A stretch of DNA of 38,185 bases, from assembly GCA_025351145.1 (NCBI GenBank), contig JANXWM010000329.1, positions 1-38,185 of the forward strand, written 5' to 3'. Every line of letters begins with the position of its first letter. The first letter of the stretch is position 1. Below are positions 1 through 38,185 of the stretch, piece after piece. Under the pieces are notes generated by a model. It worked only from the letters and a program-made list of their open reading frames with translations. It had not been told where the DNA came from and did not search any database. The position numbers were made by a program, and so were the translations under genes. The DNA comes from Chitinophagaceae bacterium. Lineage in GTDB: Bacteria; Bacteroidota; Bacteroidia; Chitinophagales; Chitinophagaceae.

Positions 1-117
1 AATACCAATGCCAATGCGGAATCATTTAATTCAAAAATCAAGCTGTTTAGGGCCAACCAAAGAGGAGTAGTTGATACTAAGTTCTTTTTGTTCAGGCTGT
101 ACAAGCTTTTCGCATAA
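1..117 (+). CDS. ISL3-family transposase, C-terminal fragment (runs off window start)
   Basis: Frame 1 translates NTNANAESFNSKIKLFRANQRGVVDTKFFLFRLYKLFA*, matching the C-terminal motif (TNA.AESFN.KIK.FR...RG) of Bacteroidota ISL3-type transposases. Confidence 0.85.
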   Translation, partial: NTNANAESFNSKIKLFRANQRGVVDTKFFLFRLYKLFA

Positions 118-141
118 GTCCCCACTAAATCAATGTGAGCC
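1..141 (+). mobile_element. Right end of an ISL3-type IS; terminal inverted repeat ~118-141
   Basis: Ends ...AATCAATGTGAGCC (revcomp GGCTCAC..., typical ISL3 terminus) 24 bp after the transposase stop; followed by AT-rich TTATAATT (possible 8-bp target duplication, other side not visible). Confidence 0.7.
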
Positions 142-168
142 TTATAATTGAGCTTTACCGAAACGAAG
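142..168 (-). repeat. Remnant (AAAGC box only) of the GTACAAGAGTGCGACGCAA element, cut by the IS
   Basis: ATTGAGCTTTACCGAAACGAA resembles ATTGAGCTTTTACCAAAGCGAA (18680-18701) and the revcomp of TTCGCTTCGGTAAAAGCT (4061-4078). Confidence 0.6.
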
Positions 169-189
169 ATTGAAGATGACAAAGCCTCA

Positions 190-902
190 TCATGAGGAAG
201 CTGAATTTAACTCAACTAATTTTGCCCAATTTATGGCTCCGTTGTTGTCACAAAAATCATTCGTAAATTCTTTGATGAATTTATTAATCATTTGAGAATA
301 AGACTTTATAAAATCATCATTTCTTTCTTTGGCTTTGTGTCCAAGGGGTTCGATAAGTTCTGTATAGAGGTTGTTGTCACCCGATATAAATTCCCAAAAT
401 CTTTGGCCACAATATTTGAAATAATTACCTTTATCGGGTTGATTGTCTCTACCGTAACAACAACCGTTTACAGCAATTATATTGAGTTGAGAATTACTTG
501 TTCTCAATGTCTTTTTTGCAGTCTTAAAGTCAGCAACCATTTTTGAAATTTGAGAACTGTTACCCCAGTTTGGACCTGATTTTATAGTTACAATATTCCG
601 AACTCCGTTATCGTCAAACTCAAGGTCAATGTTTGTAATGCCAGATTTACGACCGTCATAAACTTTCCCGCTGATAAAGATTGCAAGGCCTTCAAGCCAA
701 TCGCCAAAAATTGTTTCTTCATTAGATGAAATATGGGCGTCAACAATGCCACGGATTATTTCATCTGCAGTTAACACATACTTTGCTTTAAACAAATATG
801 GATTTTTACGTTTAAGAACTTTCATAAGTTTTAAACCCTATAGACTTTGAATACGCTTCTCATGAAACGTTCCTATATTTTTTTTCAACGTACTGCGTAA
901 CG
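190..902 (-). pseudogene. Type II restriction endonuclease, EcoO109I/PmeII-like, 5'-disrupted
   Basis: ORF 190-825 has LKRKNPYLFKAK, IDLEF, IKSGPNWGNSSQ, GCCYG and KYCGQRFW. Upstream sequence reads VTQYVEK/NIGTFHEKRIQSL*GLKL, with an in-frame TAG at 838-840 and a +1 frameshift in the T8 run at 878-885; no start found. Confidence 0.75.
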
Positions 903-913
903 TATTTTGCCGT

Positions 914-1111
914 TTAGTAATGGGAAGCCGTAATTAAATCAATTTCTTCATTTATCGAATCTGCAATTGCATCGTACCAATTTATTTTTTTTGCAATCGT
1001 TTCTTTTATCTTATCAATTTCATTTGCAGATAGATATCTATCTATCTCTTGATTAGCTACAGTTTGAATATCTTCTATAGTCAAGGAATATATGATTTTC
1101 TTATTTTTCAT
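914..1111 (-). CDS. Small hypothetical protein (65 aa)
   Basis: ATG-started ORF co-oriented between the HNH gene and the REase; no recognisable motif. Confidence 0.6.
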   Translation of the reverse strand: MKNKKIIYSLTIEDIQTVANQEIDRYLSANEIDKIKETIAKKINWYDAIADSINEEIDLITASHY

Positions 1112-1129
1112 TTCTGCAACCTCATTTTA

Positions 1130-2059
1130 TTAATGATAAAATTTATTTTCACGATGCCATCAAATTGAATTTTGATGAGGATAAATTTCTTTTCTTTTTG
1201 GTAAAAGAATTTTAGAACTTTTACTTGACATGATTCTAATAAAATCGTATTCTCCCATTCTGCCAAAATCAGATGGTAAAGAATTCACACGTGGCGAAAG
1301 TGCAATCTTAAAATCATCTTGCAAAGAGAACCATCCCACATCAAAAGCCCAATGATGTAAATGGCATAAGGCTAAACCATTCAAAACATCATCCTTTCCC
1401 ATTGAACTATGCGGTACTATATGTGCTGCTTCAACTTCCCATAATAAAGAATCAGGTGAATTAATTTTCATCCCACAAAAAGCACACTTGAATTCGTATG
1501 CTTCAATAACAGCTTGGCGAAAGCCTCTTGTTCTTAATGCAGATTCTCTCGTTACTTTAACAATCTTCTTTTCTTTATCAAATGGGTTATAATTTTCAGG
1601 TCTAGGGGTTTCAATAAGTTTTTTTACAATTTTTTGGACTTCATAAGATTTTACAGTTAGAATTTCTTTTTGAGTTATTGGAATGCCTAATATTTTTAAA
1701 GCTTTATCATACCCTTCTTCTGTAAGCATCCATTCTCTTTTGTTAGTAAGTTGTATTGTTTTGGTTGGACGAGAAACCAACTCTTCTTTTGCTAAAGTAT
1801 CAGCAGCACGAAAGAGTAAACGATGCCAAAGAGAAGATTTTTTTAAACGATTCTCTTTTCTGTAAATTGTTTCTAAGAAAGCATTTCGTTGCTTTTCATT
1901 TAAGTTGAAATCAGCTGCAATTTCTTCAACAATTTCTTCCCCTGCACCGAATTCTTTTATTACACCATTATGCTTAAATAACGATTTTAATAATGCATCT
2001 TCAACTTCTTTTCGAGTTGGCATTTTCAAGTCTTCAAGCATTTTTCCCTCGTAACTCAT
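1130..2059 (-). CDS. HNH endonuclease with N-terminal Mrr-like winged-helix region; premature TGA at 1160-1162
   Basis: FRQAVIEAYEFKCAFCG...EAAHIVP...NGLALCHLHHWAFDVG is a zinc-binding HNH signature; N-terminal MPT...W.LTEEG is Mrr_N-like; the frame continues WHRENKFYH* after the TGA to TAA at 1130-1132. Confidence 0.85.
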
Positions 2060-2066
2060 CGTGATA

Positions 2067-2918
2067 TTATGCGGCTGTTTGTATTGCGTTAGGGATAGTA
2101 GCGGAAAGCCCGGAGCGCAGCGAGGACTTGTAGCGTATAGCCCGACCCTTTAGGATAACGCCCAAATTAAAGTCATATCGCTTCATTCTATTGGCAACAA
2201 ATAAAGTTGTTCCCGAACCCATAAAAGGATCAAGTACTATATTTTCTTCTTTTGTAAAAAGTTTAATAAACCATTCAGGTAATTCTTCCGGAAACGCAGC
2301 GCTATGATTTTTGTTATTACATTCTGTTGCTAAATGCAACACGTTTGTGGGATAGGCTTTATCTCTGTCTATCCAATTGGAAATATTTTTTCCAAATCCA
2401 CTTCCAACTTTTGAGTTGTCCCTAATTTTATCAGTGTCACTTAATTTTTTTAGTCTTGCTTTAGCCCAATCACCCATAGGAACCATAACTTCTTCCTGAT
2501 ACATGTGGAATTTTTTGTCTTTGTTGAATTGCAAAAGCCTTTCCCATGAATCCCGAAATCGGTTTGGCCATTTTCCAGGATAAGAATTTTTTTTGTGCCA
2601 AATGAATTCTTCAGTCCAAAGCCATCCCTGTTTACGCATTGCCAAAATAAGTTCCATTACGTAAGTGCTCCGTTCACCGTCAACTACTTTTTCTTTAATG
2701 TTTAAAATAAAAGTCCCCGTCGGTTTAAGTACACGCAAAAGTTGCTCTGAAATTGATAGGAACCATTCAACATATTTGTCTTGATGAATACCACCATAAG
2801 TCCCTTTGCGTTGGTCTGCATAGGGAGGAGAGGTTACTATTAAATCAACTGAATTGTCTGCAAGGTTTTTAAGTTCTTTTTTGCTGTCCCCAAGATATAG
2901 ATCAGATCGTATTTCCAT
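2067..2918 (-). CDS. N4-cytosine/N6-adenine DNA methyltransferase (beta class), C-terminus replaced by repeat sequence
   Basis: DLIVTSPPY (motif IV) precedes VLDPFMGSGTT (motif I); after ...ANRMKR the expected IGIE strand is absent and the tail is translated repeat DNA. Confidence 0.85.
   Translation of the reverse strand: MEIRSDLYLGDSKKELKNLADNSVDLIVTSPPYADQRKGTYGGIHQDKYVEWFLSISEQLLRVLKPTGTFILNIKEKVVDGERSTYVMELILAMRKQGWLWTEEFIWHKKNSYPGKWPNRFRDSWERLLQFNKDKKFHMYQEEVMVPMGDWAKARLKKLSDTDKIRDNSKVGSGFGKNISNWIDRDKAYPTNVLHLATECNNKNHSAAFPEELPEWFIKLFTKEENIVLDPFMGSGTTLFVANRMKRYDFNLGVILKGRAIRYKSSLRSGLSATIPNAIQTAA
2085..2163 (-). repeat. GC-rich structured Bacteroidota repeat, possibly the Flavo-1 RNA motif
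   Basis: Minus strand GGGCGTTATCCTAAAGGGTCGGGCTATACGCTACAAGTCCTCGCTGCGCTCCGGGCTTTCCGCTACTATCCCTAACGCA; internal repeat CGGGCTwTmCGCTAC x2; GC island in AT-rich DNA. The Flavo-1 assignment is from memory and unverified. Confidence 0.55.
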
Positions 2919-2942
2919 AATAGTTGTCCATTGCTACTGCTA

Positions 2943-2950
2943 CAAACTTA
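2943..2950 (-). promoter_or_regulatory. Bacteroidota sigma-A -7 element for the MTase
   Basis: TAAGTTTG on the minus strand (TAnnTTTG), 24 bp upstream of the ATG. Confidence 0.6.
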
Positions 2951-3104
2951 AGAAATATTCTTTCGGGTTTGGTGTTTGTTAATAAGTCAATTTTCACATT
3001 ATAAACAATCTCAAAATGGTTGTTGACCCATATATAATTCTATACTTAAATTTAGAAGCATCCATAACTATTTCATTCTACATTCAAGCTGCAACAGTTA
3101 CCAA

Positions 3105-3160
3105 CAGCACATGTGCGACGCAAGTAAAGCTTTTTAACAATCAAAAGTTGGTTACACATA
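3105..3160 (+). repeat. Dispersed element copy 1 (degenerate 5' part)
   Basis: TGTGCGACGCAAGTAAAGCTT, 23-nt spacer, GTTGGTTACACATA tail. Confidence 0.75.
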
Positions 3161-3292
3161 TGTATAACTTAAAAAGCAATAGCATAAACTTTTTTGCAAC
3201 CCGTAAGGTTTTTATCTGTACTAAGCCCTTTTAATTTGTAAAATACTTTCTACCAATTGCTGTCGTTATTAAAGGCATATATAATTCTGCAA

Positions 3293-4051
3293 ATGATGCC
3301 CCTAAAAAAATTTCTGCTGATTATCTTTCCTGCAATTATTTTTTCCGGAGCTGCGGCACAGGAAGTTGTTTGGGAAAACCCAAAACTCAACACTGCAAAA
3401 AACGCAGTTTACATGAAGCAGGACGAAAAAGATATGATCTATGAAATTAACCGGCTGCGATCTGACCCACCGCGATATGCAAAACTTTTTGTGGCCATTC
3501 AATTAAAAAATGCATTGCAGGTTTTTAAAGAAGAAGGTAAAGGGGACAGCAGTTATTCTATTACCACTACTTACAGGGACAGCAGCATTACCCATATTGA
3601 TACCAACTGGCATTTTGTATTTGAAGAAGAACTGCATGCCCTGCAAACATTGTACGATACACTGATGCATTTAAAACCGCTTTCTATTTTATTGCCCGAT
3701 GAAGGCATTTATAATGCCTGTATAAAACATGCAAAAAACCGTGCTGCTGCCGGCAGTTTCGACCACATGGATACAGATGGTACATGGCCCTGGGACAGGA
3801 TATTAAAATATTCGCCCATGATGGAAGATGGCAATGAAAACCTTGCTTATAACGGAGAAGCCCCGGTGCGCATGATTGTGATGCAGTTGCTCAATGATGC
3901 CGGCATTGGTGGCTACGGCCACCGCTATAACATACTGGAGGCAAAGTGGACACATGTGGCCTGCTATGCTACAAGAAAACCACTGATGGATTCAAAATGG
4001 TGGATACAGGATTTTGGAAAAATAAGACCAAAACAAGCTAAAAAACAATAG
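3293..4051 (+). CDS. Secreted CAP/SCP-domain protein
   Basis: Signal peptide MMPLKKFLLIIF...AAAQ; EINRLR, FDH, ENLAY, GYGHRYNIL motifs; start moved from 3257 to ATG 3293. Confidence 0.85.
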   Translation: MMPLKKFLLIIFPAIIFSGAAAQEVVWENPKLNTAKNAVYMKQDEKDMIYEINRLRSDPPRYAKLFVAIQLKNALQVFKEEGKGDSSYSITTTYRDSSITHIDTNWHFVFEEELHALQTLYDTLMHLKPLSILLPDEGIYNACIKHAKNRAAAGSFDHMDTDGTWPWDRILKYSPMMEDGNENLAYNGEAPVRMIVMQLLNDAGIGGYGHRYNILEAKWTHVACYATRKPLMDSKWWIQDFGKIRPKQAKKQ

Positions 4052-4093
4052 GCTCAAAACTTCGCTTCGGTAAAAGCTGCATTACTTCAATCA

Positions 4094-4149
4094 GTACAAG
4101 AGTGCGACGCAACGGATGCTCAATTGGAATACATGGGCTGGGTACATAA
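4094..4149 (+). repeat. Dispersed element copy 2
   Basis: Exact core at 4094-4112, 24-nt spacer, GCTGGGTACATAA tail; upstream CGCTTCGGTAAAAGCT box. Confidence 0.9.
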
Positions 4150-4180
4150 TGATTAGTTTACGGCTTAACCTTTTGCTTGC

Positions 4181-4188
4181 TACATTTG
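4181..4188 (+). promoter_or_regulatory. -7 promoter element for ubiX
   Basis: TACATTTG, 22 bp upstream of the ATG. Confidence 0.6.
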
Positions 4189-4210
4189 TTTACATATAAA
4201 TATTTATACA

Positions 4211-4780
4211 ATGACAAATAAAATTGCAGTCGCAATAACCGGGGCAAGCGGTTCCATTTATGCAAAACTGCTGATTGAGAAATTGCTTACGCTGAAGGAT
4301 CAATGGGAGGAGCTGAGTTTGGTAATGAGCAATAACGCAAAGGAAGTTTGGCATACCGAACTGGGAAATGAAGATTACAAAAATTATCCTGTAAGATATT
4401 TTGACAAGCATGATTTTTCTGCTCCTTTTGCATCAGGTTCTGCAAAATATAATATAATGATCGTAGCTCCCTGCAGCATGGGCACACTGGGCAGGATTGC
4501 CGGTGGTATAAGCGACGACCTTGTAACACGTGCTGCCGATGTAATACTGAAAGAAAGAAGAAAACTGATACTGATGGTGAGGGATACGCCTTACAACCTT
4601 ATTCATATAAGAAACATGGAAACTGTAACGCTTGCCGGCGGTATTATTTGCCCTGCTACCCCATCTTTCTATAATAAACCACAAACAATTGAAGCGGTTG
4701 CCATTACGGTTATAGACCGGGTACTGGATATTGCGGGTTTTCAACTGGATACTTTTCGCTGGGGTACTGACTGCAAATAA
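4211..4780 (+). CDS. ubiX: Flavin prenyltransferase UbiX
   Basis: AITGASGSIY, APFASGS, APCSMGTL, RAADVILKERRKL, PATPSFY. Confidence 0.95.
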   Translation: MTNKIAVAITGASGSIYAKLLIEKLLTLKDQWEELSLVMSNNAKEVWHTELGNEDYKNYPVRYFDKHDFSAPFASGSAKYNIMIVAPCSMGTLGRIAGGISDDLVTRAADVILKERRKLILMVRDTPYNLIHIRNMETVTLAGGIICPATPSFYNKPQTIEAVAITVIDRVLDIAGFQLDTFRWGTDCK

Positions 4781-4809
4781 AAAGGCCCCGTCTTTAGACG
4801 GAGCCTTTT
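4779..4809. terminator. Bidirectional intrinsic terminator between ubiX and rpsA
   Basis: AAAAAGGCCCCGTCT-TT-AGACGGAGCCTTTT hairpin between convergent stops. Confidence 0.8.
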
Positions 4810-4827
4810 ATGGAGTATTTGCAAGAA

Positions 4828-6879
4828 CTATTTTTTATCATCTTCCTGCTGTTGTAGTTTTTCTTTAATTTCTGCAAGTGCGCCTAAATCTCCAAGTGTG
4901 GCTTTTTCAACTTTGCTTTGAACAGCTTTCACTGCTTTCTGCGTTTTGGCAGCTTCAACATTGGCTTCTTTGCGTAAAGCTTCTTTCTCTTCTACTTTAG
5001 CCTGCTCCCAAATTTTACTGTGACTTAAAACAATACGCTTTTCGTTGCGGTCGAATTCTATTACAACGAATTGAGCAGTTTCATCAGCAGTGATGAGTTT
5101 GCCATCTTCTTTTGTAAGGTGACGTGCGGGTGCAAAACCTTCAAGCCCATAAGGCAACTGAACTACAGCGCCTTTATCATCTTTACGGGTAACTGTGCCT
5201 TCGTGTACTGAACCGATAGCAAATGTTTCCTGTAAAGAATTCCATGGATCTTCTTCCAGTTGTTTGTGGCCGAGCTGCAGTTTCCTGTTCTCTTTGTCAA
5301 CACCAAGAATAATGATGTCGATTTTCTCACCAACTTTAGTGTATTCTGAAGGATGGTTGAAACGCTTTAACCAGCTCAGGTCGCTGATATGTATCATACC
5401 GCCGATGCCTGGTTCAAGCTCTACAAACACCCCGTAGTTGGTAATGTTTTTAACCAATCCTGCATGCTTGCTTCCTTCAGGATATTTATTTTCGATAGTG
5501 CTCCATGGATCTTCAGTAAGCTGTTTAATAGAAAGGCTCATTTTGCGTGAGTCTTTATCTAGTGTAACCACCTTAGCTTCATGCTCATCATTTAGTTTAA
5601 AGTATTCTTTCGCGTTGATTGGCGTATTAGCCCATGTAATTTCGCTTACATGTACAAGGCCTTCAACACCTGGCTGAATTTCGAGGAATGCACCATAATC
5701 TTCAATGTTTACTACGCGGCCTTTAACGGTTGCACCTTCTGTAATCCACTCTGGCAATACATCCCATGGATGTGGTGTTAATTGTTTTAAACCAAGACTG
5801 ATGCGTTTTTTATCGTCGTCAAAATCCAACACAACCACCTGTAATTTCTGATCCATCTTAAGCACTTCGCCCGGATGTGAAATACGTCCCCATGAAATAT
5901 CGGTGATGTACAGCAAGCCATCCAAACCTCCAAGGTCCATAAAGGCACCAAAGTCGGTGATGTTTTTTACAGTACCTTCCAATACCTGCCCTTTCTCCAG
6001 CTTGCTCATAATCTCAGCACGCTGAGCTTCGATATCGCTTTCGATAAGGGCTTTATGAGATACAACGGCATTCTTAATGGTCTCGTTGATCTTAACCACT
6101 TTAAATTCCATTGTTTTACCTACGAACTGATCGTAATCTGTAACAGGTTTAACATCGATCTGAGAACCTGGCAAGAATGTTTCCATACCAAATACATCAA
6201 CGATAAGGCCACCTTTGGTTTTGCTTGTAACAACACCAGTAACCACTTCGCCGGTTTTGTGTACTTCCATAATCCTCTGCCATGCGCGGAAAATACGTGC
6301 TGACTTACGGCTGAGGTGCAGGTGACCCTGACGGTCTTCTTTCTCAACAACCATTACCTCAACAGGATCGCCAATTTTTAAATTGGTAAGATCGCGAAAC
6401 TCGTTTAATGAAATAAGGCCATCGCTTTTAAAACCAATGTTGATTACAACATCTGTTTTGGTAAGCGCAACAACCAAACCATTTACAATTTCATTGTCTT
6501 CGATCTGTACAAAAGTGTCATCATACACTTTATCATACTTAGCTTTTTCTTCCGGGGAATAATGAGAAACATTGCGTTTGTCAATAGACCAGTCAAAATC
6601 ATCATGCGCTGCAATTGTTTCTGCAACGGGCTGCTGTGCAATAACAGGCACAGCTTCAGGTTCAATTGCGGCAGCAGTTTCTTCAACTACAGCAGGTGTT
6701 TCAACTTCAACCAATGGTGCAGTTACGGCAACTGCAGGTGCTTCCGCCACTACCAATGGAGCGGCTTCTGCAACAGGTTCGTTTGTTATCGCTGCAGGTA
6801 CTTCTGTAACCGGAGTTTCGGCTACGGGAGCACTCTCCTGTGCATCAGCGTTTGGATTAACAATATTGTTTTCTGACAT
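4828..6879 (-). CDS. rpsA: 30S ribosomal protein S1 with Ala/Pro/Glu/Val-rich N-terminal extension
   Basis: Six S1 repeats (FLPGSQID, TDFGAFMDLGGLDGLLYITDISW, YGAFLEI..GVEGLVHVSE); Bacteroidota-type DFDW and TLGDL motifs. Confidence 0.97.
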   Translation of the reverse strand: MSENNIVNPNADAQESAPVAETPVTEVPAAITNEPVAEAAPLVVAEAPAVAVTAPLVEVETPAVVEETAAAIEPEAVPVIAQQPVAETIAAHDDFDWSIDKRNVSHYSPEEKAKYDKVYDDTFVQIEDNEIVNGLVVALTKTDVVINIGFKSDGLISLNEFRDLTNLKIGDPVEVMVVEKEDRQGHLHLSRKSARIFRAWQRIMEVHKTGEVVTGVVTSKTKGGLIVDVFGMETFLPGSQIDVKPVTDYDQFVGKTMEFKVVKINETIKNAVVSHKALIESDIEAQRAEIMSKLEKGQVLEGTVKNITDFGAFMDLGGLDGLLYITDISWGRISHPGEVLKMDQKLQVVVLDFDDDKKRISLGLKQLTPHPWDVLPEWITEGATVKGRVVNIEDYGAFLEIQPGVEGLVHVSEITWANTPINAKEYFKLNDEHEAKVVTLDKDSRKMSLSIKQLTEDPWSTIENKYPEGSKHAGLVKNITNYGVFVELEPGIGGMIHISDLSWLKRFNHPSEYTKVGEKIDIIILGVDKENRKLQLGHKQLEEDPWNSLQETFAIGSVHEGTVTRKDDKGAVVQLPYGLEGFAPARHLTKEDGKLITADETAQFVVIEFDRNEKRIVLSHSKIWEQAKVEEKEALRKEANVEAAKTQKAVKAVQSKVEKATLGDLGALAEIKEKLQQQEDDKK

Positions 6880-6911
6880 AAATAAATCCCGATGGTTTTA
6901 TTTCGGGGTTG

Positions 6912-6919
6912 CAAAAGTA
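6912..6919 (-). promoter_or_regulatory. -7 promoter element for rpsA
   Basis: TACTTTTG followed by CA on the minus strand, 32 bp upstream of the ATG. Confidence 0.7.
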
Positions 6920-6956
6920 GTGATATATACTGAAAATGCGAAGTTTAAGAAAGGGA

Positions 6957-7016
6957 TTTTCAGGAGCCGGGCAGATGAAACCCTGATTGGGCTTTACTTG
7001 CGTCGCACTCTGGTAC
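6957..7016 (-). repeat. Dispersed element copy 3
   Basis: TTGCGTCGCACTCTGGTAC at 6998-7016, 25-nt spacer, tail GCCCGGCTCCTGAAAA. Confidence 0.9.
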
Positions 7017-7089
7017 TGCGGGATTATGAATCGGCATACCCCGATTGTAAGTTTTGCCGGGTTTTGAAATGTTCAATATTGTTCCGAAC

Positions 7090-7145
7090 GTACAAGAGTG
7101 CGACGCAAGGAACGATCAATAAAGATTAAATGCCGGGTACAAAAA
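7090..7145 (+). repeat. Dispersed element copy 4
   Basis: Exact core at 7090-7108, 23-nt spacer, GCCGGGTACAAAAA. Confidence 0.95.
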
Positions 7146-7164
7146 TTATTATAAAAAACTGGTT

Positions 7165-7593
7165 TTATGAATGAATATAAGAATGCAGGTGCGAAATCGT
7201 TTCCTGCTGGGTTAAGATGGTTTCTGTAACCACATCGTTGATAGAAATTATTCCATTAAGTTTATCGCCGTTCATTACCGGAATATAACGCAGGTTCTTT
7301 GATGACATAAGTTCCATGCAATGTTCAATGGTATCTCTTTCTGTAACTGAAGGAAAGTCGGCTGACATGATTTCGCCTACAGTGGTATCTGTAGACGACC
7401 TGCCTTTTAAAATTACTTTGCGGGAATAATCACGCTCTGTCATTATACCAAGGAATTTTTCGTTTTCGGCCACTACTACAGAACCTATGTTTTGATTTTC
7501 CATTATATGCAATGCATCAATAACTGAAGTGGAAGGCAGAACAGTGGTTACTTTGTTTCCTTTGCGACGCAATACATCAGACACTTTTCTCAT
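7165..7593 (-). CDS. CBS-domain pair protein
   Basis: GIMTERDYSRKV, VGEIMS, GIISINDV; probable start MRKVSD at 7593 rather than 7665. Confidence 0.9.
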   Translation of the reverse strand: MRKVSDVLRRKGNKVTTVLPSTSVIDALHIMENQNIGSVVVAENEKFLGIMTERDYSRKVILKGRSSTDTTVGEIMSADFPSVTERDTIEHCMELMSSKNLRYIPVMNGDKLNGIISINDVVTETILTQQETISHLHSYIHS

Positions 7594-7774
7594 GGTAATA
7601 ATAATTTTTTGGGATGAGAAGTTACGACAATTTATTACACTGACAATACCCTGAAAAAAAAACATGAAAAAGATATTAACTTATTATTATGAGTCGCGCC
7701 TACATGACGGCTTAAACAAAGCTTTTATCCGATAGTCAGAATGATCCTGTAATTAATCTTAAAAAAAAACATTT

Positions 7775-8110
7775 ATGAAAAAGTTATTTTCAATGTTTGC
7801 TGCACTGATTATATTATCAACTGCTGCATTCGCTCAAACTGCAACGCCTCAAACAAAAGCTAAACCCGCTGCAACTACACAGAAGACTCCTGTAGTTAAG
7901 AAAGATGGTACGCCTGACAAACGTTACAAAGAAAACAAGGTGCAACCTGCTGTGAAAACAAAAAAAGATGGTACGCCTGACAAACGCTACAAAGAAAATA
8001 AACCACCGGCAAGTGCTACCAAACCTTCAGCAGGAACACCTGCCAAAGATGCAAAGCAACCGGTTAAAACAAAAAAAACAGAGCCAGCTAAAAAGCCAAA
8101 TGGCAAATAG
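7775..8110 (+). CDS. Small secreted basic Lys/Pro/Thr-rich protein with two KKDGTPDKRYKENK repeats
   Basis: Signal peptide ending AFA-Q; 42-bp repeats at 7898-7939 and 7961-8002. Confidence 0.85.
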   Translation: MKKLFSMFAALIILSTAAFAQTATPQTKAKPAATTQKTPVVKKDGTPDKRYKENKVQPAVKTKKDGTPDKRYKENKPPASATKPSAGTPAKDAKQPVKTKKTEPAKKPNGK

Positions 8111-8122
8111 AAAGAACAACAT

Positions 8123-8149
8123 AAAAAAGGGGCTGATTGCCCCTTTTTT
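8123..8149. terminator. Bidirectional intrinsic terminator
   Basis: AAAAAAGGGGC-TGATT-GCCCCTTTTTT between convergent genes. Confidence 0.85.
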
Positions 8150-8171
8150 ATGTTGCTTAATTTTGTTACAG

Positions 8172-8891
8172 CTATATTTTTTCTATACCACCGCTTCCTG
8201 AAACTTTTGTATCGATCTGTGTTGCATTACCTGTGTATAAAATTCGGCCGCTGCCACTGATATGTGCAGAAATAGCTTTGGTCGCATTTACTTTAATATT
8301 ACCGCTGCCGCTTACTTTAGCAGTCACATTTTCGCAGGGTGCTTTTATACAGTTAATGCGGCCGCTGCCGCTTTGAGAAACGGTAAGGTTTTGTACAATA
8401 TTACCTTCCAGTTCTATTGCGCCGCTGCCGCTCATTCTTATATCTGTTTCGTGAAATTTTGCAAAAGACAAATTAATATTACCTGAGCCAGAAACGTTAA
8501 AATTTGTTTGACCATCGTTTGTAAAACCACCCCGGCCTGTAATAGAACCGCTGCCACTTTGGGCAATACTGTTAATGGTTTTCATACTCACATGTACCTT
8601 CACCGGTACCTCGGGTTTAATGGTTATCATATCCCGTACTTTAATAATCAGCTTTCCGTCTTTTACTTTTGTTTCAATATATGGCAGTATATTATCATCC
8701 GCTTCCACATCTATGCTGTTGCTTTCGCCATAAGAGATATCAACTGAAATGGGTCCTCCGGAAGATATTCCTGTATAACCCGAAGCATCTCTTTGTTCTG
8801 TTTTTGCAGCACCACTGCCTTTAACTACTTTCCATACATCAAAACTTTGCAGGCTGCCGAATAAGCACGCAAACAGTAATAATTTTTTCAT
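8172..8891 (-). CDS. Head GIN domain (DUF2807-like) secreted protein
   Basis: VKGSG...EADDNILPYI.T.V.DGKL and repeated SGSG.I beta-solenoid turns. Confidence 0.9.
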   Translation of the reverse strand: MKKLLLFACLFGSLQSFDVWKVVKGSGAAKTEQRDASGYTGISSGGPISVDISYGESNSIDVEADDNILPYIETKVKDGKLIIKVRDMITIKPEVPVKVHVSMKTINSIAQSGSGSITGRGGFTNDGQTNFNVSGSGNINLSFAKFHETDIRMSGSGAIELEGNIVQNLTVSQSGSGRINCIKAPCENVTAKVSGSGNIKVNATKAISAHISGSGRILYTGNATQIDTKVSGSGGIEKI

Positions 8892-8957
8892 CGTTTGTGT
8901 TTTTGATTTTGATTGGTGAAACGATGCCGGAGAGTGAATGTTACAGTAAGAAAAGAA

Positions 8958-9018
8958 TTTTTTTATGGGCCAGGCAGATGAATTTCATGGCATCGCCTGT
9001 TGCGTCGCACTCTTGTAC
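8958..9018 (-). repeat. Dispersed element copy 5
   Basis: Exact core at 9000-9018, 24-nt spacer, tail GCCTGGCCCATAAAA. Confidence 0.95.
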
Positions 9019-9175
9019 TTTCGGATCATAATTGGGCTATCAACAGCCGGGGACGAGTAGCATTAATGGCAGTAATATTTTTGGCCTATAAATAAATGCA
9101 AACATTACCACAAGCACAATCCTTTCAAAAAACACAGCAGGACTGCATAGGAATTGCCCCGTAGAATTACCGAAC

Positions 9176-9233
9176 GTACAAGAGTGCGACGCAAGAAAAG
9201 CTTTATAGTATTCCCATTGCCCGGCCCAAAAAA
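9176..9233 (+). repeat. Dispersed element copy 6
   Basis: Exact core at 9176-9194, 24-nt spacer, GCCCGGCCCAAAAAA abutting TTA at 9234. Confidence 0.95.
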
Positions 9234-10817
9234 TTATTGTTTATCAATCTCTACAATCGCTGCTACTGCTGCCTTTTGGCCTGCCTGCGTTTTAAAATAA
9301 ATAGTGCCTGTGGAAGTATTGGTGAAGGTTACGCCACTAATGGTATTCTACCTTGTAGCGGCATTTACCGCCTGAGGAAAGCCGCTGCCCCGGTTACTGT
9401 TTACTGCTGCATTTAAACTAAACACGTTCATAGAATCTTTGCTTACTACTACTGCAAGTAAATCTTTATTGCCAATACTGTCGGCCATCATAGTCATACC
9501 ACGGGGGAACAAACGGTAACCCGTAATGCCGCAGTAGGGAGAATATTTTGTGCGGGTTGGGTCATTCTTCATGGGGTAAGGGAAAAGCACGTAACTGCTT
9601 CCGTCGGTTTCCATGCCCAGCACATATACATAACATTCGCTGCTGTTTTTTACTTCCATTTTAAATTGAGTGCCCTTTATAATAGCAGTGCTTGTTTGAA
9701 AAGTGTTGCCTGCCTTTAAACGCATCGGAATATATTGTTTGGTTTTATTCTCAACCAAACCAATACTGCATTCAAGGTTTTGAGCGGCAGCGCTCCCCTT
9801 TTTAGGCATTGGGTTTAGGCCATAAGCTTCGCGTACAAAATGTTTAAAATCGTTGTAGCGAATAAAGGCTACACCATTTTGCCCCCATTGATTGCCCCAG
9901 CTATTGAGTATTTGAAATGCGCCACCTTCTTTGCGGTCGTCGTATCCAATTACGCACATGGCGTGACCGCCGAAACCCATCATATTATAATCTTCGTCAG
10001 TCGGATGCCACACAGATTGCTCCATCATATCCTGCATAAAACTGCCGCCAACCATCATGCCTATTACTACGGGAACATCTTTGGCAAGATGCTCTTTAAT
10101 GGCATACAGGTCAATATTATTTACATTATCTCCGTCAGTTAATCTGGTAAAGCCAAGCATGCGGAATTGCGATGCTTCCTGCTTTAGATTACCCGATGGC
10201 TGGGTACTGCAATCCTGGTCGTTGTATGGAAAGTCGTTATAAGGTATGGCACCCACTTTGGTCATGGTTTCCATAGCACGTATAATGTAACTGCCCTGGC
10301 AACCATCAAGGCCAATCTGGTTGTATAAAAATGAAGGGCTAAACTTTACCTGGTCTGGATCTACGCCCGATATTGTTGATTCCAAAATGGTTCTTGCACC
10401 GTAAGCGCTGCTCCACGCTACGCAGCTTCCCTGCTGCCCCTGGTCGCCGGGGCTGGGTGCGAATTTAAGCAGTGACACTGCTTCAGGCAGGTTGTTTTTG
10501 CTTTCATCGGTTGCTTCATATATCTGCGCTTTATCAAATTGTTTTGGGTCGAGTATGCCTCCGGTTGCCAGTTGAGAAGCCTGCTGTGTTAAGCCTGTGC
10601 AACCTCCTTTAAAGTAAAGAAAACCGCCCACAATGAGTACCAGCACCAAACCTACGGGGTTCTTTATCAAACCAAACAGCAAAGGCAGCAAACCGAAGAT
10701 GCCACCGCCTCCGCCTCCACCCGGGAAACGGTCACCGCCGCTGCCATTGCCATTATTATTATTATTTCCGCTGTTATCAAAGCGGTCATTGGGGTCGTCA
10801 ACCATTCTTATAGGCAT
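9234..10817 (-). CDS. Membrane-anchored papain-like (C1) cysteine peptidase with C-terminal beta domain; in-frame TAG at 9348-9350
   Basis: DQGQQGSCVAW (Cys), GGHAMCVIGY (His), ILNSWG (Asn); N-terminal hydrophobic segment; frame continues 37 codons past the TAG to TAA at 9234-9236. Confidence 0.9.
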
Positions 10818-10872
10818 GATGTATCATTTTTTTCTGGCACTAATTTAGAATAATCGTGAATGTATTAAGAAG

Positions 10873-10928
10873 TTTTTTAACCAGGCATAAGACTATAAAG
10901 CGGCTTTACTTGCGTCGCACTCTTTTAC
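10873..10928 (-). repeat. Dispersed element copy 7
   Basis: TTGCGTCGCACTCTTTTAC at 10910-10928, 23-nt spacer, tail GCCTGGTTAAAAAA. Confidence 0.9.
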
Positions 10929-11026
10929 TCAATAACTTATTGAGCAAAAAAGCAGCCTTTGTGCCTTTTAAAAATAAATTTTTATGGCATTGAAATTTTG
11001 GGAGTTAGCTGATATATGTTCCAAAT

Positions 11027-11082
11027 GTACAAGAGTGCGACGCAAGTAAAGCCTGATAGCGTTCAAAATATCTGGCTAAAAA
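11027..11082 (+). repeat. Dispersed element copy 8
   Basis: Exact core at 11027-11045, 24-nt spacer, ATCTGGCTAAAAA. Confidence 0.9.
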
Positions 11083-11423
11083 TATCTGCCAAAACATTCA
11101 TTAGCAAAGATTAATAATTGTCAATTTTTATTATGCTTTATATTTTTTCGTCTTCACCCTGGCTGCTTTTTCTAAAAAATCAACTATGCCGGGCAGCAAT
11201 AAAACAAAACCCAAAACGCAGGCTTAACTATTCTTTTATCCAAATTGCGCCAAACTTGAAAAAAAATCATATTTTTATTTTCTTGAACAAAAAAAAATTA
11301 AAACACCTTCCTATGACCTTAACTACATTTAACCCAGAAAACGCCACATTCAAAAAGCGGGTTCGTTTAATTAGCCGTTTCTTGATAACAGGAAATAACA
11401 TATCACTATTTAATAAAATATCC

Positions 11424-12878
11424 ATGAAAAATCCTACATTAATCAAAGCATTTACCGCTTCTGCTATGTTTATCTTAACTGGTTCTTTGGCTTCGGCGCA
11501 ATGCAGTAATTTCAAGCTCAATAACAGCAGTAATCCTTTAAAAGGATTTTCAGTTTCTTCTGGTCTGGAAAGCCGTCCTTTTTTCATTGATATCGACGGA
11601 GACGGTGACCTGGATTGCTTTAGCGGCGAATACAACATCAATATAAAAGATCAATCAAAAATTTATTTTTTCAGGAACGAGGGAACAAATGCCCATCCAT
11701 CTTTTAAGAAAATTAATGGGGTCGGCAACCCTCTTGATAAAGTATCTATTCCTGTACTCACCATTCCTTACTTTATAGATATTGATGCAGACGGTGATTA
11801 TGATTGTTTCATTGGCGATGGTACCAGCGGTGCCATAAGGTATTATAAAAATGTGGGAACTGCAACAAATCCCTCATTTGAAAAACAATCTGCTGCAATG
11901 AATCCATTGAGTATGGTAAAACTCTCGGCGCAATCCATGGCCGAACCAGCATTTGCGGATATTGATGGCGATGGCGATATTGATTGCCTGGTAACTGATT
12001 TATATGGTGATGAATACTATTATAAAAATACCGGAACTGCGAAACAACCTCTTTTCGAGCATGTAACAGGAAAGGATAACCCATTTGAGTTTTTAAAAGA
12101 AATGGAAAGCAATGGATCATCTTTTTACGACTGGAACCATGATGGTTTACAGGATCTTTTCATGGGAACGGAGTATTATAAAAATATTGGAACCAAAACT
12201 GAACCCGCTTTTGAGAAAAATGAATCTGAGGGACCAAATTTTTCTTCCGGCTCATTTCTTTTACCGGTACGGTGGGTAATATTGGGCAGCAAAAGTTCAA
12301 TTTGCGCCATTACCGGAACAGCCGCAGGTACGTTTAATTTTCACACTACTGCTCCCGAAGTTTCTATTACACCAAAAGACAAGCAAACTATAGCTGCAGG
12401 AAGTTCTGTTACCCTGCATATTTCACCTGAAATTACCGGGTACACTTACCAATGGGTAAAAGATGGCAAAGCGCTTAAAGGTGCTACCGCAAACCAGCTT
12501 ACTGTAAACAAACCCGGCAATTACAGCCTTGAGGTTAACGGAAGTTGCGGAAACGTATCTACCAACACAACTTATATAAATACAAGGGGTACTTCTATTG
12601 ATGCCGCCGTTTCTGAAAGTGTTACCGCAGAAAATCCATTGTTGCAGGTTCAGGCATATCCCAATCCTGCAAAAGATGAATTTATTGTAAGTCTTCCTGC
12701 GGGTTTAAGCAATGCTTCAACTATCCGCATCGTTAACCTGCTGGGCAAAATTATGCAGACACAAAAAGTAAACAGCGGTGTTTTAAAGTTTGGAAAAGAA
12801 TTATCAGCCGGTATTTATTTTATGCAGATTATAGATGCTGATAAACTAATTTACCAGCAAAAATTAATAAAAGAATAG
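11424..12878 (+). CDS. T9SS-secreted protein with FG-GAP/VCBS-like repeats, Ig-like domain and type A sorting domain
   Basis: DIDGDGDLD-type repeats with Y.N.GT...P.F; YTYQWVKDG; C-terminal YPNPA...GIYF...KLIKE; signal peptide from MKNPTL at 11424. Confidence 0.9.
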   Translation: MKNPTLIKAFTASAMFILTGSLASAQCSNFKLNNSSNPLKGFSVSSGLESRPFFIDIDGDGDLDCFSGEYNINIKDQSKIYFFRNEGTNAHPSFKKINGVGNPLDKVSIPVLTIPYFIDIDADGDYDCFIGDGTSGAIRYYKNVGTATNPSFEKQSAAMNPLSMVKLSAQSMAEPAFADIDGDGDIDCLVTDLYGDEYYYKNTGTAKQPLFEHVTGKDNPFEFLKEMESNGSSFYDWNHDGLQDLFMGTEYYKNIGTKTEPAFEKNESEGPNFSSGSFLLPVRWVILGSKSSICAITGTAAGTFNFHTTAPEVSITPKDKQTIAAGSSVTLHISPEITGYTYQWVKDGKALKGATANQLTVNKPGNYSLEVNGSCGNVSTNTTYINTRGTSIDAAVSESVTAENPLLQVQAYPNPAKDEFIVSLPAGLSNASTIRIVNLLGKIMQTQKVNSGVLKFGKELSAGIYFMQIIDADKLIYQQKLIKE

Positions 12879-12893
12879 TAAGTTATTTAAGAT

Positions 12894-12924
12894 AAAAAAG
12901 CTCCATTATTGATGGAGCTTTTTT
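12894..12924. terminator. Bidirectional intrinsic terminator
   Basis: AAAAAAGCTCCAT-TATTG-ATGGAGCTTTTTT. Confidence 0.85.
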
Positions 12925-12925
12925 A

Positions 12926-12985
12926 TTTGGTACCAGGCAAAAAGCCGGAATACTATTAAGTTTTACTTGCGTCGCACTCTTGTAC
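12926..12985 (-). repeat. Dispersed element copy 9
   Basis: Exact core at 12967-12985, 28-nt spacer, tail GCCTGGTACCAAA. Confidence 0.9.
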
Positions 12986-13029
12986 TGCATATCTTTATTG
13001 TACTTCAGGCCGTGTATGCAAATTCGTTT

Positions 13030-14181
13030 TTAAACAAGCAGTTCATTGAAAGCCGCGGGCAAAAAAACAGCCGCGGGCACACTGCCCATAATCTTTAATT
13101 CTTCGCTAAAATTTGTTTCATTGTCTAAAAACTTCAGCACACGCAGCGGCGGGTTTTTTTTAAAGAGTTGTTCAAATATTTTATCGCCACCCATTTTTTT
13201 CTGTTGAAGAATATTAAGTAAAACACTGTCGTATAAACCAAACCTTCTTTGCGAAAAAGATTGTGCAATATGCGGATTATTATTATTTACCAGCGCATTG
13301 CTTATTGCGTCCGCCTGCTTTTGTATAAACTGAAAAGTAAAGCCGCTGCTTGCTTTTGTTTGCCCACCTGCAGTGCCAATATTTATGATATTGCCGTAAG
13401 CTTTTGAGAATGAATAATCCGTCATCGGTATTACACCGAATTCTTCTTCAGCAACAGCGTAATTCCTGATTTCTAAATATGTTTCAATGTATTGCTTCAG
13501 GGCTTCATCGTACTCATGCGGCTGCAACAATTTTTCTGTAAAGAGTGTATATTCTACCAGCGCTATATTTGGTGATACGGGCAGCATATAAGCAAATGTG
13601 GTTCCGTGGTTTTGGCTCACCCGGAAATCCATAAAAGTCGCAACATGTTCATTAAAAACATTGGTGGGTGTTTCTATTAACCAGCCTTTAAAATGCTGCA
13701 GTAAATTGTATTTTCCTTTGGGTTCATTTAAAACATCGTAAAATAAAATGCTGTTGAAAATGTAACCGGCTTCAAACTGCTGATCACCGGCTTTTACAAT
13801 AGGTTTATTGTTTTCAGCGGTTAATGATTGAACCTTGCCATAATAAAAATGAATATTTGATTTTTGTTTTGCTTTTTCTAAAACGCAGTTATAAAAATCA
13901 ATCCCCCGGATCATTTTATACTCGTAAGGTTCAAGATCGAACCTTGCTAAGTAACCGGTTGAATAAAAATCAATCTGCTTCCATCGGTGATGAACAATTT
14001 CTTCAAATACGCCGGCCTGCTGTTCCCAAAAGCACCAGGTTCTGTCGTTGTTGTTTTTGGGCGACTGATCAATAACCAATATTTGCTTATCAATAAAGAA
14101 AGGATGCTGTATCATGCGGTAGAGCAGGCTTAAGCCTGCGCATCCTGCACCCGTGATGATATAGTCGTAATGATTGGTCAA
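13030..14181 (-). CDS. crtY: Lycopene beta-cyclase
   Basis: YDYIITGAGCAGLSL, NDRTWCFW, FMDFR, ALVEYT, EFGVIPM, IGTAGGQTKASSG; the first 24 codons of the tracked ORF lie in repeat DNA, so the start is probably TTG at 14181. Confidence 0.88.
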   Translation of the reverse strand: MTNHYDYIITGAGCAGLSLLYRMIQHPFFIDKQILVIDQSPKNNNDRTWCFWEQQAGVFEEIVHHRWKQIDFYSTGYLARFDLEPYEYKMIRGIDFYNCVLEKAKQKSNIHFYYGKVQSLTAENNKPIVKAGDQQFEAGYIFNSILFYDVLNEPKGKYNLLQHFKGWLIETPTNVFNEHVATFMDFRVSQNHGTTFAYMLPVSPNIALVEYTLFTEKLLQPHEYDEALKQYIETYLEIRNYAVAEEEFGVIPMTDYSFSKAYGNIINIGTAGGQTKASSGFTFQFIQKQADAISNALVNNNNPHIAQSFSQRRFGLYDSVLLNILQQKKMGGDKIFEQLFKKNPPLRVLKFLDNETNFSEELKIMGSVPAAVFLPAAFNELLV

Positions 14182-14219
14182 TAGTGTGTGGCTGTTGAAA
14201 GCTGAATCAATATCTGAAC

Positions 14220-14273
14220 GTACAAGTGTGCGACGCAAGGAACGATCAATCAATGAACTTCTGTTGGGTTAAA
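14220..14273 (+). repeat. Dispersed element copy 10 (overlaps the crtZ 3' end)
   Basis: GTACAAGTGTGCGACGCAA at 14220-14238, 24-nt spacer, GTTGGGTTAAA. Confidence 0.9.
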
Positions 14274-14750
14274 GGTATTGTTCTTAATTGCCTCATCACG
14301 TTTTATTTTGTCCCAATATTTTTTTGCAATGATGAGCATACCAAAACTTTCGCCGTCTTCTTTTTCTAAATGTTTGTGATGCATTTTATGCGCCCAGCGA
14401 ATGGCATTTACATAGCGGCTGCTGCTTTTAGCAAACAGTTTAAAACGTTGATGAATGATAATTTCGTGCACCAGAAAATAAGCAAACCCATATAGGGCAA
14501 TACCGGCACCAATGCTTACAGAAATACAGTTTTGGTACATGCTGCCCAGCATAATACAAAGCCAGCTTGGTATGGCAAAAATGAGGAAAAATGCATCGTT
14601 TTTTTCGAAGAAACCTTTGGCGGGTTTATGATGATCTTCGTGCAGGTACCAGAGAAAACCATGCATTACATATTTATGTGTAAACCATGTAATGGGTTCC
14701 ATTAAAACGAACACAGCAATTGCAATAAAAATATAAATAATGAGGCTCAT
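14250..14750 (-). CDS. crtZ: Beta-carotene hydroxylase
   Basis: HKYVMHG, HEDHH, FEKND, HEIIIHQR and HKMHH histidine boxes. Confidence 0.93.
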   Translation of the reverse strand: MSLIIYIFIAIAVFVLMEPITWFTHKYVMHGFLWYLHEDHHKPAKGFFEKNDAFFLIFAIPSWLCIMLGSMYQNCISVSIGAGIALYGFAYFLVHEIIIHQRFKLFAKSSSRYVNAIRWAHKMHHKHLEKEDGESFGMLIIAKKYWDKIKRDEAIKNNTFNPTEVH

Positions 14751-15436
14751 AAAAATGTTTGAAGCACGAGGAAAAACAATAACTGTATAATAAACAAATG
14801 TACTGCGAATTGGTTGTGTTTATCGAATTTCATAAAGCGGAAAACTGTTAATAGCGTCGCGCTGATGATGAACCAGCAGAGATAATTGTACAAGGGTATT
14901 TCGCCATTGGGCAGCCATTGCCAGAAACCAAGCTGCTGCGCCGCAGGCTCCATTATCCAGTCGAAAAAAGTAGCGAGCATAGCGGCATCTATAACAAAAG
15001 AAAACAGCTTTACATAATTGGAAGGCTGGTTATTTGCTTCCAGTTTTCTATACACCCATTCACTTACTCCATTTGTAATTGTGCCTGCGCAAAACATAAT
15101 TACAAACCAATTAATGCCGATCACTAAAGGCACAGCAAAAATTTTATTTCCAAGAACATCGCCGTAACGGTAGTTACCAAAAAGATAGCCGGTATTAACG
15201 CCAATAATTTCGGTAAGCATGCCTGTTGCAAAACATAAAATTATAAAGCCATAAAAAGCAATATTTTTTTCCCGTTGAGTGAACAGCAGCAAAGCCGCCA
15301 TGAGTAAGAGGTTGAGCGGCGTATTGCTGATAAACCATGCTTTATACGGCGTAAACAAAATACCAATTACACCGCTTACATGAAACAGCAGCGCAATAAA
15401 TAAAGCAATATTTGTTTTTTGTTTATAAGAGATCAC
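14747..15436 (-). CDS. cruF: Carotenoid biosynthesis membrane protein, CruF-like 1,2-hydratase
   Basis: EIIGVNTG.LFGNY.Y...LG.KI..VPL.IG.NW, D..MEP.A..LGFW.W, PLYNY..WF; location in the crt cluster. Confidence 0.8.
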   Translation of the reverse strand: MISYKQKTNIALFIALLFHVSGVIGILFTPYKAWFISNTPLNLLLMAALLLFTQREKNIAFYGFIILCFATGMLTEIIGVNTGYLFGNYRYGDVLGNKIFAVPLVIGINWFVIMFCAGTITNGVSEWVYRKLEANNQPSNYVKLFSFVIDAAMLATFFDWIMEPAAQQLGFWQWLPNGEIPLYNYLCWFIISATLLTVFRFMKFDKHNQFAVHLFIIQLLFFLVLQTFL

Positions 15437-15456
15437 TCGTTGTTAATTGGTAATGA

Positions 15457-15514
15457 TTTTTTGTACCGGGCAGCATTACTACTATTTGGCTTCTGTTGCG
15501 TCGCACCCTTGTAC
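15457..15514 (-). repeat. Dispersed element copy 11
   Basis: TTGCGTCGCACCCTTGTAC at 15496-15514, 24-nt spacer, tail GCCCGGTACAAAAAA. Confidence 0.95.
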
Positions 15515-15573
15515 TGCAGTAATACCGTGGAGCAATAAACAGCCAGCTTTCCGTCCGGTTAATGTAAAACAGT

Positions 15574-17058
15574 TTACTCAAAATCCTCTGCCACTATTTC
15601 ACTCAAAATTTTTGCACTTTTTAAACACAACGGAATACCACCACCAGGATGCACGCTGCCCCCTGCAAAGTACAACCCTTTTATTTGTTTACTAAAATTG
15701 GGGTGCCGCAGAAATGCCGCCATTTTTGAATTGGAACTGCTGCCATACAGGGAACCCATATAAGAAGATGTTTTTTCTTCGATCATAATAGGGGCAAGTA
15801 CTTGTTCCGTTTCTATTAATGGCTCAATATCAGTTTTTAAAATACGGTTGAGTTTATTAATTATATTTTTTCGGCATTGCTGGTTGTACAAATCCCAGTC
15901 CTGGCCAATATTGGCTGGTGCATTTACCATTACAAACCAGTTCTCTTTTCCAGCAGGAGCCTGGATGCCCGGCTCACATTTACTCGTGATATTGATGTAA
16001 ACAGTAGGGTCGCTAAATAGTTTTTTGTACTTGAACAAATGATCAAATTCTGCCTTATAATTTTCACTGAAAAAAATGTTGTGCAATTCCAGTTGTGGAA
16101 ATTCCGCGGACATACCCCAGTAGAAAACCATGGCACTACTGCTGCGTTCCTGCTTTAATATTTGTCTTGATTTTATTTCATCGTTTAATAAATATTTATA
16201 AGTGCCATAAACATCCATATTGCTTACCACAATATCAGCATCTATGTTTTGGTGACCCGCAACAATGCCTTTTATTTTTCCCTGGTTTTCAATAATTCTT
16301 TGTACAGGCTGATTAAAATTAAACTGCACCCCCATTTTTAAAGCCAATTGATATAGTGCATTAGTAATGCTGATCATACCGCCTTTGGGATAAAAAATTC
16401 CTTCGTTGTATTCAAGATGGGGAATAAGGCAAAGCATACCCGGAGCTTTATAAGGATTGCTGCCATTGTAAGTAGCATACCGGTTGAACAACTGAACAGT
16501 ATGTGGATTTTTAAAGTAAGAACTGTTAACCTGGTTCATACTTTTAAAAAGGTATTTCCATTTAACAGAGCTGATTGCTTTTTTAAGCGGAGCCTTAAAA
16601 AGTGATCTTAATTTATGCAATGAGTAATTAAGAAATACCCTGCCAATATTGTTGTATAATTTTTCTGAATGCTGCAGATATTGCTTTAGATTATTTTTAT
16701 CTTCTTCCAGCTTATCAGACAGTTCTTCAGCGAATTTTTCTGAATCGCCATAAGCATTAATTATGGCACCATCTTCATAAAAATACTTACATGCAATTGA
16801 TACAGGTGTATAGTGAAAATAATCATTGATGTTTTCACCAGCCAGTTCAAAAAGTTCTTCAATATTGTATGGCTGTGTAAACAGGCTCGGGCCAGCATCG
16901 AAATGAAAGCCTTCTTTTTCAAAGTGGCTTAACTTACCGCCAGGATACTCATTTTTTTCAAACACTGTTACTTGCAAACCCTGCACCGCAAGCCGTATTG
17001 CACTGGCAAGGCCAGCAACGCCACTTCCTGTAACTATTGCGTGTAAAGGAGTTTTCAT
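15574..17058 (-). CDS. crtD: 1-hydroxycarotenoid 3,4-desaturase
   Basis: GSGVAGL, FDAGPSLFT, RYATYNGSNPY, LYGSSSN...AFLRHPN, GGSVHPGGGIPLCL. Confidence 0.85.
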   Translation of the reverse strand: MKTPLHAIVTGSGVAGLASAIRLAVQGLQVTVFEKNEYPGGKLSHFEKEGFHFDAGPSLFTQPYNIEELFELAGENINDYFHYTPVSIACKYFYEDGAIINAYGDSEKFAEELSDKLEEDKNNLKQYLQHSEKLYNNIGRVFLNYSLHKLRSLFKAPLKKAISSVKWKYLFKSMNQVNSSYFKNPHTVQLFNRYATYNGSNPYKAPGMLCLIPHLEYNEGIFYPKGGMISITNALYQLALKMGVQFNFNQPVQRIIENQGKIKGIVAGHQNIDADIVVSNMDVYGTYKYLLNDEIKSRQILKQERSSSAMVFYWGMSAEFPQLELHNIFFSENYKAEFDHLFKYKKLFSDPTVYINITSKCEPGIQAPAGKENWFVMVNAPANIGQDWDLYNQQCRKNIINKLNRILKTDIEPLIETEQVLAPIMIEEKTSSYMGSLYGSSSNSKMAAFLRHPNFSKQIKGLYFAGGSVHPGGGIPLCLKSAKILSEIVAEDFE

Positions 17059-17095
17059 AACCGTTTGGTAAAAGCTGAAAGTTAGTTACAAATGA

Positions 17096-17623
17096 TTATT
17101 GAAAAGATAATTGCTGATTCCACCAATTTTGAATTTGTGGAAATGCAATAATAAACCACACAGAATATTTATGCGGGTTAATTTTTAGACTGGCTTCAAT
17201 ATCATTCATCGATTTGTAAGTATAGTCTTGAACTTCATCCGGATTAGGAAGAATAGCATCGTTGAAGGTGCCTGTAAAAACATGATCAAATTCGTGCTCG
17301 GTTAATCCGTTGTCGAAAGATGCTTTATAGGTAAATTCAAATATTTTTTTTAGTGGGGTTTCAAAACCCAGTTCTTCTTTTAATCTTCTTTGTGAGGCAG
17401 CTAAAACATCTTCTCCCGGGCGGGGATGGCTACAGCAGGCATTGGCCCATAAGCCTGCACTATGGTATTTTTTTGCTGCTCTTTGCTGCAGCAGCATTTC
17501 TCCTTTGGTATTAAAAATAAAAACACTTATAGCCCGGTGCAGCAATGCTTTTTCATGGGCTTCCATCTTTTCCATTAAGCCCGCTTCTTCGTCCCGTTCA
17601 TTTACCAGAATAACTTGTTCCAT
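17096..17623 (-). CDS. idi: Isopentenyl-diphosphate delta-isomerase, type 1
   Basis: LHRAISVF, W.NACCSHP, RRLKEELG, EHEFDHVF. Confidence 0.95.
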   Translation of the reverse strand: MEQVILVNERDEEAGLMEKMEAHEKALLHRAISVFIFNTKGEMLLQQRAAKKYHSAGLWANACCSHPRPGEDVLAASQRRLKEELGFETPLKKIFEFTYKASFDNGLTEHEFDHVFTGTFNDAILPNPDEVQDYTYKSMNDIEASLKINPHKYSVWFIIAFPQIQNWWNQQLSFQ

Positions 17624-17715
17624 GTGTTAAAAATAAGCATTAGCCTGAGTTGTAACCCATACAGCGTGTTGATATTTATTTTGCTTTTGCATTTAGTGCT
17701 GCCAATGGGTATGCT

Positions 17716-17773
17716 GTACAAGAGTGCGACGCAAGTAAAGCTTCATAGATATTCTTTGCCCGGTAAAAAAAAA
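17716..17773 (+). repeat. Dispersed element copy 12
   Basis: Exact core at 17716-17734, 23-nt spacer, GCCCGGTAAAAAAAAA ending 1 nt from the crtB stop. Confidence 0.95.
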
Positions 17774-17774
17774 T

Positions 17775-18611
17775 TTACAATAAATTAAACTGGCTCCTAA
17801 GGCTTGCTTTAGCTACAATAAAAGCCTTTCCATAATTGGGTATGCGCACCCGCTCTTCAAGAATGGTATGCGGTTGTAACTTCTTTATTTTTTTAAAAAG
17901 CGATAGGTAATATTTATAAGCAACATATACGCCAAACCGTGCTTTAGAGGGCAATTGAACAATGCCTTTATAAGCATGATCAAAGTCTTTCTGAATGTCT
18001 TCTTCAATTGCACGCTTCTGCGGTTCGGTAAAATTCCTGAAATCGCAGCCGGGAAAATACATGCGGTTCAATCCTTCGAAATCATTCTTGATATCGCGTA
18101 AAAAATTTACTTTTTGAAATGCCGCACCAAGGCTTCCTGCATAAGGTTTTAACTGCTCATATTGCGCAGCATTACCTTCGCAAAAAACGTATAAACACAT
18201 TAAACCAACCACTTCGGCGCTGCCATAAATATATTCTTCATAACCACCTGCATCGTATTTATGATTACTTAAATCAAGCTCCATGCTTGTAAAGAAAGCA
18301 TCCACAAACTGCAGGTCAATTTTAAAATAATTTACTGTTATCTGAAAGCTGTGCAAGATGGGATTGAGGCTTATTTTCCGTTCTATAGCCAGGTAAGTTT
18401 CTTTCTTAAATTCGGCCAGCAGTGTGGCTTTATCATAGCTGTGAAAGGTGTCTACAATCTCATCAGCAAAACGCACAAACCCATATATATTGTGTATATG
18501 CGGCCGCAGGTCTTTATTCAAAAGTTTTATGGCCGATGAAAAAGAAGTGCTGTACCGCTGCGTTGTAGCCCGGCTGCACTCTTCACTCACTTCATGAAAA
18601 AGTTTCATCAT
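17775..18611 (-). CDS. crtB: Phytoene synthase
   Basis: YSTSF, YGFVRFADEIVD, YIYGSAEVVGLMC, LGAAFQKVNFLRD. Confidence 0.95.
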   Translation of the reverse strand: MMKLFHEVSEECSRATTQRYSTSFSSAIKLLNKDLRPHIHNIYGFVRFADEIVDTFHSYDKATLLAEFKKETYLAIERKISLNPILHSFQITVNYFKIDLQFVDAFFTSMELDLSNHKYDAGGYEEYIYGSAEVVGLMCLYVFCEGNAAQYEQLKPYAGSLGAAFQKVNFLRDIKNDFEGLNRMYFPGCDFRNFTEPQKRAIEEDIQKDFDHAYKGIVQLPSKARFGVYVAYKYYLSLFKKIKKLQPHTILEERVRIPNYGKAFIVAKASLRSQFNLL

Positions 18612-18668
18612 TTTTTGTTACCAGCTTTTAGTTCTTTGGTCATCGCCTCTTGTGTCACTCACTTGTAC
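18612..18668 (-). repeat. Dispersed element copy 13 (diverged core)
   Basis: TTGTGTCACTCACTTGTAC at 18650-18668, 24-nt spacer, tail GCTGGTAACAAAAA running into the crtB ATG. Confidence 0.8.
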
Positions 18669-18760
18669 GTTCCATGTATATTGAGCTTTTACCAAAGCGA
18701 ATATTTAAATACAATTTTAAACGAAAAATGTTTTTATAAATAAGCAATTTTAAAAGTGAT

Positions 18761-20257
18761 TTAATTTCCAAAAGCTTTGATCACTTCTTTTGCAACCACT
18801 TCGCCGCTTATTAAACTTGGCGGAACACCCGGCCCCGGAACCGTTAGCTGACCTGTGTAAAAAAGATTCTTTACTTTTTTACTGCGGCACGCCGGTTTCA
18901 AAACCGCAGTTTGCATTAGCGTATTCGCCAACCCATAAGCATTTCCCTTAAAAGCATTGTAATCATTTACGAAATCACTGTGGGCATAAGTTTTTTTATA
19001 GATAATACTATCCATTATATTTTGGCCGATGCGTTTTTCCATTCTTGTAACAATCATTTCAAAATATCGTTCACGCAATTCTTCAGAATCATTTGCCAAG
19101 CCTGCAGCTACAGGAATTAGAAAAAATAAATTTTCGCAACCTTCCGGTGCAACTGTGTTATCCGTTACAGATGTTGCACTAACATAAAATAATGGATCTT
19201 TCGGCCATTCTTTTGTTTCATAAATTTCTTTACCATGCACTTCAAATGAAGTATCGAAGAACAAAGAATGATGACGTATATCCGTTAGTTTTTTATTTAA
19301 CCCAACATAATAAATAAGGCAACCAGGAGCCATTACACGGCTATTCCAATAACTCTCTGTATAACTTTGATATGTTTTGGACAATAATGCAGTTTCAATA
19401 TGGTGATAGTCTGCACCACCAATTATTACATCTGCTTCATACGTATTTGTCTGTTTACCATTTAAAGTTGTTGTAACTACTTTTTCGGCAGCGCTATTTT
19501 CAACAACAATTTCACTTACATCAGAGTTAAAATAAAATTTAACACCAAGCTCCACAGCAAGTTTATACATGCCTTCCACAATACTGTACAATCCACCTTC
19601 TGGATACCAGGTGCCGCCTTTAATATCCGCATAATTCATCAGGCTGTAAAGCGCTGGGGTTTTCTCGGGTAAAGCACCAAGAAACAGCACAGGAAATTCC
19701 ATTAGCTGCTTTAATGACGGATGCTTGAAATACTTGCTCACATGCGTTTTTATGGAATTAAACACTTCAAGCCGGAGTATTCCGGTTACCAGATCCCAGT
19801 CTAAAAATTCAGTTAGTGATTGCCCCGGTTTATATACTAATTTATTTATTCCAACTTTATATTTATAAGAAGCCTCTTCAAGAAATTTGTCTAATTGAAC
19901 AGAACTACCTGGCTCTATGCTCTCGAATAATTGTTTAAAGGCATTATAGTCTGCAGGGATATCTGTCTCGTTGTTTTCCCAATAAACCCTGTAAGAAGGG
20001 TTAAGACGATGGAGCGCATAATAATCTGAAACTTTTTTACCGAACGAATTAAAGAAATGTTCAAAAACATCGGGCATCCAGTACCAGCTTGGGCCCATAT
20101 CAAAAGTGAAACCATTTGCTTTTAGCTGTCTTGCCCTGCCTCCCGGAATATCATGTTTTTCAAGCACAGTAACCTGCCATCCTGCTTTAGCCATAAAACA
20201 TGCTGCCGATAAACCGGCAAAACCAGCACCAATGATGATAACTTTTTTGTTCACCAT
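18761..20257 (-). CDS. crtI: Phytoene desaturase
   Basis: IIGAGFAGL, FDMGPSWYWMPD, GNAYGLANTL.QT, GQLTVPGPGVPPSLISG. Confidence 0.93.
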   Translation of the reverse strand: MVNKKVIIIGAGFAGLSAACFMAKAGWQVTVLEKHDIPGGRARQLKANGFTFDMGPSWYWMPDVFEHFFNSFGKKVSDYYALHRLNPSYRVYWENNETDIPADYNAFKQLFESIEPGSSVQLDKFLEEASYKYKVGINKLVYKPGQSLTEFLDWDLVTGILRLEVFNSIKTHVSKYFKHPSLKQLMEFPVLFLGALPEKTPALYSLMNYADIKGGTWYPEGGLYSIVEGMYKLAVELGVKFYFNSDVSEIVVENSAAEKVVTTTLNGKQTNTYEADVIIGGADYHHIETALLSKTYQSYTESYWNSRVMAPGCLIYYVGLNKKLTDIRHHSLFFDTSFEVHGKEIYETKEWPKDPLFYVSATSVTDNTVAPEGCENLFFLIPVAAGLANDSEELRERYFEMIVTRMEKRIGQNIMDSIIYKKTYAHSDFVNDYNAFKGNAYGLANTLMQTAVLKPACRSKKVKNLFYTGQLTVPGPGVPPSLISGEVVAKEVIKAFGN

Positions 20258-20290
20258 TGTTTAAACTTAAGCAAACGGTTTGTAAATTTT

Positions 20291-20791
20291 CTAAAATCTT
20301 TCAACATGTACTTTCAGCAATTTCCGGGCAAAGTGTATTCGGCTTTTTATAGTTCCAAGCGGTTCTCCCAGCATGTCTGCAATTTCGTGGTATTTAAAAC
20401 CATCGTAATACAGCAGGAATGGGTTTTTAAAAATTTCAGGAAGATTGAAGATCGCTTCATGCACTTCCTTCATATTAATATTACTTATGGCTTCGTTAGC
20501 AGTAGTAACCTGGTTAAAGTCGAGCAGGAAGTCATTGGGTGTATTATCAAAAACGGTATTCTGCTTCGATTTGCGGCGATAATTATTAATAAAAATATTC
20601 CGCATAATTGTGTACAGCCATGCTTTTATATTTGTACCTACATTATATTTTTCCCTGTTTGCTAAAGCCCTGAACATTGTTTCCTGAAACAGGTCTTTTG
20701 CAGTTTCAGAATCCCTGGTAAGAGTTATCGCAAAGGGCCTTAAAAATTCTGCGCTGCTCAAAAGCATCTGGTTAAAATCTAAAGTGGCCAT
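20291..20791 (-). CDS. ECF RNA polymerase sigma factor
   Basis: AKDLFQET, KAWLYTIMRN, Y.EIA.ML..PLGTIKSRI..AR. Confidence 0.93.
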   Translation of the reverse strand: MATLDFNQMLLSSAEFLRPFAITLTRDSETAKDLFQETMFRALANREKYNVGTNIKAWLYTIMRNIFINNYRRKSKQNTVFDNTPNDFLLDFNQVTTANEAISNINMKEVHEAIFNLPEIFKNPFLLYYDGFKYHEIADMLGEPLGTIKSRIHFARKLLKVHVERF

Positions 20792-21059
20792 GATTTTATG
20801 TTTAACTAATTTACTGTAAAGTTAAACAAAATGTTTTTACTAAGCCAAATAAAATATTTAAAAGAAAATTTAAAACACCAGAAAAAAAAGCTTTAAAAGT
20901 TGGTATATCTGAATTTAAGTGCAAAACTGCTGTTCTAAAAATTAAAACTTTTCTGATAAAAAGAATTATAACTGCAGAGCAAAATGTTACAGCAGCATTA
21001 CATAAACAGGATGTTGAAAGCTCAAATGAATTTCGAACCCCGTCTCAGCGGGGCAAGCT

Positions 21060-21116
21060 GTACAAGTGTGCGACGCAAGAGGCGATGCCCAATGTTATGA
21101 AAGCCGGGTAAATAAA
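21060..21116 (+). repeat. Dispersed element copy 14
   Basis: GTACAAGTGTGCGACGCAA at 21060-21078, 24-nt spacer, GCCGGGTAAATAAA. Confidence 0.93.
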
Positions 21117-21179
21117 CTTTTGTTTTGAAATTTAAATCCTCATAAACTTTATGACTCAAAAGGAAATAAGCATAGTGAA

Positions 21180-22058
21180 TCAAAGTACTGTAATGTACTC
21201 CATTACTTCGTGCAGGGAACGCTTGAGATGAGTATTGGAAGGCGTTTTTTTCTTATAAGCTTGCGAAACCTGGCCGGATATAATCAATGGCGTTGCGGGG
21301 ATCCGGAGATTGATCTTAGTAAGAAATTTTTCAAAATTAAAATGCTGCGCAACAGATGTAAGGTGAGCATACAAAAAATCTGGTTTTTTTAATTTTGTAA
21401 CATACTCAATATCTGCCAAAGGCACGTTGGCCCCAATGTACAAAACCTTTACCCCCCTGCTTTTCAGCAGATAATACATGAACAGTAAACCCAGCTCATG
21501 GTGCTCGCCTTCGGGCAGAAAAAGCAATGCCGTTTTGTTCACTTTTATGTGGCAGATCGTACTCTCTATACCCACAATTAACTTTTGCCTGATGATATTT
21601 GTAACAAGATGTTCCTGTGCCGGATTAATATGATTGGTAACCCACAGGATGCCAATTTTTTCGAGGTATGGAAAGATAATATAAGTAATGGTTTTTTCTA
21701 TGCCACGTGCAGATATATAATTGTCAAGCACCGTTTCAAATGAATCCATATCCATGTCAGCCATGTGCTGTATCAGGTCATTGATGATGCGTTCCTGATT
21801 TGCTTCAGCCTGCGAAAGAGAAAGTATTTTGTCTTTAATTTCGCTGCTGCTCATCTTATCAATATGCGAAATTTTAAAGCCGTATTTATTGAGCAGTGAA
21901 ATATTTAAAATCGTTTTTAATTCATCGTTCGTATAGTACCGTATATTGGTTTCGGTGCGCTGCGGATTTAAAAAAGAATAGCGCTGCTCCCATATACGAA
22001 TGGTATGCGCTTTTATACCAGAGAGGCTTTCCAGGTCTTTTATTGTAAAGGCATTCAT
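21180..22058 (-). CDS. MerR-family regulator with cobalamin-binding domain (CarH/LitR-like)
   Basis: SGIKAHTIRIWEQRY HTH; W-x9-EH (WVTNHINPAQEH) and E-x-H-x2-G (EHHELG). Confidence 0.9.
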   Translation of the reverse strand: MNAFTIKDLESLSGIKAHTIRIWEQRYSFLNPQRTETNIRYYTNDELKTILNISLLNKYGFKISHIDKMSSSEIKDKILSLSQAEANQERIINDLIQHMADMDMDSFETVLDNYISARGIEKTITYIIFPYLEKIGILWVTNHINPAQEHLVTNIIRQKLIVGIESTICHIKVNKTALLFLPEGEHHELGLLFMYYLLKSRGVKVLYIGANVPLADIEYVTKLKKPDFLYAHLTSVAQHFNFEKFLTKINLRIPATPLIISGQVSQAYKKKTPSNTHLKRSLHEVMEYITVL

Positions 22059-22136
22059 AATATGTATTACAATATTCCGTATTTATTTGTTTAATCTGGT
22101 ATCTATTTTTTTTAAACAATAAAATTAGAGAAAATG

Positions 22137-22192
22137 TTTTTTTACCGGGCAATAAATCCACACTCATCGTTCCTTGCGTCGCACTCTTGTAC
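22137..22192 (-). repeat. Dispersed element copy 15
   Basis: Exact core at 22174-22192, 23-nt spacer, tail GCCCGGTAAAAAAA. Confidence 0.95.
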
Positions 22193-22288
22193 TTCATAAG
22201 ATTTATCGTCAATGGGCTAACTATTTTCAAACCGCTGTGTTATTTAGCCGGTATTTATTGTTTTGAAAATTAACCAGGCTTTACACTT

Positions 22289-22435
22289 ATGAAACAAAAG
22301 AAAAAAGAAAACTTTCCTTCTAAAATCTGTTTTGTTTGCGGCAGGCCCTTTTCCTGGCGCAAAAAATGGGAAAAGGTTTGGGCCGAGGTAAAATACTGCA
22401 GCAATAAATGCAGGCAACACAAATCATCAACCTAA
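22289..22435 (+). CDS. DUF2256-like small Cys-rich protein (48 aa; absent from the ORF track)
   Basis: [48 protein letters not shown]. Confidence 0.88.
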
Positions 22436-23148
22436 ATAGCCTGGTGATTAAACGGCTGCAGCACCATTTCGCTAACCACGCCGCTTACAGGCTGCTGGCA
22501 AAGAAACCAGATTGCTTTTGCTGCTTCTTCCGTATTGATCATTTTATCTTTTTGTACCCGCAGGTCAATCACATCCCAGAAAGGAGTATTCACGCCGCCC
22601 ATAAATAAATTGGTAATCCTGATATTGGTTCTTTTTAATTCTTCTCTTATGCTTTGCATCATTCCTACAAGTCCGTATTTACTTGCACTGTAAGCCGCAG
22701 CACCAGCCATTGGTACTTTGCCCAGCACGCCGGGAATATTGATAATAAGCCCTGTTTTAGCTTCTTTCATTGCAGGCAGAAAAGCTTTTACCAAAAGAAA
22801 ACTTGCCACCAGATTGGTATTTAAAGATTGCAGAAAATCGGGTTCACTTAACTGCTCAAGAGGTTTAATGATCCCGATGCCTGATGTATTTACCAGCACG
22901 TCAATAGTTTGAAACACTTGAAAATAGGCTTGTTTAAGCAACTCTACCTGGGTGCTGTTGCATAGGTCGGCAGCAAACATTCTTTCTTCCGGTATTTTGT
23001 TTTCAACACCAATTTGCCCCAGTTTTTCTTTATTACGACCAGTAATAAACACATTGGCGCCGCCGCTTACAAGCAACTTAACCGTGTGCGAACCTATTCC
23101 GCCTGTGGCACCGGCTACAAGGATATTTTTCCCTTTTATTGTTTCCAT
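22432..23148 (-). CDS. SDR-family oxidoreductase
   Basis: GATGGIG and YSASK motifs. Confidence 0.92.
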
Positions 23149-23276
23149 AGTTTTTAAATATATAGTTGCTCAAAATTTTTGTTACAACAAAAGCATGTAT
23201 CAATTGTTCTCTAACGTTGAATAAAGCACGGGCTTTAAGATACGCTTCGGTAAAAGCTTCATTCATATCCTGCAGA

Positions 23277-23334
23277 TGAAAGGATTGCGACGCAACAGGC
23301 GATGCCATGAAATACTACAGCCGGTATTACAAAA
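23277..23334 (+). repeat. Dispersed element copy 16 (5' core diverged)
   Basis: TTGCGACGCAACAGGCGATGCC, 24-nt spacer, GCCGGTATTACAAAA; upstream CGCTTCGGTAAAAGCT identical to 4063-4078. Confidence 0.85.
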
Positions 23335-23369
23335 GTGTAACCTTTAACAGCGACAAATAATATTGAAAC

Positions 23370-24878
23370 ATGGATGTTTGCATTGTTTTTCCACACCAGC
23401 TTTTTAAGCAGCACCCTGCTATTGAAGAAGAAAGAGCTGTTTATATTGTAGAAGAAGCTTTATATTTTAACCAGTTTATATTTCATAAACAAAAACTGTT
23501 GCTGCACAGGGCAAGCATGCAATTCTATGCGGAATTTCTCGCAGCCAAAAAGCTTACCGTTCATTATATAGATGCACAGCAAGAAATCTGCAGCATAGAA
23601 AAATTAGTGCAGCACCTTGCAGATAAAAAGGTTAAGCAAATACACATTGCCGAAGTTGCAGATAACTGGCTGCAGCGAAAACTGCAAAGAGCATGCATAC
23701 GGACTAACATTAAATTAATCATTTACCGTACGCCAAACTTTCTAAACAGCATGGAAGATGTGAACGGGTTCTTTAAAGAAAAGAAAACATATTTTCAAAC
23801 AGATTTTTATATTGATCAGCGCAAAAAAAGAAAGCTGCTGCTCGATGCATCCGGTAAACCACAAGGTGGTAAATGGACTTTTGATGCTGACAACCGTTTA
23901 AAGTTTCCAAAACAGGAGAAGGTACCCGCAATTGCTTTACCTGCCGCAAATAAATACATTGAGGAAGCAACCGACTATATACAAACAAACTACCCGGATA
24001 ATTACGGGAGCCTAAACGCACCTTTTGTAAACAACAATTCGCAATCGGGTTATCCCTGCACATTTGAAGAAGCAGAAAACTGGCTTGATGATTTTTTAAA
24101 AGTCCGGTTTTCAAAATTTGGTGTTTACGAAGATGCCATGGTGGCAAACGAACACGTGCTGTATCACAGTGTGCTTACGCCCATGCTCAACATTGGTTTA
24201 CTAAACCCGCAACAGGTTATTGATAAAGCCTTAGATGCAGCAGTAAGATACAATGTGCCCTTAAATTCCGTAGAAGGTTTTATACGCCAGGTTACAGGCT
24301 GGCGTGAGTTTATACGCATTGTGTACGAACGCGAAGGCAGTAAACAGCGCACCAAAAACTATTGGGGGTTTACGAGGAAAATACCGCGGAGTTTTTGGAA
24401 TGCAACAACCGGTATTGCACCCGTTGATACAGTAATAAAGAAAACTTTACAAAGCGGTTATGCTCATCATATAGAACGCTTAATGGTATTGGGCAACTTT
24501 ATGCTGCTTTGCGAATTTGACCCCGATGAAGTCTATAAATGGTTTATGGAAATGTATGTGGATGCGTATGATTGGGTAATGGTGCCCAATGTTTATGGGA
24601 TGACACAGTTTGCCGATGGCGGACTAATGACCACCAAACCCTATATCAGCGGCAGCAATTATCTTATGAAAATGGGCAACTGGCCAAAAGGTGACTGGCA
24701 GCAGATTTGGGATGGTTTATTCTGGCGTTTTATGCATGTACACCGCAGCTTCTTTCTTACCAACCCAAGGCTGGGCATGCTTGTAAATACATTCGATAAA
24801 ATGAGCACTGATAAAAAAAATATTCATCTTGCCAATGCACAAAATTTTCTTTACCAACTCGATCAATCTTTAATATGA
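23370..24878 (+). CDS. Cryptochrome/photolyase-family protein of the PhrB/CryB-related clade
   Basis: HKQKLLLHRASM, GGKWTFDADNR, FG.YEDAM, EGFIRQ..GWREF, HHIERLM, DAYDWV..PNVYGM, KPYISGSNY..KM. Confidence 0.92.
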   Translation: MDVCIVFPHQLFKQHPAIEEERAVYIVEEALYFNQFIFHKQKLLLHRASMQFYAEFLAAKKLTVHYIDAQQEICSIEKLVQHLADKKVKQIHIAEVADNWLQRKLQRACIRTNIKLIIYRTPNFLNSMEDVNGFFKEKKTYFQTDFYIDQRKKRKLLLDASGKPQGGKWTFDADNRLKFPKQEKVPAIALPAANKYIEEATDYIQTNYPDNYGSLNAPFVNNNSQSGYPCTFEEAENWLDDFLKVRFSKFGVYEDAMVANEHVLYHSVLTPMLNIGLLNPQQVIDKALDAAVRYNVPLNSVEGFIRQVTGWREFIRIVYEREGSKQRTKNYWGFTRKIPRSFWNATTGIAPVDTVIKKTLQSGYAHHIERLMVLGNFMLLCEFDPDEVYKWFMEMYVDAYDWVMVPNVYGMTQFADGGLMTTKPYISGSNYLMKMGNWPKGDWQQIWDGLFWRFMHVHRSFFLTNPRLGMLVNTFDKMSTDKKNIHLANAQNFLYQLDQSLI

Positions 24879-25375
24879 CCCTTCGTAAAAAGCCATGGAA
24901 CAGGATCGATCTGCCTGTATACTCCATCAGCAGTACCGATGGTAATGGTAATTACAACATGCACATAATTACATATGCATCGCAGATAAGCATGCAGCCA
25001 AAACAGTTTGTATGTGGTATTTACTACGGCACCAAAACGCTTGAAAACATTGGCCTTTACAACAAATTTGTGTTGCAGATACTTGCAAAAGAGCAGTATG
25101 TTTTGGTAAATATGCTCGGCAAAAAATCGGGCAACAGCACCAATAAAATGGCTTACCTGCAAAAGCGGGGTTTACTTATAGCATGGAAAAACTACCAGGT
25201 GTTAAAGGATGCACTGGCGGTAGTTGAGCTGGAGGCGCTGCCCGTAATATTGCCCGATACGAAAACTCCCGACCACAAAATATTTCTCTGCAATGTGCTT
25301 GATTACAAAAACATGAATGAAGGAACCCCTTTAACGCTCGATGTTTTAAGAGAGCAGAAAATCATCCGTATATAA
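24875..25375 (+). CDS. Flavin reductase-like protein
   Basis: ISMQP, KTLEN, LGKKSG...K, DH motifs; ATGA-type overlap with the upstream gene end. Confidence 0.75.
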   Translation: MTLRKKPWNRIDLPVYSISSTDGNGNYNMHIITYASQISMQPKQFVCGIYYGTKTLENIGLYNKFVLQILAKEQYVLVNMLGKKSGNSTNKMAYLQKRGLLIAWKNYQVLKDALAVVELEALPVILPDTKTPDHKIFLCNVLDYKNMNEGTPLTLDVLREQKIIRI

Positions 25376-25401
25376 AATAAAACCGATTGCTGTGTTATTG
25401 A

Positions 25402-25461
25402 TTTTTTTTGACCCGGGCAGCAGAATATCTATTCACCGTTCCTTGCGTCGCACTCTTGTAC
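25402..25461 (-). repeat. Dispersed element copy 17
   Basis: Exact core at 25443-25461, 24-nt spacer, tail GCCCGGGTCAAAAAAAA. Confidence 0.95.
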
Positions 25462-25654
25462 GTTCAGAATTCTATTCAGCCAAAAGACCAGCAAAAATTG
25501 AAAATCCTCTTTTCAAGGCACATTTTTGAGGATATACAGATTAAGTATGTGGATTAGTTGTGGGAGCATATATTTCCTGTAATGGAAAAAAATGTTAGAT
25601 TGCGTTGGTTTATTACGCAGTAAAGCTATTACTAACCATTAAATTATTAGAAAC

Positions 25655-25861
25655 ATGGACACTTCGAAAATGATTAAAGCATATTGCCTTAAGACAAAGG
25701 AAAAAAATGTTCCCTTGCAGGATGCAGTAGTTACCAAAACAGCCAAAGGCGGTTATATGGCTACCGGTCATGATGGAAAAGGCAATAAAATGGCAGCTAT
25801 TCTTGGCGAAGCCAAAGCACTTCAGGCAATTGCTGATGGTGTTGCTAAAAAAGGATTTTAG
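25655..25861 (+). CDS. Small basic hypothetical protein (68 aa), DUF5679-like
   Basis: ATG ORF followed by a terminator; AYCLK...G.YM..G....G.KM pattern. Confidence 0.75.
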   Translation: MDTSKMIKAYCLKTKEKNVPLQDAVVTKTAKGGYMATGHDGKGNKMAAILGEAKALQAIADGVAKKGF

Positions 25862-25884
25862 ATTTATTTCTCTGCAAAAAAATT

Positions 25885-25915
25885 AAAGCCCGGCATTTTA
25901 AAATGCCGGGCTTTT
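25885..25915 (+). terminator. Intrinsic terminator
   Basis: AAAGCCCGGCATTTTAAAATGCCGGGCTTTT, perfect inverted repeat. Confidence 0.85.
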
Positions 25916-25955
25916 GTATGCGTTAAAAGTTGTTGAACCCAAATTTTGCAGTAGA

Positions 25956-26013
25956 TTTTTTTGAGCCAAACAACGGTTATTTGGGCATCGTTCCTTGCGT
26001 CGCACACTTGTAC
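25956..26013 (-). repeat. Dispersed element copy 18
   Basis: TTGCGTCGCACACTTGTAC at 25995-26013, 23-nt spacer, tail GTTTGGCTCAAAAAAA. Confidence 0.9.
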
Positions 26014-26082
26014 AGTATAACATTTGGTGACTTTCAACAGCCAATACACCCAACTGCAAAATCCGGGGTTAAATAAAATTAA

Positions 26083-27900
26083 TTATTCCTTCACCAGTTT
26101 TTCTATGCTTGTTTTATCTGTGTCGTAGTGGATTTTTATAAGGTAAGTTCCCGCAGACAACGCATGTACATTAAGCATAAAATTATTCATCCCTGCATTG
26201 GCTGTACCTGTTTTGCTTAACAGTATTTTCCCGGCAATGTCATAAACTGAAATACTGTAAGCTGATTGCTTAAATGAATTAAACATCAGTTTTACATTTG
26301 TTGTTGCAGGATTTGGAGAAATGGTAAAACTGTTTTCTTTGTTTATTTCATCTTCTGATTGTGCTGTAGCTGCAAATGCAGGAAGCGTTGTAAAGCTTGT
26401 TGCTGTAGCGTATGCAGAATATTGAAGCGAACATTTTGAACGCACTTTCCATGTATAATTTGTGTTTGCTGTTAAGCCGCTTAATTTAAAGAATGCGTTG
26501 GCAGTGTTGATGGTTGAAACAGCACCACCTGTTGCACCAAATTTTATTTGGTATTTTACTGCTCCCTGCGCAGCATTCCAGTTTAACCTTGCAGTTGTTT
26601 GCTTAATACTTGTTGTTGCCGGATTAGAAGGTGCAGCAGAACATGCCGCCTCAATAGTAATACTGTCGCTCGTTAACTGTAAAGCTGTAACGATAGCATT
26701 ATTCACTTTTACAAAATACACACCGGGAGAATCTACAATAAAAGCAGAATCGCCTACAATGGTTTTATATAAACTGTTGTTCCTGTACCATTGGTAAGTG
26801 TTGTTGCTTAGTGTGCCGCCTGCATGAACAGAAAGTTTACCATAAGCGCCTTGCGGGGTGTAGGTGATGGTAATGTTTAATTGGGGGGAATAGTTAAAAG
26901 AATAAAGATGGTTATTGGATACTATATATTCTAGGCTATCAAAATTGAAATGATTATTGTCAATATAAAGGGAAGCAAAATTTTTTAGATTTGTTAGTGT
27001 TGTTGGTATAGGCCCGGATAACTCATTATTGCTTAAGGATAAATATGAAATGTTTATAAGGTTGCCAAAATTTGTCGGCAAAACGCCTGTTAATTTATTA
27101 TGATCTAATGCAAGTTGAACTATGTTTGTCCTTGTGCCCAACCAGTCAGGGATACTTCCAGAGAACTGATTATGATCTAACCCTATTTCTCCATAAGGAT
27201 TTGATGTATGAAAATCAGGGATGGGACCAGAAAACTGATTGTTATATAAAAAAAGATCAGAAATCTTAGTGGTGTTGGTCAAAGGAGGTACCGAACCTGA
27301 TAATTGATTATTGGAAACCCCTAATATTTGAAGATTCTGGAGAGTACTAAAACTTGAAGGTATCGGGCCTGTAAGTTTGTTATTGTCCAATTGAATACCT
27401 ATGAGACTTGGTAGATAACCGATTGATGAAGGAATCGATCCTGTTAATTGATTATTCTGCAGTTGAATTGAAATAAGTTTTGTAAAACTGCTGGGAAATG
27501 CTGGAATTGAACCAGATATTTGGCAACCATCGATTGCTAAAGTAACAAGCTTCGAAAGATTTGCAAATGAGGATGGTATAGTACCACTTATTTTATTATA
27601 ATCAATTACTAAGGTATAAAGCTCTGAAAGATTACCGAGTGAAGCGGGGAGTGTGCCATTTAAATTATTGTCGAAGTTAAAATATAACTGTACAACACGA
27701 TTATTTTCAACATATACCCTAAACCAAGTGCTTACTGGGCCACTCAACCAGCCATCTTTTATATACCAGTTAGGGCCATCTGTGCTGTTGTATAAATCTA
27801 CCAAAGCAAGGGAATCATTTACGTTTACCTGTGCAGTGCTGTTGTTTGCTTTGCAAATACAAAGGGCCGTGATGATGAATAAGATAAAGATGCGTTTCAT
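26083..27900 (-). CDS. T9SS-secreted leucine-rich-repeat protein with Ig-like and FN3 domains
   Basis: DSLALVDLYNST.G.NW cap; about ten L..N.L(S/T)G.IP repeats; YQWYRN; LSGLTANTNYTWKVR; ISPNPA...GTY...KLVKE. Confidence 0.92.
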   Translation of the reverse strand: MKRIFILFIITALCICKANNSTAQVNVNDSLALVDLYNSTDGPNWYIKDGWLSGPVSTWFRVYVENNRVVQLYFNFDNNLNGTLPASLGNLSELYTLVIDYNKISGTIPSSFANLSKLVTLAIDGCQISGSIPAFPSSFTKLISIQLQNNQLTGSIPSSIGYLPSLIGIQLDNNKLTGPIPSSFSTLQNLQILGVSNNQLSGSVPPLTNTTKISDLFLYNNQFSGPIPDFHTSNPYGEIGLDHNQFSGSIPDWLGTRTNIVQLALDHNKLTGVLPTNFGNLINISYLSLSNNELSGPIPTTLTNLKNFASLYIDNNHFNFDSLEYIVSNNHLYSFNYSPQLNITITYTPQGAYGKLSVHAGGTLSNNTYQWYRNNSLYKTIVGDSAFIVDSPGVYFVKVNNAIVTALQLTSDSITIEAACSAAPSNPATTSIKQTTARLNWNAAQGAVKYQIKFGATGGAVSTINTANAFFKLSGLTANTNYTWKVRSKCSLQYSAYATATSFTTLPAFAATAQSEDEINKENSFTISPNPATTNVKLMFNSFKQSAYSISVYDIAGKILLSKTGTANAGMNNFMLNVHALSAGTYLIKIHYDTDKTSIEKLVKE

Positions 27901-28043
27901 AAAAAAAATATTTGGGTTATAGTTGAAGATAAAAATATTATTTGAAGCGGCAGGTTAAATTAAAAACAGCAACGCACAGTTGATAAACTAAAATACAGGG
28001 TTATGTATTTAATTCGCAAACGCTTTTTATCTACGCATTATCT

Positions 28044-28184
28044 ATTGCCCCGATCCTTTAGGTCGGGGTAAATTAATAAATATTATTAACGGCTTTAGCC
28101 ACAGCCATTTCACATTGCGAATGTTGGGCTAAAGCCCGAAACCCGAAAAGCAATCTTTATCCCCGTGCTAAAGCACAGGGCAAT
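28044..28184. repeat. REPIN/MITE-like nested palindromic element (CTAAAG-loop family)
   Basis: Outer inverted arms ATTGCCCCGATCCTTTAGGTCGGGG and CCCCGTGCTAAAGCACAGGGCAAT; inner arms GGCTTTAGCC and GGGCTAAAGCCC. Confidence 0.8.
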
Positions 28185-28299
28185 GGATTTGTGAACTATT
28201 TAGATAATTCTGTAAAATTATTGATACGGCAGTCTGCTGGTATTACCTTCGGTTCTGAGCGGGGCATGGCTGTTGGTTTTGCTGCTGCATAATCCGAAC

Positions 28300-28357
28300 G
28301 TACAAGAGTGCGACGCAAGGATGCTTAATACTTATTCCGATGCCCGGTCCCAAAAAA
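28300..28357 (+). repeat. Dispersed element copy 19
   Basis: Exact core at 28300-28318, 23-nt spacer, GCCCGGTCCCAAAAAA abutting the TGA at 28358-28360. Confidence 0.95.
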
Positions 28358-28720
28358 TCACTTTATAAACTTTATAGAGAAAGGATATTTGTACAGCTTG
28401 CCTTCGCTTGCACGGATGGTGGCTACGATTACCAGTATAACAGAAAAAATACCTACCAGCCAGCCTAAGGTGATAATGCCTATTACTGTAATGATTAACC
28501 CGATAATAATGAGGATGAGGGTGATTTGAAAATTCAATGATTCTTTTGCATGGTAAGCCACAAACTTTGATTCGTCTTTTTTGATAATATAAATAATCAA
28601 TGGCGCAAGTACCGGGGCCACGAAAGTTAAAATATGCGATAATAATGCCAGTGTTTTTTCGTCGCTTGTTGGCGTATAATCGGGCAACATATCTGTGCCG
28701 AGAAAAGAATTGTTTGCCAT
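28358..28720 (-). CDS. DUF4870-like membrane protein
   Basis: A.LSH, PLIIY..KK, HAKESLNFQI, G..YKYPF. Confidence 0.9.
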   Translation of the reverse strand: MANNSFLGTDMLPDYTPTSDEKTLALLSHILTFVAPVLAPLIIYIIKKDESKFVAYHAKESLNFQITLILIIIGLIITVIGIITLGWLVGIFSVILVIVATIRASEGKLYKYPFSIKFIK

Positions 28721-28771
28721 GTTTTGGTTGTTTTAGTGAAGATAAACAAACCAAATGAATTGCACAACGGC

Positions 28772-31700
28772 TTAAACAGCAACTTCCTTTTTGGCTTTAA
28801 TTACCGCAGTGTGCATCTGCTTAAGGAAACGGTGCATGGCTTCCATGCCCTTTACATCGTCTGCAACCAACAAAAAGTTTTTGGCAACCTGTTTTAAACG
28901 GGCTTTGTTGGTACCGGTTTGCAGGTATTCCAAAGTGTTTTTAAATATGGAAGATTCGAAATAAGGAGAATCGTTTTTATTAATGAAATAGCAACGCAGG
29001 GTTTCCTGCTTTAAACTCATTTTCTCGAAACCCAGCGCCACAGCAAGTTTGCGGCAACGAACGGTGGTAAACAAATCTTCCACAGGTTTTGGTATGGAGC
29101 CAAAACGGTCAATCATTTCTGTATGAAAAGCAACAAGGTCTTCTTCTGTTTCGCAACTGTCTAATCTTGTGTAAAGCGACAAGCGTTCTGTAATACTTTC
29201 TACATATTCATCGGGTATCAATATTTCGAGGTCGGTGTCAATAGTACAGTCGCTTACAAAATCATCCTGCTTGCTGATCTCTTCCTTAAACAAATCTTTG
29301 AATGCAGTACGCTTTAATTCGCGGATGGCTTCGTCAAGTATTTTCTGGTACATCTCAAAACCGATCTCCGCCATAAAACCACTCTGTTCGCCACCAAGCA
29401 TATTGCCTGCGCCGCGAATATCAAGGTCACGCATGGCTATCTGGAAACCACTTCCCAAATCGCTGAACTGCTCCAATGTTTGTAAACGTTTTCTTGAATC
29501 GGTAGGCAATGAACTCATGGGCGGTGCCAGCAGATAACAAAAAGCTTTTCGGTTGCTGCGGCCAACGCGGCCACGTAATTGATGCAGATCGCTTAAACCA
29601 AAATGATGCGCATTGTTAATGATGATGGTGTTTACATTGGCAATGTCAACACCGCTTTCCACAATGTTGGTGCACACCAAAACATCGTATTTCTTTTCTA
29701 TAAAGTCGAGGATACGTTCTTCCAGTTCGTGGCCTTCTAATTGTCCGTGTGCAAAGCCAATACTCAGGTCAGGACAAAGGCCCTGTATCATTCCTGCCAT
29801 TTCCGCCAAACCCAATACACGGTTGTGAATAAAGAAAACCTGGCCTCCACGTTCTGTTTCAAAATAAATGGCATCGCGTATAAAATCGTCGTTGAACACA
29901 CGCACTTCTGTTTGTATTGGCTGGCGGTTAGGCGGCGGCGTATTTATGATACTTAAATCCCTTGCGCCCATTAAACTAAACTGCAGTGTGCGTGGAATGG
30001 GAGTGGCAGTGAGCGTTAAACAATCCACATTTGTTTTAAGTGTTTTCAGTTTTTCTTTATGGCCCACACCAAATTTCTGTTCCTCATCAATGATCATGAT
30101 GCCAAGGTCTTTAAACTTCACTTCTTTACCGAGCAAACCATGTGTACCAATGATAATATCAACCTTTCCTTCTTCTACTCTTTGGAGTGTTTCTTTTTTC
30201 TCCTTGGCAGATTTAAACCTGTTGATATAATCTACCGTAACAGGAAAATCTTTTAACCTTTCCTGGAAAGTTTTATAGTGTTGAAATGCCAGGATTGTTG
30301 TGGGTACAAGTATAGCGGCCTGCTTTCCATCCACACAACTTTTAAATGCTGCACGTATGGCAACTTCTGTTTTGCCAAAACCTACATCGCCGCAAACCAG
30401 CCTGTCCATTGGGCTGGGGCTTTCCATATCTTTTTTTACATCGGCTGTTGCAGTGCTTTGATCGGGTGTGTCTTCATAAATAAAAGATGCTTCCAGTTCT
30501 ATTTGCATGTAAGTATCCGGTGTGTGCGCAAAGCCATGCTGTGCCTTGCGTTGAGCGTATAATTTTATCAGGTCGAATGCAATCTCTTTTACTTTGATCT
30601 TTGTTTTCTCCTTCAGCTTGTTCCAAACATCGCTGCCCAGTTTATTGATCTTAGGAACCGTTCCTTCTTTACCTGTGAACTTAGAAATCTTGTGCAGCGA
30701 GTTTATGTTTACATAAAGTATATCACTGTCGCGGTAAATGATGCGCACGGCTTCCTGTATTTTTCCATTCACATCTAATTTCTGCAAACCACTGTACGTG
30801 CCTACACCATGATCGATGTGTGTAACATAATCCCCCGGCTGCAGCTCACGAAGTGTTTTTAAAGTAAGCGCTTTGTTCTTGTTATATGCCTGCTTAACCC
30901 TGTATTTATGGTAACGCTGAAATATCTGGTGATCCGTGTAGCAAACTACTTTCAGGTCTTCATCTATAAAGCCTTCGTGAATTGAAGTAGCAACAGGAAC
31001 AAACTGAATTTCTGTATGCAGGTCAGTAAAAATACTGTTCAGTCTTTCCAATTGTTTAGTCTGTTCAGCAAAAATAAAAATGCTGTATTTAGCAGCTTCA
31101 TAAGCTTTTAAATCTTTGATCAGCAGATCAAACTGACGGTTGAAAGACGGCTGCGCTTTTGTTTTAAATTCGATCTCGAAATTGGAAAGTTGCGGCTTGT
31201 AGCCAAACTCCACGATATGTCTTAACGCAAATAATTTTTCTATTGCAGCACCATTTACAAAATCATCGCGCCGTACATTTTTTACTACTTGTGTGTCATC
31301 ATCTTCTTCACTGTTCTGCATGCGGAAACCATCATCGAGCATACCCAGAAAACCTTCCAGGTCTTCTTCCTGCACGGCGATCTTTTCTTTAATTACATCC
31401 CAATCTTTCAGCCACACAATCGTGTTCTCCGGTAAAAATTCAAGCAGTGAAACTTTTTCGCCACTGTCGAATTGTGTTTCCACATTCGGTATAATATTTA
31501 CCTGCAACAGCTTGCGTTCGCTCAACTGCGTTTCAGGATCAAATATTCTGATGCTGTCCACATCGTTGCCAAACAATTCAACGCGGTAAGGCTTTTCATT
31601 ACCAAAAGAATAAATATCTAATATGCCGCCACGTAGTGCAAATTGTCCCGGTTCATACACAAAATCAGTACGCACAAAACCATACATAACAAAAAGTTCC

Positions 31701-32209
31701 ATCAGGTTATCGGGGTTAATAGTTTCATTAACCTTTATGCTGATGATATTAGCGCTCAGTGTTTTTGGCAACACTACTTTTTCAAACAACGCTTCGGGGT
31801 AAGTAACAATTATTTTGCGGTTGCCGCCGGTAGATAATTTGGTAAGCATCTCCGTACGCAACATTACATGACTCGAATTGAGCAGCTTAAAATTCTTGCG
31901 GTTCTTAAAACTTGAAGGAAAATAAAACAGGTCAAGCGCATTGGTAAGGTTCTCCAGTGTGTTGTGAAAGTAAGCCGCTTCCTCCGCATCGTTCAGTACC
32001 ACCAAATGATTTAACTGCTGACAGTTAGCATGCATAAAAACGCTGCTTACCACAAACTCCGCACTGCTGCCCAATAAATTTTTAAGGAAGATTTTTTCTG
32101 ACCTCACCCCTTGCCCCTCTCCGGCAGAGAGGGGAATAGAAAGCCTGTCCGCCAATTGAAAAAGGCGGGGGGAATTCTGATACTGCTCCTTCAACACACT
32201 TAAGTTCAT
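28772..32209 (-). CDS. mfd: Transcription-repair coupling factor
   Basis: RGGILDI, H.DHGVG.Y, MDRLVCGDVGFGKTEVA, DEEQKFGV, TATPIPRTL, QLRGRVGR, DLDIRGAGN. Confidence 0.98.
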   Translation of the reverse strand: MNLSVLKEQYQNSPRLFQLADRLSIPLSAGEGQGVRSEKIFLKNLLGSSAEFVVSSVFMHANCQQLNHLVVLNDAEEAAYFHNTLENLTNALDLFYFPSSFKNRKNFKLLNSSHVMLRTEMLTKLSTGGNRKIIVTYPEALFEKVVLPKTLSANIISIKVNETINPDNLMELFVMYGFVRTDFVYEPGQFALRGGILDIYSFGNEKPYRVELFGNDVDSIRIFDPETQLSERKLLQVNIIPNVETQFDSGEKVSLLEFLPENTIVWLKDWDVIKEKIAVQEEDLEGFLGMLDDGFRMQNSEEDDDTQVVKNVRRDDFVNGAAIEKLFALRHIVEFGYKPQLSNFEIEFKTKAQPSFNRQFDLLIKDLKAYEAAKYSIFIFAEQTKQLERLNSIFTDLHTEIQFVPVATSIHEGFIDEDLKVVCYTDHQIFQRYHKYRVKQAYNKNKALTLKTLRELQPGDYVTHIDHGVGTYSGLQKLDVNGKIQEAVRIIYRDSDILYVNINSLHKISKFTGKEGTVPKINKLGSDVWNKLKEKTKIKVKEIAFDLIKLYAQRKAQHGFAHTPDTYMQIELEASFIYEDTPDQSTATADVKKDMESPSPMDRLVCGDVGFGKTEVAIRAAFKSCVDGKQAAILVPTTILAFQHYKTFQERLKDFPVTVDYINRFKSAKEKKETLQRVEEGKVDIIIGTHGLLGKEVKFKDLGIMIIDEEQKFGVGHKEKLKTLKTNVDCLTLTATPIPRTLQFSLMGARDLSIINTPPPNRQPIQTEVRVFNDDFIRDAIYFETERGGQVFFIHNRVLGLAEMAGMIQGLCPDLSIGFAHGQLEGHELEERILDFIEKKYDVLVCTNIVESGVDIANVNTIIINNAHHFGLSDLHQLRGRVGRSNRKAFCYLLAPPMSSLPTDSRKRLQTLEQFSDLGSGFQIAMRDLDIRGAGNMLGGEQSGFMAEIGFEMYQKILDEAIRELKRTAFKDLFKEEISKQDDFVSDCTIDTDLEILIPDEYVESITERLSLYTRLDSCETEEDLVAFHTEMIDRFGSIPKPVEDLFTTVRCRKLAVALGFEKMSLKQETLRCYFINKNDSPYFESSIFKNTLEYLQTGTNKARLKQVAKNFLLVADDVKGMEAMHRFLKQMHTAVIKAKKEVAV
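32102..32135 (-). repeat. Palindromic repeat in-frame within mfd (encodes IPLSAGEGQGVR)
   Basis: CCTCACCCCTTGCCCCTCTCCGGCAGAGAGGGGA with a CCCCTCTC/GAGAGGGG stem. Confidence 0.75.
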
Positions 32210-32220
32210 AATCTGCGGCG

Positions 32221-32228
32221 CAAAGATA
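32221..32228 (-). promoter_or_regulatory. -7 promoter element for mfd
   Basis: TATCTTTG followed by CG on the minus strand, 11 bp upstream of the ATG. Confidence 0.65.
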
Positions 32229-32261
32229 ACTGCTAAATTTCTTTCACCGTTTTTTGTTGGA

Positions 32262-32321
32262 TTTTTTATGAGCCGGCCAGAAGGTTCTTTGTGGATCGGC
32301 TGTTGCGTCGCACTCTTGTAC
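32262..32321 (-). repeat. Dispersed element copy 20
   Basis: Exact core at 32303-32321, 24-nt spacer, tail GGCCGGCTCATAAAAAA. Confidence 0.95.
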
Positions 32322-32497
32322 AGTTGCGAATTTTGTGGGGCTTTTAGCGAAGCGGAATTTGAAGTTAATGTTGCTTACTAGACAAGCATACAAAGAAAAC
32401 TTTCAACAAACGGTTGATATATGTATGAAAATGGTAAACATTAGTTAATGAAAAAGTTTTATAATTTTGGAAAGTTTTATCTTATAAAAAAATATAA

Positions 32498-32701
32498 ATG
32501 ATAAATTCAAAAGATAACCTCCGGCCAATAGAATATTTTAATGTTTTAGATAAACATAAAGAAACAAAAAAGAAAGGGTGGTTTCATTGTTTTTATAAAA
32601 TTTATGATGAAGGAACAGAACATGTTTGGGCCGAAATTGAAGATGAATATGGAAATATGACTCGGACTCGGTCGAATCTTATAAAATTTCTAGATAGGTA
32701 A
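32498..32701 (+). CDS. Small hypothetical protein (67 aa), AT-rich
   Basis: ATG ORF with TAATTTTG at 32462-32469 upstream; beta-rich KGWFH...AEIEDEYG...IKFLD pattern. Confidence 0.6.
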   Translation: MINSKDNLRPIEYFNVLDKHKETKKKGWFHCFYKIYDEGTEHVWAEIEDEYGNMTRTRSNLIKFLDR

Positions 32702-32739
32702 GTGATGGTTTCTTTTTGTTATCGCCATAAAATAACCTT

Positions 32740-33330
32740 CTAACTATAAATAAGTTCAATTACATCTTTGACTCCTTTAATCTCCATGCTTTTCTGTATT
32801 GTTCCAACAATCTCTTTAATTTCTTCATTGTCTTTTAGTAAAATATAAAATTGCTTATTTACTTCAATAACTTCATCAGGGCGTAAATCCCTTGGTGAAC
32901 CAATTAAGCAAAGACAAGAGTTTGGATAATACGTATTTATTTTAATAGCATTTAAACCCTTGCATGTAGTCATGTACAAGATAAGTGTATTCGAAGATGC
33001 TTTGTTAATGTCGGCAAAATGTTTTGCCATCTCTTGCCACGAAAGTTTTTCTTTGGTTTGAATAAACTCAATCCCTTTTTCATCCCCATGAGAGAATATA
33101 TGAATTAAAAAACGCATCCCCTGTTCAGCTTTTTTCTTTATAATCTCTAATTCATTTAGTAATAATTTAGGGGTTGGGGTAAGATGTTCTGCTAATGCAT
33201 GCCGCAAACCCATGTCATCGAATGATGCTATCAAATCATCAAAAGCTAGGTTTTGGAATAATTGATTATCATCCGAACTTATACAATTTAGAATAATTAC
33301 ATAATCGATTTTTTCATTAAAATTTTTCAT
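32740..33330 (-). CDS. Hypothetical protein with a caspase/CHAT-like His-Cys dyad pattern
   Basis: FLIHIFSHG...LILYMTTCKG; AT-rich. Confidence 0.65.
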   Translation of the reverse strand: MKNFNEKIDYVIILNCISSDDNQLFQNLAFDDLIASFDDMGLRHALAEHLTPTPKLLLNELEIIKKKAEQGMRFLIHIFSHGDEKGIEFIQTKEKLSWQEMAKHFADINKASSNTLILYMTTCKGLNAIKINTYYPNSCLCLIGSPRDLRPDEVIEVNKQFYILLKDNEEIKEIVGTIQKSMEIKGVKDVIELIYS

Positions 33331-33512
33331 TAGATTTACGGGCTTGAGGTTTATATTATTAATTGCTTAAAAATAATCAAATAGAAAAACTCTATAAGAT
33401 ATATTCCTTGCACCAATGACACAGCAATAATATTGTCGCCATTGTTAGAGTTACCTCCAATAACTTTTACTTTAATCTTTGCTCCAATAAAAGCCCAATA
33501 TATAATCCAACC

Positions 33513-33571
33513 GCCGCAGTGTGCGACGCAAGTAAAGCTTCATTCATATTCTCTCAGCCTGGTACAAAAAA
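33513..33571 (+). repeat. Dispersed element copy 21 (variant subfamily)
   Basis: GCCGCAGTGTGCGACGCAA, 25-nt spacer, GCCTGGTACAAAAAA abutting the TAA at 33572-33574. Confidence 0.9.
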
Positions 33572-34315
33572 TTAATTACTGTAAACTTTACTGTTTGCCA
33601 TTACCTGGCGTATGTGTTCAATGCTCATATATCTTTCATGGGCATCGGGCTTATCGGGCTGTGGGGCAAAATCCGGGTTCATGGGCCTGAAGTATTTTTG
33701 CAGGTATTGGTTCCACGCAATTAACTGATAGGCGAGGCCGCGTTCAATGTCAACACTATCAGTTTTATTTTCAAAACGATCCATAAAGCTTGTTGAAATA
33801 TGCGCAACACCAAGCCCCAGCAGCCCTAACCCGGTCTGTTTACTGAAGTAAATTATATGCGATAGTTCGTGGCCCAATATTCCAATCTGACCGTTTATTT
33901 CGCAGTTTAACCAGGTAGGCATTGATCTGCCTTCCGTTGAATCGTTAATTACAACAAGGTAGCTGCGCTTGCCGCTGCTCCTCAGCAAACTGCCAATGAA
34001 TGGCCGGGTAGAAATAATACCACTGGTACTTTTCTCAATCTTAAAAGTAATGCTTATGTGCACCAGTTCGGGGAAATAAGACAGGGCAAAAAGTATCTGC
34101 TTTTCGTAACCAGCCGGCATAATTTTATTTTCTCCAAACTGCTTGGCCAGCATGCTATAGCTGGCATTTAGCAAAGAATCGGTAATAACGGGTATTGGCT
34201 TTCCGGCCACGATGGTGTCGTTGAATACATCGTCATTTACAGCAGCAAATGAAATGATTGCTATTAACAAAAAAGGCAGCAGGCAAACCCCGATTTTTTT
34301 AAATATCCTTTTCAT
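33572..34315 (-). CDS. Secreted hypothetical protein with HExxH motif (possible zinc metallopeptidase)
   Basis: Signal-like N-terminus; ALSYFPEL, GILGHELSH, downstream E..TD. Confidence 0.75.
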   Translation of the reverse strand: MKRIFKKIGVCLLPFLLIAIISFAAVNDDVFNDTIVAGKPIPVITDSLLNASYSMLAKQFGENKIMPAGYEKQILFALSYFPELVHISITFKIEKSTSGIISTRPFIGSLLRSSGKRSYLVVINDSTEGRSMPTWLNCEINGQIGILGHELSHIIYFSKQTGLGLLGLGVAHISTSFMDRFENKTDSVDIERGLAYQLIAWNQYLQKYFRPMNPDFAPQPDKPDAHERYMSIEHIRQVMANSKVYSN

Positions 34316-34398
34316 GCGTTACACATTAAATATAATGAAAGTTAGGATTTTTTAGTGTGTATGTAGAATATGTATGAAGCATCGTCTTGCTTTGCCTT

Positions 34399-34490
34399 GG
34401 TTCGTGTCCGTAAAATAAAATAAAGATGCCCCGGTACGTGTCTCCACGTACCGGAACATAACATTGTAAAGGTTCGTAAAGACATGAACC
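34399..34490. repeat. Cluster of GGTTCGTGTC-type palindromes
   Basis: GGTTCGTGTCC at 34399-34409; CCGGTACGTG-TCTC-CACGTACCGG at 34431-34454; GGTTCGTAAAGACATGAACC at 34471-34490. Confidence 0.6.
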
Positions 34491-34520
34491 CTTGCGGCCC
34501 GGGTATAAAAATTATCCAGA

Positions 34521-34547
34521 AGATGCCGAAATAAATTCGGCATGACG
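34521..34547 (-). repeat. CGTC-type REP-like palindrome
   Basis: Minus strand CGTC-ATGCCGAA-TTTAT-TTCGGCAT-CT. Confidence 0.7.
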
Positions 34548-34610
34548 GCTTACTGGCTTATTGTTCGCTTTAATCTACGCTGCGATAAAAGCTCAATATA
34601 CAATCCAACC

Positions 34611-34669
34611 GCTGCAGAGTGCGACGCAAGTAAAGCTTTATACATTTCAAAAGCTGGGCTCAAAAAAAA
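34611..34669 (+). repeat. Dispersed element copy 22 (variant subfamily)
   Basis: GCTGCAGAGTGCGACGCAA, 23-nt spacer, GCTGGGCTCAAAAAAAA. Confidence 0.9.
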
Positions 34670-34719
34670 TGCTTGTTTCATTTACTGGTTTATCGCTTAA
34701 TTTTAAGCAAACTTGTTAT

Positions 34720-35580
34720 ATGAAAAAACTTTGGTTGCTTCTTTTGTGCATGCCATTTTATGCGCCGTTAATGGCGCAGGGCAGTAAGGTGTTTGACAAC
34801 CTGTCCGTGAAAAGCAAAATATTAAATATGGACCGGAAGTATGCTATTTATCTTCCTCCAGGCTATGAAACATCGGAGCGAAGTTATCCTGTTTTATACC
34901 TGCTGCATGGCGGCGGCGATGATCAAACCGGTTGGGTGCAATTTGGCGAAGTGCAGAACATTACTGACAAAGCCATCAGCGAAGGAACGGCAACGCCAAT
35001 GATCATTGTAATGCCTGATGCAAATACGGGTACTCGTGGTTATTCAAACAACGCAACAGGCACATGGCGTTATGAAGATTTCTTTTTCCAGGAGCTGATG
35101 CCTTATGTTGAAAAGACTTACCGCATAAAAGCCGAGAAACGTTACCGTGCTGTTTCGGGTTTATCGATGGGTGGCGATGGTACGTTTACTTATGCACTGC
35201 ACCACCCCGAATTATTTTCATCTGCATGTCCATTAAGTGCAGGCACAGGGCCGCTTACAATGGAAGATGCAAAAACACGTTTAACGAAAGACAATCCGAA
35301 TATTGCTGATACCGCAATTGCTTCTTACTATAACCGGCAAAGTGTGCTGGTATTAATTAACAACGTGCCCGACAGTTTAAAAAAAGCAGTGCGCTGGTAT
35401 ATTGATTGTGGTGATGATGATTTTTTATATGAAGGGAATTCACTGGCACATATTGCCATGCGCAAAAAAGAAATACCGCATGAATTCCGTACAAAGGATG
35501 GCGGCCATAACTGGACTTACTGGCGCACTGCATTGCCTGTTGTACTGGAATTTGTGTCGCAGGGCTTTCACCAGTATTAG
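34720..35580 (+). CDS. Secreted esterase (alpha/beta hydrolase, CE1-like)
   Basis: YPVLYLLHG, GLSMGG, CGDDD, GGHNW.YW; start MKKLW at 34720 because the upstream part of the tracked ORF is repeat DNA. Confidence 0.9.
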   Translation: MKKLWLLLLCMPFYAPLMAQGSKVFDNLSVKSKILNMDRKYAIYLPPGYETSERSYPVLYLLHGGGDDQTGWVQFGEVQNITDKAISEGTATPMIIVMPDANTGTRGYSNNATGTWRYEDFFFQELMPYVEKTYRIKAEKRYRAVSGLSMGGDGTFTYALHHPELFSSACPLSAGTGPLTMEDAKTRLTKDNPNIADTAIASYYNRQSVLVLINNVPDSLKKAVRWYIDCGDDDFLYEGNSLAHIAMRKKEIPHEFRTKDGGHNWTYWRTALPVVLEFVSQGFHQY

Positions 35581-35626
35581 CATAAATATATAAGCTGCAG
35601 AAACCTTATTATACCTTAATGCAGAT

Positions 35627-35634
35627 TACATTTG
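35627..35634 (+). promoter_or_regulatory. Possible -7 promoter element
   Basis: TACATTTG, 16 bp upstream of ATG 35651. Confidence 0.45.
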
Positions 35635-35650
35635 GCGTAACATAAAAAAT

Positions 35651-36082
35651 ATGAATCATCTTAAAAGATATTGTTGCCTGCTTGGTTTTGTTATTACAAC
35701 TGCCGTATGCCATGGGCAACAGGTAAACTTTGTAACCCAGGGAAACCTGCGTACTGTATTTGACCTTGCAAAGGCACAAAACAAAAAAGTTTTTTTAGAA
35801 GTGTTTGCTTCCGACTGCCACACCTGCATGCTTTTTGAACCCATTTTCAAAGACCCGAAAGTGGCCAAATATTATAACGAACATTTTATCAGCTACAGGC
35901 TTGAAGCCAATTCAATGGAAACGCAGGCGTTTCTGCAAAAGCAAAAAGTAAATGTAGTTTCTACACCCACTTTTCTTTTTTATGGCACAGATGTAAAGCT
36001 CATTTACATGGCTGCATTAACAGATAAACAGAATACGGCAGCAATTGTATTACAGCACGCAGCCACAGCATTGAAAAAATAA
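35651..36082 (+). CDS. Exported thioredoxin-family protein
   Basis: AKAQNKKVFL...CHTC (CxxC)...TPTFLF. Confidence 0.85.
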   Translation: MNHLKRYCCLLGFVITTAVCHGQQVNFVTQGNLRTVFDLAKAQNKKVFLEVFASDCHTCMLFEPIFKDPKVAKYYNEHFISYRLEANSMETQAFLQKQKVNVVSTPTFLFYGTDVKLIYMAALTDKQNTAAIVLQHAATALKK

Positions 36083-36088
36083 ATTCTT

Positions 36089-36799
36089 ATGAAAAAGTTT
36101 ATTCAGGTAACCATAATTGCTTCGGCAATTTTTTTCTGCGGTTCGCATTCTATAGCACAACCGCACAGCCTTTTTAATGGTAAAGATTTAAGCGGCTGGC
36201 ATGTGGATGTTCCTGCAATGGATACCGATAAGGCGGCCATCAATCCATTCATTGTGCGCAATGGAATGCTGGTAAGCCTTGGTACGCCGGGCGGCCATCT
36301 TATTACCGATTCTGTTTACCATAACTACCGGTTAAATGTTGAATACCGTTTTGCCGGTGTGCCCGGAAACTGCGGTGTGCTTGTGTTTGCCAGCACGCCA
36401 CGTGCTTTGTATAAGATGTTTCCGAAGTCTATTGAGGTGCAAATGCAGCATGGCGATGCAGGCGATTTCTGGTGCATAGTAGAAGATATTACTGTGCCCG
36501 ATATGGAAAAACGCCGCGGGCCAAAAGCCGACTGGGGAATTACAGAAGGCAAGGGAAGGCGCATCTTAAACCTTACCGACAGCTCTGAAAAACCTGTGGG
36601 CGAATGGAACAGCATGACCATTGAAGTGGAGGGCAATTCAATAAAAGTTTGGGTAAACGGCGACCTGGTAAATTATGGTTATAATTCTACTGCTGATAAA
36701 GGAAGTATTGCCCTGCAGGCTGAAGGTTCGGAAGTGGAATTTCGTAGGGTGGAGATAATGCCCATTAAAAAACTCAGCAGTAAACAAAACACGCATTAG
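36089..36799 (+). CDS. DUF1080 (3-keto-disaccharide hydrolase-like) protein
   Basis: LFNGKDLSGW, GN.G, EVQM, GEWN, VNG, G.IALQAEG..VEFR. Confidence 0.9.
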   Translation: MKKFIQVTIIASAIFFCGSHSIAQPHSLFNGKDLSGWHVDVPAMDTDKAAINPFIVRNGMLVSLGTPGGHLITDSVYHNYRLNVEYRFAGVPGNCGVLVFASTPRALYKMFPKSIEVQMQHGDAGDFWCIVEDITVPDMEKRRGPKADWGITEGKGRRILNLTDSSEKPVGEWNSMTIEVEGNSIKVWVNGDLVNYGYNSTADKGSIALQAEGSEVEFRRVEIMPIKKLSSKQNTH

Positions 36800-37624
36800 A
36801 TGATAAAAATTATCGCCTGCTTCCTGGTATTGCAGTTAACCTTTACCCATGTTATCGCACAAAACAAAACTGTTGATTACGGCAACAATCCATCGGCAGG
36901 AAAATATTATAACATACGTGGTTTTAAAATGTATTGCGAAGTATATGGCAGCGGCAAACCGCTCCTCCTGATTCATGGCAATGGCGGCAACATCAGTGCG
37001 TTCAAAAACAATATTTCTTATTTCGCAAAAAAATATAAAGTAATTGCTGTTGACAGCCGTGCCCACGGCAAATCAACAGACAACAGTGATTCATTAAGTT
37101 TCGAAATGATGGCAGATGATTTTGCTGCTTTACTCACTGCCATGCACATTGATTCGGCTTATGTTATCGGCTGGAGCGATGGCGGTATCAATGCTTTGCT
37201 GCTCGCCATGCGCCACCCTGAAAAAGTAATAAAGCTTGCTTCAACCGGTGCAAATTTGTGGCCCGATTCTACGGCGCTCATCCCTTCGTTGTGGAAAGAC
37301 GAAAAAAGAAATTTTGATGAGCATGCAAATAAACCTTTCGGTAAGGCGAAAGAAAAAAACGACTGGAAAATATTTATGCTCGACTGGCTGCAGCCCAACA
37401 TTCCATTATCGCAACTGCATTCCATACAATGTCCTTCACTGATCATCAGCGGCGATCACGATTTAATTACGTTAGAGCATACCGTGCAAATTTACCAGAA
37501 CATTCCCCATGCGTATTTATGGATATTGCCCAACTCAAGCCACGGAACATTGATAGACCATAAAGATGATTTCAATAAAAAAGTGGATGATTTTTTTACA
37601 ATGCCTTTTCATAGCTGGAACTAG
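36800..37624 (+). CDS. Secreted alpha/beta hydrolase
   Basis: LLIHGNGG, DSRAHGKS, GWSDGG, GDHD, SH. Confidence 0.92.
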   Translation: MIKIIACFLVLQLTFTHVIAQNKTVDYGNNPSAGKYYNIRGFKMYCEVYGSGKPLLLIHGNGGNISAFKNNISYFAKKYKVIAVDSRAHGKSTDNSDSLSFEMMADDFAALLTAMHIDSAYVIGWSDGGINALLLAMRHPEKVIKLASTGANLWPDSTALIPSLWKDEKRNFDEHANKPFGKAKEKNDWKIFMLDWLQPNIPLSQLHSIQCPSLIISGDHDLITLEHTVQIYQNIPHAYLWILPNSSHGTLIDHKDDFNKKVDDFFTMPFHSWN

Positions 37625-37628
37625 AATA

Positions 37629-37687
37629 TTTTGAGCCAGGCAAAAGAAGTTTTTCATGGCATCGTCCCTTGCGTCGCACTCTTGTGC
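37629..37687 (-). repeat. Dispersed element copy 23
   Basis: TTGCGTCGCACTCTTGTGC at 37669-37687, 27-nt spacer, tail GCCTGGCTCAAAA. Confidence 0.9.
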
Positions 37688-37735
37688 TGAGGTAATTCTA
37701 CCGATCACACGAAGATGATCTAAGCGTGTAGCTTT

Positions 37736-37789
37736 GGCTAAAGCCCGAACATCACGCAAGTTTTAAACCCAAGGCATAAACCTTGGGTT
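37736..37789. repeat. Half copy of the CTAAAG-loop palindromic family
   Basis: GGCTAAAGCCCGAA (same as 28127-28140) followed by hairpin AACCCAAGG-CATAAA-CCTTGGGTT. Confidence 0.55.
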
Positions 37790-37886
37790 AAAAAAAACAA
37801 ACCAACAGGCATAAACCAAAGTGCCGGCTGCAATAAATTTTTTACGCAAATAACGTTGTTGCACATTGCTCATTAATGTTCCGAAC

Positions 37887-37944
37887 GTACAAGAGTGCGA
37901 CGCAACTAAAGCTTCATAGAAATGCTTCTGCCCGGTACAAAAAA
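37887..37944 (+). repeat. Dispersed element copy 24
   Basis: Exact core at 37887-37905, 24-nt spacer, GCCCGGTACAAAAAA abutting the TAA at 37945-37947. Confidence 0.95.
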
Positions 37945-38185
37945 TTAACCCTTTACAAGTTTCATGTTTTCGGGATCCCAGTTAATGATTTTTTCTTCGA
38001 AATAACTTGCGTTGCACGCAAGTGCCGGGGCGGCAGCCCTGAAGCCAAAAGTGGAGTCTTCAACAGATTGTTTGCCCGTTCTTACCGCATCGAAAAAGTT
38101 GGTAAAATGATCAAGGTGGTCGCTGTATCCAACAGGTGCTTTAAATTCTATATCTGCTTTTGTAGGTCGTTTCTTTTCATCCTCG
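37945..38185 (-). CDS. C-terminal fragment of a probable Gfo/Idh/MocA-family oxidoreductase
   Basis: ...DHLDHFTNFFDAVRTGKQSVEDSTFGFRAAAPALACNASYFEEKIINWDPENMKLVKG*. Confidence 0.7.
   Translation of the reverse strand, partial: EDEKKRPTKADIEFKAPVGYSDHLDHFTNFFDAVRTGKQSVEDSTFGFRAAAPALACNASYFEEKIINWDPENMKLVKG

Follow-up and report, generated by a model that had tools for sequence, protein, structure and literature searches.

The window, the 38,185-nucleotide stretch of Chitinophagaceae DNA analysed here in full, encodes 31 proteins, among them a flavoprotein, ribosomal protein S1, Mfd and the products of a carotenoid cluster, and carries multiple copies of a directional element of ∼80 bp that consists of a box, a 19-bp core, a second box and an A-rich tail. 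A profile HMM called 24 copies in all, from 3083 to 37944, exactly the number given in an earlier sequence-only reading:

3083..3161, + strand: site 1, diverged core 3105-3123
4072..4151, + strand: site 2, core 4094-4112; gene-order break versus G001 here
6958..7038, - strand: site 3, core 6998-7016; junction bridged by an independent contig; with site 2, brackets a backbone module (flavoprotein and ribosomal protein S1)
7017..7089, no strand: empty, tail-outward (U) spacer of doublet 3/4
7068..7146, + strand: site 4, core 7090-7108
8961..9040, - strand: site 5, core 9000-9018
9154..9233, + strand: site 6, core 9176-9194; doublet with site 5
10872..10950, - strand: site 7, core 10910-10928
11005..11084, + strand: site 8, core 11027-11045; doublet with site 7
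12924..13007, - strand: site 9, core 12967-12985; 28-nt spacer
14198..14277, + strand: site 10, core 14220-14238; broken in G001 only, junction intact in G002 and G003
15457..15536, - strand: site 11, core 15496-15514; within the carotenoid cluster; bridged by an independent contig
17694..17772, + strand: site 12, core 17716-17734
18611..18690, - strand: site 13, variant B core GTACAAGTGAGTGACACAA, 18650-18668
21038..21117, + strand: site 14, core 21060-21078
22136..22214, - strand: site 15, core 22174-22192
23255..23334, + strand: site 16, shifted-variant core 23277-23295
25404..25483, - strand: site 17, core 25443-25461
25957..26035, - strand: site 18, core 25995-26013; oriented like site 17, breaking the alternation
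28278..28356, + strand: site 19, core 28300-28318
32263..32343, - strand: site 20, core 32303-32321; bounds the Mfd backbone module together with site 19
33491..33571, + strand: site 21, diverged core 33513-33531
34589..34667, + strand: site 22, diverged core 34611-34629
37627..37709, - strand: site 23, core 37669-37687; 27-nt spacer
37865..37944, + strand: site 24, core 37887-37905; doublet with site 23

The core GTACAAGAGTGCGACGCAA is exact in 12 of the 24 copies and has one mismatch in seven others; at up to three mismatches it gives 19 matches in the window, with none expected from 100 shuffles. Five cores (starting at 3105, 18650, 23277, 33513 and 34611) are more diverged. The core-to-tail spacer is 23–25 nt long in 22 of the 24 copies and 27 and 28 nt in the other two, as the sequence-only reading had reported, and this geometry extends to the whole genome (2411/2617 copies, a count in which the tails of 112 copies were too weak for placement). 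Other details of that reading had to be revised. The AAAGCY box, which it took to be general, is literally present in only seven window copies and in 885/2617 copies genome-wide, a looser box, [AT]G[CT][CT][CG]A, being found in 2064 of 2610; GTACAA, assigned to the tails of copies 4 and 24, occurs in four (4, 11, 21 and 24); and the distal spacer, described as free in sequence, contains the upstream box once more (matrix re-match ending at +42 to +44). The 5′ hexamers of the element are GTACAA, GCACAA, GTATAA and GTAAAA.

Tests of 120 copies, as RNA and DNA on both strands, gave no sign of folding (mean z −0.28 to +0.32), and compensatory change within the core was limited to +11/+15. Single units have no inverted ends, the matches between upstream and tail hexamers (100 versus 83 ± 8) being close to chance. 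No Rfam covariance model matched the window at the gathering threshold, and the 17 weak matches in 6900-13100 were all far below it. The core strings are absent from six supplement files of two REP surveys, and no description of the element was found in the literature searched, so that the earlier failure to recognize a described family still stands. The same reading had preferred a multi-site binding or recombination site to a REP hairpin or terminator, and the absence of folding, the fixed geometry and an exchange of flanks that maps to the core (see below) all support this choice.

The genome contains ∼3030 copies, about one per 1.8 kb of chromosome, against none in a reversed control. Nearly all are intergenic, as had been claimed for the window (just 7/2612 lie deep in ORFs). 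The sequence-only reading did not mention orientation: 20 of the 23 neighbouring copies in the window alternate, as do 1923/2283 in the genome (84%), 710/845 among singles alone, 362/449 within runs of same-strand genes and 166/182 in a single-contig genome from another genus. With doublets collapsed, there are 369 same-orientation neighbours versus 750 ± 20 expected. At 1.5–3 kb, direct pairs make up 42–50% of all pairs, yet only 173/727 of adjacent pairs, so that the alternation rule is one of order and neither of distance nor of gene strand. Divergent pairs closer than 300 bp number 647.

Alternation splits the chromosome into tail-inward backbone modules of ∼2 kb, which carry core genes, and tail-outward modules, which are either empty spacers or hold low-GC accessory genes (GC of outward-module genes 0.374 versus 0.411). 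Genes shared with G000 number 51/114 from outward modules versus 269/379. Whole outward modules have been copied in 26 pairs among 950, with both tails unrelated in 22 of the 23 scorable pairs, and inward modules in 0/768. Tandem repeats of cargo plus upstream half also occur, ending inside the core.

Exchange can be mapped within the element itself. When upstream halves were near-identical, downstream halves were at chance level in 54 of 71 spanning pairs, and the same test in the congener G001 gave unrelated downstream halves in 19 of 22 pairs. Mismatches relative to expectation were 2/11.1 at +1, 5/12.1 at +3, 18/24.8 at +7 and 40/35.1 at +20. Linkage between positions splits between +3 and +7, and the halves assort independently, with a switch between about +4 and +13. 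Linkage of position +7 is incomplete from both sides; therefore, the crossover zone is broad rather than a single bond, which counts against a dedicated site. An IS present in six copies is inserted at the core AG (+5/+6), inside this zone. No free palindromic 'empty' target sites were evident, strong lone upstream halves being mostly sites interrupted by other repeats. Judging from these comparisons, rearrangements appear to cross over within the site.

Gene order is broken preferentially at the sites. Relative to G001, breaks were found at 78/142 junctions with a site and 17/148 without; for non-operon-like junctions, the numbers were 78/139 and 14/52 (p=3e-4). The respective fractions were 17/27 versus 3/29 for G002 and 10/21 versus 7/42 for G003. 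At broken junctions, the tail stayed with the tail-side gene in 22/69 cases and the upstream half in 5/69 (chance 4.3%); conserved junctions keep the tail and the upstream half alike (26/64 and 25/64). Two further counts speak against a dedicated site: the +19..+46 segment was kept at 10/69 broken versus 24/64 conserved junctions, and upstream-side polarity was kept in just 15 of 27 broken cases. The distant congener G336, from a near-empty genus, is also scattered, which counts in the same direction. Among 29 junction alignments with G001, examined for clean pairs of empty and filled sites, divergence was too high for placing ends; two of the G001 alignments look like deletions between repeated boxes. 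Third-position GC skew in G216 still tracks two chromosome halves, and there is thus no rampant shuffling. The gene-level correlation of skew across junctions was too weak for use. The genus of G216 offers two genomes at 74–81%, and a metagenome scan for closer relatives yielded two loci at 79–82%. In four sediment runs (contigs from one study), screened for rearrangement at the population level, the listed joints all had fewer than 41 letters on a side, and no RNA holder of the element was among the matches listed.

Several known systems share some of these properties. Integron attC sites are folded, point in the same direction and take up accessory genes as cassettes; the element resembles them in its proposed cassette uptake at repeated sites but alternates, does not fold and does not track an IntI-like gene. 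It differs from MITEs, cut-and-paste IS derivatives whose mobile unit has terminal inverted repeats and a target duplication, in that terminal inverted repeats are missing and doublets are copied without their tails. REP, BIME and REPIN sequences are likewise high-copy, intergenic, arranged in inverted doublets ∼100 bp apart and targeted by insertions (PMC6006769, PMC3733652, PMC2817692, PMC3116915); the element, however, has no hairpin, no GTAG/GTGG/CGTC tag at a stem foot and no RAYT that it flanks, and shows long-range alternation and independently assorting halves. In Neisseria, NIMEs are short dRS3 repeats flanking many families of 50–150 bp spacers; they are targeted by other mobile elements, and a role as recombinase sites favouring exchange with incoming DNA has been hypothesized for them (PMC1797815). 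Spacer families occur between our sites too, a likeness to NIMEs. However, dRS3 is a 20-bp palindrome found in local arrays, whereas the element is directional, non-palindromic, unrelated in sequence and dispersed, with one or two copies per junction that alternate over gene-length distances. The closest parallel is with the dif modules of Acinetobacter plasmids, where successive asymmetric sites point in opposite directions and delimit two module classes that take turns, the crossovers of inversions and exchanges fall inside the site, and site loss fuses modules (PMC13141974). Alternation giving two module classes and, on comparative evidence, in-site crossover are common to both systems. However, pdif sites are 28 bp long and consist of a XerC arm, a 6-bp spacer and a XerD arm (PMC13141974), with only a handful per plasmid, whereas the element spans ∼80 bp with repeated boxes, its logo lacks these arms, and its ∼3000 copies are chromosomal and bracket housekeeping genes.

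On balance, we lean towards the view that the element is a dedicated directional recombination site, comparable with the dif modules of Acinetobacter but lacking Xer arms and spread over the whole chromosome. Such sites would likely allow reshuffling of the chromosome and the uptake of foreign genes in cassette form. For a trans-acting recombination system, the entire chromosome would be a series of alternating modules, with one protein binding the invariant core and accessory proteins binding the two boxes at fixed spacing. A single crossover between inverted sites would invert the intervening block and preserve alternation; two crossovers at the ends of an outward module could swap it between sister chromosomes or with incoming DNA. 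Outward modules would be swappable at both ends, so that each doublet could act as a landing pad; the loss of one doublet member would leave same-orientation neighbours.

Distinctly less probable is a non-autonomous, REP/MITE-like mobile repeat whose core serves as a passive patch of homology for RecA or single-strand annealing, with swaps, inversions and gene uptake as by-products. The broad exchange zone and the partial loss of +19..+46 at breaks fit such a repeat, as does the pairing of variant-B with A cores, which is below expectation (4/8.3 at +9, 2/8.0 at +11 and 3/8.2 at +15), as homology dependence predicts. However, purging of deletion-prone direct repeats should follow distance, yet roughly half of the pairs more than 1.5 kb apart are direct; alternation is also present in an unrearranged same-strand cluster common to four species; and the flanks diverge around a core and a spacing that remain constant, in a unit without terminal inverted repeats and with hexamer matches near chance. 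Copy numbers favour the passive repeat: they range from 1 to about 2450 among family carriers, and in low-copy genomes most copies stand alone within conserved operons, with neither a partner nor an enzyme next to them, a pattern that the recombination-site model does not account for.

The passive repeat would also agree with the outcome of the enzyme search. The sequence-only reading saw no cognate transposase or recombinase in the window, and there is none among the 31 proteins. No cognate recombinase was found among the candidates profiled, in an annotation that covered a minority of the G000 proteins; a shortlist of basic proteins has 528 entries. An IntI-like integrase, whose gene has its own array on contig C222, had no match at 1e-70 in G003 or G216 and does not track copy number; nor does a fourth tyrosine recombinase, which matches 23/301 genomes but not G001 or G019. 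An IS91/ISCR origin was rejected: among the high-copy genomes of the genus that were checked (94–100% complete), G000, G001 and G003 have no Y2 transposase (PF04986) and G002 has one match, with the element absent from the end of that locus; in all, 17 Y2 loci were inspected, and the element is not at the end of any of them. The four Y1 genes of G000 and those listed for five relatives carry other repeats, and a RAYT was rejected as the cognate enzyme. G000 has three large serine recombinases, and two ∼300-aa tyrosine recombinases are the sole site-specific recombinases common to all five high-copy genomes checked. Tyrosine and serine recombinases need a dyad of binding arms; the element has none, another point against a dedicated site.

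It is improbable that the element is an oriented binding site for a chromosome-organizing protein, with convergent pairs anchoring ∼2-kb loops, divergent doublets forming boundaries, and breaks and insertions tolerated or exposed there. Order-based alternation, convergent intervals with a length peak near 2 kb and core genes inside, the same state at 47/80 conserved junctions with a site in either genome (orthologous positions being kept) and tolerated lone copies would all suit such a protein, but by itself it leaves in-core half switching and copied outward modules unexplained, and 122/300 family genomes lack an exact match. It is very unlikely that host XerC/XerD or an IS110-type guided recombinase acts on the site in a pdif-like or bridge-RNA-like manner: the two shared tyrosine recombinases and the six-copy IS at the core AG are suggestive, and the core used by IS110 elements is short (CT for IS621; PMC11208160), but the one candidate from a dif-pattern scan (contig C606) is unlike the element, −12..−1 does not follow the tail-side gene, which excludes a Xer spacer upstream of the core, G101 has no IS110 match despite 1534 copies, and the end of the core-targeting IS was not found in G001-G003, G216 or G109, hits to its family pattern being due to chance except for one similar end in G388.

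Returning to the dedicated site, its design, unlike that of Xer, integron, serine and IS110 systems, could tentatively point to a new recombinase class, with whole Chitinophagaceae chromosomes built of ∼1500 swappable module pairs and ∼650 empty doublets docking foreign genes. If so, ribosomal-protein and Mfd genes would sit in invertible modules of a natural genome-scrambling and cassette-exchange system, and the putative enzyme might be used for cassette exchange. Alternating-site module logic is known from a few plasmid sites; here it would embrace a whole chromosome, housekeeping genes included, and explain mechanistically how, in a family common in the environment, gene order can be lost quickly and accessory genes can be taken up in a targeted manner. 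The dRS3-type hypothesis, that repeats are landing pads for a recombinase, would become testable in a cleaner system.

According to record titles, the element is confined to Chitinophagaceae, where it occurs with the same core in at least four genera; the zero-copy controls were three 15-kb windows only. Sites are also present at low density in 60 stretches of viral contigs, which held nothing pointing toward an enzyme. Cultured carriers include Foetidibacter luteolus YG09 and Limnovirga soli KCS-6.

The repeat is a real, family-wide element and apparently an undescribed one. All 24 copies that the sequence-only reading had claimed for the window were recovered, with cores that are exact in 12 cases, carry one mismatch in seven (0 expected by chance) and are more diverged in five; its fixed spacer also proved correct, at 23–25 nt in 22 of the 24 copies. 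The source assembly (5.39 Mb in 799 contigs) contains 1,400 exact cores, and the genome-wide HMM count proposed in that reading gave 3,034 matches at 10 bits (3,025 once split hits were removed) vs none in the reversed genome. The intergenic location likewise stood, as judged with a crude ORF caller: only 179 of 2,612 copies overlap any ORF, seven of these being more than 150 nt from either ORF end. Position 0 is where the 19-nt core starts; the tail side is downstream and the opposite side upstream.

Parts of the element
Box: about -22 to -14, upstream of the core, degenerate
Core: 19 nt from 0, near-invariant; variants GAGTGCGACGCAA, GTGTGCGACGCAA, GTGAGTGACACAA and the shifted GATTGCGACGCAA
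Second box (copy of the first): from +21, present in many of the elements
Tail: +43 to +57, GCCNGG..CAAAAAA

Given that 120 copies show no folding signal as RNA or DNA on either strand and that the element has no Rfam match, it would most simply be a directional site for a protein on double-stranded DNA. No recombinase is among the 31 window proteins scanned, as had been stated; they are ordinary (S1, Mfd, carotenoid genes and a restriction-modification cluster). The restriction-modification cluster, at 190–2918 of the window, is element-free and encodes an EcoO109I-like endonuclease, an HNH protein and an N4/N6 methylase. The longest element-free stretches of the source genome (33.5 kb on contig C83, others on C701, C467 and C162) have lower GC and resemble an integrative island that carries glycosyltransferase-type clusters and a large serine recombinase.

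Neighbouring sites of the source genome have opposite orientations in 1,923 of 2,283 pairs. When doublets (two close neighbouring sites, tails outward) are collapsed, 369 of 1,650 pairs share an orientation vs 750 ± 20 in 500 randomisations; singles alone still alternate (710 of 845), as do sites inside runs of genes on one strand (362 of 449) and, in a different genus, those in a 400-kb sample of a single-contig genome (166 of 182). Direct pairs at 1.5–3 kb make up 42–50% of all pairs yet 24% of adjacent pairs, so the rule of alternation is one of order, whereas purging of deletion-prone direct repeats would depend on distance. Intervals between inward-pointing tails (+ then -, here T) total 1.92 Mb and have a gene GC of 0.411; those between outward-pointing tails (- then +, here U) are either empty doublets (647 of less than 300 bp) or hold genes with a GC of 0.374. 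An orthologue in the source genome is present for 269 of 379 T genes of the congener G001 but for 51 of 114 of its U genes (p = 6e-7).

Among 675 pairs of copies with at least 51 of 60 identical upstream bases, 581 have unrelated downstream halves. The same is true of 54 of 71 non-redundant spanning pairs, not all of them independent, as some go back to a single repeat or IS family that has inserted in many places. Observed/expected mismatches in those 54 pairs are about 5/32 at -8..-1, 2/11.1 at +1, 5/12.1 at +3, 18/24.8 at +7 and 8/3.0 at +14, with chance level from +20, and mutual information divides at the same core location. Five of the 71 pairs are located on a single contig, suggesting local copying. 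Whole U spacers of 63–101 bp are repeated at 90–100% identity in 26 pairs among 950 U intervals, and of the 23 pairs that could be scored, 22 are unrelated at both tails; none of 768 T intervals is duplicated. The pattern of unrelated halves recurs in G001 (19 of 22), where the spacer families are that genome's own; this recurrence makes an artefact of assembly less likely, and window sites 3 and 11 are each spanned by independent contigs. Tandem units made up of cargo and an upstream half, with their ends at +8 to +13, stand ahead of intact sites, and interrupted cores have their break at +12/+13 in 54 of 115 cases.

The window matches many contigs in the congeners G001–G003, the breaks falling at sites. 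A survey of roughly one fifth of G001 (1.13 Mb), with 44 undecidable contig-end junctions dropped, found 78 of 142 junctions broken with a site vs 17 of 148 without; in the portion picked independently of the window the figures were 58 of 100 vs 12 of 99. Operon structure accounts for much of this raw contrast, which shrinks to an odds ratio of 3.5 (78/139 vs 14/52) when only non-operon-like junctions are counted. Broken junctions with vs without a site numbered 17/27 vs 3/29 in G002 and 10/21 vs 7/42 in G003. At broken junctions the tail-side gene kept its polarity in 69 of 78 cases, with the tail kept in 22 of 69 and the upstream half in 5 of 69 (chance level); conserved junctions keep both. 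A sharp cut is disfavoured, as only 10 of 69 broken junctions retain +19..+46 and polarity on the upstream side persists in only 15 of 27 cases. Three 15-kb stretches from zero-copy genomes, compared with partners of mostly uncounted copy number, served as collinearity controls: 12.4 kb were collinear at 75–81% in G213/G337, 7.7 kb at 66–81% in G036/G348, G270, and 5.9 kb in G221/G115, the remainder being patchy; matches to a more distant congener, G336, were scattered. The carotenoid cluster (window 13030–23148) retains its order and most alternating sites in four species (the source and three congeners); it includes a MerR/B12 regulator and an ECF sigma factor.

Conservative exchange of any kind between like-oriented halves would keep the alternation. 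A single crossover would invert a block, and two would exchange a U module (the stretch between two sites) for that of a sister chromosome or of incoming DNA. Such swapping, by analogy with the C and D modules in PMC13141974, would produce the copied spacers and bring accessory genes into U intervals, leaving T intervals untouched. The element works like dif modules and NIMEs, yet it is a member of neither. We lean slightly towards crossovers made by a dedicated enzyme, for which alternation by order speaks; host homologous recombination, in our view the less likely source, would suit the broad crossover zone.

The source genome encodes four tyrosine recombinases, whose XerC, XerD and IntI-like labels are our reading of size and motifs rather than a database call; only two, Xer-like, are present in all five high-copy genomes examined. 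The candidate chromosomal dif site (C606, near 4361 of the minus strand) is dissimilar to the element. No Y2, Y1 or IS110 enzyme tracks the element; with most proteins unannotated and 6% of the genome missing, these searches do not imply that the enzyme is absent. At C222:8534–12522, an IntI-like tyrosine recombinase is followed by same-strand small ORFs with imperfect, long inverted repeats between them, in the manner of an integron array; relatives occur in 118 of 300 family genomes. The divergent tyrosine recombinase family found on C326 of the source genome has seven near-identical copies on contig C1 of G290, a genome with no element match. Y1 transposase genes at C559, C52, C169 and C415 (three subclass-1.2-like, one subclass-2.6-like) are each bordered by their own palindromic repeat, and several such loci lie within U intervals; subclass 1.2 is described as generally without flanking palindromic repeats, unlike the subclass-1.2-like genes here.

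A 15-nt pattern was found in 178 of 300 family genomes, from a single match to about 2,450, and more than 1,400 matches occur in 8 of 301 genomes spread over four genera. Of 237 genomes from outside the family, 9 show one or two matches, fewer than in the backward control (16). The sources among 80 matches listed were named Chitinophagaceae genera or unclassified Chitinophagales/Bacteroidota, and the assignment to Chitinophagaceae rests on the names attached to those loci. Copies in low-copy genomes are mostly single, with no enzyme gene seen beside them, and lie within conserved operons that we take, from N-termini, to be rpoB-rpoC, rpsD-rpoA and trpF-trpB, among others. The module-exchange model does not account for these lone copies, which would be either relics or single-site insertions.

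No description of the element was found in the literature outside subscription journals, ISfinder, figure images and bioRxiv supplements. A literature search with the core strings returned unrelated eukaryote papers only; these strings are also absent from two supplement files of PMC6006769 and four of PMC3733652, and the comparison drew as well on PMC1797815 and PMC11208160. The repeat could still stand in the subclass 2.6 repeat figures (PMC6006769) or in a MITE survey (10.1101/2024.01.18.576219).

A six-copy IS-like element, its body unassembled, is inserted within the core at AG (+5/+6), with AG on both sides. It has imperfect near-terminal inverted repeats and is possibly of IS110/IS1111 type; a similar left end occurs in the genome G388 (L501).

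Ends of the six-copy IS-like element in the source genome
Left ends: contig ends C1, C29, C402, C409, C505, C758
Right ends: contig ends C67, C68, C100, C120, C575, C637

The core centre is also interrupted or replaced by several small hairpin repeats: a 24–27 nt hairpin family lies exactly after +12 in about 16 resolved cases, and a 16-nt palindrome stands in place of +12..+14 in 10. CGTC-type repeats (the GTCATTGCGAGG and GCCGTCATGCTGAA families) are nested in doublets, in U spacers and tandem units; a regex search of the assembly gave no small GIY-YIG nuclease. An inverted-repeat element of ~270 bp lies in a core on C110 with a 9-bp duplication.

Follow-up and report, generated by a model that had tools for sequence, protein, structure and literature searches.

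A polar intergenic repeat of Chitinophagaceae with a strand-specific spacing rule of about 2 kb and a putative strand-exchange core

Neighbouring copies of a ~90-bp intergenic element in a Chitinophagaceae bacterium alternate in orientation, and this alternation is a short-range rule, not a long-range pattern: copies on the same strand are nearly absent below 0.9 kb of separation, half-depleted at ~1.7 kb and randomly placed beyond 2.4 kb. The explanation that we favor, at a probability of about 40%, is that the alternation results from same-strand exclusion over ~2 kb and that the core of the element is a putative strand-exchange site, with a host enzyme excising the DNA between close direct cores. 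Sharp, strand-specific spacing over ~2 kb among thousands of chromosomal sites amounts to a physical length scale encoded in a genome, and it points to one of two unknowns, a recombination enzyme or a polar site that organises the chromosome. An initial annotation of this DNA had singled out the alternation as its best candidate for an undescribed system. It does look undescribed. Neither the core sequence, its family nor a kb-scale orientation rule was found in the open-access literature, where no pairing of Chitinophagaceae with REP sequences was found either (supplements and Fig. 7 of PMC6006769 and supplements of PMC3733652 aside).

The element and its copies in the window

The window is the whole 38,185-nt stretch analysed (assembly GCA_025351145.1, contig JANXWM010000329.1, positions 1-38,185, forward strand), and its source genome, G000, is 94% complete. 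G000 carries ~2,900 copies between genes, of which 2,860 are in our later catalogue; in a first catalogue of 2,640 copies, 2,637 cores lay outside called genes and 3 inside. Reversed-genome controls for the core PWM gave 0 hits at the threshold used. Each element consists of an invariant polar 20-bp core, starting with GTAC, flanked by variable arms. The only symmetry of the core is a 9-bp dyad with a 1-bp centre, no hairpin follows it, and folding of 150 copies with DNA parameters detected no stem-loop (median z of -0.22 and -0.12 on the two strands). No Rfam match in the window reached the gathering score, 17 weak matches in 6800-13200 all falling below it.

We counted 24 copies in the window, including one degenerate copy (Table 1). 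The 16 cores listed by the initial annotation were all recovered in place and strand, one of them as a variant core whose matching part starts at 23285; the gaps it gave for four doublets (73, 157, 98 and 199 bp) follow from the coordinates, and alternation in 20 of 23 neighbour pairs was confirmed (binomial p = 5e-4). The window is a favourable example: the genome has no longer alternating run than these 16 copies, and its longest contig is the one that carries them. Several inverted neighbour pairs (e.g. 17728-18669, 21063-22191 and 22165-23302) were spanned, as assembled, by unitigs from four sequencing runs of a single study. Among the same-strand exceptions, the pair 33513/34611 is likely a local duplication.

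Table 1. Copies of the element in the window, by position of the core.
Core	Strand	Description	Orientation kept in
3105..3123	+	degenerate, lacking the 5' part; exception, on the same strand as 4094 at 989 bp	
4094..4112	+	whole element ~4064-4153	
6998..7016	-	back-to-back doublet with 7090	
7090..7108	+	doublet partner of 6998	
9000..9018	-	doublet with 9176	
9176..9194	+	doublet partner of 9000	
10910..10928	-	doublet with 11027	
11027..11045	+	doublet partner of 10910	
12967..12985	-	single, following lycopene cyclase gene	G002
14220..14238	+	single	G001, G002, G003
15496..15514	-	single, cruF-like/crtD gap	G001, G003
17716..17734	+	single, idi/phytoene synthase gap	G001, G002, G003
18650..18668	-	single, V variant	G001, G002
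21060..21078	+	single, ECF sigma/CarH-like gap	G003
22174..22192	-	single	G001, G002
23277..23295	+	single, H variant, in which the 5' head differs and the 11-bp dyad is perfect	
25443..25461	-	intact same-strand pair with 25995 (rare), spaced 552 bp and enclosing a 68-aa gene	
25995..26013	-	same-strand exception, partner of 25443	
28300..28318	+	single	
32303..32321	-	single	
33513..33531	+	altered head; same-strand pair with 34611, 87% alike over 78 bp	
34611..34629	+	altered head; same-strand partner of 33513	
37669..37687	-	doublet with 37887	
37887..37905	+	doublet partner of 37669; element end near 37946	

Alternation follows a distance law

Genome-wide, 1,806 of 2,123 neighbour pairs were inverted (85%; 2,860 copies). 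Orientation was far from random once doublets were collapsed, with 601 of 695 pairs inverted when both copies lacked a partner within 300 bp (p = 3e-91). The claim that neither doublets nor transcription direction explains the alternation was likewise borne out: where flanking and intervening genes all lay on one strand, 193 of 233 pairs were inverted against an expected fraction of 0.49 (first catalogue), and gene direction alone predicted the orientation of 1,349 single copies in 56% of cases, rising to 81% when neighbours were added.

The share of same-strand pairs among single copies was 0.02, 0.01, 0.11, 0.11, 0.21, 0.32, 0.36 and 0.51 in successive 300-bp bins from 300 to 2,700 bp and about 0.5 beyond, placing the midpoint of the exclusion at 1.74 kb. 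As the correlation is gone by ~2.4 kb, we abandon the earlier proposal that the chromosome is partitioned into segments bounded by facing sites. Distance and not neighbour rank matters, since genes shorter than 800 bp were never found between two doublets (0 versus 13.4 expected) and genes of 1.5-2 kb were found there at expectation (15 versus 15.3). A strict module model, in which "+ gene -" units undergo random loss, fails on the same absence of short genes between doublets.

The rule is also polar. Across genes shorter than 500 bp, the observed/expected ratio was 0.04 for same-strand, 0.15 for facing and 0.92 for back-to-back copies, and pairs less than 300 bp apart comprised 587 back-to-back, 36 facing and 7 tandem cases genome-wide. 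Back-to-back copies are unrestricted; facing copies are depleted below ~0.8 kb, a deficit for which the strand-exchange reading does not account.

Purging of direct repeats by deletion had been one of the initial candidate explanations. Its family-specific form is our best reading, and its generic form is weakened by two observations. The exclusion was indifferent to the exact sequence shared (same-strand pairs 15/67 with fewer than 10 shared bases versus 33/184 with at least 19), and intergenic 12-mer repeats outside the family, at 0.3-1.8 kb, were mostly direct (97 versus 39), other families being too sparse for a family-level control. Both argue against RecA-independent slippage between direct 20-bp repeats, weakening with distance, as the process that purged close same-strand pairs without a special enzyme, as does the difference between facing and back-to-back pairs, which slippage could not distinguish. 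According to PMC4627823, slippage in E. coli and B. subtilis is known to depend on proximity, a dependence that has been linked to the length of Okazaki fragments; slippage would affect both strands alike, as observed, and cores are rewritten over time, so that present core identity may differ from past identity. On balance we consider slippage improbable.

A replication-strand effect was also considered and rejected. A skew hint (46 versus 22 same-strand pairs at 1.5-2.2 kb, 15 versus 10 below) came from a skew proxy that failed a gene-strand check, and G003 leaned the opposite way. A version restricted to the lagging strand fails because the exclusion holds for either strand where the skew keeps the same sign.

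Conservation of copies in relatives

The orientation rule was also present in four related genomes, two of them sparse, and in other Chitinophagaceae; in the sparse genomes G005 and G008, same-strand neighbours numbered 0 of 23 at 0.3-3 kb and 21 of 43 beyond. Carrier genomes hold 1 to 2,457 copies and include at least one cultured organism, Limnovirga soli; phage contigs carry the element as well. Our search did not detect the repeat in 10 of 24 Chitinophagaceae genomes or in the 16 further families of the order that it covered. The comparisons drew on 1.57 Mb of sequence from G001 and on smaller amounts from the other genomes. Position and orientation were kept in 46 of 48 orthologous singles, and orthologous cores were 78-95% identical while 4-fold sites were 50% identical.

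This conservation would fit a polar site at which a nucleoid protein, a translocase or a loop-forming complex binds or is loaded (the loop anchors suggested initially are included here), serving ~2 kb on its tail side, where a second copy in the same direction would be redundant or interfering and decay. Also in its favor are the polar ratios across short genes, the independence of the exclusion from shared sequence and the presence of the element in phages, and ordinary RecA exchange among 2,900 repeats could shuffle the arms (see below). The patchy distribution and the range of copy numbers sit oddly with a core function of the chromosome. We identified no binding protein, and the capture of hairpins at the dyad described below is not itself predicted. 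We regard a binding site as a serious alternative, though a doubtful one.

Invertible segments, proposed initially, find no support in the relatives: only 1 of 366 informative adjacencies was locally inverted, and in three congeners the carotenoid cluster has its genes in the same order and its copies in the same orientation. Inversion keeps alternation and cannot create a distance-limited rule. The related proposal that a new copy is placed inverted beside its parent fared unevenly. Back-to-back pairs at 0.3-1.5 kb were slightly more alike than random pairs (left arm 0.426 versus 0.382, right arm 0.475 versus 0.445), whereas doublet partners were less alike than random pairs, their right arms being mostly unlike (258 versus 156); repeated rounds would also yield same-strand granddaughters, which are missing. 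Despite the 85% of neighbours that are inverted, this explanation in both its forms is largely refuted and, in our judgment, very improbable.

Arms reassort across the core

The arms reassort freely across the core. Mutual information reached 0.7 bit inside an arm and was 0-0.02 bit across the core (2,310 copies), and 8-mer linkage gave p = 0.21 across the core versus 1e-47 and 1e-57 inside the arms. Two G001 copies were hybrids, each joining two G000 copies that lie on separate contigs, and both alignments reached into the core. Among 94 orthologous pairs of G001 and G000, 12 set variant V against P and 8 more differed by the H head; V and P are separated by three linked changes, and G000 holds 2,113 P, 193 V and 16 intermediates.

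With no linkage between its arms, the element does not seem to have been copied as a whole, which weighs against target immunity. Here a mobilising enzyme would spread copies, and a resident copy would block same-orientation arrivals, and facing arrivals more weakly, for 1-2 kb. We found neither a transposase link nor a target-site signature, and we know of no strand-specific target immunity over 1-2 kb. Target immunity would account for a range that is fixed across dense and sparse genomes, for surviving close direct pairs in which damaged cores were not clearly enriched, and for copies gained or lost singly (among 267 kept orthologous gaps, 22 single versus empty and 11 doublet versus single). 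We judge it unlikely.

As the initial annotation had suggested checking, synteny breaks were commoner at copies: 69 of 168 element gaps versus 14 of 87 empty gaps of at least 80 bp (OR 3.6, p = 4e-5), and 32 of 106 versus 8 of 59 for tandem gaps only (p = 0.02). Element gaps are more frequently located at boundaries of transcription units, which alone could raise their break rate. Several results run against strand exchange: of 40 breakpoints mapped at the DNA level to single copies, only 2 fell inside the core, the left arm did not follow its gene (24 versus 22), and damaged cores were not clearly enriched among surviving close direct pairs.

The strand-exchange reading draws on the measured distance law with its indifference to gene direction and exact sequence, on the reassorted arms, on the variant cores at orthologous sites and on the excess of synteny breaks; from these we infer that the core is the site of exchange. 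A host enzyme would recombine two close, directly oriented cores and excise the DNA between them; such pairs would vanish, either with loss of the intervening gene or through selection against lethal excisions. Inverted neighbours would not be excisable and would persist, by analogy with pdif-flanked modules, and exchange between distant copies would swap arms and reorder genes. The ~2 kb reach would then be set by how near two cores must be, for instance within the same single-stranded gap or supercoiled loop; as a precedent for a length limit, PMC5371416 describes a drop in integron cassette excision, in certain conditions, once cassettes reach 1,500 bp. More tentatively still, the system may be one of genome-wide, enzyme-driven gene shuffling, in which thousands of polar sites without a known family would be forced into antiferromagnet-like spacing by short-range excision between direct copies. 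In hosts and phages alike, rarer long-range exchange would reorder genes and let accessory genes enter where copies stand back-to-back.

Hairpin inserts and candidate enzymes

Foreign hairpins interrupted the core at positions 10-15 in 93 cases, compared with 4 in the reversed control. Interrupted copies escaped the rule in G000 (same-strand 15/37 versus 110/602, p = 0.002), a release that was not repeated in G001 (3/20 versus 36/189). As the inserts resemble Ssn cassettes, they may reflect targeting by Ssn nucleases and not cutting by an enzyme of the element itself.

Our searches yielded no candidate enzyme. Three Y1 transposase genes in G000 are adjoined by their own, other repeats, with the nearest copies 0.2-2 kb away and one of these degenerate; Y1 matches occurred in all 14 carriers, four of them weakly, and in 5 of the 10 family genomes that lack the element, and one of the three G000 proteins, searched across relatives, did not track the element. 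An IS91-type transposase had no match in G000, its control likewise matching nowhere, and four tyrosine recombinases are predicted there from sequence matches. Phage loci compared with the G000 proteome gave no candidate among the matches listed, and when genes lying between back-to-back copies were screened for a founder, only ABC ATPases and similar genes recurred. No deletion or inversion alleles were seen in contigs (listed joints having short sides of at most 35 letters), and 0 of 28 gene indels was a clean loss between two direct copies.

Comparison with known systems

DNA uptake sequences of Neisseriaceae and Pasteurellaceae reach ~2,000 copies with a conserved core and weaker flanks and also occur in coding regions. 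The present element has a similar layout, but only 3 of 2,640 cores fall in called genes.

REP, BIME and REPIN sequences with their RAYT proteins, as described in PMC3733652, PMC6006769 and PMC2817692, share with the element an intergenic copy number in the hundreds to thousands, a patchy occurrence among genera, frequent inverted dimers with often unlike partners, rare tandem ones and many copies right after stop codons. By those descriptions, REP units form a stem-loop of 5-13 bp with a GTAG/GTGG or CGTC tag at the hairpin foot, whereas the element has neither a stem-loop nor a GTAG or CGTC tag at a hairpin foot, GTAG/GTGG occurring near the core, on either strand, in 12% of copies. RAYT genes are closely flanked by REP, but no RAYT gene in G000 is flanked by the element, and BIME alternation is described as spanning tens of bases whereas the present rule crosses whole genes to ~2 kb. 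The descriptions of REP, BOX and dRS3 that we drew on cover only dimers under ~150 bp. A pair-correlation test is applicable to these families; if they obey the same law, the present one is less novel but informs how such repeats spread and persist.

The pdif sites and dif modules of Acinetobacter plasmids likewise have asymmetric sites of alternating orientation bounding gene modules. For pdif, PMC13141974 describes crossovers within the site and single modules between inverted sites that are not excisable. Other mobile elements target pdif sites (PMC10132070), as hairpin cassettes target the present core. The XerC/XerD 11-6-11 layout is missing from this core (best placement 3.9/11 matches, spacers 5-8 bp), the element is chromosome-wide around housekeeping genes, with alternation fading with distance, and inversions between sites, described as common for pdif, are nearly absent here. 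Integron attC sites have an excision limit near 1.5 kb, measured for some direct pairs (PMC5371416), but are described as folded bottom-strand hairpins in direct arrays beside intI, whereas the element lacks a hairpin and avoids direct neighbours.

Ssn nucleases and their SRM repeats, as described in PMC11893778, share abundant intergenic repeats linked to DNA cutting. The SRM motif published there had 5 matches in G000, with overlap at 0 of 2,860 cores, and Ssn-like genes are adjoined by their own hairpins and not by the element. Ssn-like cassettes were located within or between copies of the element (C570 and C79).

Strand alternation of the element across the genome

The window carries 24 copies of the element, a ~90-bp polar intergenic repeat. 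The core coordinates and strands listed in the initial annotation were all correct, as were its counts of 20 alternating pairs among 23 neighbors and of 16 consecutive alternating copies, the longest such run in the genome (G000; 5.39 Mb in 799 contigs, the window being the longest). Genes between these copies are ordinary (rpsA, ubiX, mfd, a carotenoid cluster), and type IX secretion tails are encoded in the window. Three scans combined yielded 2,860 copies in G000 (1,435 plus, 1,425 minus), with ~76 further copies having interrupted cores, a few of which coincide with catalogue entries. The core, GTACAAG(A/T)GTGCGACGCAA(G/C), contains a 9-bp dyad centred on a single base, and its variants are P, V (three linked changes relative to P) and H (a different 5' head). 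It is flanked by weakly conserved arms, a left arm (~-30 to 0 relative to the core) and a right arm, which extends to ~+58, terminates in GCYNGG and an A run, and often adjoins a stop codon. Single copies folded no better than shuffles. Only 3 of the 2,640 cores in the first G000 catalogue lie inside called genes (4,389, from a purpose-made hexamer gene caller).

Alternation, proposed from the window, held genome-wide, with 1,806 of 2,123 neighbor pairs inverted, and orientation did not become random when doublets (copies <300 bp apart) were left out (601/695 inverted). Its proposed independence of gene direction was also borne out: 193 of 233 pairs between co-directional genes were inverted, as were, across one intervening gene <1.5 kb, 126/133 pairs in co-directional and 169/185 in mixed context.

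Short-range avoidance of same-strand copies

Among all pairs of single copies, the same-strand share was 0.01-0.02 below 0.9 kb, reached 0.5 at 2.4 kb and was flat beyond, with a fitted midpoint of 1.74 kb (bootstrap 1.63-1.86, an interval that is too narrow because pairs are not independent); adding gene direction to a logistic model left this decay with distance unchanged. Doublets avoid all other copies at short range, as expected if strand and distance alone matter; the right arms of doublet partners tend to be unlike (258 vs 156), and doublet spacers, such as that on contig C222, contain short motifs repeated in runs as well as other hairpin families. The rule was the same whatever exact sequence two copies share and across core variants, whereas other intergenic repeats in G000 prefer direct orientation. 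These observations indicate that the rule is specific to this family, and they make plain slippage between direct repeats quite improbable.

We tentatively propose, at a probability of about 40%, that the element is a site of strand exchange: exchange would occur at the core, and direct copies at short range would excise the DNA between them. Back-to-back pairs peak at ~117 bp without depletion at larger distances; facing pairs are depleted below about 0.8-1 kb. This facing-pair deficit fits strand exchange less well than it fits two polar alternatives, a polar binding site whose territory extends 2 kb in one direction, which we regard as somewhat unlikely, and insertion immunity, which is less likely still. 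The analysis found neither an enzyme nor a binding protein for the element, nor a deletion allele in the contigs available, and none of 28 indels was a clean loss between direct copies, although one may include such a loss. Three Y1 (IS200/RAYT-like) genes (L001-L003) each have their own distinct palindromic repeats, unrelated to the element.

Stability of copies and synteny breaks

Comparison with 1.57 Mb of the congener G001 showed that 46 of 48 orthologous singles kept their orientation. The invertible segments suggested earlier were not supported, as only 1 of 366 informative adjacencies was locally inverted. Inversion or local inverted copying is a very improbable origin of alternation. 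Synteny breakpoints, which it had been suggested to look for at copies, were indeed more frequent there (69/168 element gaps vs 14/87 long empty gaps). At breaks the right arm stays with its gene (31 vs 14) and the left does not (24 vs 22); 2 of 40 DNA-level breakpoints were clean hybrids through the core. Orthologues were found for 24/48 genes between back-to-back copies and 55/71 between facing copies (p=0.003), and coding scores were lower in the former, indicating that accessory genes accumulate at back-to-back junctions.

Distribution and related systems

Same-strand neighbors at 0.3-1.5 kb were 13/106 in G001 (1.17 Mb) and 4/47 in the congener G003 (0.8 Mb), rising to about half or somewhat less beyond 3 kb; sparse relatives (G005, G008) had 0/23 at 0.3-3 kb vs 21/43 beyond. 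Named loci gave 5/50 at 0.3-2 kb (49 of 56 loci, 7 being omitted as overlaps or possible duplicates, all chosen for having a doublet). Related genomes are not independent samples. Since an isolate and multi-megabase contigs are among the named loci, assembly artefact is not the cause. In G003, two stretches where GC skew is almost uniformly negative held 26 inverted pairs at 0.3-1.5 kb, with 4 plus-plus and 0 minus-minus pairs; the rule is obeyed on both strands within stretches of one skew sign.

A relaxed core pattern occurred in 14 of 24 Chitinophagaceae genomes (1 to 2,256 matches each) and in none of 16 genomes from the order's other families. Most named records with a doublet are Chitinophagaceae or Chitinophagales; the others are labelled only Bacteroidetes, Bacteroidia or Sphingobacteriales. 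With the type IX secretion tails of the window, this suggests Chitinophagaceae as the host family. Viral contigs carry the core at 38 loci (23 contigs), in both orientations relative to genes; at L053, L054, L080 and L087 a copy lies directly 3' of an integrase-like gene. The second-longest G000 contig, C83 (33.5 kb, 36% GC), is nearly without the element (one headless copy) and is likely recently acquired DNA.

Our search of open-access literature found no description of the family, and membership of REP/RAYT, pdif, attC or SRM fails on the features tested. Closest in working are pdif-bounded modules, whose asymmetric sites also alternate; inverted flanking sites preclude excision there (PMC13141974). 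The measured length limit of some attC pairs (PMC5371416) resembles the range of the rule. Tandem dimers are rare in REP surveys (PMC3733652); at dimer scale, this rarity may be the short-range counterpart of the rule.

Core variation and hairpin inserts

Linkage was strong within each arm and absent across the core, a pattern we read as a footprint of exchange; register shifts raise the within-arm values, though linkage of arm types would still show. At 94 orthologous sites, 12 pairs combined a V copy in G001 with a P copy in G000, the opposite combination never occurring, and the H head distinguished 8; 4-fold sites are 50% identical between these genomes. These core differences suggest templated rewriting, although they may instead reflect compensatory change in the dyad.

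Foreign hairpins are inserted at core positions 10-15. About ten inserts, one of which holds a small GIY-YIG gene, consist of a hairpin doublet with the left arm and core head repeated around it; they look like Ssn cassettes targeting the element. Besides the gene-bearing cassettes of C570 and C79, about ten gene-less versions (150-170 bp) occur in cores. Copies with interrupted cores are released from the rule in G000 (15/37 same-strand vs 110/602) and show no release in G001 (3/20 vs 36/189).

Features of the window and of two other G000 contigs
Feature	Location	Description	Comparison
Restriction-modification cluster	window 190-2918	EcoO109I-type endonuclease, HNH protein, DNA methylase	
Two 41-bp repeats	window 7898-8001	inside small lipoprotein gene	93% alike
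Carotenoid cluster	window 13030-25375	ECF sigma factor, CarH-like B12-binding regulator, photolyase-related gene	conserved in three congeners
68-aa gene	window 25655-25861	no Pfam match	97% identical in G001
Two same-strand copies	window 33470-33547 and 34568-34645	same altered head	87% alike over 78 bp
Small GIY-YIG (Ssn-like) gene with own hairpin repeats	C570, about 4782-5400	cassette inside core, left arm duplicated	
Small GIY-YIG (Ssn-like) gene with own hairpin repeats	C79, 7078-7640	cassette fills back-to-back pair	

Local features of the window

No copies lie inside the restriction-modification cluster, whose HNH protein is weakly similar to phosphorothioate-binding endonucleases. The carotenoid cluster has the same gene order in three congeners, where each copy detected also keeps its orientation; at the place of the cyclase gene G001 has a doublet, and the gene matches another contig. 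The 68-aa gene lies between two intact same-strand copies 552 bp from each other, a rare arrangement, and only one of the two was detected in G001. The two altered-head copies are likely a local duplication, and a hairpin repeat of Ssn-associated type lies at 34538-34548.
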